A stretch of 64,000 bases of DNA. It comes from an uncultured Muribaculaceae bacterium. Lineage in GTDB: Bacteria; Bacillota_I; Bacilli_A; RF39; UBA660. The stretch is taken from positions 56,494 to 120,493 of the forward strand of contig CAZJTX010000001.1 of the NCBI GenBank assembly GCA_964549115.1, written 5' to 3'. The position numbers were made by a program, and so were the translations under genes. Below are positions 1-64,000 of this stretch, one piece after another. The notes under the pieces are model-generated. The model had not been told where the DNA came from, did not search any database, and saw nothing but the letters and a program-made list of their open reading frames with translations. Numbering within the stretch: position 1 is the stretch's first letter; the number at the start of each line of letters is the position of its first letter.

Positions 1-486
1 TGTTTTAAAAGTAAACTTGCCTTCAGATAAATCTATTAAATCAATATTAAATATTTCTACTTCTCTTGTAGGTAACTTAACTTCTTTTCCTTCTCTAGCA
101 TATTCATATAAGCGTTTTCCTTTAATAGATACTGCCGAATATATAGGAACAGTTTGGCTATATTTACCTAAAAAAGAGTTTAAAACAGTTACTAATTCAT
201 CTTTATTTATATTATAGTCAGCTTCTTCAACTATGTGTCCAGTTATATCTAATGTATCAGTTTTAATACCTAATTGTACTTCAACTATATATTCTTTATC
301 CAAACTAGTAATTTCATTCACCAGTTTTGTATATCTTCCTAAACACACCACTAACACACCGGTTGCAAGAGGATCAAGAGTTCCACTATGTCCTATTTTA
401 GACATATTAAATATGTTATTCAATTTATTGATAACATCTCTACTTGTATAATTCTTATCCTTATTAATAACTATTATGCCCTTCAT
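1..486 (-). CDS. truB: tRNA pseudouridine(55) synthase TruB, partial (5' part; continues beyond window start)
   Basis: Reverse-strand translation from the ATG at 486-484 gives MKGIIVINKDKNYTSRDVINKLNNIFNMSKIGHSGTLDPLATGVLVVCLGRYTK..., which contains the TruB catalytic motif GHSGTLDP. It sits directly downstream of rbfA as in the nusA-infB-rbfA-truB operon. There is no stop codon before the window edge, so it is absent from the ORF track. Confidence 0.8.
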   Translation of the reverse strand, partial: MKGIIVINKDKNYTSRDVINKLNNIFNMSKIGHSGTLDPLATGVLVVCLGRYTKLVNEITSLDKEYIVEVQLGIKTDTLDITGHIVEEADYNINKDELVTVLNSFLGKYSQTVPIYSAVSIKGKRLYEYAREGKEVKLPTREVEIFNIDLIDLSEGKFTFKT

Positions 487-487
487 A

Positions 488-826
488 TTACTTATTAATT
501 TCTTTTATAAGCTTTTCTATTTTATCTCCATACTCAACTGATTTATCATAAACAAACAATATCTCAGGAGTATGTCTTAAATTTATTAATTTTGATAACT
601 TTCCTCTTATAAAAGAAGAAGATTCATTAACATGGTTTTCTAACTCTTCATGAGTTAAGTCACTAATAGCTGTAAAAAACACTCTAGCTATACTCAAATC
701 ATTATTTAACTCAGTATCAATTATAGTAATACTCTTAATTAATTCATCTTTTATATCTTTTAAAATAATGCTATTAACATATCTAGTTATTTCTGTAGAT
801 ATTCTTTTGTTTTTATAATTGGTCAT
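488..826 (-). CDS. rbfA: ribosome-binding factor A
   Basis: 112 aa. Typical RbfA size and sequence (…IARVFFT…). Conserved position after infB. Confidence 0.85.
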   Translation of the reverse strand: MTNYKNKRISTEITRYVNSIILKDIKDELIKSITIIDTELNNDLSIARVFFTAISDLTHEELENHVNESSSFIRGKLSKLINLRHTPEILFVYDKSVEYGDKIEKLIKEINK

Positions 827-2934
827 TTTATTTTTACCTCGACCATTTCATAACACACAATTAAATCTTTTTCTTTAATATCATTATAACTTTCTAATGT
901 TATACCACATTCAAAACCTTTTTTAACTTCTTTTACAGTATCTTTTCCTCTTTGAATACTAGATATTTTAGATTCTCCAACTATTTTGCCATCTCTAATA
1001 ATTCTAGCCATAGTATTATTTTTAATTATACCTTCAGTAACATAAGACCCAGCTATATTACCAACTTTAGAGAACTTAAATATTTTTCTAACTTCAGCTG
1101 TACCTAATTCTTTTTCTTCAAATTCGGGATCTAACATACCTTTCATAGCGTGTTCTATTTCTTCAATTAATTTATAAATTACTGTATAAACTCTAACATC
1201 GATACTATGATCTTTAGCTTTTGATGAAGCTATAGTTTCAGTAGTTACGTTAAATCCTAAAACAATTGCACCACACGCTATAGCTAAATCAATATCACTT
1301 TCTGAAATAGCTCCGATTCCGCTTCTTACGACTTTTACTTTAACCCCGTCTATATCAATTCTTTCTAAAGAACTTTTAATAGCTTCTTCACATCCATGCA
1401 TATCAGCTTTTAATATTATATTAATTTCTTTATTACCTTGTTCAATAGAAGCAAATAAATCTTCCAAAGAGATATGCATTGCACAACTTGCTGCATCTTC
1501 TTCACATCTTGCTCTTTCAGCTGCTATTTTCTTGGCTTCACTTTCAGTTTCAAAAGCCATAAATTTATCCCCGGCATCTGGTGTTGATGTTAATCCTGTT
1601 ATTTCAACTGGGGTACTAGGACCAGCTTCTAAAATAGATTCTCCTTTATCGTTTTTCATAGATCTAACTTTTGCAAACGCTGTTCCTACAACTATAGGAT
1701 CTCCAACTCTTAATGTTCCATTTTGAATTAGTAGGGAACCTATTCCTCCAACTTTTTTATCCATCTTGGATTCTATAACCGCTCCAATAGCATATCTTTT
1801 AGGATTGGCTTTATATTCACTAACTTCAGCTATTGTAGCTAAAGTATCTAAAACTAAAGGTATACCCTCACCAGTTATTGCAGATATTTTAATAAATGGA
1901 TATTCTCCACCCCATTCTTCAGGCGTTAACCCTGCTTCTGCAAGTTCTTGCATTACCTTATCTGGATTAGCTGTTGGCTTATCCATTTTATTAATAGCTA
2001 CGATTATTGGAACATTTGCACTCTTTGCATGTTCTATAGCTTCTTTTGTTTGTGGCATAACTCCATCATCTGCTGCTACTATAATAATAACTATATCAGT
2101 AACACTAGCACCTCTTGCTCTCATTTGAGTAAATGCAGCATGACCAGGTGTATCAATAAATGTAATATAATCATCATTATGTTTAATTTGATAAGCTCCA
2201 ACTCTTTGAGTAATTCCCCCATCTTCACCATCAACAACATTTGATTTTCTAATATAATCTAAAAGTGATGTCTTACCATGATCAACATGCCCCATAATTG
2301 TTACAATAGGGGCTCTTTTTACTAAATCTTCATCTTTGTCATAAATTTCATAATCTTCAAATTTTGAAATATCAGATGCCTCGTCTTCTAATTTTAAGTT
2401 TCTTTTATATTCAGATGCAATTAGCTCAGCAATTTCTTTAGATACTTCATCTTTAATACCAATTTCCAATTCTAAAGTTAATAATTTTTTAATAATCTCA
2501 GCTGGATTAGTTCTCATTTGTTCGGCTATTTCATATAAAGTTATTCCGTCTTTATATATAATATTTTTTTCATCTGCAACATTTCTTTTTAATCTTTCTT
2601 TTTTCTTATACAATTCTTTCTTCTGAGCTCTAAATTCCTTAGAGTTTACTTCATCAGTAGTATCCTTTACCTTTTCTTTAGTAATAGTATATTCTACATC
2701 TTCGTATTCACTACCTACCACATAATCTTCAACTAACTCATCCATCTTTTCATCTTCTTCATGAGTTATCTCATCATCCGTACTAATTAAATGTAGTGTA
2801 TTATCCAGCATAATAATGTCATCTTCCGATAACATATCATCTTTATCTTTTACATCGATATTTAAGTTTTTACACTCTTGTAGTACTTCTGCAATAGATA
2901 TGCCAATATCTTCAGCGTAATCTTTAACTGTCAT
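823..2934 (-). CDS. infB: translation initiation factor IF-2
   Basis: 703 aa. G-domain motifs GHVDHGKTSLLD, DTPGH and NKMD. C-terminal IF-2 beta-barrel domains. nusA-infB synteny. Confidence 0.95.
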   Translation of the reverse strand: MTVKDYAEDIGISIAEVLQECKNLNIDVKDKDDMLSEDDIIMLDNTLHLISTDDEITHEEDEKMDELVEDYVVGSEYEDVEYTITKEKVKDTTDEVNSKEFRAQKKELYKKKERLKRNVADEKNIIYKDGITLYEIAEQMRTNPAEIIKKLLTLELEIGIKDEVSKEIAELIASEYKRNLKLEDEASDISKFEDYEIYDKDEDLVKRAPIVTIMGHVDHGKTSLLDYIRKSNVVDGEDGGITQRVGAYQIKHNDDYITFIDTPGHAAFTQMRARGASVTDIVIIIVAADDGVMPQTKEAIEHAKSANVPIIVAINKMDKPTANPDKVMQELAEAGLTPEEWGGEYPFIKISAITGEGIPLVLDTLATIAEVSEYKANPKRYAIGAVIESKMDKKVGGIGSLLIQNGTLRVGDPIVVGTAFAKVRSMKNDKGESILEAGPSTPVEITGLTSTPDAGDKFMAFETESEAKKIAAERARCEEDAASCAMHISLEDLFASIEQGNKEINIILKADMHGCEEAIKSSLERIDIDGVKVKVVRSGIGAISESDIDLAIACGAIVLGFNVTTETIASSKAKDHSIDVRVYTVIYKLIEEIEHAMKGMLDPEFEEKELGTAEVRKIFKFSKVGNIAGSYVTEGIIKNNTMARIIRDGKIVGESKISSIQRGKDTVKEVKKGFECGITLESYNDIKEKDLIVCYEMVEVKIK

Positions 2935-2950
2935 TTTACTACCACCTTTC

Positions 2951-3205
2951 TTATTTATTAATTAATTCTTCATATATTTTTTCATCAATTATTTCTTCAA
3001 AAACATCGTTTAATATATCTTGTCTTTTGGCTTCTTTAAAAACTTCTATATCGTTTTTAAAGTAAACACCTCTTCCGTTCTTTTTACCTGTTAAATCAAT
3101 TTCTATATTCCCTTCCGGGGTTCTTACAACTCTAATTAATTCCTTTTTAGGTAATTTTTCCTTTGTAATAATACATGTTCTAAGAGGTATCTTTTTTGTT
3201 TTCAT
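2951..3205 (-). CDS. ylxR: YlxR/RnpM-like RNA-binding protein (DUF448)
   Basis: 84 aa. IPLRTCI…GRGVY motif typical of YlxR. Located between nusA and infB. Confidence 0.75.
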   Translation of the reverse strand: MKTKKIPLRTCIITKEKLPKKELIRVVRTPEGNIEIDLTGKKNGRGVYFKNDIEVFKEAKRQDILNDVFEEIIDEKIYEELINK

Positions 3206-3208
3206 GAT

Positions 3209-4321
3209 TTACTCATTAGCCTCCGCATTTATTTCTTCTAATGTTTTTAAATCTATTCTATGTCTTGTTAATCTACTTGCTAATTTAACATTACTTCCTT
3301 TTTTACCAATAGCTAAACTTAAATTATCTTCATTAACTATAACTAATGCTTCCCTTTTTTCTGGATCAACAATATTAACTATTACATCTTTAGCTGGCGA
3401 TAAAGCATTTTTAATATATTCTGCATCATCTTCACTATATAATATAATATCTACTCTTTCTCCTTTTAACTCATTTAATATATTAGAAATTCTAATACCA
3501 CGTTCACCTATACATGCTCCAATTGGATCTATTTTAGGATCTGTTGAGTATACTGAGACTTTACTTCTAATGCCCGGTTCTCTAACTACAGCGTTTAATA
3601 CAATTTCTCCACTAGCTAATTCTGGTATTTCATGTTCAAATAATCTTTTAACAAATCCATAATGTCTTCTTGATAAAAGTATAATTGGACCTTTATTATT
3701 ACTATCTATTTTAGTAATATAAACTCTTATATTACTTCCCATTTCAATTTCTTCTCCTGGTATAGTTTCTGCTTTAGGTAAAACTCCTCTTCCTCTTCCA
3801 AGGTCAATATAGAAATTTCTTTCATCTTCCATCGCAACCATACCAAGCATTAATTCATATTCTTTTCCTTCAAAATCTTTAATAATAGAATCTTTTTCAG
3901 CTTCTCTTATTTTTTGAACTATTACTTGTTTAGCGGTACCTGCTGCAACTCTGCCGAAATCTTCCGGAGTTACTTCAACTTCGATTTCATCACCTAGTTT
4001 TGCATCCTTTTTCATTTTCTTAGCATCTTCTAAAAGTATTTGAGCATCAAAATTAATTTCAGGAGGTATTTTAACAATATTTCCTTCTTCGTCTGTTTCC
4101 TCACTACCTTCGTCAATTTTATCCACTACTACTAAATAAGACACAACTTTAATATCTCCTGTATCTTTATTTATATCTACTTTAACATTGGTTTTAGAAT
4201 CGAAGTTTTTTCTATATGCAGTAAGTAACGCAAGTTCTAATGCTTCAAAAACCACATCTATATCAATGCCTTTTTCTTTTACTACATCATCAATTATTTT
4301 AATTATTTCTTTTCCGTTCAT
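3209..4321 (-). CDS. nusA: transcription termination/antitermination factor NusA
   Basis: 370 aa. N-terminal domain, S1 and tandem KH regions (…GPIILLSRRHYGFVKRLFEHEIPE…GACIGERG…). Operon context. Confidence 0.95.
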   Translation of the reverse strand: MNGKEIIKIIDDVVKEKGIDIDVVFEALELALLTAYRKNFDSKTNVKVDINKDTGDIKVVSYLVVVDKIDEGSEETDEEGNIVKIPPEINFDAQILLEDAKKMKKDAKLGDEIEVEVTPEDFGRVAAGTAKQVIVQKIREAEKDSIIKDFEGKEYELMLGMVAMEDERNFYIDLGRGRGVLPKAETIPGEEIEMGSNIRVYITKIDSNNKGPIILLSRRHYGFVKRLFEHEIPELASGEIVLNAVVREPGIRSKVSVYSTDPKIDPIGACIGERGIRISNILNELKGERVDIILYSEDDAEYIKNALSPAKDVIVNIVDPEKREALVIVNEDNLSLAIGKKGSNVKLASRLTRHRIDLKTLEEINAEANE

Positions 4322-4566
4322 TTTGCACCTCTTTCTTTACTTGATATATCTAACACATAATTTTCATACGGTAAGTCTTCTTTATCAATTAATTTGTTTA
4401 TTATTCTACTGGCTTTAACAACTAAATCTAAATCTAATCCACCATCTTTATCTAATATTATATTTAAAAACTCGTTTTTGCCTTTTTTCTCATATTTTAT
4501 ATTATCTACGAAAATATCAAACGATTTTAATTCTTCATTAATTTCAACTTTTAATTTGTCTAACAT
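4318..4566 (-). CDS. rimP: ribosome maturation factor RimP (short form)
   Basis: N-terminal RimP-like sequence immediately upstream of nusA. I placed the start at the ATG at 4566 (MLDKLKVEINEEL…), which lies 9 nt after AAGGAG. The ORF-track start at 4605 lacks an SD. Only about 83 aa, versus roughly 150 aa for canonical RimP. Confidence 0.6.
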   Translation of the reverse strand: MLDKLKVEINEELKSFDIFVDNIKYEKKGKNEFLNIILDKDGGLDLDLVVKASRIINKLIDKEDLPYENYVLDISSKERGAK

Positions 4567-4681
4567 TTTGAATCTCCTTAATAATAAAAGTGGGATTTGG
4601 CCCACTTAAATTTGCTATAAACATTATAACATACATTTAAAATAAATAAAGATATATTAAAAAACAGAGTATTTACTCCAT

Positions 4682-5191
4682 TTATTTAATAATTCCGTTT
4701 TGAACATATTTTGTTTCGTTTATGGTTAAGAAATAATTTTCTCCGGTTTTTTCAACTAATTCAGTTAATTCTTTTAAGCTCTTCTTTTTTATCTCTAATA
4801 TTATCATTTCTTTTTTTATTCCATCCGCAGTTTGTTGTAAATCCATTATGGTCATCGCATAACCTGCTTCTTTTAACACATTTATTAATGGGTCTTTAGC
4901 TTCTTTAGTTATTATTTGAACTCTTATAAAAGCGCTAAATAATGTATCAGTTATATAAGTACCAAATAAAGTTCCTACAGAAAAACCGCCTGCATAAAAG
5001 AGTGGAAGAGTCAAAGCTCCTGCTCCTTCAAACGATAAAGCTGTCCTTACTACTAAAAACCAAATTAATGCTTCTACAAAAGCAAGCATAGCTGCAAATG
5101 TTTTTTTACCCTTAACTGATAAATAAACTCTCATTGTTCCTAAAGATACATCAATAAATCTAGCAAAGAATACTGTTAAACCTATCGTCAT
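4682..5191 (-). CDS. UPF0316/DUF2179 family membrane protein
   Basis: 169 aa. Three N-terminal TM helices followed by a DUF2179-like C-terminal domain. Confidence 0.5.
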   Translation of the reverse strand: MTIGLTVFFARFIDVSLGTMRVYLSVKGKKTFAAMLAFVEALIWFLVVRTALSFEGAGALTLPLFYAGGFSVGTLFGTYITDTLFSAFIRVQIITKEAKDPLINVLKEAGYAMTIMDLQQTADGIKKEMIILEIKKKSLKELTELVEKTGENYFLTINETKYVQNGIIK

Positions 5192-5455
5192 TTATTCTCC
5201 TAACTTGATAACTAGAAATATTATTAAAAATACAACTAATATTATTGATAATAATATGTAACCTTTAATATTTTTGTTATCTTCTCTAAATTCTATTTTG
5301 TTATCCACCCCAAATTGGCTAGACAACCTTTTAAATTCTTGTCTTTCTTCTATTTCTTTTTTTATATCACTTTGTTTTTTGCTAATTACTTTTCCACAAA
5401 ATTCACAAACCACTTTTCCTTTTGGTATAGCACTTCCGCAATTTTCACAATACAT
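5192..5455 (-). CDS. zinc-ribbon domain membrane protein
   Basis: 87 aa. CENCG…CEFCG zinc-ribbon pattern at the N-terminus and a single C-terminal TM helix. Confidence 0.45.
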   Translation of the reverse strand: MYCENCGSAIPKGKVVCEFCGKVISKKQSDIKKEIEERQEFKRLSSQFGVDNKIEFREDNKNIKGYILLSIILVVFLIIFLVIKLGE

Positions 5456-5457
5456 AG

Positions 5458-7110
5458 TTACACCCTTATCAAGGTGATTCTAGCATAACCACTGCCCGAA
5501 TGACCTGTTTCTGTTGTCCCCGTTGTTGAAGGAAATAAAGAATCTCCTGAAATTAATTGACAATTTTTCACAAAATGTTTGGTCGATATTTCTATATTAA
5601 TATTTGGATGATTAAAACAAAATCCTGAGCCGCCGCCTCCTCCTGATGAATAAGATCCACTGGCTCCAGATCCGCCACCATACCAGCCTCCGCCGCCGCC
5701 TCCGCCGTCGTATGCTCCATCAACACCATTTCCGCCTTTTCCATGACTCCCCGGTAAACCTGGTGTATAACTATTTTGTCCTGCTACACCACCCGCATTT
5801 TGTGAGCCGCCGCCACCTTGAGTTCCACATGAACCGTTATTGTAATGGCCTCCGCCAGAAATACCTCCACCGACTCCACCTGGTGCACAAGTGTCGCCAC
5901 CTTTTCCGCCGCCGCCGCCTGCCATTAATAATGTTTTATTTAAATCATTACCATTTAATCTAATAGATGTGGCTCCACCACCACCGCCACCAGTTGTAAA
6001 TGCACAGCCTCCACCGTTATATCCGGCACCGTCACAACCAGATGTTGAAACCGATCCGGCGCCTCCTATAGCTACAGATAAATGATTTCCCTTGTCTAAA
6101 TATACTTCACCTTCAGCATAACCACCTTTTCCACCAGCATTACCACCTTGGGCTCCCCATGTTTGGATTTTATAATATCCCGAATTCATTATTGGTAATG
6201 TTTGTAATGCTCCAGATGTAGGAAATTCATTAGGAATTCCTATAACGCACACTCCTGAATTCATCACTTTTGTTAATGAAATGTCATTTCCACTAATAAA
6301 TCCATCTATACCATCATCACACGTCATACTAGCATAAGTATTAACAAACCCATTATTAGGAGTAAATGAAGTATTTAAACTCCCGTTAAAACTTACAGTA
6401 TGAGTGTAATTAGACATAGTACCGTTTGATACTAAAAATTTTACAGTAGCAGCTGTTTCAACATCAAAATAAGCGGTACATGATACATTAGCTGCACCAG
6501 CACTAGATTTTATTTTTTTAGTTACTAAGTCAAATTCTAAAGGTGAACTATCAGAACAACCTGATTTTGACGAATTAAACATATAACCGGTTTTAATAAG
6601 TCCACTAATTGATAAGTCAGTTACATTAGTATATATTCCAGAACCTGAACCATCTAATTTTTTTCTTTCTTTTTTCAATACTAAATTAATATCGTCTGAT
6701 GTATTTATATTTACTGCATTAAAATAAAAATAACACTTGGTTGGACCAGTAGACGTAATATTAAATGTATCATCTTCATTTTTGGTAAATGTCGCACCAT
6801 TAGTACAACTAGATTGTCCCGCTTGATATGTATAATCCTTTTCTGGTGCTTTATAACTTGCATAATAAGTTCCATTACCTGCACCAGAAGAAGTTCTATT
6901 TTCAATCATATAAGTAATATTATAGTCTGGCTGAGTAACGTCCCCTATTTTTCCAGTAATTAAACTTCTGCTTGAGGTTGTTTTAAAATAAGCATACGAA
7001 ATATACCAAGAAACAGACAACATTAAAACAATTATCACAAACGAAACATGAAAAAATTTATTTTTTTTAATTATAGTTTTTAATTCATTAAGTAAATTCT
7101 TTATCTTCAT
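5458..7110 (-). CDS. glycine-repeat surface protein with SipW-cognate-type signal peptide
   Basis: 550 aa. N-terminal TM helix ending in SWYISYAYFKTTSS, which resembles the TIGR04088 GTyAyFsD cleavage motif. Long C-terminal Gly-rich repeats (GGGGGKGG, GGGGSQNAGG, GGGGGGGWYGGGSGASG). Confidence 0.6.
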   Translation of the reverse strand: MKIKNLLNELKTIIKKNKFFHVSFVIIVLMLSVSWYISYAYFKTTSSRSLITGKIGDVTQPDYNITYMIENRTSSGAGNGTYYASYKAPEKDYTYQAGQSSCTNGATFTKNEDDTFNITSTGPTKCYFYFNAVNINTSDDINLVLKKERKKLDGSGSGIYTNVTDLSISGLIKTGYMFNSSKSGCSDSSPLEFDLVTKKIKSSAGAANVSCTAYFDVETAATVKFLVSNGTMSNYTHTVSFNGSLNTSFTPNNGFVNTYASMTCDDGIDGFISGNDISLTKVMNSGVCVIGIPNEFPTSGALQTLPIMNSGYYKIQTWGAQGGNAGGKGGYAEGEVYLDKGNHLSVAIGGAGSVSTSGCDGAGYNGGGCAFTTGGGGGGATSIRLNGNDLNKTLLMAGGGGGKGGDTCAPGGVGGGISGGGHYNNGSCGTQGGGGSQNAGGVAGQNSYTPGLPGSHGKGGNGVDGAYDGGGGGGGWYGGGSGASGSYSSGGGGGSGFCFNHPNINIEISTKHFVKNCQLISGDSLFPSTTGTTETGHSGSGYARITLIRV

Positions 7111-7257
7111 ATTATTTTATCCTACAATTATCTAATTTAATTTTAAAACATATAATACGCTATGTCAAATAAAGTAACACCTATTTCGTAAAGATTTTTT
7201 TCCCTATTTAATAGAAAAATAGCTTAATTTAAGTTATAATATTATTAGGTGAATATG

Positions 7258-9453
7258 ATGGCAAAACGAAAGAGAAGAAAAAGTACTAAAAAACCAATTA
7301 GTTATGGAGTGGAATTAACTGGACTTATATTACTTTTATTAGGAGTAATCGGGCTAGGTTTAGGAGTTGTCGGAGTTTATTTAAAAAAGATAACGATTTT
7401 CTTTGCTGGAGATTTATGGTTTTTAATTATTGCCGTTACTATAATGACCGGTGTTTTAATGTTATTTAAAAGAACATTGCCAGATTTTTCAACAAATAAA
7501 GCTGTTGGAACAGCTGTTTTAATAATATCAGTCATTGCATTATTTCACTTTAAAGTAATTAACAACAATTTTAAAGATACTATAAACATTACTTATAATA
7601 ATTTTTTCAATAAAGTAAGCGATTTAAATCAAAATAGTAGTATTGGTTTTGTTGGCGATCCTACTGTTTTATTAGGCGGTGGTATGATTGGAGCTACCTT
7701 AGCTTTTTTATTGTCCAGTTTATTTGGATTAACCGGGGCTAAAGTTATTACTATAATCTTTGTTGTGTTTGGGTTAATCTTAAGTTTAGACCTTCATTTA
7801 TTTGAAATGCTAAAAACATTTATTAACTTTATAAGAAAAAACAAAAAACCAAAAAAAGTAAAATTAGACGAAGAAGGTAATGTAATAGTTAAACCAAAAA
7901 AAGAAGAAATGAAAAAAGAAAAATTAGTTATTACTAGTTTAGATGAAGTTAAAAGTAAAAAAACTGTTACATCGTTAGAGACATCAAATCTTGATTTGGG
8001 AAGTAAGTCTACACATGATAAATTACCTACTTTTGATATATTAAATAAAATTGAAATTAAACAAGACGATGATAAAAAGTTCGTAAAAGAAAACAAGGAT
8101 ATATTAGAAAAGGTTTTAAAAGATTTTGGAATTACAGGAAAAGTCGTAAAAATTCATGTGGGTCCTGCTGTTACTCAATATGAAATTACAGTACCTCAAG
8201 GCACTAAAGTAAATAGAATTAGTAGTATACACAAGGAAATTGCCTTAGCTTTAGCGGCTAAAGATGTAAGAATAGAAGCCCCTATTCCTGGTAAAAGCAC
8301 TATAGGTATTGAAATACCAAATAAAGAAGTTGCTCTTGTTCATATAAGAGAAGTTTTAGAAGATACTGCTCATATTAATGATAAAAACAAAATATTTGTA
8401 GCTCTTGGTAAAGACATTATGGGAACTTCAATATTAGAAGATATAACAAAAATGCCTCACTTATTAGTAGCTGGTTCTACCGGATCTGGTAAATCTGTAG
8501 CAATTAACTCTATAATAGCGTCTATCCTAATGCGTTATAAACCTAACGAAGTTAAATTAGTATTAATTGACCCTAAAAAAGTTGAGTTAACAAATTATAC
8601 CGGTATACCCCATTTACTAACACCTGTAGTAACCGATCCTAAACATGCATCGGGAGTGTTACAAAATATAGTTAGAGAGATGGAAGAAAGATACCAAACT
8701 TTCAGTGATAAACAATATAAAAATATCGCAGCGTATAATGATTATATAGATAGACATAATCAGAAAAAACCAGAAGATCCACAACAAAGAATGCCACATA
8801 TAATAGTTATAATTGATGAATTAGCTGACTTGATGTTGGTTGCATCTAAAGAAGTTGAGGAATCTATTATGAGAATAACTCAAATAGCTAGAGCAGCAGG
8901 AATACATTTAATAGTTGCTACCCAAAGACCTTCAACAGATGTTATTACAGGATTGATTAAAAACAATATTCCATCTAGAATGGCTTTCTCGGTAGCAAGT
9001 CAAATTGACTCTAGAACAATATTAGATATGGGCGGAGCAGAAAGATTAATTGGGCGTGGAGATATGCTTTACTTACCAATGGATCAAAATACCCCAAAAA
9101 GAATTCAAGGTTGTTTTATAAGTGATGGAGAAATAAACAAATTAATTAAACATTGGAAAGACGATAATACAAAATACGATGACAGATTTAGTAAAAGCAC
9201 TATAGAGAAAAAAGCAATAACTACTCAAGAAGAAGATTATGAAGATCCGATGTACAATGAAGTAGTAGAATTTGCTATAGAAAATAAAAGTTTAAGTACT
9301 TCTTTAATTCAAAGAAGATTTAGATTTGGATACAATAGAGCAGCTAGAATCATTGATTTATTAGAAGAAAGAGGAATTGTTGGACCACAACAAGGATCAA
9401 AACCAAGAGATGTATTAGTAGAATTAGAAAGTAATGAGGAGGAAGAAGAATGA
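7258..9453 (+). CDS. ftsK: DNA translocase FtsK/SpoIIIE
   Basis: N-terminal TM helices, a linker and a motor domain (GSTGSGKS Walker A, IDELADL Walker B, C-terminal gamma domain). I placed the start at the ATG at 7258, 5 nt after AGGTGA. The ORF-track start at 7249 is GTG. Confidence 0.9.
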   Translation: MAKRKRRKSTKKPISYGVELTGLILLLLGVIGLGLGVVGVYLKKITIFFAGDLWFLIIAVTIMTGVLMLFKRTLPDFSTNKAVGTAVLIISVIALFHFKVINNNFKDTINITYNNFFNKVSDLNQNSSIGFVGDPTVLLGGGMIGATLAFLLSSLFGLTGAKVITIIFVVFGLILSLDLHLFEMLKTFINFIRKNKKPKKVKLDEEGNVIVKPKKEEMKKEKLVITSLDEVKSKKTVTSLETSNLDLGSKSTHDKLPTFDILNKIEIKQDDDKKFVKENKDILEKVLKDFGITGKVVKIHVGPAVTQYEITVPQGTKVNRISSIHKEIALALAAKDVRIEAPIPGKSTIGIEIPNKEVALVHIREVLEDTAHINDKNKIFVALGKDIMGTSILEDITKMPHLLVAGSTGSGKSVAINSIIASILMRYKPNEVKLVLIDPKKVELTNYTGIPHLLTPVVTDPKHASGVLQNIVREMEERYQTFSDKQYKNIAAYNDYIDRHNQKKPEDPQQRMPHIIVIIDELADLMLVASKEVEESIMRITQIARAAGIHLIVATQRPSTDVITGLIKNNIPSRMAFSVASQIDSRTILDMGGAERLIGRGDMLYLPMDQNTPKRIQGCFISDGEINKLIKHWKDDNTKYDDRFSKSTIEKKAITTQEEDYEDPMYNEVVEFAIENKSLSTSLIQRRFRFGYNRAARIIDLLEERGIVGPQQGSKPRDVLVELESNEEEEE

Positions 9454-9977
9454 AAAAGAAAAGATTAGTTCCATTTAAAAATTATGTATTGGCAGCGTTA
9501 ATGTTTTTTGGGGTTATATTTTTAGTCGTGTATTCATTTATGTGGTATAACGTTAAAAATGAAACGAGATTATTAGAAAGTTATTTAATTAAATCAAACA
9601 CTACTAGTTTAGTGCTAAACGAACTTGAAGAAATGGACATTATATTTGAAGAAGCCCCAACAGATTTTTTCTTATTTATTAGTTATAGAAAAAATCAGGA
9701 AACTTTTAATCTTGAAAAAGGATTAAAACCATTAATTGATAAATATAATTTAAATCACAATTTTTATTATTTTGACGTTACTGATTTAAAAGAAGAGACT
9801 AATTTTTTAAAAAACTTAAATGAAAAATTAGAGATTAACATCAAAAACATCCCTGCCCTAATATATTTTAAAAATAATGAAGTTGTAGAAATATTGGAAA
9901 GTAAAGATAATTCCACTTTTAATAAAAGTGATTTTAATAATTTATTAAAATTATACAATTTCGAATTACTTAAATAA
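9450..9977 (+). CDS. hypothetical membrane-anchored protein (possible thioredoxin-like fold)
   Basis: 175 aa. N-terminal TM helix. ATGA start overlap with the ftsK stop. No recognisable catalytic motif. Confidence 0.4.
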   Translation: MKKKRLVPFKNYVLAALMFFGVIFLVVYSFMWYNVKNETRLLESYLIKSNTTSLVLNELEEMDIIFEEAPTDFFLFISYRKNQETFNLEKGLKPLIDKYNLNHNFYYFDVTDLKEETNFLKNLNEKLEINIKNIPALIYFKNNEVVEILESKDNSTFNKSDFNNLLKLYNFELLK

Positions 9978-10486
9978 TGATTAATATAGTTTTACTTGAA
10001 CCAGAAATACCACAAAATACTGGCAATATAATGCGTACATGTATTGCTACAAATACAAGACTTCATTTAATTAAACCATTAGGTTTTAAATTAGATAGTA
10101 AATACATAAAAAGAAGCGGTGTTAATTATATAGATAAATGTGATCTTCATGTATATGAAGATTTTTCTGATTTTGAAAGTAAAAACAAAGGCGAATATTA
10201 CTTTTTAACAAGATATGGACATAACCCCCACTCTAGTATGAAATACAATAAAAGAGATACAAATTATTATTTTATATTTGGAAAAGAAAGCACTGGTATA
10301 CCTAAGAAACTTTTAAAAAACAATTTAAATAATTGTCTAAGAATACCAATGAGTAATAATGTACGAGCATTAAACTTGTCCAACTCAGTGGCTATTGTAT
10401 TATACGAAGCACTAAGACAACAAGATTATCCTGATTTATGTTTTGATGAACCACACAAAACTAAATACGAAATAGAAAACTCATAA
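9977..10486 (+). CDS. trmL: tRNA (cytidine/uridine-2'-O-)-methyltransferase TrmL (SpoU family)
   Basis: 169 aa. SPOUT N-terminus (LLEPEIPQNTGNIMRTC) and C-terminal trefoil-knot motifs. Confidence 0.8.
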   Translation: MINIVLLEPEIPQNTGNIMRTCIATNTRLHLIKPLGFKLDSKYIKRSGVNYIDKCDLHVYEDFSDFESKNKGEYYFLTRYGHNPHSSMKYNKRDTNYYFIFGKESTGIPKKLLKNNLNNCLRIPMSNNVRALNLSNSVAIVLYEALRQQDYPDLCFDEPHKTKYEIENS

Positions 10487-10490
10487 AAAA

Positions 10491-10515
10491 AACTCAGTTA
10501 CCTGAGTTTGTTTTT
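10491..10515 (+). terminator. rho-independent terminator after trmL
   Basis: Hairpin AACTCAG-TTAC-CTGAGTT followed by TGTTTTT. Confidence 0.6.
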
Positions 10516-10518
10516 AAA

Positions 10519-10594
10519 TGGTGTTCCGTATGCGACTCGAACGCATGACCCTTTGATTAAAAGTCAAATGCTCTACCTACTGAGCTAACGGAAC
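10519..10594 (-). tRNA. tRNA-Lys (anticodon UUU)
   Basis: 76 nt cloverleaf on the minus strand. Anticodon loop CTTTTAA. Encoded CCA. Confidence 0.85.
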
Positions 10595-10602
10595 AAAGTA
10601 AA

Positions 10603-10678
10603 TGGCTGCCTCGGATGGATTCGAACCATCGGAATGTCAGAGTCAAAGTCTGATGCCTTACCACTTGGCTACGAGGCA
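10603..10678 (-). tRNA. tRNA-Gln (anticodon UUG)
   Basis: Anticodon stem TCAGA/TCTGA with loop CTTTGAC. U1-A72 pair. Encoded CCA. Confidence 0.8.
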
Positions 10679-10682
10679 ATAA

Positions 10683-10766
10683 TGGTGGAGAGACATGGAT
10701 TTGAACCATGGAACCCTAAGGAACAGATTTACAGTCTGCCGCGTTTGACCACTTCGCTATCCCTCC
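10683..10766 (-). tRNA. tRNA-Tyr (anticodon GUA)
   Basis: 84 nt with a long variable arm. Anticodon loop CTGTAAA. Encoded CCA. Confidence 0.8.
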
Positions 10767-10773
10767 ACAAAAA

Positions 10774-10849
10774 TGGTGCCGACAGAGGGAGTCGAACCCC
10801 CAACCTACTGATTACAAGTCAGTTGCGCTGCCAGTTACGCTATGTCGGC
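10774..10849 (-). tRNA. tRNA-Thr (anticodon UGU)
   Basis: 76 nt. Anticodon loop CTTGTAA. Encoded CCA. Confidence 0.8.
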
Positions 10850-10854
10850 TAAAA

Positions 10855-10931
10855 TGGTGGGCGCTATAGGACTCGAACCTATGGCCCCTTGCTTGTAAGG
10901 CAAGTGCTCTGACCAACTGAGCTAAGCACCC
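10855..10931 (-). tRNA. tRNA-Val (anticodon UAC)
   Basis: 77 nt. Anticodon loop CTTACAA. GCTCAGTTGG D-loop. Encoded CCA. Confidence 0.8.
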
Positions 10932-11006
10932 CATTTCTTTAAGACAATTAAAATTATACTATAATATAGTGTCTATTGCAATAACTAATTACTATAAATC
11001 AATATT

Positions 11007-12404
11007 TTGTCAATTATTGTTTTATATCGAAAATACATATGTTTTTCTGATTATAATAGTTTTATGATTTTAGATAAATACCAAGAAAAAATAATAAAAG
11101 AAAAAAATAATTTGTTGATATTAGCTAGTGCTGGATCAGGTAAAACTTTTACTTTAATTCATAAAGTTAAACATTTATTAAAAACATATTCTAGTGAGGA
11201 AATATTAATAGTATCTTTTACTAATGAAACAGTTAATAACTTAAAAGGAAAATTAAATGAAGATATTCATATTTTTACCTTCCATAAACTAGCAATATAT
11301 TTATTAAACAAATATAACTACAACTATAAACTAGTCGGAGATAATATTCTTATATATAGTATAAATGAATACTTTATAAATTATATAAATGATATAGAAA
11401 AGAAGTTGCTTTGCAAACATTTTTTCGAATTAAATTATAAAAGTTTAATTAAATCAAATAAATTTAAATATTATAAGAAAAATATACACACCTTTATCAA
11501 ATTATATAAAACCAACAATTATAGTTATGATTATATATTAACTTTACTTAAGAGCAAGAAAGATTCGCTATTCATACTAATTGTTATTAATATTATGACT
11601 TTATATAACAATGAACTAAGAAGTACTAATAGCTTGGATTTAGACGATCTTATTACTGAGGCTAGTAAAGTAGTTAAAAATTTAAATTTAAAATATAAAT
11701 ATATATTTGTCGATGAATTTCAAGATACATCTCAAATTAGATTTGATTTAATATACAATATTTTTATTAATACAAATTCTATAATAAATATATTTGGTGA
11801 CGATTTTCAATCTATATATGCTTTTTCAGGTTGTAAGTTATCTATTATGTTAAATATAAATAAATATATACCCAACATTAAAACATTAACTCTTAATAAG
11901 AATTATAGATTAAGTAACGATTTAATTACTATTAGTAATAGTTTTATAACTAAGAACGATAAACAAATTAAAAAAGACATTTATAGCGAAATATACAACA
12001 ATAACACAATTAACATAATATATTACTCTAACAAGGAAAAAGCTTTAAATAAAGCCTTAAAAGAAGGTTTAAGAGTAAGTAAAGACATTATGATTCTTAG
12101 TAGATATAAACATGATTTAAAAGGTATAAATAATTATAAAACATTAACTGTTCACGAAGCTAAAGGTTTAGAAGCAGATATTGTTATTATACTTAATATG
12201 AATAATGGATATTATGGATTTCCTTCAAATATTAAAAATCATATATTTATAGATAAAATAGAAAAAGAAAGCGAATCTTTCTTATATGCTGAGGAAAGAA
12301 GGTTATTTTTTGTAGCTATGACTAGGGCTAGAAAAAAATTATACATATTAGTACCAAGAGACAATCCTTCTCCCTTTATTAAAGAAATTAAAAAAATGTT
12401 ATAA
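11007..12404 (+). CDS. UvrD/Rep-family SF1 helicase, short form
   Basis: Helicase motifs I (ASAGSGKTFTL), II (VDEFQD), III (GDDFQSIYAFSG), V (TVHEAKGLEADIV) and VI (FFVAMTRARKKLYIL). Extremely Asn/Tyr/Ile-rich. The start may instead be the internal Met at 11067. Confidence 0.6.
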   Translation: MSIIVLYRKYICFSDYNSFMILDKYQEKIIKEKNNLLILASAGSGKTFTLIHKVKHLLKTYSSEEILIVSFTNETVNNLKGKLNEDIHIFTFHKLAIYLLNKYNYNYKLVGDNILIYSINEYFINYINDIEKKLLCKHFFELNYKSLIKSNKFKYYKKNIHTFIKLYKTNNYSYDYILTLLKSKKDSLFILIVINIMTLYNNELRSTNSLDLDDLITEASKVVKNLNLKYKYIFVDEFQDTSQIRFDLIYNIFINTNSIINIFGDDFQSIYAFSGCKLSIMLNINKYIPNIKTLTLNKNYRLSNDLITISNSFITKNDKQIKKDIYSEIYNNNTINIIYYSNKEKALNKALKEGLRVSKDIMILSRYKHDLKGINNYKTLTVHEAKGLEADIVIILNMNNGYYGFPSNIKNHIFIDKIEKESESFLYAEERRLFFVAMTRARKKLYILVPRDNPSPFIKEIKKML

Positions 12405-12432
12405 AAACATTTCATTAAAATTATTATTTAAG

Positions 12433-12509
12433 TGGCGTCCTCAGTGAGATTCGAACTCACGACCTACTCCTTAGGAGGGAGTTGCGCTATCCTGCTACGC
12501 TATGAGGAC
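12433..12509 (-). tRNA. tRNA-Arg (anticodon CCU)
   Basis: 77 nt cloverleaf. Anticodon stem ACTCC/GGAGT with loop CTCCTAA. Encoded CCA. Confidence 0.75.
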
Positions 12510-13014
12510 TTATTTATAAATTGGTTGAAGTAATAAATTAATTAAAAATAAAGATGCAATTCCTGCTTTTAAAGGAACTTTATATCTAACACACTCATAT
12601 ACAGCAGAAAATTTATCTGATAAATTTACAATCCAACTTTCTTTATATAATGGCAATACTCTATTAAATGGAAACATATGAGATTCTATAACATTATATT
12701 GTTTATAATCAATATCAAAATACTTAACCGCATTATATGCAGATAACTTAGCATGGGAAAATATACTTGTTTTACCATCAATGTCTTTATCCAAGTAAAA
12801 ATCATGTAATAACGCTGCTCTAGTTATTTCATCGTAATTTTTCAAATTAAACTTTTTTGCTAAATAATAAGAAATTTTAGCCACATTAATAGAATGATCT
12901 AATCTAGATATACCGTGATGTAGTTCATCCTTTAGTTTTATAAATTCTTTATGTTTAATTATATCTTCTACTATTTGATAAAATTCAATGTCGTTTTTTA
13001 ACATATTACCTCTT
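12510..13014 (-). CDS. HD-domain phosphohydrolase
   Basis: H…HD motif (SRLDHSINVA…LLHDFYLDKD). I chose the second ATG at 13014 because it is preceded by AAGAGGT. Confidence 0.6.
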
Positions 13015-13173
13015 TTACAAAAAATAAATGTCCCTAAAGACAATGTAATATTAACATATTATAAAATCTAAGTCAATTTAATCAAAGGCGCTTAACACCA
13101 ATTACATATTGAATTATTCCCCCCTTTATGTTAGGATATCACTTGTATTTAATTTTGAAAGGAGGGGTTTGGT

Positions 13174-13539
13174 GTGTTAGACGAAAATATACAACAAATT
13201 TGTCTAAGGGTTAATGGCATTTTACCTTTTAACATGAATACTGAAACTTTTGCAGAAGAACGTATTTATCCAAAACGTAATTCCGAAAAAAAATATCGTG
13301 TGAGTTGTGGTGTTATTGCATTTGTTACTGAGGATAGAGACTATTATGTATCACCTTTTGCAGATACAGTTAAGTCTTATTTAATAAGAAACAAATATGA
13401 ACAAGGTAAAATTGACGTTCCATTTATTAATGGTGATACACCTTCGGATAAACATTCATTAAAAACATGGGCAGATTTATGTGACTTTGCGTTAATACTT
13501 TATAGAGAAAAAACTTCAAGCAAAACAAAATCTAGATAA
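13174..13539 (+). CDS. hypothetical protein
   Basis: 121 aa. GTG start 6 nt after a strong SD (GAAAGGAGGGG). No recognisable motif. Confidence 0.35.
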   Translation: MLDENIQQICLRVNGILPFNMNTETFAEERIYPKRNSEKKYRVSCGVIAFVTEDRDYYVSPFADTVKSYLIRNKYEQGKIDVPFINGDTPSDKHSLKTWADLCDFALILYREKTSSKTKSR

Positions 13540-13540
13540 T

Positions 13541-13568
13541 AAAAATCGGTTATACCGATTTTTTTTAA
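13541..13568. terminator. bidirectional rho-independent terminator between convergent genes
   Basis: Palindrome AAAATCGGT-TAT-ACCGATTTT flanked by A and T runs. Confidence 0.6.
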
Positions 13569-14551
13569 TTAAAGTCTAATTCATAACTATGGGTTTGTAC
13601 ATTATTTCTAGCAATATGTCGTATTATTGTTAAAAATCGATGTTGTAGATCTTCTGATGAAAGTAAGCATAAGAAATCCCCATAATTATGCAATATATAC
13701 TCTACATTGTTATTAAATATATAAGCAAGCATTAATTCTTTTTGTACTTTATCCATTAAATCATGAAATATTTCATAATTACCATAAAATTTTTGTTCAG
13801 TGTTAGGTAAACTTATTGGATATGGAACGATATTTTGCATTTCTTTTTCATATCCCGAAGCGGTTGCAGCATCTATTAAGTACAATTTTTCTAAATCATA
13901 CATTAAATTTTCAAATGTACCTTCCATCTCAGGAATTGAATCATATATATGTTTAATCTTATCTCTACCACTTTTGCCATAACTAAGAGCTAGCATTTCA
14001 TAAATAGGTATATTTAAAACCTTCGATAACATCAACAATATATTACCATTTAAAGAGTAATCATTTAATATACTTACTACTTTGTGGTTATTTAAATAAT
14101 TTTCATTAGTTTTATAAGTTAATTCTTCTTTTTTATATACAGCATATAAAATTTCTGCCAAGTATTGAGTTACACCTTCAGTTAAAAACATACCTGTAAC
14201 GCCATCATAAAAACCACATCGCTCTATACCGTCTTGATTATAAGATTGAAGCACATGAGTTAATTCATGAAAAAAATGTATTGTATTTTCTTTTTCGTTA
14301 TTATCTTCAGCTAGCACAATTGTAGTCTCATGCGAATAACCATATACATTATCTAAAGGTTCCTCTGAAACCTCTGTTAATACATTAGGAAATGTTTTTA
14401 TTAATTCAAAGTAATTAACATATAAATTATCTATCTTAATAATACTACTTATATACTCTTGCATTAAATAAAAATATTTATCACTTATATTGTGATTAGT
14501 ATTTTTATATTCATTTTTTATATATTTTAATAAATCATTATTAATCATCAT
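13565..14551 (-). CDS. putative zinc metallopeptidase (HExxH motif)
   Basis: 328 aa. HFFHELTHVLQ is the only recognisable motif. 4-nt overlap with the upstream amidotransferase gene. Confidence 0.4.
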   Translation of the reverse strand: MMINNDLLKYIKNEYKNTNHNISDKYFYLMQEYISSIIKIDNLYVNYFELIKTFPNVLTEVSEEPLDNVYGYSHETTIVLAEDNNEKENTIHFFHELTHVLQSYNQDGIERCGFYDGVTGMFLTEGVTQYLAEILYAVYKKEELTYKTNENYLNNHKVVSILNDYSLNGNILLMLSKVLNIPIYEMLALSYGKSGRDKIKHIYDSIPEMEGTFENLMYDLEKLYLIDAATASGYEKEMQNIVPYPISLPNTEQKFYGNYEIFHDLMDKVQKELMLAYIFNNNVEYILHNYGDFLCLLSSEDLQHRFLTIIRHIARNNVQTHSYELDFN

Positions 14552-15249
14552 TTACCCCCACATTTATTTATAAAATTAACAAATATTTTTAAAAAAGTTT
14601 TGTTTTTAATCATCTCTTCTGGGTGAAATTGAAAAGCATATATGTTGTTACCCTCTACTGCTTCAATAATTCCATCTCTAGATGTTGCACTTATAGTCAA
14701 TCCCTTACCTAATTTATCAATGGCTTGATGATGAAATGAATTAACTATTATTTCTTCTTTCTTAAACACATCATATAAAAAGGTGTCTTTCTTTATATTT
14801 ATCGTGTGATGCCCTTTTTCTAGTGTTGATTTAGATACATGGCCTAATGCATCGGATTTAGATATATATATATCTTGAAATAAAGTTCCTTTTAAAAACA
14901 CATTTATTAACTGCATTCCTCTACATATTCCTAATATTGGAATGTTTTTCTCAGTGGATGCTTTTAATAATAAAAGTTCAGTCTCATCTCTTTTTTGGCA
15001 TATATCTTCTATCTCTTTAATAGGATTTTCATTGTATAAAAGTGGTGAAACATCTCCCCCACCCGTTAATATAAGTCCATCTAAAATATCAATATACATT
15101 TTAGTATCTTCTTTATTTAAATCATTTGGAATTATTATTGGAATTCCACCGGATTCTTTAATGGCATTAATATAAGTATATTTTAAACTTACATATGAGC
15201 CTAGTTCGTTTTTCTTTATTTTGGATGTTACTCCTATTATTGGTTTCAT
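14548..15249 (-). CDS. class I glutamine amidotransferase-like / gamma-glutamyl hydrolase (peptidase C26, PuuD-like)
   Basis: 233 aa. Catalytic GICRGMQ and FHHQ…FHPE triad motifs. Confidence 0.7.
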   Translation of the reverse strand: MKPIIGVTSKIKKNELGSYVSLKYTYINAIKESGGIPIIIPNDLNKEDTKMYIDILDGLILTGGGDVSPLLYNENPIKEIEDICQKRDETELLLLKASTEKNIPILGICRGMQLINVFLKGTLFQDIYISKSDALGHVSKSTLEKGHHTINIKKDTFLYDVFKKEEIIVNSFHHQAIDKLGKGLTISATSRDGIIEAVEGNNIYAFQFHPEEMIKNKTFLKIFVNFINKCGGK

Positions 15250-15269
15250 ATATTCTCTTTTCTACTTAA

Positions 15270-15728
15270 TTATTCTTCTATTATAGGAAATTCTTCCATG
15301 GATATTCTTTCATAAGTTATGGTTTTTTTATGATTATCTTGACGATCATCTTTTAAAATTAAAGTATCATCTTTTAAATCAACAATATAACTACTTCCAA
15401 AGGGTGATTCTTTTACTTGGTTTTCCCAATTATTATCTTCAAATTCTTCATTATCTATATATAACTTATTATTTTTTAATTTGTAAAAATAATGATCAAC
15501 TGCAAAAGTTCCAGCATCGTCATAGTAAGAATAAAAACTTATATTATTGTTTGTTATTTCTAAATAACCATTTTTATTATCTCTATAATCTATAATTTGT
15601 CCATTATTATTTTCTTCTATTTCAACCCACATGCCAGTAATATCAAATTCAACACTACTTTCTAAACTGGATTTAGAACACCCTACAATTAAAAATAACA
15701 TACTAAATATAATTAAAAGTCTTTTCAT
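15270..15728 (-). CDS. lipoprotein
   Basis: I placed the start at MKRLLIIFSMLFLIVGCSKSS because AGGTGA lies 5 nt upstream. The lipobox LIVGC is present. Confidence 0.6.
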   Translation of the reverse strand: MKRLLIIFSMLFLIVGCSKSSLESSVEFDITGMWVEIEENNNGQIIDYRDNKNGYLEITNNNISFYSYYDDAGTFAVDHYFYKLKNNKLYIDNEEFEDNNWENQVKESPFGSSYIVDLKDDTLILKDDRQDNHKKTITYERISMEEFPIIEE

Positions 15729-15807
15729 TTCATCACCTGTTTTACTACATTTATTATACACTATTTATTCCAAACAAAAAACTCTCATATTGAGAGTTAA
15801 TTAACAA

Positions 15808-15884
15808 TGGTCGAGAAGACAGGATTTGAACCTGCAACCCCTTGGTCCCAAACCAAGTGCACTACCAAGTTGTGCTACTTCTCG
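15808..15884 (-). tRNA. tRNA-Pro (anticodon UGG)
   Basis: 77 nt. Anticodon loop TTTGGGA. Encoded CCA. Confidence 0.8.
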
Positions 15885-15889
15885 TTTTA

Positions 15890-15966
15890 TGGTGCACCCA
15901 AAGGGAGTCGAACCCCTAGCCTTTAGATCCGTAGTCTAACGCTCTATCCAATTGAGCTATGGGTGC
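15890..15966 (-). tRNA. tRNA-Arg (anticodon ACG)
   Basis: 77 nt. Anticodon loop CTACGGA. Encoded CCA. Confidence 0.8.
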
Positions 15967-16035
15967 ATCCCATGCACATACTAATTATAGTATAACCACT
16001 GTTAAATTGCAATAAAAAAAGCACTATGTGCTTTT

Positions 16036-17631
16036 TTAAACTAAATATGTAATTAATACTAAGAAAGCTTGTAAAACTACAAATAAAGCAATTAAGAATA
16101 TAAATATATATTTTATCCAATCTTTATATGAAGTTTCAGTTAATTCTAAACCTAGTATTAACAATGCACTTGTTGGAACAAATATTTGCATAAATCCATA
16201 TGCTGATATAAATATTGTATGAACAATACCTATGTTTTCACTAAATGCACTTGTTATATATCCGCCCACTAAGTATCCTGTATAACCTAGATCTGGATGG
16301 AATGCAGACGTAATCATCGCTGATAATGATGATATAGCTGGATTTAATCCTTCTGTTAAACCATAAGCCCAATCTAAGAATGTATTTAAAAATGGTGTTG
16401 AATACAATACTACAAATACAAATGATACCGCAGTAAAGTATAAAACTGGTTTAATCATTATTTTAAATCCTTCTTCGTAACTTTTCAGCATTTCTTTAAT
16501 TTTAACTTTGTTAGCCAATGCTACAACGAAACTAAAGATAAACATTACTACTATTCCTGTTATAATATCCCATGATCCAAATTCAGTGGCAGATGTTCCT
16601 AAAATATATGCGAAAATTGGATGTTCAGCAATTGATAATTCTGTTAACCATGTATGGAAATCTTTAAATACAGTTATGTTAAAGTTACTATACCAATCAA
16701 TATAACCAAGTAATATTAATACAGCGAATAATGAAAAGATTACGATTAAAGGAACTGTACTAACTTTTGCTCTATTATCTTTTACTTCATAAGGATCAAC
16801 CATTGCAACTGCTTTAATTTTCTTTTTAGTTGCTAAGTGTTGTCTTACGAATAAGAATACTAAGTATCCAACTAATACAATTGCTTGTAAAATTAATCTA
16901 TACTTTAGACCTTCTGCTCCATCAATTGATGAATAATAACCAAACCAACGCAGTCCTTCCGAACCAAATGGTACACCAACTAATCCAACTAAAATAGCTC
17001 CAAACGTTACAGCAAATGTTGTTAATTTATCTATTTTTAGTTTAGATAAAATTGATAATGCAAATGGTACGAATAAAAACACTATTAGTGTATGTGATAC
17101 AAAAGATGTTAACAATATAAATAATGTAGCAAATAAAATAGTAATATATGTTTCAATACCTTTTAATCCTTTAGCAATATTAGCAATTAATTTTTGATAT
17201 GCCTTTGTTTGTGACAACATATAATATAATGCTGACACTTGTAATAAAAATATAATTTTATCTAAATTAAAATATAAAGCATAATACAATACAATTGCAA
17301 CATCACTCAAACCAAATCTTTGATAAGACTGATCCATAAATTGTTGTTGAGCAAATTGACCATGTGGTATTAACCAAGTTAATACAATAGCTGTTAAAGT
17401 CAAAATACCAATACTTTTTAAAGCTGGTTTTTCATCTGATTTAATAGCTGAGACTAACCAAGTTACAGACATAATCAAAACACCAAACAATTTAAATGGA
17501 ATTGCTAATGGTTCTAATACATCAAATAATTCCTTTCCAAAAATACCAACTAATGTTAAAACAAATCCTATTATTACAGGAATTAAATAAGCTATGTTTA
17601 AATTTAGTTTGCAAGTTTTTTTGTTCTTCAT
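16036..17631 (-). CDS. polytopic membrane transporter (YfcC/DcuC-like anion or amino-acid permease)
   Basis: About 530 aa with 12 or more predicted TM helices. I placed the start at the ATG at 17631, preceded by GGGAGGT. Assignment is by family resemblance only. Confidence 0.45.
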   Translation of the reverse strand: MKNKKTCKLNLNIAYLIPVIIGFVLTLVGIFGKELFDVLEPLAIPFKLFGVLIMSVTWLVSAIKSDEKPALKSIGILTLTAIVLTWLIPHGQFAQQQFMDQSYQRFGLSDVAIVLYYALYFNLDKIIFLLQVSALYYMLSQTKAYQKLIANIAKGLKGIETYITILFATLFILLTSFVSHTLIVFLFVPFALSILSKLKIDKLTTFAVTFGAILVGLVGVPFGSEGLRWFGYYSSIDGAEGLKYRLILQAIVLVGYLVFLFVRQHLATKKKIKAVAMVDPYEVKDNRAKVSTVPLIVIFSLFAVLILLGYIDWYSNFNITVFKDFHTWLTELSIAEHPIFAYILGTSATEFGSWDIITGIVVMFIFSFVVALANKVKIKEMLKSYEEGFKIMIKPVLYFTAVSFVFVVLYSTPFLNTFLDWAYGLTEGLNPAISSLSAMITSAFHPDLGYTGYLVGGYITSAFSENIGIVHTIFISAYGFMQIFVPTSALLILGLELTETSYKDWIKYIFIFLIALFVVLQAFLVLITYLV

Positions 17632-17671
17632 TTTATTACCTCCCAAACAAATTATAACATTTATTAGACAT

Positions 17672-17696
17672 AAAAAAAAGACTCTTTGATGAGTCT
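17672..17696 (-). terminator. rho-independent terminator after lysS
   Basis: On the minus strand: AGACTC-ATCAAA-GAGTCT followed by T8. Confidence 0.65.
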
Positions 17697-17697
17697 A

Positions 17698-19170
17698 TTA
17701 TTCTTTTGGTTTCATTAAAGGAAAGATTACACATTCTCTTACGGGTCTGTCTACCAAGAATGAAAAAAACCTTTCTGATACCCCAAATCCAAATGCTGGG
17801 GGCATACCATATTCTAAAGCTTCGGTAAATTCTTTATCGTGTTCATGAGCTTCCAAATCTCCCGCCTCAGCCATTTCTCGTTGTTCTTTAAACCTTTTAT
17901 CTAAATCAATTGGATCGTTTAATTCAGTGTATCCATTTCCCATTTCTGAACCCGCTAATATAATTTGAAATTGAGCTACTTTTCTTGGGTCTTCTTTTAA
18001 TCTTTTTGGTAATGGATTTAACTCAACAGGTTGTCCTACTAAAAATCCAGGGCCTGCTAAATTTTTCCTTACTGTTTTCCAAAGTAAATCTACTAATCTC
18101 CAATAAGGAACATTTGGATCAAATTCAACATTCGATTCATTCAATTTTTTGATAATTTCTTCTTCACTTGAATTATATATTTCTATTCCTGTATTTTCTT
18201 TTATAATTGTTTCAAAATCATATATAGCCCACTCACTATTCATGTCTATATCAAATTCTTTAATTTTAATTTTTGAAGTACCCATTACTTTTTCAGTTAC
18301 TAACTGATACATTTTTTTCACAAAATCCATACCCATTTTATAATCCGCATAAGCCCAATAAAATTCCATTTGAGTATAATCTTGTAAATGTTCAGGACTC
18401 ATTCCTTCATTTCTAAATTGTCTACCTATTTCAAAAGTTTTATCATAACCTGCAACTAACAATTTCTTTTGCCACAATTCACCCATAGATATTCTTAGAA
18501 ACACATCTATATCTAGTGCATTATGATGAGTTTTAAAAGGTTCTGCAGCAGCTCCTCCTGTTGTATTTTCTAATACTGGGGTTTCCACTTCTAAAAAATC
18601 GTTCTCTAATAAATAATTTCTAATAGTTGCCCAAAATATTTGTTTTTTTCTAAATAAATCTTTAATCTCGGGATCAGTTATAATATCTAAATATCTTTTT
18701 CTTAATTTTATTTCCGAATCTGCTAATCCATGATATTTCTCTGGTAATGGCCTTAATGCTTTTGTTAAATGAATATACTTAGTAGCTTTAATAGATAGCT
18801 CACCAGTATTGGTTTTCATTAATATTCCTTCAATACCTACAATGTCACCTAAATCTGCTATATCAAATAAATAATAATTATCTTCACCTAACATATCTTC
18901 TCTAATGTATATTTGAATTTGCCCAACATTATCTTGAATATGCATAAAACCGGCTTTTCCTTTACCACGTTTAGTCATGATCCTTCCAGCTACTTTTACA
19001 CTTAAATTTAAGTCAACCAATTCTTCCTTGGTTAACTCACCATATTCTTTTAATAAATCTTTACTATAATGTGTTAAATCAAAACTATGACCAAAGGGAT
19101 CAATTTGTTTTTCTTCTAATTTAACTAATTTATCTCTTCTAACTTGTTCTTGTTCTGTTAACTCTTTCAC
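17698..19170 (-). CDS. lysS: lysine--tRNA ligase (class II)
   Basis: 490 aa. N-terminal OB anticodon-binding domain and class II motifs (…FRNEGMSPEH…, GGAAAEPF, GMGIDR-like). Confidence 0.95.
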   Translation of the reverse strand: MKELTEQEQVRRDKLVKLEEKQIDPFGHSFDLTHYSKDLLKEYGELTKEELVDLNLSVKVAGRIMTKRGKGKAGFMHIQDNVGQIQIYIREDMLGEDNYYLFDIADLGDIVGIEGILMKTNTGELSIKATKYIHLTKALRPLPEKYHGLADSEIKLRKRYLDIITDPEIKDLFRKKQIFWATIRNYLLENDFLEVETPVLENTTGGAAAEPFKTHHNALDIDVFLRISMGELWQKKLLVAGYDKTFEIGRQFRNEGMSPEHLQDYTQMEFYWAYADYKMGMDFVKKMYQLVTEKVMGTSKIKIKEFDIDMNSEWAIYDFETIIKENTGIEIYNSSEEEIIKKLNESNVEFDPNVPYWRLVDLLWKTVRKNLAGPGFLVGQPVELNPLPKRLKEDPRKVAQFQIILAGSEMGNGYTELNDPIDLDKRFKEQREMAEAGDLEAHEHDKEFTEALEYGMPPAFGFGVSERFFSFLVDRPVRECVIFPLMKPKE

Positions 19171-19202
19171 ACAATCACCTAGTAATATACTAACATTTAA
19201 TC

Positions 19203-19230
19203 AAAAAAAAAACTAGTAGACTAGTTTTTT
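19203..19230. terminator. palindromic (bidirectional) terminator
   Basis: A9-ACTAGT-AG-ACTAGT-T8, directly 3' of the gene at 19234-19764. Confidence 0.6.
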
Positions 19231-19233
19231 TAT

Positions 19234-19764
19234 TTATACTTTATAAAATTTAGTGTTTCGTTTAGATACTAAGTACGCTCCAATACCTAAAACTGAGATG
19301 ACGCTAATAATTGCCAATGGCATCGATACACCAGTTTGTGTTGGTTTACCAGTACTAATTGTTACTTCTGGATTTTGAGCATATGCTTTAAATGAAAACT
19401 TAACACTACAGTCTTCGATATTACTTGCGTATGAAAACACAACTTTACCTAAAAGAACTTTATCTGTATTTTCAAATAATTCTTTAGGCGTAAATATTAT
19501 TTTGTCACCATCATGTTCTACAGTAAAGAATTCACTGTTTTCCGTTCTAGCAACACTTACTCCTTCGGCCATCTCCAATGTAGCTACAATATCAGAATCC
19601 GCAGGTATCAATTGATCTGTTTCAATCCATATACTTACTTCTGTTTCACAAATATCTTCTCCTGCTAAACAAGAGTCTTTTGGAGTAACAGTAATCGATG
19701 TAGCAGCAAATACTGCAGGAACAAACATGACCATTAAAAGTAATCCTAATAAATATTTCTTCAT
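19234..19764 (-). CDS. secreted surface protein with sortase-type C-terminal sorting signal (KPTQTG + hydrophobic segment + KRNTKFYKV)
   Basis: 176 aa. Classical signal peptide (AVFA|ATS). The C-terminus carries the PTQTG motif, a TM stretch and a basic tail. Adjacent to a SrtB-like gene. Confidence 0.5.
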   Translation of the reverse strand: MKKYLLGLLLMVMFVPAVFAATSITVTPKDSCLAGEDICETEVSIWIETDQLIPADSDIVATLEMAEGVSVARTENSEFFTVEHDGDKIIFTPKELFENTDKVLLGKVVFSYASNIEDCSVKFSFKAYAQNPEVTISTGKPTQTGVSMPLAIISVISVLGIGAYLVSKRNTKFYKV

Positions 19765-19903
19765 AACACTCTCCTATCTTTATAATCCAATTATATCACA
19801 TCTTAATTAAAATCAACATAAAAATGCATTTTTTGAAATTATATACACCCTTTTTACATTTTAAATAATATAGTTTTATGTTATTATTATTCTAGGAGAT
19901 AGA

Positions 19904-21460
19904 ATGAAAAGGATTTTAATTCAAATTGAAAACAATAATATATATTTTAGATCCAAAAGAAAATTAACTAAAAATCAAGAAAATATAATGAATACTAACA
20001 TTATTTCTGGTAATGAGTTAACTTTTTCTGATGAGTATATTATCGAAAACAAAAAAATAGTTATTACCTTTATAAAAGAATTAGTTAAGGACAATAATAT
20101 AGATACCGCGATTATTTATAACAACTCTTTAGAAAGAGACTTAATAACTATTTTAAAACATATCCCTAACATTAAAAACTTAATATTAAAAGATAATGTT
20201 CCTCTTTCATTTAATATGTGTTCTGAAATTATAAAATCAAACATTAAAATGGTTAGTTGTTTTACTCTTCAAGATTTTTTGCTTGAATATTTGGATAGAA
20301 ATAACATAATAGTAGAAATCAGATGTGAACATCTTTTTGTAAGTGAATTCATGGAATTAAATATGTTAAATAAATACTCAAGTATTTATTATAAGAAAAT
20401 TCTTAATTTTAACTTTCCCCTAACTAAATCTGATATAGAAGACTTTGGGGCTTTCTTACACATTAATAAGTATCTTAAAGTTATTCACATCAACAACCCC
20501 ACTAAAGACGATTTGATTGTTTTATTAGATATTATTTTAAAACACAAAAAAACAAGTATAAAAATAGTTTTACATGATAATGTAACAGACATAGAATTAT
20601 TAGAACTTATTAAAAAACAAAATAATTTATTAAAAAAGAAAAGGATTAAAATAACAGTATCTTATAGTGACAACTATATAAAAAAGAACTTATTAAAACA
20701 AACTAATGTAACGATATTAAATATAAGTATATTGTTAATCATTACTTTAATATCTGTGAGTTTTATATATATATTTACAGATAATTATTTATCACATAAA
20801 AAAGTCGAAGGAATACAAGAAGATATTAAAGAAGTTATTAAAACAGTAGATGCAGAAACAATAATTCAAGAAATTGAAGAAAAAGAAAATTCTGTTGTAA
20901 TTAATGATTATATAGCTAGTTTAATAACTATAAATAGCGATACCGTTGGTTGGTTAAAAGTTCCTAATACAAGAATAGATTATTCGGTTGTTAAAGCTAA
21001 AAATAATGAGTTTTATCTAAGAAGAGATTTTAAAAAGAAAAAAGGAAGCATCGGATGGATCTTTATGGACGCTAGAAACAAAAGAGATATGAGTGATGAT
21101 AATACAATTATATACGGGCATAATTATTATGAAAGCACAATTATGTTTGGAACTTTAAAATATGCTTTAAATGAAAAATGGATATCAAACAAAAAGAATC
21201 TTATTATTTCATTTGATTCTTTATACGGTAATCTACAATATGAAATATTTTCAGTTTATATTGTTCCACCTGTTAACGATTATTTAAGAATTAATTATGA
21301 CAATATTTTAGATAGATTAGAATTTTTCAATATGTTAAAAGATAGAAGTATTCATAAATTTGATACAACTATAACTGGGGAAGATAAGATATTAACCTTA
21401 TCTACTTGTGAAGAAAAAGGAACTAAGAGACTTGTTGTTCATGCCAAATTAATAAAATAG
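19904..21460 (+). CDS. class B sortase fused to an N-terminal ~265 aa cytoplasmic LRR-like domain
   Basis: C-terminal domain has IIYGHN (His box), the TLSTC catalytic Cys motif and a conserved Arg (TKRLVVHAK). A TM helix spans about residues 268-290. The N-terminal domain has repeats of the LxxLxLxxN type. Confidence 0.6.
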   Translation: MKRILIQIENNNIYFRSKRKLTKNQENIMNTNIISGNELTFSDEYIIENKKIVITFIKELVKDNNIDTAIIYNNSLERDLITILKHIPNIKNLILKDNVPLSFNMCSEIIKSNIKMVSCFTLQDFLLEYLDRNNIIVEIRCEHLFVSEFMELNMLNKYSSIYYKKILNFNFPLTKSDIEDFGAFLHINKYLKVIHINNPTKDDLIVLLDIILKHKKTSIKIVLHDNVTDIELLELIKKQNNLLKKKRIKITVSYSDNYIKKNLLKQTNVTILNISILLIITLISVSFIYIFTDNYLSHKKVEGIQEDIKEVIKTVDAETIIQEIEEKENSVVINDYIASLITINSDTVGWLKVPNTRIDYSVVKAKNNEFYLRRDFKKKKGSIGWIFMDARNKRDMSDDNTIIYGHNYYESTIMFGTLKYALNEKWISNKKNLIISFDSLYGNLQYEIFSVYIVPPVNDYLRINYDNILDRLEFFNMLKDRSIHKFDTTITGEDKILTLSTCEEKGTKRLVVHAKLIK

Positions 21461-21466
21461 TTTGAA

Positions 21467-22300
21467 TTATTCATTCAAACTATTTACTATTTTTGTACCA
21501 GCCCACTCTAATTCGTTAGAGTTTTTTCTTTTAAAAGTATGTTTATATAAATATAATTTATCTTTAAATTTATTTATTACTATGTTTTTATAATCTTCAT
21601 CTAATGAAGATGTTTCAGTGTTTTCAACTATTACATTTTCATCGGTATTAAAAATAGAAGTTTTTCTTATTTGTTTTATTTTTTGAATATACATGTCATT
21701 TTCTTTTGTAATTTCTAATCCCGATAAGAATGCGGGTCTTTCATAAATATATAAACTATCCTCAGCTTCTTTATATCCTTCTATTAAACTTATCTTAGTA
21801 ACGTCTGATTCCTTTAAAAAGGCACAATATACATCGCTCTCAGTATATATACAATTACTACCTTCTTCTTGAATGTATTCAAGTTCGCTGATACCAAATG
21901 TGATATTAGAATTATAATTTACATATTCTTTAGATATAAAAACGCATTCTTTAGATTCAGTACAATGTTCTTCTTTAAATAAAAGAAATCCTTCCGGTGG
22001 AGTATCTTGGTTAACACTGTCTTTAAATATATACATTAGGTACTTGATTAAAATATTATGATTTATATTTTCTAAATTTAATTCCTCTTCTTTATATACT
22101 CCATCATCACCAGGAATATAAACTATATTTTTTATTATTTCTCGCGCCACATCAAATTCATTTGCTACGTCTACTTGCTCTGTTTTTTCTGGCACATTAC
22201 TTTCAACTAGAAATATTAAGTAAAATGTTTTAACGCCAAAAAAAGTTATAATAACTCCAAGTATTAATGTAATTATTTTTTTATGAGTTTCTTTTATCAC
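21467..22300 (-). CDS. hypothetical membrane-anchored extracellular protein
   Basis: 277 aa. Single N-terminal TM helix. Acidic Cys-containing ectodomain. Confidence 0.35.
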   Translation of the reverse strand: MIKETHKKIITLILGVIITFFGVKTFYLIFLVESNVPEKTEQVDVANEFDVAREIIKNIVYIPGDDGVYKEEELNLENINHNILIKYLMYIFKDSVNQDTPPEGFLLFKEEHCTESKECVFISKEYVNYNSNITFGISELEYIQEEGSNCIYTESDVYCAFLKESDVTKISLIEGYKEAEDSLYIYERPAFLSGLEITKENDMYIQKIKQIRKTSIFNTDENVIVENTETSSLDEDYKNIVINKFKDKLYLYKHTFKRKNSNELEWAGTKIVNSLNE

Positions 22301-22446
22301 ACTACCACAACTCCTACTATAATAATTTTAACACAAAACTAATTTATTTTCTTTAAAATTACATCTTTACTAAATATTTGTAAATCTTAGCAGTAATGAT
22401 GAATTTTACTTAAATATAATATATAATGATGATAGGTGATTTTAAG

Positions 22447-23169
22447 ATGAGATTAAAGAATAAAGTGGCGGTTATTACAGGCGGTACAAGTGGAATAGGA
22501 TTTGCTTGTGCTAAAGATTTTATAAAAGAAGGTGCAAAAGTAGTTATATCCGGATCAAGAGATCGCGGACCTGAGTTATTAAAAGAACTTGGACCTAATG
22601 CTAGGTTTGTAAAGTGTGACGTTAGTAACGAAGAAGATGTTAAAAACTTAATGAACAAAACAGTTGAAATGTTTGGCAAGTTAGATATATTAGTAGCTAA
22701 TGCTGGTATTGGAGATGCAGACCCACTTGCAGATGAACCAACTGAGACTTGGCATAAAATATTAGACATTAACTTGACCGGTGTATTTTTATCAAACAAA
22801 TATGCTATTAAAAAAATGATGGTTAACAAAAGTGGTTCCATTATTAATATGTCTTCCATATTAGGAATAGTTGGAAATCCAGTCGCTCCTGCATATTGCG
22901 CATGTAAAGCTGGAGTTATAAACCTAACCAGATCAGCTGCTCTAGCATATTCAAAAGATGGAATTAGAGTTAATGCAATATCTCCGGCGTATATTAAAAC
23001 TCCATTAATAGAGTCGATACCAGAAGAAGATTTAATTCCATTACATCCAATTGGAAGATTAGGATTTGATTACGAGGTAGCCAAGGCTGTAACCTTCCTA
23101 GCTAGCGAAGATGCATCTTTTATAACAGGTGTAACACTACCAGTTGATGGCGGATATACAGCTCAATAA
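22447..23169 (+). CDS. short-chain dehydrogenase/reductase (FabG-like)
   Basis: TGGTSGIG cofactor motif, NAG, and the YCACK catalytic Tyr-Lys. The start was taken at MRLKNKVAVITGG. GC content is visibly higher than the flanking DNA. Confidence 0.8.
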   Translation: MRLKNKVAVITGGTSGIGFACAKDFIKEGAKVVISGSRDRGPELLKELGPNARFVKCDVSNEEDVKNLMNKTVEMFGKLDILVANAGIGDADPLADEPTETWHKILDINLTGVFLSNKYAIKKMMVNKSGSIINMSSILGIVGNPVAPAYCACKAGVINLTRSAALAYSKDGIRVNAISPAYIKTPLIESIPEEDLIPLHPIGRLGFDYEVAKAVTFLASEDASFITGVTLPVDGGYTAQ

Positions 23170-23189
23170 CAAACACACGCCTTTACAAG

Positions 23190-23219
23190 CGGTTTACCAA
23201 TTCGTGTAAACCGTTTTTT
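23190..23219 (+). terminator. rho-independent terminator after SDR gene
   Basis: CGGTTTAC-CAATTCGT-GTAAACCG followed by TTTTTT. Confidence 0.65.
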
Positions 23220-23224
23220 AAATG

Positions 23225-23260
23225 CTTGTCAACTATAAGCGTTTCCTTTATAATATATTT
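23225..23260 (+). promoter_or_regulatory. sigma-A-type promoter
   Basis: TTGTCA, a 17 nt spacer, then TATAAT, upstream of the TasA-like gene at 23289. Confidence 0.4.
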
Positions 23261-23288
23261 ACAGGGTAAGTTATGTAAAGGAGTGGCT

Positions 23289-23900
23289 ATGAAAGGTAAA
23301 GGTAAGATTATTCTATTACTATTATCATTAACAATTACTATCGGCTTTATGAATAGTACCTATTCAAGATATGTTGCTGGTACTACTGGTAATGTTGAAG
23401 CTGACTTTGCTAAGTGGCAATTATTAGTAAACAATAATGATATTACTGATAATAATACTAACAGTATTAGTTTTACTCCTGTCATAGAACAAAGTGAACA
23501 TGTAAGAGATAATGTTATCGCCCCTTCTTCAAAAGGATACTTCGATATTGAAATAGACCCTACTAATGTAGATGTATCATTTAAATATAAATTAAGTTTA
23601 CAAATTGAAAATGAAGAAGTGCCAGATCTACTAATGAGTAAATACGCGGTGTTACCACTTGATTACGAAGAAGAAGACCCACTAACATTTATAAATATAA
23701 TGGATAACGAAATAGAGAACTCATTATATATGAACAACACAATAGAAAATTTCAAGTACGAAAAATTCACTATTAGAATATACTTTGAATGGTTTGACAA
23801 TGAAGAAACAGACCATACAGAAATAGGTTATTTAGCAGCTACTGAAGGTTATGAATTAGATATTAGTGCAGATATAACATTTGAACAAATATTCAATTAA
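23289..23900 (+). CDS. TasA/camelysin-like (peptidase M73 family-like) secreted protein with SipW-cognate signal
   Basis: The start at MKGKGKII is preceded by AAAGGAG. The TM helix ends NSTYSRYVAG. A beta-rich region (GYFDIEIDPTNVDVSFKYKLSL) parallels the TasA FxFxNxG segment. Confidence 0.5.
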   Translation: MKGKGKIILLLLSLTITIGFMNSTYSRYVAGTTGNVEADFAKWQLLVNNNDITDNNTNSISFTPVIEQSEHVRDNVIAPSSKGYFDIEIDPTNVDVSFKYKLSLQIENEEVPDLLMSKYAVLPLDYEEEDPLTFINIMDNEIENSLYMNNTIENFKYEKFTIRIYFEWFDNEETDHTEIGYLAATEGYELDISADITFEQIFN

Positions 23901-23902
23901 AA

Positions 23903-23920
23903 ACAACTTTTAAAAGTTGT
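23903..23920. terminator. bidirectional terminator between convergent genes
   Basis: Perfect palindrome ACAACTTTTAAAAGTTGT followed by T7. Confidence 0.55.
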
Positions 23921-23928
23921 TTTTTTAT

Positions 23929-25152
23929 TTATAAGTTTATTTTTTCTACTGTAATAACTGGTACTATATTACATGATTCTAAATTATTCTTTTTATATAT
24001 AGCAGAGGTGTTCTCATCTTCTTTTTTTATGGCAAATGTTGAGGTAGTATCATATACTGTATTAGTCCAATAACAATTATTAGAAACTAAATACTCCGGT
24101 TTGTTATTAAAAGTAAATATAGAATTGTTTAATTTAGCTTTATTTATAATAGTATTTAATCTATCTCCATAATATATGTGACCTAAGATTTCGGGGGCTA
24201 TACCCGTAGTTATTATTTGAGTATTTACAACGTCTTTAGAAACAATAGTTAATAAATCACCCACTTCTAAGCCTTTATAAGGAACAGTCCAACTTGAAGC
24301 TAATAACTGCATATTAGAAGCATAATCTGTTTGATTTGATGTAACATACTGAGTTGAAGGGTCTAACATTAAATTAACCTCTAAATCCCCTTTTTTATTA
24401 TCTCCATCTATAACTCTAGTTTTATAACAATCATTACCCACACTTGAGCAAGCTTGATTTAATACTGGGTTAAATAACACCTTTTTCCCCATCGGATAAT
24501 CAAGATCTGATGATGTTGCATCTTTTATATGTTGTTCCGCTATTACGCTAATAACTATCTTTATAGATGGTTGAATTAGGTAATTAGGATCTTGTAGTTT
24601 TTTATTGGCTTCGCTTTTTTGAAAAGCATATGCTCCATTACCCCATAAACTGTCAGCTTCATCATCATTTGAATCTAATGGCCATGAAATTGATACTGTA
24701 AATGTACCTTCATCTCCGTGTGCTAATAAGTGGTTTTTACTAAAACTCATGTTAATATGAAAAGGATAATTATGAGATATAGAGTCCTCTATATAAAGAG
24801 TATTCGGATTAATTTCATCATATTCATAATAATCTTCTTCGTTTCCTAGAATTCTAGCTGATGTTACAATATATTTTAAACTAGCATCAGAATCCCCCAT
24901 GTTTTTTATTTCCATCTTTTCACTTACTAAATCCATACCTGGGTGAATGTCCGATAAGCTAATTTCTATTTGATTAGAGATTGCCTCCCCGTCTTTAGTT
25001 AATTCTATATACCATGCCTTAACATCTATCTCTGTAGTCATTGAAGATAATCCGCTGTAAGCAAACCACGCCAAAGTAACAGCCATAAAAGATGTGACTG
25101 CTAGTGCAACTGTTACTAAATTAGCTCTTATTATTTTTAGTTTCTTATTCAT
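23929..25152 (-). CDS. TasA/camelysin-like domain protein with long C-terminal extension and SipW-cognate signal
   Basis: 407 aa. Signal/anchor ending VTLAWFAYSG. MEIKNMGDSDASLKYIV aligns with TasA FQFENNGSLAIKEV. Immediately downstream of sipW, as in tapA-sipW-tasA. Confidence 0.55.
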   Translation of the reverse strand: MNKKLKIIRANLVTVALAVTSFMAVTLAWFAYSGLSSMTTEIDVKAWYIELTKDGEAISNQIEISLSDIHPGMDLVSEKMEIKNMGDSDASLKYIVTSARILGNEEDYYEYDEINPNTLYIEDSISHNYPFHINMSFSKNHLLAHGDEGTFTVSISWPLDSNDDEADSLWGNGAYAFQKSEANKKLQDPNYLIQPSIKIVISVIAEQHIKDATSSDLDYPMGKKVLFNPVLNQACSSVGNDCYKTRVIDGDNKKGDLEVNLMLDPSTQYVTSNQTDYASNMQLLASSWTVPYKGLEVGDLLTIVSKDVVNTQIITTGIAPEILGHIYYGDRLNTIINKAKLNNSIFTFNNKPEYLVSNNCYWTNTVYDTTSTFAIKKEDENTSAIYKKNNLESCNIVPVITVEKINL

Positions 25153-25169
25153 CGGATACCTTCTTTAAA

Positions 25170-25721
25170 TTATACTGCGTTTCTCCTTTTTTCCTCTTTT
25201 GCTAACAATGACGTTAGTATTTGAGCTCCAACTATATAAAATGTCGGAATTATACAAAATAATAAAAATCCTATTTTATTACTTATTACTTTATATATAA
25301 ACGACAACACTACTGAACGATAAATTATCTTACCGTATAATTGATCTTCTGATATAATTGGGTCTTCAATTATATTGGCTAAACCTTTAGCTGAAAAATA
25401 ATATTTTCCATCTGAGGATTGCATTACGTTTGTAACTTCGTGAGTTACTACTTTTCCTTTAAAGCTACCCTCTTTACCTTGGTAACTAATCGGATCCCCA
25501 ATTTTTATTGATGAGGGCGGTACCTCTTTTGAGATTAACACATCTCCTACGTCATACTTAGGCATCATACTACCAGATATGACGGAAAACATTCGATATT
25601 TAAATATTGAAACCTGATTATTACTTATTCTTTGCAATAAAACTACTACTATAAACGCTAGTAGTAAAATAGTAACCACAACATTTAATATCTTTTTTGT
25701 TATTTTAAATGCTTTTTTCAT
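25170..25721 (-). CDS. sipW: signal peptidase I, archaeal/ER type (S26B), SipW-like
   Basis: 183 aa. N-terminal TM helix, the SGSMMP serine box, a VTHEV histidine box and a C-terminal TM helix. Good alignment to B. subtilis SipW. Confidence 0.8.
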   Translation of the reverse strand: MKKAFKITKKILNVVVTILLLAFIVVVLLQRISNNQVSIFKYRMFSVISGSMMPKYDVGDVLISKEVPPSSIKIGDPISYQGKEGSFKGKVVTHEVTNVMQSSDGKYYFSAKGLANIIEDPIISEDQLYGKIIYRSVVLSFIYKVISNKIGFLLFCIIPTFYIVGAQILTSLLAKEEKRRNAV

Positions 25722-26860
25722 TAAACGACTCCTTTTTTATTTTCTTTTAAGAACCTTTTCATTTCATCTTGGAATTGTTTTTTAATTTCTGTTTCTCCAG
25801 CAGTTCTCTTTATTTTCTCATTTTTAATTTCATCTGCAATCATTTTTATAATTTCGTCTTCACTTATATCATAACCACTATTTAGAAGAATCTCAATAAC
25901 TCTTCGTATTTGTTCCGTAATCATAACGATTCCATAATGATATAATTTTTCGTTTTGATCTCGTTTTCTACTTGAAATTGAATCTAAAACATAATAACTC
26001 ATTAAAAACGCATCGTCTAATATTCCACGCACCATTTCATTACCTGTTGTCTCTAACGATTGTTTACCTTGGGCATTTTCTTTAATCATGTCTTGATTTA
26101 ATAAAAATTGCCATAACTTACTTGCAATTTGGAAGTTGGGGTTTTTTAATATCATATTAGTTTTTCTAATTGGAGGAATAACAAATGGTACTCTTGCTTT
26201 TTCTAATGATGTAACAAATTCACTTCTTCTCCAGTTAGTTAAATAATCTTGAACAAATTTTATTCTAGATCTTATATCTTCAATTTCTTTTGCAAACTCC
26301 TCAGGGTTTTTATCTTTTGGTAATTCTCCAGAAGTAATTCTAAATTCTATATCTATTTTTTCAACATCTGTTTTAGCAGTAGATGAATATTCAAGATGTT
26401 TATGGTTTTTCATCTCAAAGTTATCTAACATTCTCTCTTTATCCAAGACAAATCTTAACATATGATCTATTAAAGTATATATAAATCTGTTTTCATATGT
26501 ATTATAAGTTTCTTCTCTTCTTTCAATTAATATCTTAGATGGTTGAACCTCCATAGTTTCTAAATCTATTTTATCGATAAAGTGAGTATTTTTAGCCAAG
26601 TTTTTAACACTTGCCACCCCTATTTTTTTGGCTTTTTCTATTGTTACTATGTCTTCTTCATTTATAAGCGCCATTCTAGGATTCTTTATAATGTTATCGA
26701 TATAAGGACAAGCAAACTCTAGTTCATCCAACCAATTTAAAGACATTGTATCACTGTCTACTTCCGACTTGTAATACATTGAAGAATCTACACTATCCAT
26801 GAATAGTGTAGCTTTTTCTTTTGCTAATTCTGTATTTTCAACATTAATCTTTTTAGCCAA
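25721..26860 (-). CDS. hypothetical cytoplasmic protein, partner of the AAA ATPase
   Basis: 379 aa. No TM helix and no recognisable catalytic motif. TAATG overlap with sipW. Follows the AAA gene by 12 nt. Confidence 0.35.
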   Translation of the reverse strand: MAKKINVENTELAKEKATLFMDSVDSSMYYKSEVDSDTMSLNWLDELEFACPYIDNIIKNPRMALINEEDIVTIEKAKKIGVASVKNLAKNTHFIDKIDLETMEVQPSKILIERREETYNTYENRFIYTLIDHMLRFVLDKERMLDNFEMKNHKHLEYSSTAKTDVEKIDIEFRITSGELPKDKNPEEFAKEIEDIRSRIKFVQDYLTNWRRSEFVTSLEKARVPFVIPPIRKTNMILKNPNFQIASKLWQFLLNQDMIKENAQGKQSLETTGNEMVRGILDDAFLMSYYVLDSISSRKRDQNEKLYHYGIVMITEQIRRVIEILLNSGYDISEDEIIKMIADEIKNEKIKRTAGETEIKKQFQDEMKRFLKENKKGVV

Positions 26861-26872
26861 GACTAATCACTC

Positions 26873-28414
26873 CTAAATTGATTTTTTCAATCTTTCCAAA
26901 TAATCTATACACTCTATCATTGCTCCATTTCCGAATTCCTTATTTAAGTATGCAATAAATGGATCAACTTCATCTCTTATTAATGTAATATTTAATTGGT
27001 CAAATTTTCTTAAAATTTTCTTTGCTATAAAGTAATCTATAGCTTCTACTTCTTCTCCCCCACAAGCAACATACACTGGAACAAATGTATTTAATTGTTT
27101 CATAATTCTGTTACCAAAAGCTATTCTAAAATGTTTAATAACATAATCATCCATTGCTCTAACTTTATCTATATTTGATTCTGAAACTTTTATTTGTTCT
27201 TCTGCTTCTTTAAATAATCCTTCTAAATAACTAGAATTAATATCCATTGCTGCCTGTTCTCTACTCTTAAATGGATCAATTCTACTATTGATATCTATCG
27301 GCATAGCTCTATCATAAACTTTATCCGTAACCATGAAGGTCGAGTCGTCGTTGTTAATTGTTCCGATATACCATAGATTTTCCGGTAGTATTAATTTACC
27401 ATTTTCTATTCTTTTAGGGTCATCTGGCCAAGCACTACTTACTACTTCAATTACCCACTCACTTCTTGATGGCATTTCATATATAGATAACATCTCCGCA
27501 AAGTAATACTCAACTCTCGCAATGTTCATCTCGTCTAATATAATTGTGTGAACATCGTCGTTAAATCCAGCTTCGTATAATTCCGCTAAAACATCTGATT
27601 CGTTAAACTTTTTCGTAAATTCGTTAAAGTATCCTAATAATTCTGTTTTATCTCTCCAAGACGGTTCAACTGATGCTATACATGCATCAACGTTAACAAA
27701 CTTACCCCAAGCATATGCTAGAGAGGTTTTACCAGTACCAGATATACCTTGTAAGATAATTAACTTACCACAAGCTAAACCCGCCATAAATGGTCTTAAA
27801 ATACTATAATCATAATACAATCTTAATTGACTAGCAGCGAATGCTCTAAAGTTGTCGGTTAATTCTTTTAAATTAAAATTATTACCATAATTTTTAACTT
27901 TATATCCTTTGTATTCTTCGTCTAATTTTGTAAGTTTAGTAAATCTAACATTAGCTAAATCTATTTCGCCTTCTTCTAATTCTTCTCCATCTTCAGTCAA
28001 CTGAACTTCTTCGTCATCAGGAGATAATCCTAGTTGCGAAACTTTCATTGCCATGATCTCATCTTTTTCTTTCATAAGTTTTTTAACTTGATGATTTAAA
28101 TCTCCGATTTCATTTAAAAGTTCTTCTTGATTATATTTTCCTCTTCCAAATTGAATGTATCTTTTAATACCCCAAAAGATTAACCAAAAAGTTAATCCTA
28201 CCATAGCAACTAAAACTAAAACAGTTAAACCCACTAATATCCATTCAACAGTTGTAAAACTTGTATTGTATGAGTTAAATACTTTTTGATAGTTCGTAAA
28301 CTTAAACATTTTAGCAAAGCCCGAACCTATTCCTTTAAATATAGTTATAACTCCATCAAAGAATATTGAGATAAACTCATAAAAGAATCTTACAAATGTG
28401 TGCATATTAATCAC
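26873..28414 (-). CDS. membrane-anchored AAA+ ATPase of the McrB/AAA_5 type
   Basis: 513 aa. One or two N-terminal TM helices followed by a coiled coil. Walker A GISGTGKTS, LDEMNIAR (DEiNRa-like) and NLWYIGTINNDDST…DRA (McrB-like). Confidence 0.55.
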   Translation of the reverse strand: MINMHTFVRFFYEFISIFFDGVITIFKGIGSGFAKMFKFTNYQKVFNSYNTSFTTVEWILVGLTVLVLVAMVGLTFWLIFWGIKRYIQFGRGKYNQEELLNEIGDLNHQVKKLMKEKDEIMAMKVSQLGLSPDDEEVQLTEDGEELEEGEIDLANVRFTKLTKLDEEYKGYKVKNYGNNFNLKELTDNFRAFAASQLRLYYDYSILRPFMAGLACGKLIILQGISGTGKTSLAYAWGKFVNVDACIASVEPSWRDKTELLGYFNEFTKKFNESDVLAELYEAGFNDDVHTIILDEMNIARVEYYFAEMLSIYEMPSRSEWVIEVVSSAWPDDPKRIENGKLILPENLWYIGTINNDDSTFMVTDKVYDRAMPIDINSRIDPFKSREQAAMDINSSYLEGLFKEAEEQIKVSESNIDKVRAMDDYVIKHFRIAFGNRIMKQLNTFVPVYVACGGEEVEAIDYFIAKKILRKFDQLNITLIRDEVDPFIAYLNKEFGNGAMIECIDYLERLKKSI

Positions 28415-30434
28415 TTTCTCCTTCTTTTAACTTCTTATATATATTTTCATAAATAATATTACCTTTATAATCATTAATTATACTTACTGGTGTATTATCT
28501 TTTACTTTTCTTGTCATAAACAAGTAATCTGCCAAATATATTCTTGTTTTATCTTTTACAGCTAATTTAGCATTAGTATCTAATATTAAAGCAAACTTGT
28601 AACCTAATTGTTTTAATTCTTTAATAATTTTATGATTAGCATTTAAGTCCTCATATGTAATACATGAAATAACATTATCCTTTGCATATTCATTATCAAA
28701 TAAACCAAACAATCTTTGTGTTTTCTTTACCTTTGGATATAAACTACCTGGAACATCTATATAATATTTTTTATCATGTTTATTATTAACTATATCATTT
28801 ACTAGTTGTTTTAATAATAATGTGATTAATATTTCTAGTTTGTCCTCCGCTACTACTCCTTCATTATATGTTTTATCAATTATGTAATCACTAAACACTT
28901 TGCTAAACGTAATATTGTGAGCTAATTTAACAACTTTCATATACTTTCTTGTTCTTACTTTAAAGAAGTCTAACTCAAATGTTGGAGCTCCCTCTTCCTC
29001 AAAGTAATATACATATAAATCTTTATATTTGTTTTGAACTTTAAGTATTTTCTCCGCCATATGTGGATGTTTTTCTTCTTCCCATTCTTTAAAGTTTTTA
29101 GCTAATGTCTTTTTAATAAATTCTTGCTTAACTTTATCTTCTTTTACAGTTTTATTAGCATGCTCTAAATGAGACACAACATTATAGTACTCAGAATATT
29201 TTTTAATAATGGTTTTTTCTTTATCGTCTTTTGTTTCTTTTAATAAGTCTTTCTCAAGTCTTTTTACTACTTTTAACATTTTATCTGTTATATTTTTCTC
29301 TACCGGTTTAATTGGTACACCTTTATAGAAATTATAATAATAACCTTTAACATAATGTTCACTATAATCTTTTTTAAACTTAGAATTAATTACATACTTT
29401 AGATCATCTTGGTTTAACAAGTCTACTATTTCAATAATTTCTTCTTGTTTTAAAGTTAGTAATAACTCCAGTACATTATCAGCCTTAGTTTCTTTCTTAG
29501 GCATTACTAATGGTTCTCTTGGTTTTTCTTTTTCTACTTCTTCTTTTGGCTCTTCTTTTACCACTGGTACTGGCTTTTGTTCTTTCATTTCTGTATTTGC
29601 AATTTCTAATAAGGTCTCATCTATCTCAGATTCATCAACCGATATCATCCTAAACAATACCGTTTCCGATTCTTCATCACTTATTGTATCCTCTTCAGTC
29701 GATTTCTCCTCGATTACTTCTTCTTTTGGTTCTTCTTTTACCTCTTCCTCTTCCATATCATCAATTAATACAGTCTTAAAAGTAACGGTTTTTTCTAAGT
29801 CTTCATTTATTTTATCTATATCTTCATCTTTAACTGTTATAACTTCAGTTAATTCTTTTTTAAGTTTTGGTTTTTTCTTTTCTTTTATCGGTCTTTCTTC
29901 TTTTGGGACAGGTTTATAAGTTTTTAATATATAATTAAAAATAACCACGGTTAACAATGCCGAAAACAATACCATTTTATTTAATATAACTTTTCTAAAT
30001 ATTCCAACATTAGGTATAATCTTTACTACTTTACCTACTATTTGTTTTGAAGATACAGGTTCATCTTTAACTTTATTAGCATCTCCCTTAGTTATATATT
30101 TATCTTGATATATACCTACTACTCTATGTGTAATAAACTCTTGATTAGATTCAAAAGTTATAACATCATTTAATTTAACATCTTTTGTTAACTTAACAAT
30201 AACCCAGTCTTGAGGCATGATGTGTTTAGCCATACTCCCAGTTTCTACTTCAAACAAAGAATATCCAAAAAATGTCGCATGTTTGGAATCAGTAAACTTT
30301 GTTTTTAAGTTTATAAATATAACAAGTACTAGTGTTAAACTAAATAAAAAAATTAGTATATTTAAAAATATATTCGCTATTTTTTTAAATACTTTATTAT
30401 TGTCAATTACCCCGTTTTTTATCTTCTCTATCAT
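28407..30434 (-). CDS. SipW-like S26B signal peptidase domain fused to a ~500 aa cytoplasmic KE-rich, possible degenerate EAL-like extension
   Basis: N-terminus has a TM helix, ETGSMAK, NDVITFESNQEFITHRVV, TKGDANKVKDEPVS and a second TM helix, aligning closely with SipW. The C-terminal region contains LKQLGYKFALILDTNAK and YLADYLF, which resemble EAL DDFG/KID blocks with the catalytic residues replaced. Confidence 0.55.
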   Translation of the reverse strand: MIEKIKNGVIDNNKVFKKIANIFLNILIFLFSLTLVLVIFINLKTKFTDSKHATFFGYSLFEVETGSMAKHIMPQDWVIVKLTKDVKLNDVITFESNQEFITHRVVGIYQDKYITKGDANKVKDEPVSSKQIVGKVVKIIPNVGIFRKVILNKMVLFSALLTVVIFNYILKTYKPVPKEERPIKEKKKPKLKKELTEVITVKDEDIDKINEDLEKTVTFKTVLIDDMEEEEVKEEPKEEVIEEKSTEEDTISDEESETVLFRMISVDESEIDETLLEIANTEMKEQKPVPVVKEEPKEEVEKEKPREPLVMPKKETKADNVLELLLTLKQEEIIEIVDLLNQDDLKYVINSKFKKDYSEHYVKGYYYNFYKGVPIKPVEKNITDKMLKVVKRLEKDLLKETKDDKEKTIIKKYSEYYNVVSHLEHANKTVKEDKVKQEFIKKTLAKNFKEWEEEKHPHMAEKILKVQNKYKDLYVYYFEEEGAPTFELDFFKVRTRKYMKVVKLAHNITFSKVFSDYIIDKTYNEGVVAEDKLEILITLLLKQLVNDIVNNKHDKKYYIDVPGSLYPKVKKTQRLFGLFDNEYAKDNVISCITYEDLNANHKIIKELKQLGYKFALILDTNAKLAVKDKTRIYLADYLFMTRKVKDNTPVSIINDYKGNIIYENIYKKLKEGESD

Positions 30435-30490
30435 ATATAAATATTATCATATTAAAACTGTTTTTACAACGATTATACTGTTATGAAAAT

Positions 30491-30520
30491 AAAAAGAACA
30501 TCTTTTTTTTGATGTTCTTA
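30491..30520 (-). terminator. rho-independent terminator
   Basis: AAGAACATC-T8-GATGTTCTT. On the minus strand it is followed by a T-rich tract. Separates the 30518 gene from the 28407 gene. Confidence 0.55.
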
Positions 30521-31045
30521 AGCGTAATTTTCTTTTCCGTATCTTATTTCTACAACTAAAGCATATATTTGATATATAAATATTAGGAAACATGGTATGA
30601 GAATGACAAACAAGAATCCCATTGTAGACCCTACCACTGAGAGGAATGTACCCATAAACTCATAAGACTTCGTTGGTTGTCCTATTATAAATTCATCTTT
30701 AAATATACGTCCATTTTCAAACACTATTCGTTTATTGTCGCTATCTACTACCCCTAGTTTACCAAATTCAATATGAACGATCTTTCCCTCTACAACATAA
30801 ACAAACATTTCTTTGCCTATTTTATAATCTTGTAATTTTTTACTCTCCGTTAAAACTAAAGACCCTTTTTTAAACTTTTCTGAAGAATTTTGAGTATTAA
30901 TTAATACTAATGACGTATCCCCAAATTGAGTTACACCATATTTATTTCTATAAATTAATACTAAAGCCATCGCCGTAGCAAATATAAAAAATGCTAAGAC
31001 TAATAAACCTACAAAAAACGTTTTTACTTTCTTTAATATCTTCAT
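30518..31045 (-). CDS. SipW-like paralog with degenerate serine box (probable pseudo-peptidase)
   Basis: 175 aa. Same TM/ectodomain/TM architecture and a conserved His region (KIVHIEFG), but the SGSMxP box is replaced by INTQNSSEK. Confidence 0.4.
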   Translation of the reverse strand: MKILKKVKTFFVGLLVLAFFIFATAMALVLIYRNKYGVTQFGDTSLVLINTQNSSEKFKKGSLVLTESKKLQDYKIGKEMFVYVVEGKIVHIEFGKLGVVDSDNKRIVFENGRIFKDEFIIGQPTKSYEFMGTFLSVVGSTMGFLFVILIPCFLIFIYQIYALVVEIRYGKENYA

Positions 31046-31103
31046 AATTCACCTATCCTTAATATACCACATTATTTATTAACTAACAATTATATTGACA
31101 TCT

Positions 31104-32000
31104 TCATGGACACATTTTTAACTCAATAATTGTAAAGTCTTCTACTTTAATAATATTATTTATGTCTAAATTAATAAATTTGTACAATTTAGACGATTTT
31201 TTATTTATTTTAAAATGTACTTCGTTAATAAAACCAGTTGGATCTTCTTCGTAATCTAAAAAGTTATCTAAATCTTCGTCTATCTTTATAGTGTTTTTAT
31301 CCCAATCCAAGCTGTAGCATTTATCTTCATTAAATGTATTTATTATATACACTTCATCAAAGTCAGTTTTATGATTTATATCAATTATTAAGTCTTCTAG
31401 TTCTTGATCAACCCTCATTAAATAAAACGTTCCTTTTAATACTTTTTTATATGGACTAGTAGACTCCACTTTTATTAAAACTTCAACCTGATCTAATTGA
31501 TAGTTTTCATTTGTTGATTTAACATTAAAATAAATTTCATCTTCCACTTTTTCTTTATGCCATTCATATCCTTCTTGATTACATCTATCAACATTATGAG
31601 ACGACACATCTACCTCATCAATATTATTCACACAGTAATCGTTTTTATCTAAAGATAAAGTTAATTCATCCGCATCTGTGCCATTAATACTACAAGTCGC
31701 ATGACTAGACGCTTCCCCTAATACTTCACAAGTTACATTATAAGAAATATCTAAGTCTGTTATATCGCTACCTTCAAAGTTTTTAATATTAAAGTAAATA
31801 TCCTCACCTTGCCAGTAATTAAAATGATTGTCGATTCCCTTTTTTGTTAAATAATCACTTTCAAAATGAAATTCATTTGATACTACATAATGAGTCCACA
31901 TTTTGTTATATACATATCTACTAAAAGTAAATGATATATACATTGATGATATTGCTAGTAGTATCAATAGAACGAATAATGGTTTTGATTTTAATTTCAT
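31104..32000 (-). CDS. secreted protein with SipW-cognate-like signal (FTFSRYVYN)
   Basis: 298 aa. N-terminal anchor followed by an acidic, Cys-containing beta-rich domain. Confidence 0.4.
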   Translation of the reverse strand: MKLKSKPLFVLLILLAISSMYISFTFSRYVYNKMWTHYVVSNEFHFESDYLTKKGIDNHFNYWQGEDIYFNIKNFEGSDITDLDISYNVTCEVLGEASSHATCSINGTDADELTLSLDKNDYCVNNIDEVDVSSHNVDRCNQEGYEWHKEKVEDEIYFNVKSTNENYQLDQVEVLIKVESTSPYKKVLKGTFYLMRVDQELEDLIIDINHKTDFDEVYIINTFNEDKCYSLDWDKNTIKIDEDLDNFLDYEEDPTGFINEVHFKINKKSSKLYKFINLDINNIIKVEDFTIIELKMCP

Positions 32001-32002
32001 AT

Positions 32003-32557
32003 TTAATCTTCCTTCTTTTGCCAGCTATTTATATTTAATTGAATAAAATCTGCTAAATCTTGATATTGTAAATCATTATACTCTTCTGGAAATATTATTT
32101 TAAGTTTATATACGTCTTCCTTAGCTAATTTATATTGTAGTAACATATTATCTGTTTCGCATACTAACTCATTTTTGTCATTACGATCAAAATCATCTTC
32201 ATTACAATCCATTACTAAAGTCTCAGTTTCATCTTCAACATTATATAACAGGATTTCTAGTGGAATGAAATGATATGTTTTTATAGTAATTTTATACTCA
32301 ACATCAATATCACTCAATTTGCTATCTTCATTATTTTTAACATTAAATATATATTCTTTTTCCATACCTGGTGAAATATTATTAACCGGCAATTCAAAAT
32401 CCTCCACTGTGCTTGCTTCAAATACAAACTTAGCAAAGCTAGGATTATCTGACTCCATTACAATTCCACTTTTAAAATATGAGTATGTTGCTCCGGCTCC
32501 TATACTTAAAAGGTTTAAAAATACTATCATAAATATTATTTTATATTTTCTTTTCAT
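32003..32557 (-). CDS. TasA/camelysin-like small secreted protein
   Basis: 184 aa. Signal ending GAGATYSYFKSG (the GTyAyFsD consensus). YIFNVKNNEDSKLSDIDVEY matches the TasA FQFENNGSL block. Confidence 0.6.
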   Translation of the reverse strand: MKRKYKIIFMIVFLNLLSIGAGATYSYFKSGIVMESDNPSFAKFVFEASTVEDFELPVNNISPGMEKEYIFNVKNNEDSKLSDIDVEYKITIKTYHFIPLEILLYNVEDETETLVMDCNEDDFDRNDKNELVCETDNMLLQYKLAKEDVYKLKIIFPEEYNDLQYQDLADFIQLNINSWQKKED

Positions 32558-32560
32558 ACA

Positions 32561-35500
32561 TCACCTTACTATGAATACCTTTTCTATAGTATTTATTTTT
32601 GTATTATCGTTATAAAACTCAAACCTTAATTTATATGAATTATAATCTAAGTTAGATGTATTAAACTCTAGATCTAATTGGTTAAATAAATGAAATGGCG
32701 ATTCATATAATACTGGGTTTTTAAATGCATAATATACATTATTAGCAATTAATTCTAAATTGTTTGATACATAATTGTTTATATTTATTAAGGTGTACTC
32801 TTGGTTATACGCCGATAACTCTTTTTTCTCATATAACGACACTCTTATATTAGGATTAACAACTGATGTATTTAATGATATTTTATAATTTATAGTATCT
32901 TGTAATAATTCTTTTGTTATCAAGTTTTTATCACCACTTACACTATAAATATAAGTATTAACTATTTCATTATTTAATACTCTTACTGGTATTAATATAT
33001 CTTCTTTTATATATTTGTCTCCGAACAAACCATCATTTGATGCAAATAATGTTAATTTTAAATTATATAAACCTTCACTTAAGTTATTATTATCAGCCAA
33101 TGTTATTATTTCTAAGTCATTAATAGAATTAACAACATTATTATTTAATCTAATTCTAAACATTCCATTTTTATCCGGATAATAAGTTTTCCCATCTACT
33201 TTTATTTGCATATTTTTTAAATATTTAACATCTACAATGTTGTTGTTTTTTACAAACGATACTTCCATTCCTAACTTTTTATTAAATAATCTTGTATCAT
33301 ACACTTCCATTAAATTTAACAATTTATAATCTATCTTAGTATCTAATTCTATATTAGTAATAGAGTTACTATTATAAATTATTTCTTCTTCAAAATCAGT
33401 AGTAATAGTTATTTCTTCTCTATAATCATTAGAGGTTATTATATTGTATAATTTAACGTCTTTATTTAGGGTATATCTCATTATATCGTCATTTGTATCG
33501 TACACTCTTAAACGAGCTCTAAAGTCTTCTATATCGTCGTTTATAGTGGCGTTATTAAAATGTAACGTAATAGTAAAATCTTCATTTACTTCATTATTTT
33601 TATAATAGTTATCTTCTTCATAATAATCTTTAGTTGATCCAACTTCTTTAAAGTCTTCAAATGAGTATACTGCTTCTTTTTCACATTCTAAATCTAAAAT
33701 ATCACAACTATTATTATATCCATATAAATCATCACTAGTTGATACTTTATAGTAATATTTTTTATTATTAATATTGTCCTCTAATTTTATATAAGTTCCT
33801 ACTGGTAATAAATAATTAGTGACTAGCACATGTTTTTCTACCTCGTGATATAAATAATCACTAAAGTATGTAAATTCTAATTTTATTTCTGATTTATTGC
33901 TAATATTAGAAATATTATAAACATTATTTAAATTATATCCTTCATATAAAATATAGTCAGTATTTAAGTATAAGTTTTTACCATCTATATCGGTTATTTT
34001 TACATATACTATGTGTTTACCTTCTTCTTCTATATTTATTCCATCGACATACTCATCCCAGCTGCTTACACTCATTGACGCTAATGCTTTAATTGTCTTT
34101 TTAGATTCAGTAACGTGATAATAAGCGCTTACAATGTCGCTTCCAAGCTCTAAGTCAATTGTTTCATTTTTATGTATATATATAGTTTTAGGACTATTAT
34201 TATAATCTCCCCATACATAATTATTTAATTTTAAGTTTGTTCCTTCATTAGATTGATCTAATACCAAAAAGTCAGTGTTAGAGTAATATTCATTGTCGTT
34301 ATAGTCTATAGTTTTAACATATATTACATATGTACCTTCTTCTTCTATTTTAACAATATCATTATACTCAGTCCATGTATCTATACTTTTTATATCCTCT
34401 AAAAACAACGCTTCTTCAGTATCAGAAATATAATAATATATTTTCTTAGAAGGGTTTAGAGCATCTAAATCCTCTATGTTAAAAGTAATATTAGATGAGA
34501 AGTTATAATAATCTAACTCCATACTATAATTAGTCCAAGTATAAATACTTGAGTTTATACTAACTAAAGAATCTTTTAAATCATCTATAAATAGTATTGG
34601 CAATATACCTTCATCGTATACCCATACATTTTCATCGTTTGTTTCTATGTCATTAAAATTAATAAATTCATCATATAATAAATCATCTTTAATATCTTCA
34701 TCAATTAATATGTCTTCTAACAAAGCATAGTTGAACTCACCGATTAATAATCCGTTATTAACATGATCTTCTTCTTTTGTAGTATAAGAATTTGACACTA
34801 CTACATCTGTGTCTATTATATTGTTAATTAAATGGTCTTCTGAATTACTAATTACATGATATAAATTAATTTCATCTGAGTTATAAACATTACCAATCAA
34901 ACTAGATTTTAGAGATGAATTCAATACTCCATCATTATAAGATTTATATATATTTGATTCTAATGATTCATCTATAGTGTTTATTAATCCTGCTGTATTG
35001 TGATTAGAATGTATAAAACCTTTGTTATAACTTCTTTTTATATCAAAAGAGCCTCTTACAAGAGATATTAATCCACTTGAGTTATAATCTCCGATTATTC
35101 TTCCCTTGTTTATAACGTTTTCTAACACTACATTATTAGCATAACCAACAATACCGCCTGTATGGGTATTTTTATATATTATTTCATATCTTAAATTAGA
35201 TAATTTTAACTCTCCTTCTAATAAAGAAGGCTCTATTTCTAAATTTAGAGATTCATATAAATTTTGGTTAAAGTTTAATTCAAAGTTTTTAGTTAACACA
35301 GATTCATTATTAATTTTCAAATCAACTGATTGACTAGTATTAATTAAATCCATAGTTCCATAAAGGGTTGTTTTTACTATGTCTCCATCTTTTAATAATA
35401 AGTCATTATCTATTAATATTTCATCTGTTATAAATAAATTATTTAAAGAAGTTGTATAGTCTTCCAAATCTATACTTTCAATTATTTCATCTGATTCATT

Positions 35501-36187
35501 TCCTAATACTATTCCATCGAATAATATGTTTTTTAAATTAGATGATGATGAACTAGACGCAATACCTCCGGTTATATAACCACCATTAATAATAGTATTT
35601 TCAACATATAGGTTTTCTATATTTCCTTCTAAGTTTGTAAAAAGACCTACCTCATCTTCTTCACTTGCTATAAAAAGACCATATATTCTAAAATAACTGC
35701 CATCTAAATTACCTTTAAAATTATTTAGTGTATTAAAGTTATTTAAAAGTCCTACAACATCTTCTTTTAATAAATCATCGTAATATTCATTTGTATTATT
35801 TTTAATATAATATTTATTATCGTTTAATATATAAATTAAACCATCTTCTTCATCGTATCCAAATATACCATGATTTAAAACTATATTGTTACTAATTTTA
35901 AAATACTCATCTTCGTAGTTTGTATTATTTAATTCCTCAGCAAAGAAAGCTAATTCACTACCATTAGATATAATGTATGGATCAGTTATTGAACCATCAC
36001 CTTTTTTATACTTAGTCGCCACTGTTCCATCCCAAACTGAAGTAGTTACTATACTAGCTCTATTTTTAAATCTTGCCGCAGTTGGAATAACTATAAATAT
36101 AGTAAGCATTAAAAGAAGTACACTGGATAGTGTAATTATTAAAGTTTTATTGTTTTTTATTAAATCTTTAAACCTCTTTTTATACAT
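32561..36187 (-). CDS. giant surface adhesin-like protein with GLUG repeats and SipW-cognate-type signal
   Basis: 1208 aa. N-terminal TM helix ending IPTAARFKNRAS. HTGGIVGYANNVV…SSGLISLVRG…TAGLINTI are GLUG-type repeats. Extremely N/Y/D-rich. Lowest GC in the window. Confidence 0.55.
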   Translation of the reverse strand: MYKKRFKDLIKNNKTLIITLSSVLLLMLTIFIVIPTAARFKNRASIVTTSVWDGTVATKYKKGDGSITDPYIISNGSELAFFAEELNNTNYEDEYFKISNNIVLNHGIFGYDEEDGLIYILNDNKYYIKNNTNEYYDDLLKEDVVGLLNNFNTLNNFKGNLDGSYFRIYGLFIASEEDEVGLFTNLEGNIENLYVENTIINGGYITGGIASSSSSSNLKNILFDGIVLGNESDEIIESIDLEDYTTSLNNLFITDEILIDNDLLLKDGDIVKTTLYGTMDLINTSQSVDLKINNESVLTKNFELNFNQNLYESLNLEIEPSLLEGELKLSNLRYEIIYKNTHTGGIVGYANNVVLENVINKGRIIGDYNSSGLISLVRGSFDIKRSYNKGFIHSNHNTAGLINTIDESLESNIYKSYNDGVLNSSLKSSLIGNVYNSDEINLYHVISNSEDHLINNIIDTDVVVSNSYTTKEEDHVNNGLLIGEFNYALLEDILIDEDIKDDLLYDEFINFNDIETNDENVWVYDEGILPILFIDDLKDSLVSINSSIYTWTNYSMELDYYNFSSNITFNIEDLDALNPSKKIYYYISDTEEALFLEDIKSIDTWTEYNDIVKIEEEGTYVIYVKTIDYNDNEYYSNTDFLVLDQSNEGTNLKLNNYVWGDYNNSPKTIYIHKNETIDLELGSDIVSAYYHVTESKKTIKALASMSVSSWDEYVDGINIEEEGKHIVYVKITDIDGKNLYLNTDYILYEGYNLNNVYNISNISNKSEIKLEFTYFSDYLYHEVEKHVLVTNYLLPVGTYIKLEDNINNKKYYYKVSTSDDLYGYNNSCDILDLECEKEAVYSFEDFKEVGSTKDYYEEDNYYKNNEVNEDFTITLHFNNATINDDIEDFRARLRVYDTNDDIMRYTLNKDVKLYNIITSNDYREEITITTDFEEEIIYNSNSITNIELDTKIDYKLLNLMEVYDTRLFNKKLGMEVSFVKNNNIVDVKYLKNMQIKVDGKTYYPDKNGMFRIRLNNNVVNSINDLEIITLADNNNLSEGLYNLKLTLFASNDGLFGDKYIKEDILIPVRVLNNEIVNTYIYSVSGDKNLITKELLQDTINYKISLNTSVVNPNIRVSLYEKKELSAYNQEYTLININNYVSNNLELIANNVYYAFKNPVLYESPFHLFNQLDLEFNTSNLDYNSYKLRFEFYNDNTKINTIEKVFIVR

Positions 36188-36264
36188 ATAATTATCCTAC
36201 TCGCTTACTATTATATCTATATATATAATAGCATATAATACATTTTAATAAAACTACTATCGCA

Positions 36265-36288
36265 TAAAAAAAGAGTGAATAATCACTC
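36265..36288 (-). terminator. rho-independent terminator after paralog A
   Basis: On the minus strand: GAGTGA-TTAT-TCACTC followed by T8. Confidence 0.6.
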
Positions 36289-36326
36289 AATTTTTATTAT
36301 TTATTTTATTAAGGATCTAAAAGTTA

Positions 36327-37844
36327 TTAACTAACAATTACTTTTAATAATCTATGACCCCAGTTTTCAGCTGCATCTTCAACAGAATATAGTACGTAGT
36401 ATGTTCCTGCTTTCGCTAAGTTTACTGTTCCTGCTTTTGTTACGTCAGCATCTGTTAGATTTGTATCCACATTATCAGTTACTTCAGCTTCTGGTAACAG
36501 ATCTTCTAAGTCTCCTTCTGTACCTAACGCTATTTCAATTTCATCATTTTCTAAATATGAGCCATCTCCAGCTAAGAATTTAATTTCTGGTGCTGTTGTA
36601 TCTGATGCTCCAGGTCCTGCTCCTTGGTTAAGTGCTGGTCCTTCATAGCCTGAATCTCCAGGATATAGTTGTTGTTTTGAGAATCCAAATTTAACTGAAA
36701 TTTTTCTTCCAATTGCTGCAAAGTCATAGTTATCTATGTCTTGTCCTTCTAGGTATATGTATACTCTTACTTTAGTAATACTTGCTGGTTCAAGTCTCAT
36801 GAATTCTGGTCTTAATCTACCTCTCATTAATTTCATTGTATCTGTGAAATATTCAAATTCTTCTACGAACTCGCTATTAGCTTCGTATGTATTAAATGCT
36901 TTACCATCATAAATGTTAACGTTATCACCTGATCCAATTACTTTTTGCGCTACATATGTTGGATAACCAATACCATCTATCACTTCTTCACATTCGCCAG
37001 AATATGAATCTGTTTTAGTAACATCCGCACCTGTTCTTGCCGCACAGTTGGTTGCATAATAACTTATTGCATGAGTCTCATGATTTCTATCATTTGGTTC
37101 CCAAATTTGTGCATCTCTACAAATTCCAGTTACGTTATCATCACCCGTACAAGTAATTCCCGTTACAACTTCTGCATCTAATTCTTCTAATGCTGAAACT
37201 CTTCCGATTTGAGCAAATGCTACACGTACTGAGTTTTCAATTCCTGAACCTGCTACGCCGCCGTCTCCTGCATCTGGTGCCGATTCTTCAGTTACAGTTA
37301 CCGATGAATCAGGAGCTAGATAAATTGCTTCTTCGCCTAAAATATCTAGAGCTTTTAGATATTGATTACCTGAGCTATTTTTAACAAATAAATCAAATAC
37401 AACATATCCATCTGCTTCTTTATCACCTTTATTTTGAACTTCACTAACCATTAGTCTTAGTCCACCCGGTGTTCCTTCCGGTACAGCGGTTAAACTGGCT
37501 TTTTCATATAGAACTAGTCTAGATGAGGTTTGATCAATTTTACCTGCCGTTGACATTGGTATTAAACCACGTCCAGCCCAATTATTAGTATTACCTTCAT
37601 AGACAGTATCGGTGTCGTTAAAGGTTTCCTTACTAATTGCTACTGTTGTGTCAAAATTCTCGCCGTCAAACGATAATAACAAGCCATCAGCTGCTGCTAT
37701 TTCAATATCGAACGATGTTACGTTGACTGTTTGCATTCCTATAAACCATGCAAATGTTGCTACCAATAATACGATTGCACTAAGTGCACTAATACCTATT
37801 AGGTTTCTAACCCTTTTAGAGTGTTGAGGGTTTTCTTTTTTCAT
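36327..37844 (-). CDS. paralog A of the FAWFIGMQ/WLEGQD surface-protein family with C-terminal DUF5011 Ig-like domain
   Basis: 505 aa. Anchor …LLVATFAWFIGMQ. Shared motifs IPMSTAGKID, GYVVFDLFVKN, SVRVAFAQIGRV, GICRDAQIWEPND, KVRVYIYLEGQDIDNYD and SVKFGFSKQ. C-terminal Ig-like block TAPEIKF…GTYYVLYSVEDAAEN. Confidence 0.6.
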   Translation of the reverse strand: MKKENPQHSKRVRNLIGISALSAIVLLVATFAWFIGMQTVNVTSFDIEIAAADGLLLSFDGENFDTTVAISKETFNDTDTVYEGNTNNWAGRGLIPMSTAGKIDQTSSRLVLYEKASLTAVPEGTPGGLRLMVSEVQNKGDKEADGYVVFDLFVKNSSGNQYLKALDILGEEAIYLAPDSSVTVTEESAPDAGDGGVAGSGIENSVRVAFAQIGRVSALEELDAEVVTGITCTGDDNVTGICRDAQIWEPNDRNHETHAISYYATNCAARTGADVTKTDSYSGECEEVIDGIGYPTYVAQKVIGSGDNVNIYDGKAFNTYEANSEFVEEFEYFTDTMKLMRGRLRPEFMRLEPASITKVRVYIYLEGQDIDNYDFAAIGRKISVKFGFSKQQLYPGDSGYEGPALNQGAGPGASDTTAPEIKFLAGDGSYLENDEIEIALGTEGDLEDLLPEAEVTDNVDTNLTDADVTKAGTVNLAKAGTYYVLYSVEDAAENWGHRLLKVIVS

Positions 37845-37897
37845 ACTTTTTTCTCCTTCTTTCCTTTATTTTGAATAGTCTCTCTACTATTATATTA

Positions 37898-37925
37898 ATT
37901 TTATCATATCATTTGATTTTGTCAA
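37898..37925 (-). promoter_or_regulatory. sigma-A-type promoter of paralog A
   Basis: On the minus strand: TTGACA, a 16 nt spacer, then TAAAAT. The same architecture recurs upstream of paralog B. Confidence 0.35.
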
Positions 37926-37938
37926 TATTATTTGACGT

Positions 37939-39576
37939 TTATTCTGTTTTTTGAGTCTTTAATATTTTATTAGTTTCAGTTACAAACCAAATTTGTTCAA
38001 CATCGATTTTACTTTCTTCTATTATTTTTATTCTAAGCAGTAAATCCAGTTTCTCTAAAAGTAAATCAATGTCGCCTTCTTCAAAGTCCTCTTCTGTAAC
38101 ATTTATGTTTTCTAATCTATATTTATTAACTATAGTACTTTTCAAGTTATTATCTTCAAATACTAAAGCTCCTTTTGTAACAATGTTTGTTGTTTCTTTA
38201 GCGTAAGCATCAAAGTTATCGCTAATTTTCATTAAATCAGAATATGTTTCTAGGTCCATTAATTTTTTAATTACATCTTTTTTATAATAAGAATGGCTAT
38301 GATAAAAGTTCATTAATTCCGAAATAGTTAGAGCCTTGTTTAACATTGATAATACATTTATTGTGAAAAACTCATTATCTTCCTTTATATATAGATCATA
38401 TGTTAAATTAGCTAACTTATTAGACTCAATTTTTAATTGTTTTACTTCATAATTAGTCTTATTATCATTTAAGATTGTATCTTTTTTAAATATAGTATTG
38501 TTAATCTTTGCTAATTTACGTTCGTTCTTTTTAATGTCTTTGTTAATCTCTTTAATCTTTTTTAAATGTAAATTAACTCTTTTTTTGTCTCCAATTTGTT
38601 CTAGTTCTTTTATATATTCTTGTTTAAAATTATTTACAATAGGTAAAAAAGTCATATAATTCTTTAACTCAACTACATTTGTTCTTAGTTTTTCTACTGA
38701 AGAATAAAACTTTTCCAATTTTTGTTTATCATCCATATCCAATGCTTCGATGGATAGTGTTGTATATGCTGAAGTTCGGTTTTTACTTTCTTCAAAGAAA
38801 CTATTAACATCAGCTTCTCCGCTTTTAGCTAAATCAATTATGTCCCAAATAGTTTCGTTTTGAGTTAATAACAGTTCTCTTGAAGCTTCTTTTAGTTTAT
38901 CAATACATTCTTGATAAGTTTTAATCTTTTCAGCTTGCATAGACTTTGTTTGTTTATCTTTGATATAAGCATCAAACTTTTTGGCATTATCTTTTACTAA
39001 TTTTCTAAAAGTTAATTCTATGTGTTTTACTATTTCTGGGTTTAACCAGTATATTTGTTCAAACACTTTATTTAATTTAGTGAAATTCTTTTCTTCTTGG
39101 GATCTTTCTTTTAAGAACGCTTTCATGTAATCATGTACATATGAGGTTAACTTAAAGTCCGATGACACTAATTTAATATCAACTTTTTCAAATATTACTA
39201 ATAAGTCTTCTAATATTCGATTAAGTGATTTAAATTCAAAATCAGTATAATTGCTTAACTCATAGAATAAATTATCAAAATTTAATTTTTCGTAATATGT
39301 ATTACTTGGGTTAAGTAACATTTTTAATTCTTCAAGTTTTTTAACCTTTTCAATTAATTCTTCATTTTTACGAGATTCTTTTTTAGATAGTATTTTTTTA
39401 GTTTTAGCTTCTAAATATCTTTTTACTTGATCTTCATATTCTTCGTATTTAGCATGTATTTCATCTATCTTTTTATTTTTATTCTTTTTATTAGTTTTCG
39501 TTCTAACAGGAAGAGATGTTATTAAGGTGGTTTTAGCAGCTATATCTTCTTCTATAAACTCTAAAAAATTACTCAT
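37939..39576 (-). CDS. cytoplasmic coiled-coil protein
   Basis: 545 aa. No TM helix or signal peptide. K/E-rich heptad-like segments. Embedded between surface-protein paralogs. Confidence 0.4.
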   Translation of the reverse strand: MSNFLEFIEEDIAAKTTLITSLPVRTKTNKKNKNKKIDEIHAKYEEYEDQVKRYLEAKTKKILSKKESRKNEELIEKVKKLEELKMLLNPSNTYYEKLNFDNLFYELSNYTDFEFKSLNRILEDLLVIFEKVDIKLVSSDFKLTSYVHDYMKAFLKERSQEEKNFTKLNKVFEQIYWLNPEIVKHIELTFRKLVKDNAKKFDAYIKDKQTKSMQAEKIKTYQECIDKLKEASRELLLTQNETIWDIIDLAKSGEADVNSFFEESKNRTSAYTTLSIEALDMDDKQKLEKFYSSVEKLRTNVVELKNYMTFLPIVNNFKQEYIKELEQIGDKKRVNLHLKKIKEINKDIKKNERKLAKINNTIFKKDTILNDNKTNYEVKQLKIESNKLANLTYDLYIKEDNEFFTINVLSMLNKALTISELMNFYHSHSYYKKDVIKKLMDLETYSDLMKISDNFDAYAKETTNIVTKGALVFEDNNLKSTIVNKYRLENINVTEEDFEEGDIDLLLEKLDLLLRIKIIEESKIDVEQIWFVTETNKILKTQKTE

Positions 39577-39707
39577 GATTCTTCCTCTTCTATTTTAGAA
39601 TCTTCTAATGTTTTAATAAATTCAACAATGTCATTATATAGTTTAATTAAGTCAGTTAAACTTAATACTGACATGTCATAATCAACTTTTTTTACTTCCT
39701 TTTTCAT
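39573..39707 (-). CDS. small ORF (44 aa) translationally coupled to the coiled-coil gene
   Basis: MKKEVKKVDYDMSVLSLTDLIKLYNDIVEFIKTLEDSKIEEEES. RBS GGTGGA lies 5 nt upstream. Its TGA stop overlaps the ATG of the downstream gene (ATGA). It is below the ORF-track length cutoff. Confidence 0.4.
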   Translation of the reverse strand: MKKEVKKVDYDMSVLSLTDLIKLYNDIVEFIKTLEDSKIEEEES

Positions 39708-39801
39708 CTATCCACCTTTTATCCTTAAATTAATTAAGGGCAACCAACTAGATTACCCTTAATAATTTTATATTTCTAACATAATCAATAGTTAGTATTT
39801 A

Positions 39802-41319
39802 TTAACTTACAATAACTGTTCTATAAACTCTAACAGCTCTGTTTCCTGCCCAGTCACTTACATCATAAGCTACGTAATATGTTCCTGCTTTAGATGTATC
39901 TACCGGATTTATAACTTGGATTCTATATGTTATGTCACCGTCAACATCATCTTCTGCTGTTGCGCCCGCATCAATATAGTCATCATTTAAATCAACGTTT
40001 ACTGTTTCTTCGCCTTCTAGTGTTATAACTGGTTTTGTTGTGTCTTCAACTTCTGGACGAGGTCCCTCATAACCGAAGTCGTCTCCAGTCATTCTTTGTT
40101 TTGTAAATCCAAATTGAACTGATATTCTTTTACCGATAAATGATAAATCATAGTTATCAATATCTTGACCTTCTAAGAAAACATATACTCTTACTTTAGT
40201 AATACTATTTGGAGCAAGTGTCATGAAAGCTGGTCTATTAACACTTTGTAAATCTCTATGTGTGTCTGTGAAATATGGATATGCTTTTAATTTATTATTT
40301 GTTATTGCTTCCATGTGTCCGTTATAAGCTTCACCATCATAAACGTTTACATGATCTGATACTGTTATAACATCTTGTACAGCATATGTTGGATAAGCTG
40401 CATCTTCTTCAATTAATCCACATGCGTTTTCCGAATATGAATCTTCATCATATACATCTATATCTGGAGTTTCGTCTACTCTTTCTCTACAGTTTGTTTC
40501 ATAATAATTGATTGCGCTTACAACGTGCTTTGTATCATTTGGTTCCCAAATTTGTGCATCTCTACAAATTCCGGTTATTCCATTATCAACATCAGGTTGT
40601 CCACCGTCTCCCACATTACATGTGATTCCGGTAATTTTATCTTGATCAGTTTCGGTTCCGATAACTCTTCCGATTTGAGCAAATGCTACTCTAATTGCGT
40701 TTTCAATGCCTGTATCTTCTTCTCCAGCTTCTGCTACTTCAACTTTTGAACCTGCACCTGCTTCAACGCCTTCATCTCTGTCTGTAATTAGATAAATTGC
40801 TTCTTCGTCTAAAAGATCTCTATCTTCAATATAAGCTGTTGATCCAGTATTTTTCACAAATAAATCAAACGCCACATAACCGGCTTGTTCCGTTTGGCTT
40901 TGTTCGTGGTTATTTACTCGACTACTAATTAATCTAAATCCACCTGGTCCTGTTGCTGGTACTGGTGTATGACTTGCTTTTTCAAACAATTTTAGTCTTG
41001 AAGCTTCTAAGTCAATTTCACCTACTGACGACATTGGAATTAAACCATGTGTTCCGCCCCAACTATTAGTGTTACCTTCATATGAATCTATATTAAAATT
41101 ATCTTCATTTATAGTAACTGTTGTGTCCCATTTCCTTCCATCTAATGATAGCATCAGGCCATCTACAACTGCTACTTCAATATCGAATGAAGTTACAGTA
41201 ACTGTTTGCATTCCTATAAACCATGCAAATGTTGCCACTAATAAGACAATTGCACTTAGTGCACTTATACCTACTAGATTTCTTACACGATTATCGTGTC
41301 TTTGATTTTTCTTGTTCAT
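39802..41319 (-). CDS. paralog B of the FAWFIGMQ/WLEGQD family with DUF5011 domain
   Basis: 505 aa. The N-terminal 80 aa are about 80% identical to paralog A. Same motif set. C-terminus PVITLEG…GTYYVAYDVSDWAGN. Confidence 0.6.
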   Translation of the reverse strand: MNKKNQRHDNRVRNLVGISALSAIVLLVATFAWFIGMQTVTVTSFDIEVAVVDGLMLSLDGRKWDTTVTINEDNFNIDSYEGNTNSWGGTHGLIPMSSVGEIDLEASRLKLFEKASHTPVPATGPGGFRLISSRVNNHEQSQTEQAGYVAFDLFVKNTGSTAYIEDRDLLDEEAIYLITDRDEGVEAGAGSKVEVAEAGEEDTGIENAIRVAFAQIGRVIGTETDQDKITGITCNVGDGGQPDVDNGITGICRDAQIWEPNDTKHVVSAINYYETNCRERVDETPDIDVYDEDSYSENACGLIEEDAAYPTYAVQDVITVSDHVNVYDGEAYNGHMEAITNNKLKAYPYFTDTHRDLQSVNRPAFMTLAPNSITKVRVYVFLEGQDIDNYDLSFIGKRISVQFGFTKQRMTGDDFGYEGPRPEVEDTTKPVITLEGEETVNVDLNDDYIDAGATAEDDVDGDITYRIQVINPVDTSKAGTYYVAYDVSDWAGNRAVRVYRTVIVS

Positions 41320-41374
41320 CTTTCTCCCTCTCTTTTGTGAACTTTTGTAAAGTCCTCTTTTCTACTCTAATTAA

Positions 41375-41402
41375 AGTTTATCACATTACCATTTTTTGTC
41401 AA
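41375..41402 (-). promoter_or_regulatory. sigma-A-type promoter of paralog B
   Basis: On the minus strand: TTGACA, a 16 nt spacer, then TAAACT. It is embedded in the same TTTGTCAATAaTAaTTGAC element found upstream of paralog A. Confidence 0.35.
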
Positions 41403-41430
41403 TAATAATTGACACAAATTAAAGTCTTTT

Positions 41431-42450
41431 TTAAAAATCTATATACCCCGCTAAGTCTTTTAATAAATCTATAGCAAGGAATATTGGTGCCCCCTCTGAG
41501 TTTGTTTCCAAACTATCTATATCTTGACCTTCTAACCAAACATAAATTCTCATTTTAGTAATTCCATTTGGTATTTGAAATATTGGATCAATGAATTGAG
41601 ATTCCATTATTGTTTCTTGAAATTGGAAATGTTCAGTATCTAAAGGTATTCCCGATCCTTCATGACCATTGGCATACTCTAGTCTTCTACCTTCTTTTAT
41701 AATAGCGTATGTGGGTGATATTTCTCCATCTACTAATGTAACACCATAATCTGTATAAGCTCTTTCTATTGAAAGCGGTGAATGTTTTATTTTATTTGGT
41801 TCATATATAACTGCCGCACAATCATTATTACATTTCAAGTTTTGAATATTTCTTATTTCATCATTTGATGAAGTGCTTCCTATTTTTAAAAATCCGAACC
41901 TTATAGAGTTAATAATACCATCCATCTCTATTCTTGATTCTTCATCCACGTCATCACCAAAATCTATATATGTTCCCTCATCTATATATAAGTTGTCGCT
42001 TTTAGGTGAACCACTCACATTTTTTAAAAATATATCAAATGCTAAATATGATTTATATAAATTAGATGAGTCCTCTGGCATATGAGCAGTATTTAAGAAA
42101 CGGTAAAGTTTCCTATCTTTATCTCTTGCTTTAACTAATGTTCCTTCATATATTTCAAACTTATCTTGGTTGGGATGCTTTATCCCTATTGTAGATATTG
42201 GCCACAGTCCTTTAGCAGCCCATTGATTAGTGTTCGTTGGGTATCTTGTTTTTAAATTATCTATAATTGATTTTGAAGTAATTTCGACCGAATCTGAAAA
42301 ATCGATTCCGTCTAAAGAAATAAATAAACCACTATTACTAGATACGTTCATTTCAAAGAATTTAATTTTAACATTCAAAGAAACAGAAAACCATGCATAA
42401 GTAACAAAGATTAGAAGCACTGTTGTTAAAAACAGTAGTGCTAAAACCAT
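41431..42450 (-). CDS. paralog C (short, no DUF5011) of the same family
   Basis: 339 aa. Contains FVTYAWFSVS, GLWPISTIGI, SYLAFDIFLKN, INSIRFGFLKIG and KMRIYVWLEGQDIDSLE. The ATG at 42450 has no SD. A non-canonical ATA start at 42504, 5 nt after AGGAG, would add a basic N-terminus as in the other paralogs. Confidence 0.5.
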   Translation of the reverse strand: MVLALLFLTTVLLIFVTYAWFSVSLNVKIKFFEMNVSSNSGLFISLDGIDFSDSVEITSKSIIDNLKTRYPTNTNQWAAKGLWPISTIGIKHPNQDKFEIYEGTLVKARDKDRKLYRFLNTAHMPEDSSNLYKSYLAFDIFLKNVSGSPKSDNLYIDEGTYIDFGDDVDEESRIEMDGIINSIRFGFLKIGSTSSNDEIRNIQNLKCNNDCAAVIYEPNKIKHSPLSIERAYTDYGVTLVDGEISPTYAIIKEGRRLEYANGHEGSGIPLDTEHFQFQETIMESQFIDPIFQIPNGITKMRIYVWLEGQDIDSLETNSEGAPIFLAIDLLKDLAGYIDF

Positions 42451-42512
42451 TGGCTTTTCTTTAAATTTATTTTTAAGATCTTTTAATTTTACTTCTTTTT
42501 TTATGATAACTC

Positions 42513-43955
42513 CTAATCTTCTACTATGACTGTTCTAATAACTTCTTCTGCCCAGTTACCTGCCCAGTCTCTTACGTTGTATCTAACTACATATGTACCC
42601 TCTACATTTGTATTTACATGGTTTTGAACAACAATATGTTCAGTTATATCTCCTTCTAAATTATCATCTGCCGTTGCACCTTCATCTGTATATGTCGAAC
42701 CAGTTGCTATACGTACAATCGGGTCTCCTATTAATGTAATTACAGGAGGAGTAACGTCTCTTGCTGGTGCTATATCTGGACCATCATAATCGAAGTCTTC
42801 CTCGGTTAAACGATCTTTGGTAAATCCAAAATGAACTGATATCCTTTTACCTATTGCAGCATAATCATAATTGTCAATATCTTGACCCTCTATATAAATA
42901 TATACCCTTACTTTAGTAATACTATTTGGTGCAAGTGTCATAAATGTTGGTCTTCTAACACCAGGCATATCTCTGTTTGTATCTGTAAAATATGGATATT
43001 TCATAACTTTAGGACTTGGAGCATAACTGTTATATTCTTGACCATCGTATATATCAACATTATCTGATGACATTAATTCTTGTCTTATAGCATATGTCGG
43101 ATAATATGTTTCATCTTCTAATTGGTGACACTTATCTGATGAATATGCTGTTGGCATATGTATTTGGGTTCCTACCCTTCTTCTACATGTTGCATCATAA
43201 AATTTAATTGCGTTTTCAACATGATATATATCATTTGGTTCCCAAATTTGACCTATTCTACAAATTCCTGTAATGCCGTCCTTAATTGAAGGAACTCCAA
43301 CATCATTCGCGTTACATGTTATTGATGTAATTAACTCTTGATCTGTTACAGCTGCTGATACTCTTCCGATTTGAGCAAAAGCTACTCTTACTGAATTTTC
43401 TATACCAGTATTTGCTATACCAGTCTCGGCAACATTAACTTCTGATTCAATAGATAAGTATATTGCTTCTTCATTTAATACATCGTCTATTTCAAAATAT
43501 TTTGGTCCCGAGAAATTTTTAATAAATAAGTCAAACGCTACATAACCGTCCGCTTCGGCTTCACCAGTATTGTGAACTCTACTTGCCATAATTCTATGTC
43601 CACCCGAAGTAGCTGTAAAACTAGATTTTTCAAAAAATACTAGCCTTGATGAATTAACATCAACTTCACCAATAGTAGACATTGGTATAAGTCCTCTTCC
43701 ACCCCACCTATTCGTATGTCCTGGATAAGACACTTCATCTACTGTTTCTTTAGTTATGCTCACAGTTGTGTTCCATTTTTTACCATCAAGTGACAATAAC
43801 AAACTATCCGTTGCAGCTATTTCAATATCAAATGATGTCACACTAACTATTTGCATTCCTATAAACCAAGCAAATGTTGTTACAAGCAATAATATAGCTG
43901 TTATTGTTGTAACTGTTATTAATTTCTTTAATCTTTTCGTATCTTTTTTAGTCAT
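42513..43955 (-). CDS. paralog D with DUF5011 domain
   Basis: 480 aa. Contains TTFAWFIGMQ, GYVAFDLFIKN, KVRVYIYIEGQDIDNYD and PVITLIG…GTYVVRYNVRDWAGN. Confidence 0.6.
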   Translation of the reverse strand: MTKKDTKRLKKLITVTTITAILLLVTTFAWFIGMQIVSVTSFDIEIAATDSLLLSLDGKKWNTTVSITKETVDEVSYPGHTNRWGGRGLIPMSTIGEVDVNSSRLVFFEKSSFTATSGGHRIMASRVHNTGEAEADGYVAFDLFIKNFSGPKYFEIDDVLNEEAIYLSIESEVNVAETGIANTGIENSVRVAFAQIGRVSAAVTDQELITSITCNANDVGVPSIKDGITGICRIGQIWEPNDIYHVENAIKFYDATCRRRVGTQIHMPTAYSSDKCHQLEDETYYPTYAIRQELMSSDNVDIYDGQEYNSYAPSPKVMKYPYFTDTNRDMPGVRRPTFMTLAPNSITKVRVYIYIEGQDIDNYDYAAIGKRISVHFGFTKDRLTEEDFDYDGPDIAPARDVTPPVITLIGDPIVRIATGSTYTDEGATADDNLEGDITEHIVVQNHVNTNVEGTYVVRYNVRDWAGNWAEEVIRTVIVED

Positions 43956-43965
43956 TTGCTATCTC

Positions 43966-45405
43966 CTATTCAACTATTACAGTTCTAGTAACTTCATCTG
44001 CCCAGTTACCTGCCCAGTCTCTTACGTTATATCTAACTATATATGTTCCTGTTTCCGCAGTGTTGACAGGATTATTTACAACTATATAAGGAGTTATATC
44101 TCCGTCTATATTATCACTTGCTGTTGCACCTAAGTCGTCATATGTTGATCCTTGATTAATAGTTATTTCATCTAAACCATTTAATAATATAATTGGTTTA
44201 ATTGTATCTCTTAGAGGTTCTAAATTCGGTCCTTCGTATCCAATATCGTCTTCAGTAAATCTTTGTTTTGTAAATCCGAATTTAACTGATAATTTTCTTC
44301 CTATTGAAGCATAATCATAATTATCTACATCTTGACCTTCTAAATATACATATACTCTTACTTTAGTAATACTATTTGGAGCCAAATACATAATAGGTAG
44401 TCTTTCAACACCTTCTAATTCTTTATCTGTATCTGTAAAATAAGGAACGCTAAATAACTTAGTACTACCCTCATATGTATTATATGCTGGTCCATCGTAT
44501 ATATTTACATAATCACTTGATGCAATAGGTTCACTAACTACATATGTTGGGTACGCTACTCCATCAACTATAGGATTACAAGTTCCACCATAAGATTCTG
44601 GTAATCTTGAATTTCCTCCAGTTCTTTTTAAACAATGAGTATCATACCAATCTATAGCTCCCGCCACGTGCTTAGTATCATTTGGTTCCCAAATTGATGC
44701 AGCTCTACATATTCCTGTTACTCCATCAACTATACTAGGTTTACCTTCTCCATCTGGATTACATGATATAGAAGCAATTTTTTCTTGATCTAATTCTGTA
44801 CCTATAACTCTTCCGATTTGAGCAAAAGCTACACGTACCGAATTTTCTAGTCCTGTATCTTCAACTCCACCATCTATAGCAACTTCTACAGATGAATCAA
44901 CAGATAAATAAATTCCTTCTTCATCTAATAAATTATATTCTGGAGTATAAGCACTTCCTGTCATATTTCTAACAAACAAGTCAAATACTACATAACCATC
45001 TGCTTCTTTGTCTCCTGTATTTTCTACTCTACTTGCCATTAAACTATGGCCACCAGGTATAGCAGTTATTCCTGCCTTTTCAAAAAGCATTAATCTAGAT
45101 GTATTCACATCAATTTGTCCAATTGTTGACATCGGTTCTAATCCGCCGCCTGACCACCAATTAGTATGATTTGGATATGATACATTTTCTAAATTTTCTC
45201 GGTTAATACTTACCGTAGTATCCCAGCTCACTCCATCTAGTGATAATAATAAGTTTTCAGCTGCTGCAATATCAATATCAAATGATGATACCATTACTGA
45301 TTGCATTCCAATAAACCAACCAAATGCAGTAAAGATTAATACTACCGCACTTAAAGCCATTAGAATCAACTGACGTCTTATTTTAATTGTACTTTCTTTC
45401 TTCAT
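43966..45405 (-). CDS. paralog E with DUF5011 domain
   Basis: 479 aa. Contains TAFGWFIGMQ, GYVVFDLFVRN, KVRVYVYLEGQDVDNYD and PIILLNG…GTYIVRYNVRDWAGN. Confidence 0.6.
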   Translation of the reverse strand: MKKESTIKIRRQLILMALSAVVLIFTAFGWFIGMQSVMVSSFDIDIAAAENLLLSLDGVSWDTTVSINRENLENVSYPNHTNWWSGGGLEPMSTIGQIDVNTSRLMLFEKAGITAIPGGHSLMASRVENTGDKEADGYVVFDLFVRNMTGSAYTPEYNLLDEEGIYLSVDSSVEVAIDGGVEDTGLENSVRVAFAQIGRVIGTELDQEKIASISCNPDGEGKPSIVDGVTGICRAASIWEPNDTKHVAGAIDWYDTHCLKRTGGNSRLPESYGGTCNPIVDGVAYPTYVVSEPIASSDYVNIYDGPAYNTYEGSTKLFSVPYFTDTDKELEGVERLPIMYLAPNSITKVRVYVYLEGQDVDNYDYASIGRKLSVKFGFTKQRFTEDDIGYEGPNLEPLRDTIKPIILLNGLDEITINQGSTYDDLGATASDNIDGDITPYIVVNNPVNTAETGTYIVRYNVRDWAGNWADEVTRTVIVE

Positions 45406-45414
45406 TTGTCCTCC

Positions 45415-46110
45415 TTATTTTTCAATTAACTCTGAGTTAAATTGCATACTTATTTTAATATGTCCCCCAATTAAATTATCTGTGCAATCTGGGTCTCTAC
45501 CTTCTAACCAGATTACAACTGTATATTTATCTATATCTCCTGGTGAAAAATGTTTTACTTGCTCCATCATTACCCAATCATCTTTTTTAAAAGGTTCAGT
45601 TTCAGGCTCTGGCCTTCCGTTTCTTCCCATTTTTGCAAATGTTGTTTCTTCACCATTTCTAAATATTTTTATTCTTATTGCTTCGTCCACATTTTTTATA
45701 ACATTTTCTATATTAACCTCATACCAATAGTCTGAAACGTTTTCTCCGGTATTTTCAACAAAAAATGTATAAGAAACATAATTGTCTCCATTATTAGATC
45801 CACCTTCGTGTTCTTCTAAACCAGGTGGCAACCATTTACCAGACATATTATCAAATGATTCTAATGATTCAGCAAATAATTCAGAGCGGTATACTTTATA
45901 AGTCGGATCATCGTATATGATGATTCCCTTTTCATAATATAGATTTCTATCTAACATAATCGTAAAACCCCAGCTGGTGTATAAAACACTAATAACTAGA
46001 TACAAAATAAAAAGCAAAAACAAAACGCCAACGACTACCCACTTAAGTCGTTTTCGTCTTTTTCGCTTCTTGTTTACAGCAATGGCTTTTTCACGAATGT
46101 CTTTATCCAT
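45415..46110 (-). CDS. paralog F (most divergent and shortest) of the same family
   Basis: 231 aa. Basic N-terminus, a TM helix ending TSWGFTIML, and a C-terminal VVIWLEGRDPDCTDN…KISMQFNSE matching the family end-block. Confidence 0.45.
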   Translation of the reverse strand: MDKDIREKAIAVNKKRKRRKRLKWVVVGVLFLLFILYLVISVLYTSWGFTIMLDRNLYYEKGIIIYDDPTYKVYRSELFAESLESFDNMSGKWLPPGLEEHEGGSNNGDNYVSYTFFVENTGENVSDYWYEVNIENVIKNVDEAIRIKIFRNGEETTFAKMGRNGRPEPETEPFKKDDWVMMEQVKHFSPGDIDKYTVVIWLEGRDPDCTDNLIGGHIKISMQFNSELIEK

Positions 46111-46198
46111 ATCTTTCCCTTTACTATACTCTACTCTTATAATAATTTTATCACAGGATTGCGTATTGTCAATTATTTCAATAAAAAAGACTAGTTTT

Positions 46199-46498
46199 TT
46201 ATTTATAAAATATTTTTTCTAATCTATTTTTAATTTTTTCAGCGTCTTTTAACTTTAATATTTCATCTATTTGTTCTTTTTTATAAAGGTTTTTTAACAC
46301 CCCTTCATAGTACTCTAATTTATCTGATACTTGATTTATAGTTTTACTAATGAAACTTCTAGAAACTTTGTTAATGTCCGCTATTTCTTGAAGAGATAAA
46401 TTCTCTTCATAATATAATCTATATATCTCTTTTTGATTATCAGTAAATAAATCTTTATAAATATCAAATAATTTATTAAAGTATATTAACTTATCCAT
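46199..46498 (-). CDS. ylxM: YlxM/UPF0122 putative DNA-binding protein (normally co-transcribed with ffh)
   Basis: 99 aa. Sigma-70 region-4-like HTH (LSLQEIADINKVSRSFIS). Immediately downstream of ftsY. Confidence 0.75.
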   Translation of the reverse strand: MDKLIYFNKLFDIYKDLFTDNQKEIYRLYYEENLSLQEIADINKVSRSFISKTINQVSDKLEYYEGVLKNLYKKEQIDEILKLKDAEKIKNRLEKIFYK

Positions 46499-46499
46499 C

Positions 46500-47477
46500 T
46501 TATATCACATCCTTAAATAATCCATATATATAATTTTCTAAATCAAATGTTTTTAAGTCCTCCATTTTTTCTCCTAGACCTACAAACTTAACTGGTATAT
46601 TTACTTTTTCTTTTATAGCTAAAACAATTCCACCTTTAGCTGTTCCGTCTAACTTTGTTAGTATTATACCACTTACATTAGTAATTTCTTTAAAGCTCTC
46701 CGCTTGCAATATTCCATTTTGACCAGTAGTAGCATCTATTACTAATAATGTCTCATGAGGAGCATTTTCTATCTTACTATTTATAACTTTATTTATCTTT
46801 TCTAATTCGTTCATTAGATTAACTTTGTTTTCTAATCTACCCGCGGTATCTATTAATACTATATCAACCTTTTCTTCTATTGCATAATCTAGTCCATCAA
46901 ATATAACACTAGCTGGATCATTATCTTCTTTTCCAAAAAATAAACTCTTAGTTCTATCTGCCCATATTTTTAGTTGTTCTGTTGCTCCCGCTCTAAAAGT
47001 ATCTCCTGCTATCATTAAAACTTTTTTATTTTCCAATTTATATTTATGAGCCAGTTTAGCAATTGAAGTAGTTTTGCCTACTCCATTAACTCCCACTACT
47101 AATATAATCGTAGGACCTTCTTCTACTTCATTTATTTTATCGGTTAAAATTCCTTCATCTACATATATAATAAATAACTCATCAACTATAACTTCTTTTA
47201 AATCCTCGGTGGATTTAATATTTTCACTCTTTACTCTTTTTCTTAATCTCTCAATAAAATCCATAACAGTGTTTATTCCAATATCGGCCATTATTAATAT
47301 ATTTTCTAATTCCTCAAAATATTCTTCTGTAATAACTTTATGCTTTTTACTTAAATTTATTAGTTTAGAAGAAAACTCTTCTCTTGTTTTCTCTAATCCA
47401 TCATAATAAATATCCGCCTCGGAATCTTTTGTTTTTAAAATTGATTTAATTTTTTTGAAAAAACCCACATAAATCAC
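46500..47477 (-). CDS. ftsY: signal recognition particle receptor FtsY (short form)
   Basis: 325 aa. NG domain with GVNGVGKTT, DTAGR and TKLDG motifs. Confidence 0.9.
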   Translation of the reverse strand: MIYVGFFKKIKSILKTKDSEADIYYDGLEKTREEFSSKLINLSKKHKVITEEYFEELENILIMADIGINTVMDFIERLRKRVKSENIKSTEDLKEVIVDELFIIYVDEGILTDKINEVEEGPTIILVVGVNGVGKTTSIAKLAHKYKLENKKVLMIAGDTFRAGATEQLKIWADRTKSLFFGKEDNDPASVIFDGLDYAIEEKVDIVLIDTAGRLENKVNLMNELEKINKVINSKIENAPHETLLVIDATTGQNGILQAESFKEITNVSGIILTKLDGTAKGGIVLAIKEKVNIPVKFVGLGEKMEDLKTFDLENYIYGLFKDVI

Positions 47478-47525
47478 CTAATATTATTTTAACAAATTAT
47501 AGAAAAAATAGTAAGTTACTCCAAA

Positions 47526-47555
47526 CAAAAAATCAGTATTAAACTGATTTTTGTT
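47526..47555 (-). terminator. rho-independent terminator
   Basis: ATCAGT-ATTAAA-ACTGAT with A and T runs, 3' of the gene at 47561-48154. Confidence 0.5.
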
Positions 47556-47560
47556 TTGTC

Positions 47561-48154
47561 TTATCTTCTTTTACTTTGAATTTGTTCTAACTCTTCATTT
47601 TCTATTATTTTAGTTTTTACTAAATCTTCTATTTCTGGAGTTACATTCAAAGTCGTCATTAAATAAAATTCGGGTCCTAATTTAGAAAAGTTGAAAATTA
47701 TTTCCCTTACTGTTTCTAAAGAAGCTCTATCCTTGTTTTGATCCAGCAATATCCCAACAGCTTCTTCGTATGACAAATCACTTTCTAATCCTTCCATAAT
47801 GTTTAAAGCTGATTCAATTTGTTTTTCCCAAGTATAGTTTTTAAATACTAAATCTAAAACATACTTATTCCACTCTTTTATTCTCTCAGGATATATTAAA
47901 CTTTCTCCTCTTTTTAATAAAGCGGCAGCATTATCCCCAATCTTTTTAACTTCTCTTAACGATTTATGATATTGATCATATCCTTCTTTCGTCATACCAT
48001 GCACTTCCATGTAGGCAGCATCCATAGTAATAGAACCAGAAAAGAACACTTTCCCCTTATAAGTTAGGGCTGTTAATTTGTCTTCTTTACCAGCTTCTAG
48101 CAATTCATTAATTACATTTTCTAAATCGGGATCTCTAAAATTTATATTATTCAT
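47561..48154 (-). CDS. hypothetical cytoplasmic protein
   Basis: 197 aa. No recognised motif. Confidence 0.35.
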   Translation of the reverse strand: MNNINFRDPDLENVINELLEAGKEDKLTALTYKGKVFFSGSITMDAAYMEVHGMTKEGYDQYHKSLREVKKIGDNAAALLKRGESLIYPERIKEWNKYVLDLVFKNYTWEKQIESALNIMEGLESDLSYEEAVGILLDQNKDRASLETVREIIFNFSKLGPEFYLMTTLNVTPEIEDLVKTKIIENEELEQIQSKRR

Positions 48155-48302
48155 CGTTATCCCCCTTTCTTAAGTGTGTTATTATACCAATTTATATCGT
48201 TTTGTCAATATTTTAATATCTTTAAAAATATGGACATTCATAAAAATTTAGTGTATAATACATTTGTTATTAAAACTTTATAAACGAAAGAAGGAATCTA
48301 TA

Positions 48303-49970
48303 TTGAAAAATACTAGTGCTACGTCAATCGTAGCTTTAGGTGGCTTAGGTGAAGTAGGTAAAAATATGTACGTCATCAACCACCAAGAAGAAATTATTAT
48401 TGTTGATGCAGGAGTAATGTTTCCCGAAGACGAATTGTTGGGAATCGATTTTGTAATTCAAGATATTACTTATTTAAAGAAAAATGAACACAAAATAAAA
48501 GCTTTGTTTATTACCCATGGTCATGAAGACCATATTGGAGGTATACCATTTTTATTAAGAAGTTTAAACATACCTAGAATTTACACTCCCCAAATAGCAT
48601 ACGATCTAATACAAAAAAAGTTAGTTGAAAAATTAATTAAGTATGATAATTTTGAAATTATCAACAAAGATTTAATTGTTAAAACGAAACATTTTGAAGT
48701 TGAATTTGTAGAAACCACTCATTCAATTCCGGATACATTTGCAATGGCTATTAAAACCCCAAATGGGACGATATTTGAAACTGGAGATTTTAAGTTTGAT
48801 TTAACCCCTATTGGACCCCCTACTGATATTCATAAGATTGCAAGAATAGCAGACGAAGGTATTACCCTTTTATTAAGCGATTCAACAAATTCATTTTCAC
48901 CCGGATCTGCCAAAAGTGAAAGTTCGGTAGACGATGCTCTTAATAATATATTCCCCAAACATTTAGGAAGAATTATTATAGCTACATTTGCATCCAATAT
49001 ATATAGAATTAAACACATAATAGAAACTTGTAAGAAAAACAACAGAAAAGTTTTAGTTTTTGGAAGAAGTATGGAAGCAAGTATTGATATATCTATTAAA
49101 AATGGTTTGATCGAAGATAAAGGTATATTTATAACTACTGCTCAAGCTAAAAACTTTAAAAAATCAGAAATATGTATTTTATGTACTGGTTCTCAAGGTG
49201 AACCTTTAGCGGCTCTTTCTAGAATTGCAAATGGTTCTCATAAACAAATTAAATTATTACCAGATGACTTAGTAGTATTTTCATCAAGTCCTATCCCGGG
49301 TAACGCTGATAGTATAAATAAAATTATTAACAAATTATATTTAAAAGGAGTAAAAGTTTATACTAACTCTGAATTTAATGACATACATACATCGGGACAT
49401 GCTAAAATGGATGAATTAAAATGGATGCTTAGAATGACCAAACCAAAATATTTTATGCCAATGCATGGCGAATATAGAATGTTAAAAGGTCATGCTAAGC
49501 TAGCTGAGGAGATTGGAATACCTAGAGAAAATATTTTCATTTGTGAAAATGGAGATGTTTTAAACTTATTAGATGGTAAGGTTATAAGAAATGGCAAAGT
49601 TCAAGCCGGAGATGTTTATGTTGATGGTTCTAGAGTCGGAGAAATTGGAAGCGTTGTATTAAAAGATAGAAAACTGATGTCTCAAGATGGAATACTTATA
49701 GCAATATTAAACATAGATCCCTTTAAAAGAAGATTATTATTAAAACCAAACGTAACTGCTAGAGGATTTGTATTAGTTAATGAAAGTCCGGAACTAATGA
49801 AACAAATAGAAAATAAACTAATTGAAATAGTAAACTCATTTTTCTTAAGATCTACTTATACATATACTGATTTGAAAAACCAAATAATATTAGAGTTGCT
49901 TCCGTTTATAAATAAACTAACCGGAAGACATCCAATAATATTACCAATAATTATGGAAATTAAAAAATAA
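48303..49970 (+). CDS. rnj: ribonuclease J
   Basis: Metallo-beta-lactamase HGHEDHIGG, beta-CASP and a C-terminal domain. Strong identity to RNase J1 (ALGGLGE(V/I)GKN…FPEDELLGID…). The probable TTG start at 48303 lies 8 nt after GAAGGA. The ORF-track start at 48264 is also TTG. Confidence 0.85.
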   Translation: MKNTSATSIVALGGLGEVGKNMYVINHQEEIIIVDAGVMFPEDELLGIDFVIQDITYLKKNEHKIKALFITHGHEDHIGGIPFLLRSLNIPRIYTPQIAYDLIQKKLVEKLIKYDNFEIINKDLIVKTKHFEVEFVETTHSIPDTFAMAIKTPNGTIFETGDFKFDLTPIGPPTDIHKIARIADEGITLLLSDSTNSFSPGSAKSESSVDDALNNIFPKHLGRIIIATFASNIYRIKHIIETCKKNNRKVLVFGRSMEASIDISIKNGLIEDKGIFITTAQAKNFKKSEICILCTGSQGEPLAALSRIANGSHKQIKLLPDDLVVFSSSPIPGNADSINKIINKLYLKGVKVYTNSEFNDIHTSGHAKMDELKWMLRMTKPKYFMPMHGEYRMLKGHAKLAEEIGIPRENIFICENGDVLNLLDGKVIRNGKVQAGDVYVDGSRVGEIGSVVLKDRKLMSQDGILIAILNIDPFKRRLLLKPNVTARGFVLVNESPELMKQIENKLIEIVNSFFLRSTYTYTDLKNQIILELLPFINKLTGRHPIILPIIMEIKK

Positions 49971-49996
49971 AAACGAGAAATCGTTTTTATTTTTTA
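49970..49996 (+). terminator. rho-independent terminator after rnj
   Basis: AAAACGA-GAAA-TCGTTTT followed by TATTTTTT. Confidence 0.6.
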
Positions 49997-50006
49997 TTAC
50001 AAACCA

Positions 50007-50018
50007 GAACAATTGTTT
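50007..50018 (+). promoter_or_regulatory. putative LexA (Cheo-type) SOS box
   Basis: GAACAATTGTTT matches GAAC-N4-GTTC at 11 of 12 positions. Located about 45 nt upstream of the lexA start. Confidence 0.5.
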
Positions 50019-50061
50019 GACATCGGGGAATACATTATGTATTATTTAATTAGGTGATATT

Positions 50062-50679
50062 ATGGAAGAATTAACAAAAAGACAATATGACACTCTTTTG
50101 TTTATTAAAAAGTTTATAGCAAAAAATGGTTTTCCCCCTTCTATTAGAGAAATAGCAGCAGGATTAAATTTAAGTAGCCCTGCTACTGTGTTTACGCATA
50201 TTAAAAAGTTGGAGGAAAAAAACATTTTAAAATCTACTGGAGGAAAATCTAGAACAATCGAATTGTTAGTTGAAAATGAATATATTGAAGGTGGAGATGA
50301 AGTTTCTAAAATACCACTTCTTGGAATGATTAGTGCTGGTGACCCAGTGTTAGCTATTGAACAACCCAACGAGTTTTTTGCTATACCATCTAATCTTCTT
50401 CCAAGCAAAAAAGATGTGTTTGCATTAGATGTATCAGGAGAGTCTATGATTAATAAAGGTATCCATGATAAAGATATAGTTATTGTTAAAAAACAACCTA
50501 GTGCCAATAATGGTGATGTTGTAGTTGCACTAACAAATGAAAATGAAGTAACACTTAAAACTTTTTACAAAGAAAAAAATCATTTTAGGTTACAACCTGA
50601 AAATGACTTTTTAGAACCAATAATATTAAATGAAGTTAATATATTAGGTGTCGCTGTAGGTTTATATAGAAAAATATAA
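50062..50679 (+). CDS. lexA: LexA repressor (S24 peptidase)
   Basis: 205 aa. N-terminal winged HTH. Ala-Gly cleavage region (ISAGDP) and Ser-Lys dyad (VSGESM…VVKKQ). Confidence 0.9.
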   Translation: MEELTKRQYDTLLFIKKFIAKNGFPPSIREIAAGLNLSSPATVFTHIKKLEEKNILKSTGGKSRTIELLVENEYIEGGDEVSKIPLLGMISAGDPVLAIEQPNEFFAIPSNLLPSKKDVFALDVSGESMINKGIHDKDIVIVKKQPSANNGDVVVALTNENEVTLKTFYKEKNHFRLQPENDFLEPIILNEVNILGVAVGLYRKI

Positions 50680-51822
50680 TTACCTAAATATCATATAACT
50701 TAAAAACGCGATTAATATAATTAATGCAATGCTTGCATTAATTTTTTCTTGCTTAGAAGTTTTATCAACTATACCAAATGATGCGGTTGATAAATACCCT
50801 CCTATTAATCCTCCTATATGTGCTGCTACATCTATACCAGGTATTAAAAATCCTAATGCTAAATTAATTATTACAATTGGTAATATTTGATTTTTTAGGG
50901 CATTAGATAAATATAATCTAAAATGAAACCCAAAATATAATAATGCTCCAGCTAAACCAAATATTGCACCGCTTGCCCCAACTGAAATATTGTTAGTAAA
51001 TAACACCGACATTAAAGAACCGATTATACCACTAACTAGGTATATACCCGTAAATTTCAATTTACCTATATAATTTTCTACTTGAGATCCCAACATATAA
51101 AGAGCATACATATTTATTGCAAGATGTAAAAACCCAGCATGTAAGAACATTGATGTTACCAATCTCCAAACTTGACCACTCTTAACTAGTGGTGCATAAT
51201 TTGCCCCAAACATAACTAACGTTATTGGGTCTTCTGATCCTTTTCCTAATATATAAGTAAGAGCAAACACTACTATACACAGGGCCATCATTATTTTTGT
51301 CATAATAATTCTTTTTGGTCTAAATATGTTTTCAAATACTTTATTACTCTTTTCAGTCTTATCGTTTATATCTGTTGTCATACTAAATAAATGATCAACT
51401 TTATCTATTTCTTTATTTATTTTTTTAGAAATTTCAGGAAAGGCAGTTTTTATATTATTTTGTTTTGTAAAATCTTTTATATTTTTAGCATTTATAGTTT
51501 CTATGCCTTTTGTTTTTGAAGGTTTAACATAATCACCTATGTTAACACAAATATTTAACGTATTAAAATTAAAAGATAATGTTTTCTTTTTTATTTGTTT
51601 TATAACATTTTCCACTTTTAAAACATCATATTCATATTGTTCACTATTATGAATATAATTATTATTTATTCTTATTACTTTATAAGGGCCCTCAAGATTT
51701 TCTAACCACACTTCGTTTTTAGAACCATGCACTATAATTGGAGAATAGTTTTCTTTTGTTACAAAATAATGAACTAAACTCATTACCATACCATCTTGGG
51801 GTCTTACTGAAATTGAATCCAT
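50680..51822 (-). CDS. rhomboid-family intramembrane serine protease with N-terminal cytoplasmic domain
   Basis: 380 aa. C-terminal six-TM core with GASGAIFGLAG (GxSG) and a His in AAHIGGLIGG. Confidence 0.7.
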   Translation of the reverse strand: MDSISVRPQDGMVMSLVHYFVTKENYSPIIVHGSKNEVWLENLEGPYKVIRINNNYIHNSEQYEYDVLKVENVIKQIKKKTLSFNFNTLNICVNIGDYVKPSKTKGIETINAKNIKDFTKQNNIKTAFPEISKKINKEIDKVDHLFSMTTDINDKTEKSNKVFENIFRPKRIIMTKIMMALCIVVFALTYILGKGSEDPITLVMFGANYAPLVKSGQVWRLVTSMFLHAGFLHLAINMYALYMLGSQVENYIGKLKFTGIYLVSGIIGSLMSVLFTNNISVGASGAIFGLAGALLYFGFHFRLYLSNALKNQILPIVIINLALGFLIPGIDVAAHIGGLIGGYLSTASFGIVDKTSKQEKINASIALIILIAFLSYMIFR

Positions 51823-51860
51823 AACTCCTCCACTTATATATTTTACTATATATAAATGGG

Positions 51861-52745
51861 TTAGTAAAGTTCGAGACTTTTTAGTTTATCATCAAATTCT
51901 TTCGGTAATTTTATTTCAAAAGTCATTACTTCTTTTGAAATTGGATGAACAAGACTCAATTTATACGCATGCAAATATTGATTAAACGAATCCTCTTTAT
52001 ATTTACCATATACTGGGTCATTATATACAGGATGTCCTATATAAGATAAATGAACCCTTATTTGATGTGTTCTTCCAGTTTTTAAATTAATTTTTAATAA
52101 TGTATGTTCTTTATATCTTTTTAAAACTTCAAAATAAGTAATAGATTCTTTTCCATCTTTAGAAGCTTCCATTAATCTAAAATCTTTATTACTTCTGCTA
52201 ATAGGTACATCTATTTTACCTTTTGATGATGGAACTATTCCTTCAACCAACACTTTATATTCTCTATTTATTTTATGTTTTTTAAAATCTTTTGATAATA
52301 TTTTATGTACTTCATTGTTTTTAGCTACTATTAGCAATCCACTTGTATCTTTATCTAATCTGTGCACTATACCTGGTCTTTCCTCTCCCCCTATATCGGA
52401 TAATTCCTTAGTATAAAATAATAAAGCATTAACTAAAGTGTTTTTAAAAACACCACTTCCAGGATGAGTTACCATTCCACTTGGTTTATTCACAACTAAT
52501 ATATATTCATCTTCATATATAATATCCAACTTAATATTTTCAGGTAATATTTCAATTACTTCTTCTTCATAAAAAACTGTTATTACATCTTTAAGAGAAA
52601 CTTTATAAGATGGTTTAACGTTTTCACCATTAACTAATATTAAATTTTCTTTTATTAAAGTTTCTATTTTAGATCTTGATATATCCGTGTTACTAGCAAC
52701 ATATTTATCTATTCTAATGTTTTCTTTATTAACGACTAGTTTCAT
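51861..52745 (-). CDS. rluD: RluA-family 23S rRNA pseudouridine synthase (RluD-like)
   Basis: 294 aa. S4 domain and catalytic HRLDKDTSGLL. Confidence 0.8.
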   Translation of the reverse strand: MKLVVNKENIRIDKYVASNTDISRSKIETLIKENLILVNGENVKPSYKVSLKDVITVFYEEEVIEILPENIKLDIIYEDEYILVVNKPSGMVTHPGSGVFKNTLVNALLFYTKELSDIGGEERPGIVHRLDKDTSGLLIVAKNNEVHKILSKDFKKHKINREYKVLVEGIVPSSKGKIDVPISRSNKDFRLMEASKDGKESITYFEVLKRYKEHTLLKINLKTGRTHQIRVHLSYIGHPVYNDPVYGKYKEDSFNQYLHAYKLSLVHPISKEVMTFEIKLPKEFDDKLKSLELY

Positions 52746-53184
52746 CTTTTTTCTCCTTTAAAACAATTGATATTCCATATAATATAAAACCTATAGTTAT
52801 TAGTATATCTGCAAAATTAAAAACAGGAAATCCATACCCGAATATATTTACAGATATATAATCTACAACATAACCTCTAAATATACGGTCAATTAAATTT
52901 CCTAGTAATCCGCCGATTACAAAAGAATATATAATTACATTTAATTTCGTTTTATCTTCTTTCATTAATTCATTGTTTATAAAAACCAATATCAAAATAC
53001 TTATTGCAATTATTATATATTTAACATTATCTAAAAGACCAAAAGCCACACCATAATTTTTAACTTTTGTTATATACAAAAAATTATTAATTAATGCAAT
53101 ATCAATTAATAATTTATTAGCAAACATCTTTAAAGTTTGATCTATAATTATCCATAAAAAACTTAACGCATATACTCTTTTCAT
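52729..53184 (-). CDS. lspA: lipoprotein signal peptidase II
   Basis: 151 aa. Four TM helices. Conserved NxGxAFG (NYGVAFGL) and FNFAD motifs. The lspA-rluD pairing is conserved. Confidence 0.85.
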   Translation of the reverse strand: MKRVYALSFLWIIIDQTLKMFANKLLIDIALINNFLYITKVKNYGVAFGLLDNVKYIIIAISILILVFINNELMKEDKTKLNVIIYSFVIGGLLGNLIDRIFRGYVVDYISVNIFGYGFPVFNFADILITIGFILYGISIVLKEKKDETSR

Positions 53185-53189
53185 AATAA

Positions 53190-54578
53190 TTATACTATCT
53201 CAGAACACACTTCTATAGTTCCGTACCAATTAAATTGAGTGAACAATAATTTAATTAAAATTGGCAAGAAAAACAATATTATAGTATAAATAAATCTTTT
53301 TAATGCTGTCGAGGAAGCTTTTTTGATTGCGTCATTATCTTGGGCTATAAGTGCCTTAAAGACATCCATAGAACTTAAAAGAAATAATCCGCCTATTCCG
53401 GCTATTCTAATAATATTTAATGTTAACTGTATCCAGTAAGCTGGATGACTTTTATCATCAGGTTCTCCAAATATAGCACCGCAAGATGCATCTTTTACTT
53501 CTAAATTTCCCAAATCAAAATACTCATCTAAAGTAACCAATAATACTTCATCCATATTTCCTTGGTTATCCAATAAGCCTTGAACTAATTCTGCTCCTGA
53601 TTCATCTCCGGCATCTGCCAATTCTTTAGCCTTCTTTTCAAGAACATCTAGAATCATTTCTTTAACTGATTTATCAGAAAGATAATCTTTACCCCTATAG
53701 ACTTCTCGTATCCAGTTTTTCATAAATTCAGGTAAAATTAACAAGTTTGTAGCGTAATCTTTTTTTATTCTTTCTTCTTGAACATTTATCAGTTCTTTAA
53801 ATATCGCCTCATATATTTCATCCGCAATTTGTTCTGAAGATTTTTTATCTTTTAAATCAGGATATAATTCTATGTATTTATCAAGTATTTTATCCATTGA
53901 TGGAGAAATAGAATTTTCAACAGATCTTTTAAAAGTTGTTTCTTCATTCACTTGCAACGGATGACCATCATGTTCAGGATGTATTCTCATTGATCCTGTT
54001 CCAATCATAGGAACACTCCAATACACAAACGAATCTTTACACACATTTGGAGCATCTGCAAAGCACTTTAAATTAGCATTATAATTGGTTTTTGATCTTG
54101 GTTCGGTATATGCCCAATCATCAAAATACACATTATTTGCACAAGAAAATCTTGTTATTCCATCTACCGTAGTAACAGTTGTAAGTTCTCCCGGTGTAGG
54201 ATCTGGGTCCAAATACATTTTTTTATAATAGTTATATGCTCCTCTAGGAAATGTACATTTACTATTAGTGTCAGAGTGACAACCTTCATCATCAACTCTT
54301 TTTTCAAATATAGCTCTAAAACTTGACGGACCTTGTGTATAATTCGAATTGTTCGGAGAATAAAGAGCAAAATAACCTATTTTTGTGTCATAAGGATCAA
54401 CCATATATAATATTTGCATAATATCTTCCGATGCACCAGAACTTCTATAAGTACATAATGGAATACACAATTTGTTTTGCACACAAGTTTCAAGATTTAT
54501 AGGCGTTACTGCATTTACTGTTTTGGGCAATAAAATTAGTAACAACAATATCGTTAAAACTCCAAATTTATTTTTCAT
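53190..54578 (-). CDS. secreted Cys-rich protein with conserved C-terminal two-helix membrane module (PAYWIQ…)
   Basis: 462 aa. Signal peptide. The C-terminal ~90 aa are homologous to the C-termini of the two NlpC/P60 paralogs. Confidence 0.45.
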   Translation of the reverse strand: MKNKFGVLTILLLLILLPKTVNAVTPINLETCVQNKLCIPLCTYRSSGASEDIMQILYMVDPYDTKIGYFALYSPNNSNYTQGPSSFRAIFEKRVDDEGCHSDTNSKCTFPRGAYNYYKKMYLDPDPTPGELTTVTTVDGITRFSCANNVYFDDWAYTEPRSKTNYNANLKCFADAPNVCKDSFVYWSVPMIGTGSMRIHPEHDGHPLQVNEETTFKRSVENSISPSMDKILDKYIELYPDLKDKKSSEQIADEIYEAIFKELINVQEERIKKDYATNLLILPEFMKNWIREVYRGKDYLSDKSVKEMILDVLEKKAKELADAGDESGAELVQGLLDNQGNMDEVLLVTLDEYFDLGNLEVKDASCGAIFGEPDDKSHPAYWIQLTLNIIRIAGIGGLFLLSSMDVFKALIAQDNDAIKKASSTALKRFIYTIILFFLPILIKLLFTQFNWYGTIEVCSEIV

Positions 54579-54615
54579 AATTACTCCCTTTAATTTATTA
54601 TACTACATATTTATT

Positions 54616-55485
54616 TCATTTTTTATTTACAATTAAACTTTTTATAAGTTTTTTATTATTAAAGATTACAATTTGTTCTTCAGCTAATCTAAAATTAAAT
54701 ATACTATCCTCTAATATTTCACCATCATAATTACATGGCATTATTTCTTTAGACCGTATAGTAACATTAGTGATTTGTTGTTTTTTTACATATTTTAAAG
54801 ATTCGTGTGTTCCCTTTACTAACTTGGTTATAGCATTAATTATCTGCGCCTTATTAATTCCTTCTATTGCATAAAAATCTAATACACTATTATCGACTTT
54901 CGCATTAAGTGCAATTTTAAAACCATTCCCATAATATCTACCATTGCAAACAGTAAGGATTGTATACTTTTTATAATTATCATTGTTTATAGAATATAGT
55001 TTGTTTTTATATTTGAAATAAGTATAAAGTATACTTTTTATATAAATGTTCGATGTATCTCCGGTTGTTTTTTTCATTTTGTTAGCATTTTTAGCTATTT
55101 CAGCATCTATACCCACAGAGGCTACATTAATAAAATATTTATCATTAACAATTCCCAGATCTGATTTAAAAACCTGTGGATGGTTTTTTATTGTTTTATA
55201 GAAATCATTTCCACTACCACCTGGTATTACCCCAAGCATAGCTGTACCTCCAACCATTCCATTTACTATTTCGTTTAATGTTCCGTCGCCACCAACTGAG
55301 TATATAACCTTAGCTCTGTTTTTATATCGTCTTGCAAGTTTTACTGAATCGCCTGCTTTTTTAGTGTAGGTTAATATCCAGTCCTTTTCTTTAATCATTT
55401 CTAGTTTATCTGCAATTAATTGGGCATTACCCCCACCCGCTAAAGGGTTAATAATAAAAACAATCACTTTATTATTTCTCCACAT
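54616..55485 (-). CDS. diacylglycerol/lipid kinase catalytic-domain protein (DAGK_cat, YegS/DgkB-like)
   Basis: 289 aa. Contains IINPLAGGG and GGDGTLNEIVNG motifs. Confidence 0.7.
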   Translation of the reverse strand: MWRNNKVIVFIINPLAGGGNAQLIADKLEMIKEKDWILTYTKKAGDSVKLARRYKNRAKVIYSVGGDGTLNEIVNGMVGGTAMLGVIPGGSGNDFYKTIKNHPQVFKSDLGIVNDKYFINVASVGIDAEIAKNANKMKKTTGDTSNIYIKSILYTYFKYKNKLYSINNDNYKKYTILTVCNGRYYGNGFKIALNAKVDNSVLDFYAIEGINKAQIINAITKLVKGTHESLKYVKKQQITNVTIRSKEIMPCNYDGEILEDSIFNFRLAEEQIVIFNNKKLIKSLIVNKK

Positions 55486-56654
55486 TCATTATTGTAATCA
55501 TTTCCATAAACTTTCATATACCCTAATAATAAATTAAGTAAAAGTGGTAAGAAAAACAATATAATAGTATACATAAATCTTTTTAAAGTTGTTGTAATTG
55601 CTTTCTTAGTTGCTTCATCATCTTGGGCAGATAATGCTTTTACTAAATCTATTGTACTAAGTAATAACAATGCTGCGATAGCTGCAATCCTTACAATATT
55701 TAAAGACATTTGAATCCAATAAGCAGGTTCAGCTTTATTATTTATATTTCCTAACATACCGTTACAAGCAAAATTTTCATCTATTGCAAGTGGAGTTAGG
55801 TGTAAATTTGCTTTATCATCTGTTTTTATTAAACTAATTATTCCATCATCTTCATCAGTAGGAGCACCAGTTATAAAAGAACCAGAATTTATTACTTTAA
55901 AAGAAAGTTTGCCACCCTTTCCTACAATGTCTCCACATTTCCAATCATTCCAACGAATATAATTAGTTTGTCTTTTAAGATTAGAACCATAAAAAGCATA
56001 ATTATATCCATCTATTGCTTGTAATTCCTTAGAAAAGTTTTGATATTTCATTTCATAAGCTAATTCTTGATTATATGTATAAGGTCTTGCACAACCTGGC
56101 ATTCTACCAGGCGACTTATATTTAGTTAGGTCATCTACTTGCACCGCACCTGTTCCTGATGTGGTTTGGTGAATAAAATTATCCCCACCTAAATATAAAC
56201 CAACGTGAGGCGCCATATCCAAACCCCATTTTTTATAATAATCTAAATACAATAAATCCCCTGGTTGTATATAGTTACAATCTATCATTAAGTTAGCATT
56301 TTTCATTGCTCTTACTGAACGTACAACACCCGTTCCTATTGCAGTATTAGTATATTTTGTATCAGCCCAATATAATCCAACTTGAGTTAAAGCATAATGA
56401 GTAAAACCTGTACAATCAAAACCAGTAAGACTGTGTCCTCCTAGTACATATTTTACGCCAATTTTAGAAACCCCAGCACACGCAATATGCTGACCTAATG
56501 TCTTAGTACCGGTGCCACCTCTAAAGCCGGGTTGACCACCTGGTATTGAAAATCGTTCTCCTGTTTCATCTACTACTAATTCAGCATTTACCACATTTAT
56601 AGCAAAGAACATTAATAACACAAATAATAACGATTTAATATATTTTTTATTCAT
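55464..56654 (-). CDS. NlpC/P60-family peptidoglycan hydrolase with C-terminal PAYWIQ two-TM module (copy 1)
   Basis: 396 aa. Signal peptide. Catalytic FDCTGFTHYA (Cys) and PHVGLYLGGDNFIHQT (His). The C-terminal anchor is homologous to the 53190 and 56826 genes. Confidence 0.7.
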   Translation of the reverse strand: MNKKYIKSLLFVLLMFFAINVVNAELVVDETGERFSIPGGQPGFRGGTGTKTLGQHIACAGVSKIGVKYVLGGHSLTGFDCTGFTHYALTQVGLYWADTKYTNTAIGTGVVRSVRAMKNANLMIDCNYIQPGDLLYLDYYKKWGLDMAPHVGLYLGGDNFIHQTTSGTGAVQVDDLTKYKSPGRMPGCARPYTYNQELAYEMKYQNFSKELQAIDGYNYAFYGSNLKRQTNYIRWNDWKCGDIVGKGGKLSFKVINSGSFITGAPTDEDDGIISLIKTDDKANLHLTPLAIDENFACNGMLGNINNKAEPAYWIQMSLNIVRIAAIAALLLLSTIDLVKALSAQDDEATKKAITTTLKRFMYTIILFFLPLLLNLLLGYMKVYGNDYNNECGEIIK

Positions 56655-56688
56655 TTCTTTATCCTTATTTAATTTATTATACCATTTT

Positions 56689-56772
56689 TTATTTTAATTT
56701 AATATCTATACCGTCTAAACTAAAACTTTTAACATCAGTTATGTAAACATCTATAATATTATCAACTTCTTT
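56689..56772 (-). pseudogene. duplicated 3' fragment of miaB (tandem-duplication scar)
   Basis: The reverse translation reads …KEVDNIIDVYITDVKSFSLDGIDIKLK*, which matches the true miaB C-terminus (NIIDVYITDAKSFSLDGIDIKLK*) at 58045-58125 with two differences. It is preceded by an in-frame TAA. Confidence 0.65.
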
Positions 56773-56825
56773 TTATACCGTTTTATCCACCATCTTTTTA
56801 ATATGTCCTAATAATAAAACAATTA

Positions 56826-58016
56826 CTATCTTATTTCTCCACATTCGGGATTAAACTCATTACCATAAACTTTCATATAACCAAATAGCAAATTAAGTAA
56901 TATAGGTAAGAAAAACAATATTATAGTATACATAAATCTTTTTAACGATCTAGTTATTGTTTTTTTGGTTACTGTATCATCTTGAGAAGATAACATTTTA
57001 ATTAAATCTATTGTACTAAGTAATAATAATGCTGAGACAGCCGCAATTCTTATTACATTTAAAGCCATTTGAATCCAATAAGCAGGATCCGATTTATTTC
57101 CTACATTTCCTAAAAGACCATCGCACGGAAAAGTTTTATCCATTTCAAGAGGTTTTAAATGCAAATTTGTTTCATCATCAATTTTGATTAATTTTATTAC
57201 TTCCGAATCAGAAGATGATCCCGTACTGGTTTGAATAGAATTTATTACTTCAAATGGAATTTTACCCCCTCTTCCAACAATTTCTTCACATTTCCAATCA
57301 TTCCAACGAATATAATTAGTTTGCTTTCTTAGACCAGAAACAGAAAACGAAAAATTATAGCCATCTATTGCTTGTGATTCTTTAGAAAAGTTTTGATATT
57401 TCATTTCATAAGCTAACTCTTGATTATAAGTATAAGGTCTAGCACACCCCACAATTTGTCCTGGCAAACTATAATGTTTAGATAATATATCAAATTGAAC
57501 AGCATTAGCATATGTAGATTCGGTCTGATGGATAAAATTATCCCCACCCAAAAATATACCAACGTGAGGAGGATTATCTGTAGCATACATTCTATAATGA
57601 TCTAAATATAATAAATCTCCTGGTTGGACATAATTACAGTCTTCCAACAACAAGTTTGCTTTTTTCATCGCTGCATACGATTGCACAACGCCATTTCCTA
57701 ATGAAGCCCCAGGATTGTTTGGAGATTCCCAGAATAAACCGACCTGAGTTAAAGCGTAATGAGTAAAACCCGTACAATCAAAAGCATCAAGTCTATGACC
57801 TCCCATTTCATAAGGTGTTCCAATTTTAGGAATACCCGCACATGCTATATGTTTGCCTAAAGTTTTGGTTCCTGTTCCACCTTTAAAACCAGATGCTGTA
57901 CCCGGAATAGAAAATCTTTCTCCAGTTTCATCCAACACTAATTCTGCGTTTACCATATTCATGGAAAACAACATTAATAATATAACCAATAATAATTTAA
58001 AATGTTTTATCTTCAT
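56826..58016 (-). CDS. NlpC/P60-family peptidoglycan hydrolase with C-terminal PAYWIQ two-TM module (copy 2)
   Basis: 396 aa. Roughly 65-70% identical to copy 1. Same catalytic residues and the same C-terminal module. Confidence 0.7.
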   Translation of the reverse strand: MKIKHFKLLLVILLMLFSMNMVNAELVLDETGERFSIPGTASGFKGGTGTKTLGKHIACAGIPKIGTPYEMGGHRLDAFDCTGFTHYALTQVGLFWESPNNPGASLGNGVVQSYAAMKKANLLLEDCNYVQPGDLLYLDHYRMYATDNPPHVGIFLGGDNFIHQTESTYANAVQFDILSKHYSLPGQIVGCARPYTYNQELAYEMKYQNFSKESQAIDGYNFSFSVSGLRKQTNYIRWNDWKCEEIVGRGGKIPFEVINSIQTSTGSSSDSEVIKLIKIDDETNLHLKPLEMDKTFPCDGLLGNVGNKSDPAYWIQMALNVIRIAAVSALLLLSTIDLIKMLSSQDDTVTKKTITRSLKRFMYTIILFFLPILLNLLFGYMKVYGNEFNPECGEIR

Positions 58017-58044
58017 ATCTTTATGTATTTTATTATAACATTTT

Positions 58045-59448
58045 TTATTTTAATTTAATATCTATACCATCTAAGCTAAAGCTTTTAGCATCAGTAATAT
58101 AAACATCAATGATATTATTAACATTATTTTTAGTAGTTTTAACATTTACTAATTTCATTGTATCGGTGTATCCATAAAATAAGGTATTATCTTTTTCGCT
58201 TTTACCCAATATTAAAACTGGTACAGTTTTATTTAATAACTTTTTATTATTTTCTAAAGAATATTTATTAACCAAATCATTAAGTTTGTATAATCTTTCT
58301 TTTTTAATTTCTAATGATATATTATCTTCCATTTTAGCCGCTACTGTATATTCTCTTTTTGAATATATAAAAGTATATGCCCCATCAAACTTACAATAAT
58401 TCACTAAATCTAATGTTTGTTTAAAATCCTCATCACTTTCATTAGGAAACCCAACTATAATGTCGGTGGTAATTGAAACATTAGGTATTTTATTTTTTAT
58501 TTTATCAAATAAAACTTTATACGATTCATTAGTATATTTTCTATTCATTTTTTTAAGTATTTCGTTACTACCTGATTGTACTGGTAAATGTATATAAGGC
58601 ATAATGTTTTTATATTTAGATATTACTTCGATTAACTCATCAGTAAAGTTCCAAGGATTTGATGTTACAAATCTAACTCTTTCTATATTAGTTTTAGCAA
58701 CATCTTCCAACAAATCAGAAAATCTATAATCCCCATCTTTGTACGAATTAACATTTTGTCCTAAAAGCGTTACTTCTTTATAGCCGTTTTCTTTTAAACA
58801 TTTTACTTCGTTTATTATTTCTTCTTTTTTTCTACTTCTTTCTTTTCCCCTTGTAAATGGAACTACACAATAAGTACAAAAATTATCACATCCATAAGTT
58901 ATATTAACCCACGCTGTAACATTAGAATCTCTTTTATACTGTATATTTTCAAATACTTCATTACTGTTTGAATATACCTGAATATTTAATTTCTTTTGTT
59001 TATTTATAATTAATTCAGGCAGTTCATGAATATTATGAGTTCCTATAATAATATCTATATATTTATGTTTTTTATTTAACTCATCTATTTCTTTTTCCAG
59101 CTGCATTAAACATCCGGCTAAACAAATTATAATATCAGAATTAATCTTTTCCTTTATATGCTTAGCTATTGATAAAAATCCAATGATTTTTTCTTTAGCA
59201 TTTTCTCTTATTGCACACGAATTAAGAACAACTATGTCCGCATCTTTCATATCTGTTGTGTTTTCATAACCTAGTTGTTCTAAATAATATACAATCTGCT
59301 CAGAATCATGAACATTCATCTGACATCCATAAGTTCTAATATAATACTTTTTATTTTTAACTATATTTTTTATATCATTATTTAACGTTATATAATTAGC
59401 ATCTAAATTATCTCTTTTTAGTGCATCTTTATAGTTTGGTTTACTCAT
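58045..59448 (-). CDS. miaB: radical-SAM tRNA methylthiotransferase (MiaB-like)
   Basis: 467 aa. N-terminal MTTase Cys triad (YIRTYGCQMNVHDSE…NSCAIRE…GCLMQ), radical-SAM CTYC and a C-terminal TRAM domain. MtaB or RimO cannot be fully excluded. Confidence 0.7.
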   Translation of the reverse strand: MSKPNYKDALKRDNLDANYITLNNDIKNIVKNKKYYIRTYGCQMNVHDSEQIVYYLEQLGYENTTDMKDADIVVLNSCAIRENAKEKIIGFLSIAKHIKEKINSDIIICLAGCLMQLEKEIDELNKKHKYIDIIIGTHNIHELPELIINKQKKLNIQVYSNSNEVFENIQYKRDSNVTAWVNITYGCDNFCTYCVVPFTRGKERSRKKEEIINEVKCLKENGYKEVTLLGQNVNSYKDGDYRFSDLLEDVAKTNIERVRFVTSNPWNFTDELIEVISKYKNIMPYIHLPVQSGSNEILKKMNRKYTNESYKVLFDKIKNKIPNVSITTDIIVGFPNESDEDFKQTLDLVNYCKFDGAYTFIYSKREYTVAAKMEDNISLEIKKERLYKLNDLVNKYSLENNKKLLNKTVPVLILGKSEKDNTLFYGYTDTMKLVNVKTTKNNVNNIIDVYITDAKSFSLDGIDIKLK

Positions 59449-59450
59449 AA

Positions 59451-59480
59451 AAATAACCGTCCTTACAACGGTTATTTTAT
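59451..59480. terminator. palindromic terminator-like hairpin
   Basis: AAAATAACCGT-CCTTACA-ACGGTTATTTT. It abuts the miaB start and its loop contains the miaB SD. Confidence 0.5.
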
Positions 59481-59639
59481 CATAGATAACTATTTTGTGA
59501 AAGCGAGTAAGATTGAGTTTGGATTTTGTGTTTAGGGTAAGATATTTGTATGAACTTTGATAGGATAATAATCTTTTGTCGCTTTCAAATACATCATAAT
59601 CTACCCTAAAAACTTATTCAATCTATTCGACAAAACTTA

Positions 59640-60929
59640 TCATTTTTTGATAGGAACTAACTTCTCTTTACCCCTCATATAAGGTCTTAATACTTCTGGA
59701 ATTATAACTGTATTATCTTCTTGTATGTTATTTTCTAAAAACGCTATTAACGCTCTTGATGTTGCTAACACAGTATTATTTAAAGTATGTAAGTATCTCA
59801 TTCCATCTTTTGTTCTATTTCTTATTCCTAATCTTCTAGCTTGAGCTTCGCCTAGATTAGAACATGATCCAACTTCAAAGTATTTTTGTTGTCTAGGACT
59901 CCATGCTTCTACATCACATGATTTAACTTTTAAGTCTGCTAAATCCCCTGAACAACATTCTAATGTTCTTACTGGTACATTTAGATTTCTAAATACTTCA
60001 ACAGTATACATCCACATTTTGTCATACCATTCTTTTGAATCTTTAGGATCACATATTACAATCATTTCTTGTTTTTCAAATTGATGAACTCTAAATATTC
60101 CACGTTCTTCAATACCGTGTGCTCCTACTTCTTTTCTAAAACATGGTGAGTATGAAGTCATAGTTATTGGTAATTCTTCATCTTTAATTATTTGATCTTT
60201 AAATTTACCAATCATTGAGTGTTCACTTGTACCTATTAAGTATAAGTCCTCTCCCTCAACTTTATACATCATTGCATCCATTTCTGTAAATGACATAACT
60301 CCACTTACCACTTCTTCTCTAATTAAGAATGGTGGAATACAATATATAAAACCTTGATCCATCATATAATCTCTAGCATAATTAATCATAGCTGTAGATA
60401 AAAGAGCAATATCTCCCATTAAGTAATAAAAACCATGTCCACTAGTTCTTCCAGCTGCATCCTTATCCCAACCATTGAATAATTCCATTATTTCTGCATG
60501 ATATGGTACTTCATATTCTGGAACTACTGGATCTCCCCATCTTTCTCTTTCAACATTTTCTGTATCATCTTTTCCTAGTGGTACATCATCAGCAATAATG
60601 TTTGGAATCACCATCATAATGTCAGTAATTTCTTTAGATAACTTATTTTCTTTTTCTTCTAAAGAATCTATTTCCTCATTTATTACCCTTACTTCTTCTT
60701 TAATTTTTTCGGCTTCTTCTTTTTTGCCTTCTCTCATCAAAGCACCAATGTTATCACTAATCTCATTTCTTTTACTTCTTAACTCATCGGCCTTCTTTTT
60801 AACATCTCTAAAATCTTCATCAAGTTTATATACCTTATCAACTAAAGGTAATTTTTCATCTTGAAACTTTTTCTTAATGTTTTCTTTTACTAAATCTTTA
60901 TTAGTTCTAATTAAATTAATATCTATCAT
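59640..60929 (-). CDS. serS: serine--tRNA ligase
   Basis: 429 aa. N-terminal coiled-coil arm and class II motifs (…FRKEVGAHG…, GSCSNLGEAQARR…). Confidence 0.95.
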   Translation of the reverse strand: MIDINLIRTNKDLVKENIKKKFQDEKLPLVDKVYKLDEDFRDVKKKADELRSKRNEISDNIGALMREGKKEEAEKIKEEVRVINEEIDSLEEKENKLSKEITDIMMVIPNIIADDVPLGKDDTENVERERWGDPVVPEYEVPYHAEIMELFNGWDKDAAGRTSGHGFYYLMGDIALLSTAMINYARDYMMDQGFIYCIPPFLIREEVVSGVMSFTEMDAMMYKVEGEDLYLIGTSEHSMIGKFKDQIIKDEELPITMTSYSPCFRKEVGAHGIEERGIFRVHQFEKQEMIVICDPKDSKEWYDKMWMYTVEVFRNLNVPVRTLECCSGDLADLKVKSCDVEAWSPRQQKYFEVGSCSNLGEAQARRLGIRNRTKDGMRYLHTLNNTVLATSRALIAFLENNIQEDNTVIIPEVLRPYMRGKEKLVPIKK

Positions 60930-60942
60930 TTTTTCTCCTTCT

Positions 60943-61356
60943 TTAATCTAATATTTGTTTAATCCCCATATATGGGATTAATGCACATGTTTTTCTGGAA
61001 CCTTGTTTATATATTTCATCAAATACAAGTGCATCTTTTAATATATCTTTATTATATTCTTTTTCATTTATCATGTTGTAAAAACTATCGATATATTCTT
61101 TTGCTTCTTTTATGGTTTTTCCAATTAAGTTTTTTATCATTATGGAGGAGGAGGCCACGCTTATAGCACAAGCTTCTCCCTCAAATGTAATATCTTTTAT
61201 TACATCTTTATCTATTAATGCATATAAATCAATATCATCAATACAAGATTCATTATTTGATCTCACTTTAATATAATCCTTGTTGTCCATTCTTTTTCTA
61301 TTAACAGGATTTTCATAATTGTCTAAAATAATTTCTCTTCTTTCGTCCTCGTTCAT
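60943..61356 (-). CDS. sufU: SUF Fe-S cluster scaffold SufU (NifU-like)
   Basis: 137 aa. Conserved Cys ligands (…ESCID…, GEACAIS, …KTCALIP). Confidence 0.8.
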   Translation of the reverse strand: MNEDERREIILDNYENPVNRKRMDNKDYIKVRSNNESCIDDIDLYALIDKDVIKDITFEGEACAISVASSSIMIKNLIGKTIKEAKEYIDSFYNMINEKEYNKDILKDALVFDEIYKQGSRKTCALIPYMGIKQILD

Positions 61357-62546
61357 AAAATCATCTCTTTTTTTATTTTTTCTATATCTTTTAAAAGTGA
61401 TACTAACTTATCTATTTCTTCTTTATTATTATAAAAAGATAAACTCACTCTTATAGTGTTTTTAAAACCTATTATGTCTTTTAAGTTTTTAGCACAATGG
61501 TCACCTGATCTTACACATATATTATATTTATTTAAATAATGTGCTACATCTTGGGAAAACAAATCTCCTACATTAAAAGACACTATTCCGGATTTGCTAT
61601 TTGGATTTAAAATTTTAATATATTTTACCATTTTTAAATTATTAATCAAATATTCACTTAATTCCACGATTCGTTTGTTTATGTTATTTATACCCAACTC
61701 ATTAATATATTTAATACTTTCTTTATAACCAATAATGCCTGATATATTTAAAGTTCCCGCTTCTAATTTATAAGGAAGTGATTTATATATAATTTCATCA
61801 TCAAGTGATAAATTCATACCACCACCAACTATATATGGATTGGTTTTTTCTAATAAGTTTTCTTTACCATATATAAAACCTACACCAGTTGGGCCAAACA
61901 TTTTATGTGCTGATGAAACTAAAAAATCCACATCTAATTCATTAACATCTATATTTATATGAGATAAACTTTGAGCCGCATCTACTAACACTAATATATT
62001 ATTATCATGGGCTATTTTAATAATTTCTTTTAAATCTCTAATATCCCCCACTACATTAGTTATATGTGATAAAGCGATTACTTTTGTTTTATCAGTAATA
62101 CTTTTTTTAAAGTTATCAACACCAAAAGTTAAATCTTCTTTTAAATCAATATATTTAATATTTATATTTAATTCTTCTTTTAATATCAACCATGGTAACA
62201 CTAAAGATGCATGTTCACCTTTATTAAGTAAAACCTCGTCACCTTCATTTAAATATTTTTTAAAAAATCCATTAACTATTAAATTTATACCTAGAGTTGT
62301 ACCACTTGTAAATATAATTTCATTAATACTACTTGCATTTATATAATCTTTTATAAGTAATCTAGTTTCTTCTACTTCTTTTTCAACTTTTAAGGCAAGA
62401 TCATATTCTCCCCTGTGATAACTTACAGGGTATTCATTATAATATTCATTTATTTTTTCAATCACTACATTTGGTTTTAAACTTGTTGCAGCGTTATCAA
62501 AATAAATTACATCTTTTTTTAATATGTTGAAATCTTCTCTATTCAT
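61353..62546 (-). CDS. sufS: cysteine desulfurase SufS (class V aminotransferase)
   Basis: 397 aa. PLP lysine in SSAHKMFGPTG. C-terminal catalytic Cys in RSGDHCAKN. Confidence 0.85.
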   Translation of the reverse strand: MNREDFNILKKDVIYFDNAATSLKPNVVIEKINEYYNEYPVSYHRGEYDLALKVEKEVEETRLLIKDYINASSINEIIFTSGTTLGINLIVNGFFKKYLNEGDEVLLNKGEHASLVLPWLILKEELNINIKYIDLKEDLTFGVDNFKKSITDKTKVIALSHITNVVGDIRDLKEIIKIAHDNNILVLVDAAQSLSHINIDVNELDVDFLVSSAHKMFGPTGVGFIYGKENLLEKTNPYIVGGGMNLSLDDEIIYKSLPYKLEAGTLNISGIIGYKESIKYINELGINNINKRIVELSEYLINNLKMVKYIKILNPNSKSGIVSFNVGDLFSQDVAHYLNKYNICVRSGDHCAKNLKDIIGFKNTIRVSLSFYNNKEEIDKLVSLLKDIEKIKKEMIL

Positions 62547-62547
62547 A

Positions 62548-63159
62548 CTAATCTTCCTTAATGAGAGTCTTTATTTTATCATTAAAAGAGCCATATAACA
62601 AACCATTCTTAATTAATTCTTTGGCTTGTTTCTTATTTAAACCTTTACTTTTTAAATAAAATAACTCTTCATCAGTAGCATCATATATACTAACCATATG
62701 ATTTGCTATTACATCGTCAGTGTAAACCTCTACATTCGGCTCCACCAACACTTTACAATCTTCTTTTATTATCTTTACATCCTGAACAATTTCATTGTTA
62801 ACTGTTTTTTCATTTACTTTAGCAAGTAATGTAATAAGTGTATCCTCTTTTGCATACCCTCTTATCTTTACTTCAAAGTAATTGTTATTTCCAATTACTT
62901 CATTTGTTAAGTTATATTCTAATTTAGATTCCGTTACAAATGATTCAATAATTTTTATTTTAGAATTACTATTTTGCTTAATACTTAAATTGATTTTACC
63001 CAATTTTTTATTTGAATAAAAATTTAAAATAATATCTGCTTCATCTTCAAGTTCTATATTTAAAGTTCCTTTAAAGTCTTTTATTAATATGTTTGATTTT
63101 CCACCTAAGATTAATTTTTTAGAATAATCAGTTAATAAACCGTTATAATTTTTAATCAT
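62548..63159 (-). CDS. sufD: short SufB/SufD-family Fe-S assembly protein
   Basis: 203 aa. The C-terminal block YTDDVIANHMVSIYDATDEELFYLKSKGL matches the SufBD family signature. Only about half the usual length. Confidence 0.65.
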   Translation of the reverse strand: MIKNYNGLLTDYSKKLILGGKSNILIKDFKGTLNIELEDEADIILNFYSNKKLGKINLSIKQNSNSKIKIIESFVTESKLEYNLTNEVIGNNNYFEVKIRGYAKEDTLITLLAKVNEKTVNNEIVQDVKIIKEDCKVLVEPNVEVYTDDVIANHMVSIYDATDEELFYLKSKGLNKKQAKELIKNGLLYGSFNDKIKTLIKED

Positions 63160-63877
63160 TGAATCCTTCTTCTTCTATTTTTTTAACTAATGATATATCC
63201 CCAGTTTCTAATGTGGAATCATTATTTAAAACATGAACTTTATCAGGTTTTAAATAATTTAATATCGCAGGGTTATGAGTAATAAACAAAATAGATGCTT
63301 TATATTTTGTTTGATATTCTTTTACGGACTTCATAACTACTTTAAGTGCATCTACGTCTAAACCGGAATCAACTTCGTCTATAATTACAAAGGATGGTTC
63401 CAACATCCAAAGATGAAGAAGCTCATTTTTCTTACGTTCTCCTCCACTCATTCCCATATTAATCTCTCTATGTATAAAACTTTTTGGTATGTCTAACTTT
63501 TTACACAGTTCTTCTAATTTTTTATTAAACTCATATAAATTAACTCGTTTGTGTTCACTTAAAATTGTTCGAAGCATTTCAGCATTTGTAACACCCTCTA
63601 TAGCTATAGGATTCTGACTCAAATAAAAGACACCTTCTTTTGCAATTTCATTTGTATTTAATTCAAGTAATTCCTTTTCATTATATAAAATACTACCACT
63701 TACGTTATAGTCTTCACTATTCATGATTACTTTACCTATGGTACTTTTTCCTACGCCATTAGGACCAAATAAAATATGAATCTCACCATTATTTATAGTC
63801 AAATTAAATTTATTTAATATTGTTTTATCTTCAACAGATACAGTTAAATCTTTAATTTTCAACATGAAAATCACCAT
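63152..63877 (-). CDS. sufC: Fe-S cluster assembly ATPase SufC
   Basis: 241 aa. ABC ATPase motifs GPNGVGKST, LSGGERKK and IIDEVDSGLD. Confidence 0.9.
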   Translation of the reverse strand: MVIFMLKIKDLTVSVEDKTILNKFNLTINNGEIHILFGPNGVGKSTIGKVIMNSEDYNVSGSILYNEKELLELNTNEIAKEGVFYLSQNPIAIEGVTNAEMLRTILSEHKRVNLYEFNKKLEELCKKLDIPKSFIHREINMGMSGGERKKNELLHLWMLEPSFVIIDEVDSGLDVDALKVVMKSVKEYQTKYKASILFITHNPAILNYLKPDKVHVLNNDSTLETGDISLVKKIEEEGFND

Positions 63878-64000
63878 TTTAATTTTACCATATTTACATT
63901 ATAATTAACAGTTGCATTGATTAAAAAAACCTCTTTACAAAGTCACGTTTTTATTTTATACTTGTAATGTGGGGGCAGATATAAATGCATCTTAAATCAA

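Follow-up and report, generated by a model that had tools for sequence, protein, structure and literature searches.

The window (the whole stretch of 64,000 nucleotides that was analysed) encodes a class B sortase in which a domain of 265 residues, predicted to be cytoplasmic, precedes the transmembrane helix and the catalytic domain. The fusion between this N-terminal domain (N-domain) and the sortase is genuine and is conserved in at least 80, and probably about 200, species. A divergent gene next to that of the sortase codes for a small secreted protein that appears to be the substrate of the enzyme. With moderate confidence, the two genes can be regarded as a module dedicated to SrtB anchoring in uncultured gut Bacilli of low GC content that are related to Mollicutes and probably belong to the GTDB order RF39, with the N-domain acting as a protein-docking module.

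The two open reading frames were found where the sequence-only reading of this DNA had placed them, at 19904-21460(+) and 19234-19764(-). The features of the locus are as follows:

19904..21460 (stop included), + strand: sortase gene, 518 aa (ORF, TIGR03064, PF04203)
19894..19898, + strand: Shine-Dalgarno sequence AGGAG, 5 nt before the ATG at 19904 (read from the sequence)
19904..20698, + strand: putative cytoplasmic N-domain, residues 1-265 (AF2 model, Foldseek, conservation, profile search)
20711..20779, + strand: single transmembrane helix, residues ~270-292, with a Lys-rich stretch before it (read from the sequence)
20939..21457, + strand: putative extracytoplasmic SrtB catalytic domain, residues 346-518 (alignment to 2oqw, 1rz2, 1ng5)
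21119-21121, 21407-21409 and 21428-21430, + strand: codons of the catalytic residues His406, Cys502 and Arg509
19234..19764, - strand: gene for the putative secreted sortase substrate, 176 aa (ORF, architecture conserved beside the sortase)
19330..19344, - strand: sorting motif PTQTG, residues 141-145 (family alignment)
19237..19329, - strand: hydrophobic segment (residues 146-167, Pro at +4) and tail (residues ~168-176) (sequence logo)
19765..19903, no strand assigned: divergent intergenic region, 139 bp, containing the substrate ribosome binding site (RBS) and, presumably, a promoter for each gene

The substrate RBS could be read as CTCCT at positions 19771-19775 of the + strand. A scan of positions 19100-21600 for promoters and terminators gave counts at chance level; the DNA is AT-rich.

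Catalytic domain and membrane topology of the sortase

The sortase is arranged, from its N- to its C-terminus, as the 265-aa N-domain, one transmembrane helix, a linker and a class B sortase domain. Residues 274-512 scored 160.2 bits against TIGR03064, the class B sortase equivalog model (cutoff 153.75), and residues 351-516 matched the Pfam Sortase family PF04203. A phmmer comparison with PDB sequences gave the SrtB enzymes of B. anthracis (125 bits) and S. aureus (124 bits) as the best matches, and all 15 sequence matches at E ≤ 0.001 were SrtB enzymes. The best 14 Foldseek matches were also SrtB, the sortase part of the model used being of low confidence. The phmmer alignment to the SrtB structures 2oqw, 1rz2 and 1ng5 brought the GH(N) and TLSTC segments and the Arg into register, indicating a triad formed by H406 (in IIYGHN), C502 (in TLSTC) and R509. 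Among 81 sequences, H406 and C502 were invariant, while R509 was at least 90% conserved. On the strength of these matches the 518-aa protein is assigned to the class B sortases (SrtB, MEROPS C60B), and the canonical SrtB catalytic domain proposed by the sequence-only reading is borne out.

The transmembrane helix, previously put at residues ~268-290, was located at ~270-292; the AF2 model shows a long helix over residues 256-314. A Lys-rich segment (KKKRIK...KKNLLKQ) lies directly N-terminal to the transmembrane helix, and no N-terminal signal peptide was detected in the 518-aa protein. These two features would place residues 1-265 in the cytoplasm if the catalytic domain is outside. Class B sortases have a type II topology, with a short N-terminus and a signal-anchor helix, the short N-terminus not being a class-defining trait. 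Here, by contrast with that short N-terminus, the helix is preceded by 265 residues that are predicted to be folded.

A conserved putative substrate with a tripartite sorting signal

The 176-aa protein begins with a signal peptide (MKKYLLGLLLMVMFVPAVFA..., residues 1-21), which is followed by a small Cys-containing, beta-rich domain and by the sorting signal. Its C-terminal end reads ...KPTQTG-VSMPLAIISVISVLGIGAYLV-SKRNTKFYKV, 22 hydrophobic residues separating PTQTG from the tail. The mature domain gave a weak match to YcnI (E 6e-4) and weak Ig-like matches. This was the sole clean sorting-signal architecture among the ORFs of the window, and the identical protein was present on 28 contigs. 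Judged by its architecture, the protein is a sortase substrate with a full tripartite sorting signal (T-G motif, hydrophobic segment and basic tail), secreted and ending as initially described; the expected cleavage point lies between T144 and G145.

An equivalent substrate gene lies divergently beside the sortase gene in 69 of the 72 loci having enough upstream sequence, so that the sortase-substrate pairing first suggested for the window holds for the family. The neighbourhood is conserved (DcuC-like - lysS - substrate <> sortase). The RF39-type locus contains a single substrate gene and no second sortase, none being present in the window either. Within the 69 substrates the T of the motif is present in 67 and the G in all, and 67 have a spacing of 31 residues between the motif G and the C-terminus. 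The only strongly conserved elements of the signal are the T-G, the Pro at +4 and the tail K-x-Y-K-I-COOH, in which K-5, Y-3, K-2 and I-1 hardly vary. No other part of the substrate is as conserved as the tail, whose mean pairwise identity is 58%, versus 21% for the mature domain. The motif had been related to the NP(Q/K)T(N/G) and (S/P)PxTG classes; across the substrate family, position -4 is most often N and position -3 most often P, which fits NPxTG and (S/P)PxTG, but only the T-G is really conserved.

A C-terminus of the form K-x-Y-[KR]-[IL] occurs 60 times among the 1960 complete ORFs of the loci. Save for one spurious 59-aa ORF, all its bearers are sortase neighbours or a tandem paralogue, which indicates that the signal is specific to the sortase neighbour. 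The window substrate matched none of the curated sorting-signal HMMs at E ≤ 0.01, while weak matches were obtained across the family with Rumino_NPXTG (26/69), LPXTG_anchor (26/69) and EF0750_LPXTG (27/69). The Ruminococcus NPXTG proteins (NF033846) and the LPXTG anchors (TIGR01167) resemble the substrates weakly in the signal (best E 4e-5 and 2e-4, respectively) and have unrelated mature domains. To our knowledge, a conserved Y-K-I C-terminus is no part of either definition.

The arrangement suggests a mechanism in which the 176-aa protein would be exported by Sec and then stay in the membrane, retained by the hydrophobic segment and the basic tail at its C-terminal end. On the outer side, the SrtB domain with its triad of His406, Cys502 and Arg509 would cut between the T and the G of PTQTG, and the cleaved substrate would be transferred to a peptidoglycan precursor, attachment to peptidoglycan being the presumed outcome. 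Genes of the mur and pbp types were not found among the window ORFs scanned. RF39 genomes are predicted to be peptidoglycan-positive and to contain srtA/B (PMC10868615), and on this basis the idea of a wall-less host, one offering the sortase nothing to anchor proteins to, was set aside.

Homologues of the N-domain and its possible role

Word-indexed protein searches gave only family fragments from short contigs, full-length members being obtained by an exhaustive profile search and a genome scan. The profile search identified about 116 N-domain clusters (50% identity) at E < 1e-30. Complete proteins composed of an N-domain and a transmembrane helix, without a sortase, were found inside contigs (278-298 aa). 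One of these stand-alone homologues (L081) is located downstream of an LtaS - unknown - LCP series. Two others (L083 and L091), representing two clusters less than 50% identical, are divergent from mraZ-rsmH-ftsL-PBP2B. A further one (L088) lies near sporulation genes, another follows a histidine-kinase/response-regulator gene, and another is near nrdD. Since these contexts are heterogeneous, they do no more than hint at a link to the cell envelope. A metagenome scan was seeded with the stand-alone proteins; the first alignment was too divergent, and a second scan yielded mostly further fusions, some of them with different substrates, rather than new stand-alone contexts. The best explanation is that the N-domain of the sortase descends from, or gave rise to, stand-alone proteins of the 'domain + TM anchor' kind.

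Several divergent fusions are associated with other substrates. The one at L097 has its NPKTG substrate, FemAB and MurD as neighbours. Those at L099, L103, L110 and L111 adjoin a SpaA-fold VPxTG protein, accompanied at L099 and L110 by a second sortase. The adjacent substrates at L097 and L118 end in RKKNRFPQA and KRKKLFKQI, respectively, and lack K-x-Y-K-I. Divergent fusions with differing substrates keep every invariant residue of the N-domain, and the NTN-type stand-alone homologues, which have no sortase or substrate next to them, keep most of these residues. This persistence across substrate types and stand-alone proteins points to a common partner.

Residues 1-265 would be viewed as a folded beta/alpha-repeat (LRR-like) domain lying at the inner face of the membrane and sharing the transmembrane helix of the sortase. 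This domain is probably a non-catalytic docking module through which the sortase would associate with a partner shared by the whole family and located in the cytoplasm or the membrane. The most plausible candidates for this partner are the machineries of cell-wall synthesis, division or secretion, and docking would allow anchoring to occur at the right place or time. Both the docking role and the class of partner are suggested by the confident beta-alpha repeat model, whose best matches are protein-binding LRR domains, by the stand-alone homologues together with the wall-synthesis neighbours at L097, and by the precedent of the SrtE1 extension (see below).

The N-domain might instead bind the substrate tail K-x-Y-K-I-COOH, so that the substrate would be captured from both sides of the membrane. 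The conservation of the tail, its near-invariant positions, its fixed distance to the motif and its confinement to sortase neighbours would all fit such an interaction. The N-domain also stops about five residues before the transmembrane helix, where the nine-residue tail emerges, and peptide binding is common for LRR-type domains. However, divergent fusions conserve the invariant N-domain residues beside substrates devoid of the tail motif, which weakens the idea, and the NTN-type proteins preserve most of them with no adjacent substrate at all. Mutual information between tail or motif positions and sortase positions, a statistic dominated by phylogeny, did not favour the N-domain, which accounted for 77 of the 150 highest-ranking tail-sortase pairs, against a background of 52%. 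We know of no sortase for which two-sided recognition of the sorting signal (a 'two-point ruler') has been described, and its operation in this family is considered unlikely.

Predicted fold of the N-domain

The AF2 model of the N-domain (pLDDT 89.4, pTM 0.79) shows N-terminal beta-hairpins and a helix, followed by about eight beta-alpha repeats. Its best Foldseek matches were the LRRs of NLRP3 (7pzc), RNase inhibitor (3tsr), NLRP7 and SKP2, with probabilities of 0.77-1.0, TM-scores of ~0.28 and rmsd values of ~10 Å. TIM barrels (GcpE, PdxJ, TrpA, PRAI and designed barrels) appeared lower in the list, with E values of 5e-3 to 5e-2. Several repeats fit LxxLxLxxN-type patterns, such as IKNLILKDNVPL. 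None of 80 N-domains matched the Pfam LRR families, even at E ≤ 1, and profile searches of Pfam, NCBIfam and the PDB with the N-domain gave no meaningful match; weak matches to MurD_N, Ubiquitin_4 and slr1658 were dismissed as chance. At the sequence level, the N-domain is a new, undescribed family.

The LRR domains of RNase inhibitor and NLR proteins share with the N-domain a repeating beta-strand/alpha-helix unit of 20-30 residues. The N-domain differs from these proteins in its irregular repeats, which match no LRR HMM, and in an additional beta-hairpin subdomain at the N-terminus that carries an invariant N-T-N loop. The poor global fit and the presence of TIM barrels among the matches mean that an open solenoid is not proven. 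The LRR-like character attributed to this region by the sequence-only reading is retained for the predicted architecture, as judged by the eight or so repeats and the Foldseek matches, but is not proven, given the low TM-scores and the lack of an LRR HMM match.

The conserved polar residues of the N-domain (N30-T31-N32, E38, R140, E142, S147 and N153) might just as well be signs of a ligand-binding or active site, in which case the domain would be a (beta/alpha)8-type enzyme or small-molecule binder, acting for example on a wall precursor or sensing it. The number of beta-alpha units in the model, the TIM barrels found by Foldseek, the abundance of conserved polar residues, the predicted flexibility of the invariant N-T-N loop and the weak MurD_N matches in 10 of the 80 members are in line with such a function. 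It is nevertheless improbable: the structure matches with the highest probability were LRRs (0.96-1.0, versus 0.3-0.84 for the TIM barrels), the leucine patterns recur in several repeats, no enzyme family emerged from the Pfam, NCBIfam and PDB profile searches, and the MurD_N scores fell far under the threshold.

Relation to known sortases

The catalytic domain aligns end to end with those of the IsdC-type SrtBs (2oqw, 1rz2 and 1ng5), with ~35% identity and 123-125 bits. The triad is shared, and in both cases the sortase gene adjoins that of a substrate. The SrtB motif is NPKTG in B. anthracis and NPQTN in S. aureus. The IsdC-type enzymes differ in having a short N-terminus before the transmembrane helix instead of a domain of 265 aa predicted to be folded and cytoplasmic. 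The substrate studied here, unlike theirs, is no NEAT/heme protein and has no isd genes nearby; moreover, in this family the pentapeptide is conserved at the T-G only, and the K-x-Y-K-I-COOH tail is conserved.

The SrtB of C. difficile (4ux7; sequence match of 101 bits) has a class B fold; in this gut Firmicute it serves as a housekeeping-type enzyme that handles surface proteins at large rather than heme proteins. It recognises (S/P)PxTG (PMC8225981), an xPxTG-type motif that ends in TG, as here. It has no cytoplasmic domain, and its several substrates are scattered in the genome, whereas the sortase described here has a single adjacent substrate conserved across the clade.

The closest functional analogy is provided by the class E sortase SrtE1 of Streptomyces coelicolor. 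This enzyme has a cytoplasmic N-terminal extension of 100-200 aa, which it requires for function in vivo and which has been proposed to interact with other proteins (PMC5148588). It was the only sortase precedent with a sizeable cytoplasmic extension found in the literature (PMC5148588), in keeping with the earlier remark that the present fusion is unusual. SrtE1 is from another phylum and another sortase class, and its extension is unstructured, with conserved acidic and basic patches, rather than a folded repeat domain (PMC5148588). No sequence relationship was found between this extension and the N-domain.

Alternatively, the enzyme could be imagined as a class B sortase that polymerises pili, as do Spy0129 of S. 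pyogenes and the SrtB of the S. pneumoniae type II pilus, with the small protein as its pilin. Some divergent members do adjoin a SpaA-fold VPxTG protein and a second sortase (L099 and L110), and 4 of the 69 substrates gave a weak match to the QVPTGV sorting signal. Pilus class B systems have a conserved nucleophilic Lys, a multi-domain Ig/CnaB pilin and usually a second sortase. The RF39-type locus, by contrast, has one substrate gene and no second sortase, and the substrate consists of a single mature domain of ~120 aa. Near-invariant Lys residues are confined to its signal peptide (K2 and K3) and its tail (K172), so that none is available in the mature domain as a pilin nucleophile. The catalytic domain is, in addition, nearer to the IsdC-type SrtBs (123-125 bits) than to the pilus SrtBs (74-81 bits). 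The identification of the substrate as a pilin was rejected given the lack of a conserved Lys in the mature domain and the affinity of the sortase to the IsdC type, and a pilus function is very improbable.

Integrity and conservation of the fusion

A search for similar N-terminally extended sortases by genome scan gave 209 matches, from which 80 related species genomes were fetched. A single unbroken ORF spans residues 1-517 in all 80. The identical sortase protein was called on at least 20 independent contigs, and the one-ORF fusion was also present in some 20 additional loci from metagenomes. Residues 255-300 include no Met, and hence offer no internal start for a separate sortase, and no internal RBS was found ahead of the sortase part. 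The mean top-residue frequency was 0.62 in the N-domain and 0.68 in the sortase domain; the N-domain is about as strongly conserved as the catalytic domain, which indicates that it is under selection. The sole split case (L106) comes from a contig of 1.2x coverage in which the two halves are in different frames, that is, a frameshift. This contig, and the occurrence of stand-alone N-domain proteins with a transmembrane helix, are what could be cited for a mis-joining of a membrane protein to an ordinary SrtB by an assembly or sequencing error, or for a non-functional extension, but such an artefact, which the sequence-only reading had itself raised, is to all practical purposes ruled out by the intact ORFs, the single transmembrane helix with no internal Met or RBS, and the conservation of the N-domain.

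Significance

Sortases are 'minimal' enzymes, made of a membrane anchor and an extracellular catalytic domain. The presence of a conserved domain, predicted to be folded and cytoplasmic, throughout a clade of gut bacteria that comprises 80 or more species, and probably at least 200, is a departure from the textbook sortase, and implies that surface-protein anchoring is coupled to something inside the cell. Identification of the partner of the N-domain would show how a sortase comes to be positioned or regulated, which has yet to be settled even in model Gram-positives. The N-domain, for which there is no Pfam or NCBIfam model, also occurs beside division and cell-wall genes and beside LCP and LtaS genes, and merits definition as a family. 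In a wider form of the unlikely two-sided reading, the N-domain and its transmembrane helix would represent a novel group of cytoplasmic adaptors tethered to the membrane and serving extracytoplasmic wall-attachment enzymes, with the sortase, and possibly LCP, as clients in Mollicutes-related Bacilli. The sortase and its signal could, as a pair, serve as an orthogonal protein-ligation tool. The species concerned are abundant but uncultured and have reduced genomes, and a good handle on the RF39-type cell surface is provided by their one conserved substrate and its unusual tail.

The sortase gene and its catalytic half

The window is chromosomal DNA of low GC content (about 28%), with housekeeping genes that include those for IF-2, FtsK, UvrD, RNase J, SerRS, MiaB and LysRS. 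It carries the following divergent gene pair:

19904–21460, + strand: sortase, 518 aa; AGGAG precedes the ATG by 5 nt
19234–19764, − strand: secreted protein (the substrate), 176 aa, with a signal peptide and the C-terminus KPTQTG, 22 hydrophobic residues, SKRNTKFYKV

The catalytic half is an ordinary class B member, showing every testable defining feature. It scored 160.2 bits against TIGR03064, the curated class B sortase equivalog (cutoff 153.75; residues 274–512), and matched Pfam Sortase over residues 351–516. A phmmer search of PDB sequences returned SrtB enzymes exclusively, headed by those of B. anthracis (125 bits) and S. aureus (124 bits). Since the GH(N), TLSTC and R-(L/I)-V-V motifs align with those of the PDB SrtBs, the triad is H406/C502/R509, and the class proposed in the sequence-only reading was confirmed. 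The protein has one hydrophobic helix (residues about 270–292), preceded by a Lys-rich stretch; inspection of its sequence revealed neither an N-terminal signal peptide nor a Met able to start a separate sortase. The catalytic domain of a sortase must lie outside the cell; this topology, the single transmembrane helix and the lack of a signal peptide together point to a cytoplasmic location for residues 1–265 (the N-domain).

With each GTDB species represented by a single genome, a scan identified 209 genomes encoding a relative, and the best 80 of these were fetched. In all 80 loci an uninterrupted ORF spanned query residues 1–517 (39–61% identity). Further, the identical 518-aa protein was called as a single gene on no fewer than 20 independent contigs from metagenomes. 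When 1.84 billion representatives were searched exhaustively with a HMMER profile, roughly 116 clusters (at 50% identity) had E<1e-30, the majority being of 505–565 aa. The N-terminal extension is thus not a mis-joined gene, and similarly extended sortases are numerous. Conservation is similar in the N-domain and the catalytic domain: when 81 sequences were aligned with MAFFT, the top-residue frequency averaged 0.62 and 0.68, respectively.

The 80 genomes are MAGs of uncultured gut bacteria, with record titles of ‘Bacilli’, ‘Tenericutes’ or ‘Mycoplasma sp. CAG:776’ and in some cases ‘Muribaculaceae’, which is obviously wrong. The title ‘uncultured Muribaculaceae bacterium’ stands on many TPA MAGs with a Bacilli-type locus (L001–L024), and seems to be a labelling error in the public records.

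The substrate and its sorting signal

The substrate, which reads exactly as first described, is the only window ORF with a clean sorting-signal architecture. A secreted protein of 176–236 aa is encoded divergently, about 70–170 bp from the sortase start, in 69 of the 72 loci having enough upstream sequence to judge, which upholds the proposed pairing. The usual gene order is DcuC-like transporter, lysS, substrate and, divergently, sortase. Loci L005, L016 and L078 lacked an adjoining substrate gene despite available upstream sequence; in L016, the stretch of about 450 nt after lysS where the gene usually lies has no ORF and may be a degraded copy. Locus L037 contains a second, tandem substrate paralogue of 151 aa (6742–7197, − strand; signal NPKTG ... 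KKKKIYKI).

The mature domains have diverged (about 21% pairwise identity), with weak YcnI and Ig-like matches and no conserved Lys in the family alignment; a sequence search with the substrate found only 4 homologues. The best-conserved part is the tail (58% pairwise identity). Counting from the motif G, T(-1) was found in 67/69, G(0) in 69/69 and P(+4) in 68/69 substrates; counting from the C-terminus, K(-5) was present in 68, Y(-3) in 61, K(-2) in 61 and I(-1) in 64 of the 69. The distance from G to the C-terminus was exactly 31 residues in 67/69. The first three pentapeptide positions vary (NKQTG, SPDTG, QPSTG, NPxTG, EVETG; PTQTG in the window), with a preference for N at -4 and P at -3, so that the motif falls between the NPxT(N/G) and (S/P)PxTG SrtB classes. 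The NCBIfam NPXTG and LPXTG models each matched 26 of the 69 substrates weakly. Among 1960 complete ORFs of the loci, 60 ended in K-x-Y-[KR]-[IL]; all but one, a spurious 59-aa ORF, were sortase neighbours or the L037 paralogue. Judged by its sequence, this C-terminus is a genuine tripartite sorting signal belonging to the NPxTG or (S/P)PxTG type; its length is fixed and its tail unusually well conserved.

The N-domain in other contexts

More divergent fusions were obtained by a metagenome scan:

L097: lies after a 461-aa NPKTG protein (tail RKKNRFPQA) and before FemAB and MurD
L118: with a 372-aa SPKTG protein (tail KRKKLFKQI)
L099, L103, L110, L111: neighbours are an ordinary sortase (229 aa) and a SpaA-fold protein carrying a VPxTG signal

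In L099 (11624–15217), L110 (11594–14938) and L111 (3559–5299) the fusion adjoins a 253–266-aa membrane protein without a known family; further neighbours are the ordinary sortase (227–229 aa) and the large SpaA-fold (Cna-B-like) VPxTG surface protein. By gene content, these are pilus- or adhesin-like loci with two sortases.

These six fusions retained essentially all conserved N-domain positions (T31, N32, I34, F41, Y45, F56, R140, S147, F149, N153, S159, Y163, N188, Y254 and N262), and NTN-type stand-alone proteins retained most. The domain occurs alone in seven divergent homologues of 278–298 aa, all complete genes inside contigs, which consist of the N-domain and a C-terminal transmembrane helix with nothing beyond:

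L081 (1491–6861): last gene of an operon of LtaS, a 203-aa unknown protein and LCP (622 aa, PASTA-like tail)
L083 (1–8298), L091 (1–8312): divergent from mraZ-rsmH-ftsL/DivIC-PBP2B, followed by a PrsA-like rotamase
L088: amid sporulation genes
L086: after a histidine-kinase/response-regulator gene
L089: near nrdD

L083 and L091 represent two clusters less than 50% identical that share the mraZ-PBP2B context. These contexts hint at a connection with envelope and division genes but fall short of establishing it.

The strict conservation of the substrate tail and the fixed distance from the motif G to the C-terminus would suit a sortase that recognizes its substrate at two points, reading the tail as well as the motif. 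This is improbable, however, since fusions such as L097 and L118 keep the N-domain positions although their substrate tails differ; the N-domain's core function is thus independent of the K-x-Y-K-I tail, and docking of the tail is possible only as a lineage-specific addition.

Predicted fold of the N-domain

No sequence relatives of the N-domain were found in Pfam, NCBIfam or the PDB, either as a single sequence or as an 80-sequence profile. An AlphaFold2 model built from a 111-sequence alignment was confident (pLDDT 89.4, pTM 0.79), showing two N-terminal beta-hairpins, a long helix and some eight beta-strand/helix units that recur every 20–30 residues. The single low-confidence stretch, residues 27–31, lies in the region of the N30-T31-N32 motif, in which T31 and N32 are invariant and N30 is at least 90% conserved. 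Foldseek against the PDB gave the LRR domains of NLRP3, RNase inhibitor, NLRP7, NLRP1, SKP2 and TAP as top matches (E 1.6e-4 to 1e-2, probability 0.77–1.0), with TM-scores of just about 0.28. An LxxLxLxxN-like pattern fits several repeats, e.g. IKNLILKDNVPL. Of the LRR-like domain originally proposed, the beta/alpha repeats and the leading LRR matches stand; the low TM-scores and the lack of sequence matches speak against a closer assignment, and the N-domain is rated as a new domain family attached to a sortase. TIM barrels appear further down the Foldseek list, but as LRR domains outrank them, a (beta/alpha)8 domain acting as an enzyme or binding a ligand seems slightly less probable still than tail reading.

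Other genes in the window

21467–22300, − strand: 277-aa protein with an N-terminal transmembrane helix, convergent with the sortase and ending 7 bp after it
25170–25721, − strand: SipW-type (archaeal-type) signal peptidase I, 183 aa (TIGR02228, 78.6 bits)
28407–30434, − strand: 675-aa ORF with an N-terminal SipW-like domain (66.8 bits)
25721–28414: McrBC-like pair, a 513-aa AAA protein (PADLOC PDC-M26A, 127 bits; weak McrB match) and a 379-aa DUF2357 protein

The 277-aa protein had no family match and only one homologue among 80 loci, and therefore lies outside the conserved module; in L003, L005, L006, L008 and L009 its position is taken by a 136–148-aa protein with a C-terminal transmembrane helix and a KILFLxKKK tail. 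The 183-aa SipW gene adjoins two secreted proteins without family matches (23929–25152, − strand, 407 aa; 23226–23900, + strand, 224 aa), and the three (23226–25721) may form a TasA/camelysin-like fibre system. The McrBC-like pair, a candidate defence system, lies between both SipW genes. In a run of 339–545-aa proteins (36327–45405, − strand), 3 of the 5 scanned have a Bact_surface_Ig-like domain at the C-terminus (PF16403, at most 64 bits); lacking a sortase signal, the proteins of this run would be attached to the surface by other means. A 550-aa protein (5458–7110, − strand) strongly matched (118 bits) PF12810, the glycine-rich domain of ALK/LTK, a family that takes its name from receptor kinases of animals.

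Proposed role of the sortase module

RF39 genomes are predicted to be peptidoglycan-positive, with srtA/B (PMC10868615). The SrtB would presumably cleave its single substrate between T and G and attach it to peptidoglycan, as a dedicated anchoring module. The cytoplasmic N-domain would act as a protein-docking domain, linking the anchoring step to a partner that all members of the N-domain family share; the machinery for wall synthesis, division or secretion is the most plausible candidate. This reading is favoured, with some reserve. That the sortase is a pilus polymerase is suggested by the SpaA-fold protein and second sortase beside the L099, L110 and L111 fusions, but is very unlikely, since a mature substrate domain without a conserved Lys argues against a pilin. 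Two adjacent genes joined in error can be dismissed: the halves lie in different frames only in L106, a contig of 1.2x coverage.

The only sortase described with a substantial cytoplasmic extension is the class E SrtE1 of Streptomyces; that extension is unrelated to the N-domain, and its description mentions no repeat domain (PMC5148588). A full-text search of the literature on RF39 sortases, N-terminally extended class B sortases and cytoplasmic sortase extensions found no description of this architecture, which was rightly called unusual. Neither the class of the enzyme nor the general logic of the anchoring module is unfamiliar; what would surprise a sortase specialist is the predicted folded cytoplasmic domain present across the clade, together with the invariant substrate tail.

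Follow-up and report, generated by a model that had tools for sequence, protein, structure and literature searches.

A conserved signal peptidase block with a membrane-anchored McrB-like NTPase in uncultured Bacilli, a candidate surface-polymer system

Introduction

What is the function of a gene block in which archaeal-type signal peptidases stand beside about 11 dedicated secreted proteins and a membrane GTPase that appears to come from a restriction enzyme? The combination has been named in the literature (Bell et al., eLife 2024) and, judging from the few sentences given to it there, never studied. One such block was analyzed here in a DNA stretch of 64,000 nucleotides (the window). An earlier note had proposed a SipW-centred system with cognate secreted proteins, and had treated an McrB-like ATPase and its coupled partner as integral parts of it. 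S26B profile scores and a common anchor motif support the first proposal; the second is supported by 79 of 83 loci, in which the pair lies between the two active peptidases. Three results had been named that would speak against this view; instead, no phage or ICE annotations were obtained, the peptidases are of the S26B type and the cleavage-region motif is common to the secreted proteins.

Results

Gene content and transcription signals

The block covers ~23 kb (23289-46172) and contains 19 conserved protein genes. Two of its products are predicted active SipW-type (S26B) peptidases, and a third is a SipW paralog predicted to be catalytically dead. Eleven genes encode N-anchored, non-peptidase secreted proteins. 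The inventory also includes a membrane-anchored McrB-like NTPase adjoining a nuclease-less McrC (DUF2357) partner, one coiled-coil protein and one ORF of 44 aa. The association of signal peptidases, NTPase and secreted proteins is a genuine gene system.

The ORFs of the earlier note were all recovered at the same positions, and all genes but one (s203, 23289-23900) indeed lie on the minus strand. The conserved 44 aa ORF at 39573-39707 was missing from its list. Instead of many overlapping stop and start codons, overlap was found in two to three gene pairs only, the other gaps measuring 2-139 nt. Gene-neighbourhood comparison across loci showed that the SDR gene is not a member of the system.

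The paralog genes have a GC content of 0.33-0.37 and the surroundings of the SDR gene one of 0.34, whereas the gene for the 1208 aa protein lies at 0.21-0.26, against a background of ~0.27. The contrast between GC-rich and AT-rich genes in the proposed island is real, but the implied acquisition of foreign DNA is not borne out: at least 80 related species share the gene order, and the block was not found in viral and plasmid collections. The four transcription-signal sites previously named were all recovered by the signal scanner, together with a further promoter-like site at 46172-46145, although the number of promoter-like sites as a class was not above shuffled expectation.

30494-30519, minus strand: terminator-like hairpin (9 bp stem and T run) between the genes for SipW3 (dead paralog) and SipW-fusion
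36273-36288, minus strand: terminator-like hairpin 3' of par505a
37898-37925, minus strand: promoter-like site TTGACA-16-TG-TAAAAT, upstream of par505a
41375-41402, minus strand: promoter-like site TTGACA-16-TG-TAAACT, upstream of par505b
46145-46172, minus strand: promoter-like site TTGACA-16-TG-TAAAAT, upstream of par231

Signal peptidases

25170-25721, minus strand: SipW1, S26B signal peptidase of the archaeal/ER type, predicted active, membrane helices at both termini
28407-30434, minus strand: SipW-fusion, S26B domain (residues ~20-172), acidic linker and conserved cytoplasmic domain (~310-675)
30518-31045, minus strand: SipW3, pseudo-peptidase (SipW paralog, predicted catalytically dead) that shares the two-helix topology

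SipW1 and SipW-fusion matched TIGR02228 (archaeal-type signal peptidase I) with 78.6 and 66.8 bits, respectively, above the cut-off of 51.85, as expected from their earlier description as a canonical sipW and a SipW domain with a tail of ~500 aa. SGSMxP and TH are kept in 41 SipW1 orthologs, and GSM and THR are conserved in SipW-fusion. The tail of the latter is predicted to lie inside the cell because a basic stretch comes after helix 2. It gave no match in Pfam or in the PDB, which leaves its designation as a "signalling-like extension" without any domain or structural counterpart.

SipW3 reached only 17 bits against TIGR02228. Its family aligned with the SipW1 family (hhalign probability 98.5%, E 2.9e-15), but Asn stands in place of the catalytic Ser and Gly in place of the catalytic His, so that the SGSM serine and the TH histidine are both lost. 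Thus, the earlier reading of a third SipW-like copy with a degenerate Ser box was correct. This paralog is conserved in 65 loci. With S26B membership defined by a profile score above the cut-off and by the catalytic Ser/His, the proteins at 25170-25721 and 28407-30434 belong and that at 30518-31045 does not. The eukaryotic signal peptidase complex contains a catalytic S26B subunit (Sec11) and a non-catalytic subunit of related fold, which the active and dead SipW paralogs resemble. We know of no Spc1/Spc2 counterparts at the locus, and a complex of the bacterial paralogs is suggested by analogy only.

Secreted proteins and their common anchor motif

23289-23900, plus strand: s203, small secreted jelly-roll family member, anchor end T-Y-S-R-Y
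23929-25152, minus strand: s407, secreted, anchor end T-L-A-W-F
31104-32000, minus strand: s298, secreted, anchor end T-F-S-R-Y
32003-32557, minus strand: s184, small secreted jelly-roll protein, anchor end T-Y-S-Y-F
32561-36187, minus strand: secreted protein of 1208 aa, anchor end T-A-A-R-F, very AT-rich

The motif [TS]-x-[AS]-x-[FY] was found at the anchor end in nine of the 11 non-peptidase N-anchored proteins of the locus, compared with 1/11 N-anchored proteins elsewhere in the window. It is conserved among orthologs in 7 of 8 families. Its position is that of the TasA cut site, T-W-A↓A-F, confirmed from PDB 8aur, in which the chain starts at A28. Among the NCBIfam matches at E<=0.1 there was no cognate-SipW-type model.

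Four of these proteins form a small jelly-roll family. Orthologs of s203 occupy the same divergent position in 66 loci, and s203 is related to the s184 family (hhalign 96.8%). The N-terminal ~210 aa of s407 are homologous to s203 (hhalign 90.7%, and 86% to s184), while its C-terminal ~200 aa occur only in close relatives, the orthologs of distant loci having ~200-230 aa. s298, found in 60 loci, is related to s184 over its N-terminal ~90 aa (hhalign 96.0%). s184 has two invariant cysteines, and the segment past its cleavage site is predicted by the model to be disordered. The jelly-roll model with this segment resembles donor-strand fibres (BsaA model, PMC11580942), a likeness that would bear only indirectly on strand exchange.

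These four proteins had been described as TasA/camelysin-like. The SipW-type cleavage region was recovered in them, but the family match was not. s184 scored 13.5 bits against Pfam Peptidase_M73 (cut-off 22.5), and 4 of 28 of its orthologs matched (best E 3.7e-4), over the signal region and first strands only. The s203 family had no Peptidase_M73 match, and hhalign against TasA gave probabilities of 3%, 1% and 0.1% only. Membership of the TasA/camelysin (Peptidase_M73) family was not supported, as curated thresholds were not reached and the similarity stayed sub-threshold.

The 1208 aa protein occurs only in loci arranged as in the window, with orthologs of 1130-1232 aa in 24 loci. It had no Pfam match, and GLUG was found neither at E<=0.01 nor at E<=10, so that the "GLUG adhesin" is without HMM support. 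Inspection by eye showed GGI(V/A)G-like motifs in this protein, a lead only.

Paralog family and coiled-coil protein

36327-37844, minus strand: par505a, long paralog, novel core and C-terminal Ig-like domain, anchor end T-F-A-W-F
37939-39576, minus strand: cc545, cytoplasmic, heptad-rich stretches, probably coiled-coil
39573-39707, minus strand: acidic 44 aa ORF, 4 nt overlap with the cc545 start
39802-41319, minus strand: par505b, long paralog, anchor end T-F-A-W-F
41431-42450, minus strand: par339, core-only paralog without Ig domain, anchor end T-Y-A-W-F
42513-43955, minus strand: par480, long paralog, anchor end T-F-A-W-F
43966-45405, minus strand: par479, long paralog, variant T-A-F-G-W-F
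45415-46110, minus strand: par231, membrane-anchored, without cleavage motif, first gene of the paralog operon

The six paralogs of an unrecognised family reported earlier resolved into four long paralogs, 49-57% identical to each other, par339, ~28% identical to them, and the remote relative par231. The par339 type is the form present in the most distant loci. For par231 the relationship covers the C-terminal portion of the core (hhalign 89.9% with the long paralogs, 84.3% with par339), and the cleavage motif is missing in 29 of its 30 orthologs. Across the family the mature N-terminus is conserved and the C-terminal display domains are variable.

The main paralog core (~350 aa) had no match in Pfam or the PDB. 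When the AF2 model of par479 (pLDDT 84.6) was compared with the PDB, the Ig-like domain alone matched. S-layer matches were confined to generic Ig-like domains. In this monomer model the first strand past the cleavage site is packed into the core, which neither supports nor excludes strand donation. As the core found no structural relative, its polymerisation is hypothetical. In domain searches cc545 displayed no known domain. Its orthologs, detected in 31 loci, always lie beside the paralog block, and the 44 aa ORF is kept directly upstream of them in at least 17 loci.

McrB-like NTPase and McrC-like partner

25721-26860, minus strand: McrC-like partner, DUF2357 N-domain only, 379 aa, 1 nt overlap with the SipW1 start
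26873-28405, minus strand: McrB-like AAA+ NTPase, 510 aa from the ATG at 28405 (the ORF reaches a GTG at 28414)

Database homologs of the NTPase begin at the ATG. A conserved N-terminal hydrophobic segment is followed by a predicted membrane helix (~57-82), a heptad region (~93-124) and the NTPase domain, with the motifs GISGTGKTS and LDEMN and an invariant N-N-D-D. The profile matches E. coli McrB (PDB, E 2.3e-6), and the partner scored 39.9 bits against Pfam DUF2357 (cut-off 23.3), in line with the earlier proposal of a membrane-anchored McrB/AAA_5-like ATPase with a partner. The pair has tight junctions, with an overlap of 1 nt and a gap of 12 nt. A Deinococcus plasmid encodes an 800 aa AAA protein, a coiled-coil McrB homolog itself paired with a DUF2357 protein, that shares 35% identity (E 2e-55) with the NTPase domain. 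A partial PADLOC match to the defence candidate PDC-M26A (E 1.9e-37) reflects the defence ancestry of the domain.

A McrBC type IV restriction system was considered and rejected. The N-terminal 200 aa of the NTPase consist of hydrophobic segments, the heptad region and an acidic linker, with no DNA-binding specificity domain. Among 71 aligned orthologs of the partner there was no conserved PD-(D/E)xK (D...ExK) pattern, and no nuclease family matched.

Bell et al. (eLife 2024) named a class, CoCoPALM, in about three sentences and deferred its analysis to later work. The locus appears to match this class and fits four of the features stated there, although the earlier note had been unable to map it to a described locus. 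The first feature is an McrB-like GTPase of the NxD branch, whose signature is, according to these authors, usually followed by D or E. In addition to the McrB match, the N-H-D-E of the Deinococcus protein aligns ungapped with the invariant N-N-D-D; the latter is readable as NxxD too, because HMMER aligns it ungapped to the N-T-A-D of E. coli. The second feature, fusion of the GTPase to an FtsB-like transmembrane segment and coiled coil, is matched in architecture, with sub-threshold similarity to Pfam DivIC (FtsB/DivIC family) in 5 of 23 members (best E 0.018). The adjoining DUF2357 McrC homolog is present, directly downstream in 79 loci, as are signal-peptidase-family genes: two TIGR02228 matches flank the pair, and the dead paralog is nearby. 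The coiled coil is "usually" found in the CoCoPALM McrC homolog as well; here a crude heptad scan, which gave false positives on the sortase, flagged residues 187-216 only.

Distribution and conservation

The NTPase was found in at least 578 species-level genomes, all of them uncultured Bacilli/"Tenericutes" MAGs, and the block is common to hundreds of uncultured low-GC Bacilli from gut and environment. In a comparison of 80 loci, SipW-fusion, GTPase, McrC and SipW followed one another in this order with hardly any exception; the McrC-like gene directly follows the GTPase gene in 79 of 83 loci. The paralog block switches sides as one unit while the remaining gene order stays. The module recurs as a unit in related genomes, a point for which the earlier note had suggested a neighbourhood comparison. 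The NTPase is the best conserved part (median identity 60%), with identities of 56-75%. Its presence in so many species, its conservation and the kept gene order indicate that the parts form one system. Chromosomal neighbourhoods of the block vary between genomes, and no full-length NTPase relatives were found in plasmids, phages or IMG/VR. The block is not mobile or phage-borne.

Discussion

Proposed function

We consider GTPase-coupled processing and assembly of a surface polymer, by a CoCoPALM-type system, to be the likeliest function, and hold this with moderate confidence. Four closely linked genes make up the core of the locus: SipW-fusion, the McrB-like NTPase, the McrC homolog without nuclease, and SipW. 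Dedicated cargo comes in two families, four small jelly-roll proteins and a multi-copy family whose novel core often bears a C-terminal Ig-like domain. A surface or structural role is suggested by the shared cleavage motif, the jelly-roll model with its disordered N-terminal segment, the conserved mature N-terminus of the paralogs, the variable C-terminal domains and the separate paralog promoters.

In the mechanism that we propose, Sec would export the proteins, which would be held in the membrane by their anchors. Both active S26B peptidases, possibly complexed with the dead paralog, would then cut after the small residue, and the freed, conserved N-terminal segment would let subunits join as a polymer on the cell surface. 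Bulk subunits may be supplied by the multi-copy paralogs, which have individual promoters; minor, tip or base parts may be formed by the 1208 aa protein together with the four small ones, and the uncleaved par231 may anchor the polymer in the membrane. At the cytoplasmic face, a membrane-tethered McrB-type hexamer with its McrC-like activator would be in contact with the long SipW-fusion tail and with the coiled-coil protein, linking processing and assembly, in their timing or energetics, to NTP hydrolysis. As the nuclease is gone, the pair would be a restriction motor that has been exapted, rather than a restriction system.

The secreted proteins might alternatively form a two-dimensional S-layer-like coat or separate membrane-anchored adhesins, with no filament, the peptidases and NTPase acting only as a dedicated secretion or quality-control unit. 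The Ig-like domains, GC-richer genes and own promoters of the paralogs do suggest abundant coat proteins, and the evidence for polymerisation is indirect. We nevertheless find this explanation rather unlikely: the near-invariant cleavage motif and conserved mature N-terminus resemble those of the fibre subunits TasA and BsaA, the presence of four distinct, conserved small subunits is more suggestive of an ordered assembly in which they are minor or tip components, and the S-layer matches do not extend beyond generic Ig-like domains.

An anti-phage or abortive-infection system at the membrane that belongs to the CoCoNuT/McrBC lineage, with the secreted proteins and peptidases as effectors or decoys (e.g. 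shedding or masking of phage receptors), seems improbable. It would agree with the ancestry of the NTPase and McrC pair, and several divergent surface paralogs with variable C-terminal domains would fit a cell-surface arms race. However, the block is widespread in one lineage (at least 578 species), where its genes keep their order in varied chromosomal neighbourhoods; NTPase identity is high, unlike that of typical patchy defence genes; and domain searches detected no nuclease, HEPN or other toxin domain in any gene.

It is very improbable that an enlarged tapA-sipW-tasA-type matrix operon received an unrelated McrBC-type defence module by chance, leaving the pair independent of the secreted proteins. 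In its favour, genes related to McrBC usually serve in defence, the NTPase domain matches PDC-M26A and its nearest plasmid relatives are CoCoNuT-like pairs. Against it, 79 of 83 loci have the pair between the two active peptidases; its junctions overlap or nearly abut, it is better conserved than the rest of the block, its McrC-like member has no nuclease, the NTPase bears a membrane anchor in place of a nucleic-acid-binding domain, and no full-length relatives were found in plasmids, phages or IMG/VR.

Comparison with known systems

GTPase-coupled assembly of a surface polymer would be analogous to type IV pili and type II secretion, which also combine a peptidase, a membrane-side cytoplasmic NTPase, a multi-copy major subunit family and several minor subunits. 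There is, however, no homology to PilB/PilC/PilD or type IV pilins; cleavage would take place on the outer face and remove the helix, and the NTPase is an McrB-type AAA+ protein and not a PilB-type ATPase. Archaeal bundling pili (AbpA) and other donor-strand-exchange filaments share the archaeal-type signal peptidase, but are described as assembling without an NTPase, and the match was no better than to many unrelated jelly-rolls.

Like the matrix-fibre operons tapA-sipW-tasA of Bacillus subtilis and sipW-bsaA-bsaB-bsaC of Clostridium perfringens, the locus encodes a dedicated S26B peptidase together with its substrates, which have a T-x-A↓x-F type cleavage region and include a small subunit modelled as a jelly-roll with a disordered N-terminal segment. 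A sortase B gene is nearby both here and at the bsa operon. Unlike these systems, the locus has three peptidase paralogs instead of one, of which one is predicted dead and one has a 500 aa tail, as well as an NTPase and activator pair and ~11 secreted proteins in two families. There is no significant sequence or fold match to TasA, and the major paralog core has no counterpart in the PDB.

With McrBC and CoCoNuT systems the locus shares a homologous NTPase domain (the 35% identity being to a CoCoNuT-like plasmid protein), a homologous McrC N-terminal activator domain and the same two-gene order. It differs from them in lacking a PD-(D/E)xK or HEPN nuclease and a nucleic-acid-binding domain, in a membrane-anchored NTPase located among secretion genes, and in a gene order conserved across one lineage where McrBC/CoCoNuT are patchy.

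Finally, the cargo families, the dead and the long-tailed peptidases, the coiled-coil protein with the 44 aa ORF and the lineage distribution seem to go beyond the brief description of CoCoPALM by Bell et al. (2024). What the locus appears to share with that class is the McrB-like NTPase with an N-x-D-[D/E] signature, fused to a membrane helix and coiled coil, the adjoining DUF2357 (McrC N-domain) protein and the signal-peptidase-family genes.

Gene content of the locus

The earlier note had proposed a SipW-centred surface-fibre system, and this observation is confirmed, the system being both real and large. In outline the interpretation was also right, with the exception of three labels (GLUG, signalling-like and TasA/camelysin-like), which fail or stay weak. 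In the window, where GC content is low (about 27%), the genes between the SDR gene and ylxM are tightly spaced and, but for one, all on the minus strand. The tight packing described earlier was found, but the many overlapping stop and start codons were not: true overlap is limited to two or three gene pairs, the remaining gaps being 2 to 139 nt. Scanning all 20 ORFs against Pfam, NCBIfam and PADLOC gave no match for most of them.

Genes of the locus (window coordinates, strand, product)
23289-23900, plus, small secreted protein s203
23929-25152, minus, secreted protein s407
25170-25721, minus, signal peptidase SipW1
25721-26860, minus, DUF2357 protein (McrC-like partner)
26873-28405, minus, AAA+ protein (McrB-like NTPase)
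28407-30434, minus, SipW domain with a tail of about 500 aa (SipW-fusion)
30518-31045, minus, SipW3
31104-32000, minus, secreted protein s298
32003-32557, minus, small secreted protein s184
32561-36187, minus, 1208 aa protein
36327-37844, minus, long paralog par505a
37939-39576, minus, cc545, 545 aa with heptad-rich stretches
39573-39707, minus, 44 aa ORF
39802-41319, minus, long paralog par505b
41431-42450, minus, core-only paralog par339
42513-43955, minus, long paralog par480
43966-45405, minus, long paralog par479
45415-46110, minus, anchored relative par231

The 1208 aa gene, reported as a GLUG-repeat adhesin, does encode a secreted protein, but a relaxed Pfam scan detected no GLUG match. 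Such scans also left cc545, par231, s407 and s298 without any domain. The 44 aa ORF is acidic (MKKEVKKVDYDMSVLSLTDLIKLYNDIVEFIKTLEDSKIEEEES) and overlaps the start of cc545 by 4 nt; in at least 17 related loci, an ORF related to it (motif DFDLS-L-L-ELI) stands immediately upstream of the cc545 ortholog. Neither Rfam nor tRNA scans had a match within the locus. Upstream of it, eight tRNA genes form three groups (10519-10931, 12433-12509 and 15808-15966, minus strand).

Active and inactive signal peptidases

SipW1 (78.6 bits) and SipW-fusion (66.8 bits) both scored above the curated cut-off (51.85 bits) of TIGR02228, the archaeal-type signal peptidase I model, and the Ser and Thr-His boxes are kept in the orthologs of both. 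SipW3 reached only 17 bits. Its family profile nevertheless aligned with that of SipW1 over 145 columns (98.5% probability), with N- and C-terminal membrane helices in common. In this alignment Asn stands opposite the catalytic Ser and Gly opposite the catalytic His, in agreement with the degenerate Ser box noted before. SipW3 is therefore, as judged from the alignment, a conserved dead SipW paralog.

The tail of SipW-fusion should be cytoplasmic, since it comes after a second membrane helix and a basic stretch. Its conserved part (approximately residues 310 to 675) matched nothing in Pfam or among PDB sequences; thus, the description of this extension as signalling-like is unsupported.

Secreted proteins and the common cleavage motif

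The motif [TS]-x-[AS]-x-[FY] was found at the end of the anchor in 9 of the 11 non-peptidase N-anchored proteins of the locus, versus 1 of 11 anchored proteins elsewhere in the window, which bears out the shared SipW-cognate cleavage region. Orthologs retain it in seven of eight families, and it is near-invariant, as T-Y-A-W-F, in 112 diverse members of the paralog family. We checked the TasA sequence directly against PDB 8aur: the chain starts at A28, so TasA is cleaved at T-W-A|A-F, the same pattern as the motif of the locus. Outside the locus, the N-terminal anchor of a 550 aa protein (5458-7110, minus strand) ends in S-Y-A-Y-F, and this protein may be a further substrate of SipW-type peptidases. 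It carries a glycine-rich ALK_LTK_GRD domain (Pfam E 6.2e-34), also present in one distant member of the paralog family.

Profile comparisons sorted the secreted proteins into two families. One (86-97% probability) groups s184 and s203 with the N-terminal half of s407 and the N-terminus of s298. In the other, par339 joins the long paralogs at 100%, and par231 is a remote member that matches the C-terminal part of the core at about 90%. The motif is absent from 29 of 30 par231 orthologs, and par231 probably remains membrane-anchored.

The cleavage motif is what stands of the TasA/camelysin-like designation; family similarity was sub-threshold only. Four of 28 members of the s184 family matched Peptidase_M73 (best E 3.7e-4; 13.5 bits for s184 of the window, cut-off 22.5) and four of 28 matched TapA (best E 0.023), all below threshold and spanning the signal region and first strands. 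Beyond these weak signals, family members had no match in relaxed Pfam and NCBIfam scans, and hhalign produced no significant alignment of three families to TasA. As modelled by AlphaFold2 (pLDDT 70.7), s184 is a jelly-roll in which the 27 residues past the predicted cleavage site are disordered. We consider the small secreted proteins weakly TasA-like.

Searched against PDB sequences, the profiles of the paralog, s203 and s184 families returned Ig-like-domain matches or noise and no more. No Pfam model covers the paralog core in 112 distant members, and the core family is small, with 709 representatives at E<=1e-3 among 1.84 billion. The C-terminal domains of its members vary (Ig-like, InlK_D3, DUF6273, glycine-rich, F5/8 type C).

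A membrane-anchored McrB-like NTPase with a partner lacking the nuclease

The AAA+ protein had been described as a membrane-anchored McrB/AAA_5-like ATPase with a coupled partner, and it proved to be one. It has a Walker A motif (GISGTGKTS), a Walker B motif (LDEMN) and an invariant N-N-D-D; its profile matched E. coli McrB structures (E 2.3e-6) and its core matched the PADLOC candidate PDC-M26A. The neighboring protein matches DUF2357, the N-terminal activator domain of McrC. It is only 379 aa long, carries no conserved nuclease motif, and has lost the nuclease. The closest plasmid relatives of the NTPase cover the NTPase domain only. One of them is an 800 aa Deinococcus AAA protein, encoded next to a DUF2357 protein of 705 aa that follows it; it shares 35% identity with the NTPase of the locus, whose N-N-D-D aligns with N-H-D-E in the Deinococcus protein.

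The N-terminus of the NTPase comprises a highly conserved hydrophobic segment, a membrane helix that anchors the protein, and a heptad region; matches to DivIC/FtsB were sub-threshold. Residues 4-32, F-x-R-F-F-Y-E-F-x-S ... G, are invariant in 23 orthologs. Because conservation of this extreme N-terminus exceeds the need of a plain membrane anchor, it points to a specific contact within or at the membrane. An exact-sequence look-up of the NTPase from its GTG start gave no match, database entries using an ATG three codons later. In one related genome (locus L022, about 4400-5940) the NTPase is present as two consecutive ORFs; a frameshift, decay to a pseudogene or an assembly error might account for this.

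Distribution and gene order

More than 8000 homologs of the NTPase were found in the database, the nearest being 67-75% identical. Those with a taxon name, about a quarter of the matches listed, come from 'Bacilli bacterium' or 'Mollicutes bacterium' MAGs, except one labelled Ignavibacteriales. A scan of one genome per species showed that at least 578 species encode the NTPase, and the best 80 of these are without exception genomes of uncultured organisms, from gut, rumen, digester or environmental sources. The relatives appear to belong to RF39/RFN20-like orders. The genomes are apparently small: two related contigs, complete or near-complete, measure 1.49 and 1.55 Mb.

In 83 related loci the order SipW3, small proteins, SipW-fusion, NTPase, McrC homolog, SipW1, s407 and divergent s203 is near-invariant. 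The block of par231, paralog(s), par339, 44 aa ORF and cc545 is downstream of s203 in some loci and upstream in others, the window among them. It shifts as a unit while the remainder stays fixed, as would be expected if all of it were one functional system. By a wide margin, the NTPase is the best conserved part (median identity between orthologs 60%, versus 26-47% for all others), and flanking genes vary from genome to genome. The weakest rival explanation, a defence module inserted by chance, has this synteny against it.

The two arrangements separate L001-L038 from L039-L083. In loci resembling the window, the 1208 aa gene is present, with the paralog block upstream. Among the more distant loci, many have no 1208 aa gene, carry an extra short SipW-like and an extra s203-like gene upstream, and have par231, par339 and cc545 on the downstream side of s203; the s407 orthologs of these loci measure only about 200-230 aa.

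A prophage or ICE reading was rejected: no relative was found in IMG/VR, phage records gave only two partial matches, and plasmid matches were domain-only. Sortase B and the SDR gene were also rejected as parts of the system, being near it in 1 and 4 of the 83 loci, respectively. The class B sortase (19904-21460, plus strand; TIGR03064, 160 bits) has an unexplained N-terminal extension of about 270 aa. The adjoining 176 aa protein (19234-19764, minus strand) ends in KPTQTG, a hydrophobic stretch and basic residues, which looks like a sorting signal. Between the sortase and SDR genes, a 277 aa membrane-anchored protein (21467-22300, minus strand) has no family match, and no ortholog in any related locus.

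Transcription signals and base composition

All four promoter or terminator sites proposed earlier were recovered as candidates, together with a similar site upstream of par231. The promoter-like sites are candidates only, because such matches are, as a class, no commoner than in shuffled sequence.

Candidate transcription signals (window coordinates, strand, type)
30519-30494, minus, terminator-like hairpin (9 bp and T run) in the 83 nt gap between SipW3 and SipW-fusion
36288-36273, minus, terminator-like hairpin
37925-37898, minus, promoter-like site, TTGACA-16-TG-extended -10
41402-41375, minus, promoter-like site, TTGACA-16-TG-extended -10
46172-46145, minus, similar promoter-like site upstream of par231

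The hairpin at 30494-30519 lies inside what is otherwise one apparent operon. It could be an attenuator setting the ratio of the upstream structural genes to the peptidase/NTPase core.

The GC contrasts within the locus are real, but their reading as a sign of foreign origin is not retained, since the gene order of the block is conserved across at least 80 related species. They more probably reflect amino-acid composition and expression level.

Proposed function and comparison with known systems

After Sec export, the S26B peptidases would cut the secreted proteins after a small residue, and the multi-copy paralogs would assemble into a surface polymer. The small jelly-roll proteins and the 1208 aa protein would be minor parts of this polymer, and par231 its membrane anchor. 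NTP hydrolysis might be coupled to assembly via the cytoplasmic tail of SipW-fusion, cc545 and the 44 aa protein. We tentatively propose, as a possibility to which we give somewhat less than an even chance, that an McrB-type NTPase and its McrC-type activator, taken from a restriction enzyme by exaptation, now serve as cytoplasmic engine or gate in a Gram-positive surface-filament machine of a new kind. ER/archaeal-type signal peptidases would serve as its pilin peptidase, its major subunit would have a fold absent from PDB and Pfam, and it would be the signature organelle of a large uncultured lineage of reduced-genome Bacilli from guts and digesters. The same parts might instead form a surface coat in place of a filament, or the system might have a role in defence.

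If the filament function is true, none of the sortase pili, type IV pili, curli or plain TasA-type fibres is a counterpart of this surface-assembly pathway, which would clearly exemplify the recruitment of a defence-type NTPase to cell-envelope biogenesis. Hundreds of uncultured species, common in metagenomes of gut, rumen and digesters, keep the locus of about 23 kb in apparently small genomes; therefore, it is likely to be central to the attachment or interaction of these organisms.

The earlier note could not map the system to a described locus, but a named class fits it. In the NxD branch of McrB GTPases, Bell et al. (eLife 2024, PMC11090510) mention 'another large clade', which they call CoCoPALM and whose analysis they defer to a later paper. 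The locus shows the main features that they state (an McrB-like NTPase with a membrane helix and a heptad region, an adjacent DUF2357 protein and signal-peptidase genes), and the assignment is by these features. The supplementary files of that paper have no CoCoPALM entries, and our literature search found no follow-up on CoCoPALM and none on SipW in RF39-like lineages. The locus is thus a new, well-resolved member of a named but uncharacterised class. Its interest is high because the class is experimentally uncharacterised and the major subunit has no known fold. The parts list, cleavage motif, dead paralog and two arrangements make this class, named in the literature without analysis, directly testable. 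For the secreted part, the nearest experimentally studied analogue is the sipW-bsaA-bsaB-bsaC operon of C. perfringens, which has a SipW-type peptidase and a dispensable adjoining srtB; its subunits have a disordered loop at the N-terminus and build donor-strand fibres (PMC11580942).

Follow-up and report, generated by a model that had tools for sequence, protein, structure and literature searches.

Two adjoining genes in the window (the whole stretch of 64,000 nucleotides analysed here) very likely encode an McrB/McrC-derived pair with a dedicated link to a fibre pathway. On balance, we favour the reading that the pair is an NTPase complex of the CoCoPALM type, derived from McrBC by loss of the DNA-targeting domain and of the nuclease, and a dedicated, membrane-tethered part of an operon for SipW-dependent assembly of TasA-like fibres; the specific mechanism proposed below is more tentative. 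A pair derived from a restriction enzyme would have become a fixed part of a surface-fibre operon, an arrangement known since 2024 as CoCoPALM. An earlier note on this DNA had regarded the arrangement as undescribed, but Bell et al., 2024 (PMC11090510, section 7) give this name, in one paragraph, to NxD-type McrB GTPases fused to an FtsB-like TM/coiled-coil region and associated with signal-peptidase genes.

The McrB-type GTPase and its McrC-like partner

The McrB-like component is an NxD-type AAA+ GTPase of 510 aa (26873..28405, reverse strand), assigned from its open reading frame, start codon and McrB matches, and would be the 'McrB' component of CoCoPALM. As listed, the open reading frame begins at an in-frame GTG (26873..28414, 513 aa), and the earlier note gave this length. 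Most likely, however, the true start is ATG 28405 and the GTG at 28414 is not used: AAGGAG is found 13 nt 5' of this ATG, all homologues have MNTF or MHTF as their N-terminus at this position, and independent gene callers also arrive at 510 aa. Scoring covered over 8000 database homologues of the GTPase and 922 of its partner; both genes are real, far beyond chance.

Sequence comparisons assign the protein to the NxD branch of McrB-type AAA+ NTPases; its Walker A and Walker B motifs and its sensor motif are intact. Its PDB sequence matches were to E. coli McrB only (6hz4, 6ut6, 7vsr; E 4e-6 to 8e-6), and in this profile search Walker A, Walker B and NNDD/NTAD were aligned; an ungapped alignment of NNDD to the NTAD of McrB is also possible. 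NCBIfam McrB matched at 9e-5, and Pfam AAA_5 matched 25 of 30 diverse relatives. In the Walker A motif GISGTGKTS (27722..27748, reverse strand), the diverse alignment A3 shows no variation at G, G, G and K, the Lys being K226 (510-aa numbering). Walker B and the motif next to it, LDEMNIAR (DExN..R; 27515..27538, reverse strand), align to IIDEINRA of E. coli McrB, with D291, N294 and R297 invariant in A3. The McrB signature or sensor-1 motif, N-N-D-D (27344..27355, reverse strand), is present: N351 and D353 are invariant in A3, D354 is not, and the family-wide motif is NxD followed by D or E (N-x-D-[D/E] in 127 of the 129 representatives in which the sensor motif was found; Q is last in the other two). 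These motifs, together with DKVYDRAM, are invariant among close homologues, and the earlier note had read the first two, as well as the DRA of the last, correctly. Mean column identity is 77% over 30 homologues, and identity is 66–75% among the 120 closest database homologues listed. The best PADLOC match was the candidate defence family PDC-M26A (E 1.9e-37), which places the GTPase domain close to defence-type relatives.

A Foldseek search with the model of the GTPase returned the RavA/McrB/MCM/dynein group, with RavA at the top (E 3.4e-5), and AAA_5 is the Pfam family matched by the relatives; both could be read as pointing to an AAA+ chaperone of the MoxR/RavA type that matures a partner and is not an McrBC derivative. 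We find this scarcely credible: Foldseek scored RavA, McrB, MCM and dynein much alike, as expected of a shared AAA+ clade, the sequence searches give McrB and neither MoxR nor RavA, N-x-D-[D/E] is a signature peculiar to the McrB lineage, and the partner is a DUF2357 protein (the McrC N-terminal domain), not a VWA protein.

The sequence of the McrB-type protein predicts a membrane anchor made up of a TM helix near the N-terminus and a short coiled coil. The helix, WILVGLTVLVLVAMVGLTFWLIFW (28172..28243, reverse strand), is strong (Kyte–Doolittle 19-mer score 2.52, threshold 1.6; predicted continuous helix 55–91), in agreement with the anchor proposed in the earlier note; the basic KRYIQFGRGK that follows would lie on the cytoplasmic side, and by the positive-inside rule the AAA+ domain should be cytoplasmic. 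Upstream of it, the N-terminal segment FVRFFYEFISIFFDGVITIFKGIGSGFAK (28310..28396, reverse strand; predicted helix 4–25), with FVRFFYEFISIFFDG..., is hydrophobic or amphipathic and conserved, R, F, F, Y, E, F, S and G being invariant in alignment A1. Its Kyte–Doolittle score is below the TM threshold; a second, weak TM is one possibility and a re-entrant helix with conserved E and D another, so that 'one or two TM' in the earlier note was fair wording. The predicted coiled coil and acidic linker of that note were also recovered. The former is a short juxtamembrane helix, KYNQEELLNEIGDLNHQVKKLMKEKDEIMAMKVSQ (28034..28138, reverse strand), of about 32 residues (96–127 in the 513-aa numbering of the model), in heptad register with L-I-L-V-L-K-I at the a/d positions; the latter, LSPDDEEVQLTEDGEELEEGEIDL (27956..28027, reverse strand), is of low complexity, carries a net charge of −11 over 20 residues, has a pLDDT <50 and differs in length and sequence between homologues (gapped in A1). 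Domain-family and TM scans found no nucleic-acid-binding domain in the GTPase.

The short helix corresponds to what the published description calls 'FtsB-like', and the N-terminal region of CoCoPALM GTPases is called FtsB-homologous by Bell et al. (PMC11090510). A TM helix followed by a leucine-zipper-like helix of about 30 residues does resemble FtsB/DivIC, and Pfam DivIC matched the stalk weakly (E=0.5; 0.012 in one relative), so that the pair might be a divisome- or envelope-associated factor that shares only transcription with the fibre genes. However, the FtsB/DivIC similarity was significant in none of the tests run, the homology stated in the CoCoPALM text thus not being reproduced in our searches, and no division genes occur in the neighbourhood of the cluster. 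Moreover, subfamilies with other membrane anchors (at least three TM helices) keep the link to SipW, which makes that link, and not the FtsB-like stalk, the conserved feature. We consider a divisome role highly improbable.

The McrC-like partner (25721..26860, reverse strand; 379 aa) follows closely. The GTPase gene ends with TAG, and a 12-nt spacer containing AGGAG separates it from the TTG at 26860; the junction is one of close coupling with no overlap, so that 'translationally coupled', as the earlier note had it, is slightly overstated. The overlap of the partner stop with the sipW start (TAATG at 25721) was confirmed. Residues 54–155 form a DUF2357 (McrC N-terminal) domain (26396..26701, reverse strand; Pfam, 3.8e-10, above the gathering cut-off), including the highly conserved block ...PSKILIERREETYNTYENRFIYTLI. 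The C-terminal half is predicted to be all-helical. A near-invariant motif, IPPIRKTNMILKNPNFQIASKLW (26111..26179, reverse strand; invariant columns P230..W250), is retained in the 724-aa partner of Clostridia-type loci and weakly in the partner of the multi-TM subfamily. A Kyte–Doolittle scan found no TM segment, the partner alignment has no conserved acidic/lysine triad, and no PD-(D/E)xK nuclease was found in domain searches, in the alignment or in the predicted structure. As the AF2 models of GTPase and partner are mediocre (pLDDT 70 and 64), the case against a nuclease fold comes chiefly from protein length, secondary-structure prediction and the absence of conserved catalytic residues. 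The McrB and DUF2357 matches of the pair bear out the McrB/McrC origin in the earlier note, and the soluble, nuclease-free partner of that note is supported as well; sequence evidence identifies the 379-aa protein as an McrC homologue that has kept DUF2357, with a predicted helical domain in place of the nuclease.

SipW peptidases and secreted proteins around the pair

The gene that overlaps the partner encodes a SipW-type (archaeal/ER-type) signal peptidase I of 183 aa (25170..25721, reverse strand; TIGR02228 E=4.4e-22, above cut-off), with the catalytic Ser (GSM) and His (THE) present. On the other side of the pair, a gene for a 675-aa fusion protein (28407..30434, reverse strand; TIGR02228 E=1.9e-18) ends with TAA one base before the ATG of the GTPase. 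It combines an N-terminal SipW-type peptidase with two TM helices, predicted to be active (29925..30434, reverse strand), an acidic, K/E-rich linker and a C-terminal, cytoplasmic domain of about 325–330 aa (about 28407..29459, reverse strand). The latter domain is fused to SipW in the closest relatives; in about 30 loci it is free-standing, and its gene lies about 10 nt 5' of that for the GTPase. It has no Pfam or PDB sequence match. A further SipW-like protein, of 175 aa (30518..31045, reverse strand), matches TIGR02228 weakly (E=0.0036) and is without the catalytic Ser and His, TQNS replacing SGSM and IEFG replacing THxV in the alignment; it is probably a pseudo-peptidase. A terminator-like hairpin found by consensus scan only (30494..30519, reverse strand), between the 175-aa and 675-aa genes, may split the cluster in two, with 675-aa protein, McrB, McrC, SipW and 407-aa protein as the second unit.

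All the other cluster proteins have N-terminal anchors in the TM scan. The last gene of that unit encodes a 407-aa secreted protein (23929..25152, reverse strand; TM at 12–30), whose N-terminal anchor or signal ends in ...VTLAWFAYSG and whose family has the conserved motifs AWF.Y, PGM, N.GD and a C-terminal A.Q; it is a candidate fibre subunit, as is a convergently encoded secreted protein with the signal ...NSTYSRYVA (23289..23900, forward strand), for which gene callers give 203 aa (alignment A4). Upstream of the 175-aa gene are a 298-aa secreted protein with the signal ...FTFSRYV (31104..32000, reverse strand; TM at 8–26), a candidate minor fibre subunit, a 184-aa secreted protein (32003..32557, reverse strand) and, as the first gene of the cluster, a giant secreted protein of 1208 aa with an N-terminal TM (32561..36187, reverse strand), a candidate tip adhesin or fibre-associated protein that has no confident family match in Pfam or NCBIfam. 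The TasA-like nature of the secreted proteins is suggested by weak matches. The 184-aa protein has weak TasA/camelysin-like features (Pfam Peptidase_M73, E=0.067); its family, A5, resembles the N-terminus of TasA and gave, in hhalign against an unverified B. subtilis TasA sequence, Prob 59.7% and E 8.8e-5. When members of the four secreted-protein families scanned were pooled (A9), Peptidase_M73 matched three of the 68 (best 3.7e-4), a count given for the pool and not by family. No PDB matches were found for the secreted cluster proteins.

This organization is conserved. Among 80 species-level genome loci with the GTPase, the McrC-like gene is directly 3' of it in 79, and SipW is nearby in 71, mostly at −53 to +12 nt from the McrC-like stop. 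Synteny extends to the 407-aa protein in 59 of these loci, to the 203-aa protein in 56 (its gene being on the opposite strand in nearly all), to the 175-aa SipW-like protein in 41, and to the 298-aa and 1208-aa proteins in 29 each. In the distant subfamily with at least three TM helices, 68 of 80 metagenome loci have a SipW-family ORF directly upstream, and SipW also adjoins the pair in Clostridia-type loci. The comparison thus delineates a core of GTPase, McrC-like protein, SipW and the ~325-aa domain, the order of which is kept across many Bacilli and Clostridia beside genes for secreted proteins with SipW-type N-termini. Of the cluster proteins, the GTPase ranks first in conservation at three evolutionary distances (66, 58 and 52% identity); the corresponding values are 52, 41 and 30% for SipW and 25–47% for the fibre candidates.

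Gene order, junctions and secreted neighbours agree with the earlier placement of the pair inside a sipW/fibre operon. The possibility also raised there, of an anti-phage or anti-plasmid module (type IV restriction or CoCoNuT-like) that merely sits in a fibre island, draws on the McrB-type GTPase domain, on the PADLOC match, and on the 62 of 145 close representatives that lack a TM segment ahead of Walker A; these are mostly 700–870 aa long, with a few short fragments, and are probably a CoCoNuT-like defence branch. Defence genes usually have a patchy distribution and fast turnover. In contrast, the order of SipW and secreted-protein genes is fixed in the 80 species-level loci and in the distant subfamily, and no gene of the cluster evolves more slowly than that of the GTPase. 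This protein is also predicted to be membrane-anchored and to be devoid of a nucleic-acid-binding domain, the partner has no recognizable nuclease, and the genes found adjoining the pair include none for HEPN, PLD or another effector. The flanks hold housekeeping (lysS, tRNAs) or surface-protein genes, with no defence or mobile-element genes among them. The combination that would have pointed to an ordinary restriction-like module, a nuclease fold in the partner and a pair independent of sipW, was seen in no locus examined. A hitch-hiking defence module is very unlikely.

A possible role in fibre assembly

If the solved McrBC complexes are a guide, the NTPase may form a hexameric ring beneath the membrane, into which the DUF2357 domain of the partner would insert and stimulate GTP hydrolysis. 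The hydrolysis cycle would then be passed to the membrane signal peptidases and the anchored fibre precursors, and not through a nuclease to DNA; likely routes are the helical domain of the partner, the adaptor domain of 325 aa, and the stalk of TM helix and coiled coil, whose intramembrane N-terminus is conserved. Signal-anchor cleavage and subunit polymerization could in this way be timed or driven. Of the assembly or export motor suggested in the earlier note, assembly fits the SipW synteny in the 80 loci and the distant subfamily, whereas the motor is only inferred. TasA, BsaA and the archaeal bundling pili polymerize by donor-strand exchange, with no known NTPase and no energy source needed (PMC11580942), and a motor is thus not obviously required.

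The latter point also favours a signalling switch, in which GTPase, DUF2357 protein and 325-aa domain would sense a cytoplasmic cue (e.g., c-di-GMP or nucleotide status) and only license the activity of SipW or the expression of fibre genes, with no mechanical work. The shortening to NxD is predicted to modulate the hydrolysis rate (PMC11090510), which would suit a timer, and Clostridia-type clusters contain, in eight loci, a true EAL-domain protein (PF00563, E 1.4e-46) 2–4.5 kb upstream of the GTPase gene. The ~325-aa domain aligns with these cluster-linked EAL proteins in the expected register; however, the similarity is not significant by usual criteria (hhalign Prob 26%, E 7e-4), and the domain is without a Pfam or PDB match. 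The sequence data are alike for switch and motor, and both readings accommodate the very strong conservation seen throughout the AAA+ core, ring-forming elements included. We regard a pure switch as unlikely; a motor and a switch or gate would both be compatible with the role in SipW-dependent fibre assembly that we favour.

Comparison with known systems

The pair agrees, as judged from sequence, with every CoCoPALM feature of PMC11090510 and fails none: an NxD McrB GTPase with TM and coiled coil, an adjoining DUF2357 McrC homologue, signal-peptidase genes, and a host among the Bacillota. Beyond the CoCoPALM text (PMC11090510), the clusters have a third component of about 325 aa, here fused to a SipW paralogue, a presumably catalytically dead SipW paralogue, subfamilies that have at least three TM helices and are still linked to SipW, genes for EAL-domain proteins in Clostridia-type clusters, and the GTPase as their most conserved gene.

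With canonical McrBC (E. coli, Thermococcus gammatolerans; 6hz4, 6ut6, 6ut5, 7vsr) the pair shares the AAA+ Walker A and B motifs, a sensor Asn followed by Asp, a gene directly downstream for a partner that has the DUF2357/McrC N-terminal domain and, probably, the same ring-plus-plug activation of hydrolysis. Here, however, a TM helix, coiled coil and acidic linker replace the N-terminal DNA-binding domain, the family-invariant motif is NxD and not NxxD, the partner is without a PD-(D/E)xK nuclease, evolution is very slow and synteny with secretion and fibre genes is fixed. CoCoNuT systems (coiled-coil nuclease tandems, PMC11090510) are likewise of the NxD McrB branch, with coiled-coil fusions and an McrC often without an active nuclease, and PDC-M26A matches the GTPase core here; they are, however, soluble, have long coiled coils and are always accompanied by HEPN or another nuclease, whereas the present pair has no nuclease, a short coil, a membrane anchor, and signal-peptidase and secreted-protein neighbours.

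The sipW-tasA-tapA operon of B. subtilis, sipW-bsaA-bsaB-bsaC of C. perfringens and the archaeal bundling pili resemble the cluster in the SipW Ser/His dyad, in several small secreted proteins with N-termini like SipW-cognate signals, and in the weak TasA/camelysin similarity of the 184-aa family. The tasA and bsaA operons encode no NTPase and their fibres form by donor-strand exchange, whereas here the McrBC-derived pair is at the centre, together with three SipW paralogues (one predicted to be dead, one fused to a cytoplasmic domain) and the 1208-aa protein.

The gene cluster and its chromosomal surroundings

The McrB-like protein is encoded within a run of nine tightly packed genes on the complement strand (36187 to 23929), which specify, in this order, proteins of 1208, 184, 298, 175 and 675 aa, the ATPase (26873..28405), its McrC-like partner of 379 aa (25721..26860), a 183-aa SipW and a 407-aa protein; a gene for a 203-aa protein (23289..23900, forward strand) is convergent to the run. 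The feature described in the earlier note, a membrane-anchored McrB/AAA_5-like ATPase with a coupled partner inside a sipW operon, was confirmed, with corrections to the start codon and to the spacer. The ORF listed for the ATPase begins at a GTG (28414; 513 aa), whereas translation almost certainly starts from the ATG at 28405, giving a protein of 510 aa. The sequence AAGGAG is found 13 nt 5′ of this ATG, its Met is the start in all 29 of 29 aligned homologues, and the 510-aa form was also called by gene callers on identical metagenome contigs. The TAA stop of the 675-aa gene (28407..30434) is only one base ahead of the same ATG. Translational coupling of the ATPase to its partner, as proposed earlier, is slightly too strong a term for this close junction, in which a spacer of 12 nt containing AGGAG separates the ATPase stop from the TTG start of the partner (26860). 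The overlap of partner and sipW is as originally noted, stop and start sharing TAATG. A promoter scan gave no signal in this DNA of 28% GC (96 sites against 101 expected). Two terminator-like hairpins, both from a consensus scan only, lie between the 175-aa and 675-aa genes (30494..30519, complement strand) and just ahead of the 1208-aa gene (36273..36288); they suggest two putative transcription units, the second of which would consist of the genes for the 675-aa protein, the McrB-like and McrC-like proteins, SipW and the 407-aa protein.

The cluster is flanked by lysS, tRNA genes, a transporter, a sortase and surface proteins. Near lysS (17698..19170) there are eight tRNA genes, arranged as three groups (10522..10931, 12436..12509 and 15811..15966, complement strand), which indicates ordinary chromosomal housekeeping surroundings rather than a mobile island. 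The sortase (19904..21460, forward strand) is of class B (TIGR03064, E 5e-47) and has an unusual N-terminal extension of about 270 aa; adjoining it is a gene for a secreted protein of 176 aa (19234..19764, complement strand), the C-terminus of which consists of KPTQTG followed by hydrophobic and then basic residues and resembles a sorting signal for class B sortases. Several ORFs of about 480–545 aa adjoin the cluster on its upstream side (36327..43955, complement strand), and three of them have a bacterial surface Ig-like domain at the C-terminus (PF16403, E 1e-7 to 2e-17); these ends mark the ORFs as an array of surface-protein paralogues.

The McrB-like GTPase and its McrC-like partner

The motifs quoted in the earlier note were all located in the ATPase: the Walker A GISGTGKTS (27722..27748), LDEMNIAR (27515..27538) and NNDD (27344..27355). 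The protein has a single strong TM helix (28172..28243; Kyte–Doolittle score 2.52), and the KRYIQFGRGK that follows puts the AAA+ domain on the cytoplasmic side. The N-terminal segment, FVRFFYEFISIFFDG, is conserved and hydrophobic and falls under the Kyte–Doolittle TM threshold used. Behind the TM helix comes a helix of about 32 residues with a hydrophobic a/d stripe in a heptad pattern, and behind this coiled-coil-like helix an acidic linker with a net charge of −11 over 20 residues; together with the hydrophobic segment, these elements make up the N-terminal 150 residues. No DNA-binding family was matched by the ATPase in Pfam. In the 145 close representatives whose Walker A motif could be recognised, one or two TM helices are present in 43 and at least three in 40, the other 62 having none and probably being CoCoNuT-like, that is, akin to a related group of defence systems.

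Pfam gave no match to the ATPase itself at E ≤ 0.01 and, with the limit relaxed to E ≤ 5, nothing beyond noise; its family was therefore placed via NCBIfam, PADLOC, a PDB profile search and its relatives. NCBIfam McrB matched at 9e-5 and the PADLOC candidate family PDC-M26A matched the NTPase core at 1.9e-37; Pfam AAA_5 was matched by 25 of 30 diverse relatives. Searched against the PDB, a profile built from 30 homologues matched E. coli McrB alone (E 4e-6 to 8e-6), with the Walker A, Walker B and sensor motifs all aligned. In the alignment of 30 diverse relatives the Walker A glycines and lysine, D291, N294, R297, E299 and N351-x-D353 are invariant, and D354 varies. N-x-D-[D/E] is present in 127 of the 129 representatives, among the 150 best, that yielded the motif (Q takes the last place in the remaining two); aligned without gaps to E. 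coli McrB, the NNDD of the window sequence can also be read as NxxD. An AF2 model (pLDDT 70) was assigned by Foldseek to the RavA/McrB/MCM/dynein group of AAA+ proteins, a search that does not separate McrB from RavA, MCM or dynein. A chaperone of the MoxR type would fit within that group; however, the RavA match is no better than the others, MoxR/RavA proteins work with a VWA partner whereas the partner here carries DUF2357, and the sequence searches give McrB, not MoxR, so that this reading, with little to support it, is scarcely credible. The window thus encodes an NTPase of the McrB type that is intact and membrane-tethered, its catalytic domain facing the cytoplasm.

The partner matches PF09823 (DUF2357, the N-terminal domain of McrC) at E 3.8e-10, with 39.9 bits against a cut-off of 23.3. 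The 120 homologues listed are about 340–393 aa long, mostly 377, and have no domain besides DUF2357; a PD-(D/E)xK endonuclease domain, which the earlier note had not seen in the partner either, was not found, and none of the ten cluster proteins matched a nuclease family, HEPN included. The C-terminal half of the partner is predicted, in a low-confidence model, to be all-helical with helices of at most 29 residues, and Foldseek found no match at E < 0.8 for this weak model (pLDDT 64). Outside the DUF2357 match lies a near-invariant motif, IPPIRKTNMILKNPNFQIASKLW (26111..26179, complement strand), which is also kept in a homologue of 724 aa and, weakly, in the partner of a multi-TM subfamily. 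The 724-aa protein is encoded in Ruminococcus sp. CAG:488 (L071), where SipW lies directly upstream of the GTPase, and is nevertheless clearly homologous to the window partner (hhalign Prob 99.9%); at that locus a 2391-aa ORF follows the McrC-like gene. Partners about twice as long as that of the window (703–755 aa) were seen at the Clostridia-type loci L069–L071 and L075–L079.

SipW association, conservation and a candidate role

A scan of one genome per species (185,579 species genomes) revealed relatives in at least 588, and the McrBC-derived pair is also found on many gut metagenome contigs. The best 80 loci are from Bacilli and Clostridia and include MAGs labelled Tenericutes, Mollicutes, Erysipelotrichaceae, Oscillospiraceae, Acutalibacteraceae and Lachnospiraceae. 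In 79 of the 80 the McrC-like gene is directly downstream of the GTPase gene, the exception being at a contig end; SipW is present in 71, usually overlapping the McrC-like stop or within about 12 nt of it, the 407-aa homologue in 59 and the convergent 203-aa homologue in 56. In the subfamily with at least three TM helices (L084–L163, from human gut metagenomes) the GTPase gene is immediately preceded by a SipW-family ORF in 68 of 80 loci, so that the SipW link outlives changes of the membrane anchor. The upstream SipW-family protein of this subfamily is unusually long (about 320–380 aa), and its downstream protein aligned with the McrC-like partner at Prob 52%, E 1.5e-4. At two of its loci, L090 (6959-15823) and L139, the GTPase is followed by a weakly McrC-like protein, an ABC-transporter ATPase and an ORF of about 530 aa, which in L090 only matches an ABC-2 permease weakly. 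In no locus examined was the pair seen outside a secretion context, and the partner lacks a nuclease; the two observations that the earlier note had named as pointing to an ordinary restriction-like module were therefore not made.

SipW genes stand on both sides of the pair in the window (TIGR02228, E 4e-22 for the 183-aa protein and 1.9e-18 for the N-terminus of the 675-aa protein, both above cut-off). GSM is found in both, as is TH(E/R)V, read as THRV in the 675-aa protein. In the latter the SipW domain, which is predicted to be active, lies between two TM helices and is followed by a long cytoplasmic tail. A third paralogue, of 175 aa (30518..31045, complement strand), lacks both the catalytic Ser (TQNS for SGSM) and the His (IEFG for THxV) and is therefore probably a pseudo-peptidase; it is kept in 41 of the 80 related loci. 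The last ~330 residues of the 675-aa tail correspond to a free-standing protein of about 325 aa in about 30 more distant loci, the gene for which lies about 10 nt upstream of the GTPase gene (e.g., L017:8989-9987 and L020:8993-9988). The conserved core thus comprises the 325-aa domain, the GTPase, the McrC-like protein and SipW. Neither Pfam nor the PDB gave a sequence match to the domain, and it has no annotated homologue; an Mcm5 match (E 0.001) over a helical stretch of 66 residues was rejected as compositional. Clostridia-type clusters mostly lack it (a match in 3 of 17). In eight of these loci (L069, L070, L071 and L075–L079; e.g., L071:5469-6224) a stand-alone EAL protein (PF00563, E 1.4e-46) was observed 2–4.5 kb upstream of the McrB-like gene. 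An hhalign comparison of the C-terminal half of the 325-aa domain with these EAL proteins (Prob 26%, E 7e-4, 105 columns, in the expected strand register) is suggestive only of a possible relationship.

All remaining cluster proteins carry N-terminal anchors, in which the motifs TYSRYVA, TLAWFAYSG and GATYSYF are reminiscent of SipW-cognate signals. The 184-aa protein matched Peptidase_M73 weakly (E 0.067), as did 3 of 68 pooled members of four secreted-protein families (best E 3.7e-4), and its family aligned with the TasA N-terminus at Prob 59.7%, E 8.8e-5, the TasA query being an approximate sequence. For the 203-aa and 407-aa families no significant likeness to TasA emerged: PDB profile searches were empty and hhalign against TasA was insignificant.

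McrBC is a defence enzyme of textbooks, and the earlier note had offered a defence module hitch-hiking in the island as an alternative. The data speak against it. Of all cluster proteins, the GTPase is conserved best at three evolutionary distances, with median identities of 66, 58 and 52%, compared with 52, 41 and 30% for SipW, 43, 33 and 31% for the partner and 25–47% for the secreted proteins; mean column identity over 30 homologues is 77%, and the closest 120 clusters listed, of more than 8000 scored, are 66–75% identical, with one at 100%. This pattern and the flanks are those of a component of a core machine, not of an arms-race gene. With slow evolution, synteny with SipW peptidases and secreted proteins that is fixed, a nuclease-less McrC partner and no effector, the defence reading is improbable. 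McrB-type identity of the GTPase and a dedicated link to the fibre pathway are, taken jointly, very probable.

In the solved structures of McrBC (PDB 6hz4, 6ut5) a hexameric ring is formed and hydrolysis is triggered by a DUF2357 domain in the pore. By analogy, the window GTPase would form such a ring, with hydrolysis set off by the DUF2357 domain of the partner. As a tentative proposal, plausible without being probable, the output of the cycle would be control of the membrane steps of fibre biogenesis rather than DNA cleavage; it could be relayed through the helical domain of the partner, the 325-aa adaptor and the TM/coiled-coil stalk, and may time or drive the cleavage by SipW of membrane-anchored precursors and their polymerisation. 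The fusion of adaptor and SipW in the lineage of the window is the strongest hint that the cytoplasmic complex is physically linked to the peptidase. TasA-like fibres self-assemble through donor-strand exchange (PMC11580942), which somewhat favours a gating or regulatory role; the "McrB" that appears in the same paper is just an E. coli strain genotype. The reading as a pure signalling switch, though unlikely, is a live variant. The proposal may be taken further, to a GTPase hexamer tethered to the membrane, activated by a nuclease-less McrC plug and wired to SipW by an EAL-like adaptor, as a new NTP-driven engine that would assemble the surface fibres of Gram-positive bacteria. Here the degenerate EAL-like adaptor would possibly sense c-di-GMP, and the ring would set the timing of signal-anchor cleavage and of the donor-strand polymerisation of TasA-like subunits. 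Possible, if rather doubtful, such an engine would have turned a restriction enzyme into a pilus machine unlike sortase pili, type IV pili or spontaneous TasA assembly.

What is found here is the NTPase/activator core of McrBC, minus its DNA-binding and nuclease parts, fixed in a surface-fibre operon. If the complex controls or powers SipW-dependent fibre assembly, this would be a clear exaptation of a defence machine for cell-surface biogenesis, would bring an energy-dependent step into a family of fibres regarded as self-assembling, and would open a way into adhesion and biofilm formation in largely uncultured, poorly studied gut Bacilli and Clostridia. The core of three to four genes, the candidate adaptor domain and the strong purifying selection on the GTPase offer experimental footholds.

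Relationship to known McrBC-derived and SipW systems

The earlier note regarded the arrangement as one not yet described; in fact, the class has been described and named CoCoPALM (Bell et al., eLife 2024, PMC11090510; also as a preprint). These authors delineate a major McrB branch with NxD, mostly followed by E or a second D, in which one large clade has the GTPase fused to an FtsB-like TM and coiled-coil domain (PMC11090510). CoCoPALM loci have an adjacent McrC homologue (DUF2357), an association with the signal-peptidase family and, generally, coiled coils on both the McrB and McrC homologues; a fuller analysis was deferred to a later paper (PMC11090510). No such paper was found in our literature search, nor were CoCoPALM entries found in the supplementary files examined as text. 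The window shares the NxD branch, the DUF2357 partner and the signal-peptidase genes, and the TM and coiled-coil architecture is represented by the strong TM helix and the heptad-patterned helix. Homology of this stalk to FtsB/DivIC was not reproduced: Pfam DivIC gave E 0.5 (0.012 in one of 30 relatives), and hhalign against FtsB and DivIC, with approximate query sequences, gave Prob < 1%. A role in the divisome, as FtsB-like domains might call to mind, finds little support and is very improbable. The locus belongs to the CoCoPALM class, which was named in 2023–24, and is not new as a kind; the class is almost unexplored, experimentally and computationally, and the locus therefore keeps moderate interest. 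Our analysis adds the start correction, the core of three to four genes, the SipW–adaptor fusion and the dead SipW paralogue, together with the retention of the SipW link in multi-TM subfamilies, the EAL association and the conservation ranking.

In canonical McrBC the partner carries a PD-(D/E)xK nuclease domain and McrB has an N-terminal domain that binds DNA or reads modified bases, whereas the window pair has neither. CoCoNuTs carry a HEPN or other nuclease in tandem, which the window cluster lacks; its neighbours, across the 80 loci, are SipW and secreted proteins. With operons of the SipW/TasA type the window shares a SipW that retains both the catalytic Ser and His, in its 183-aa and 675-aa proteins alike.
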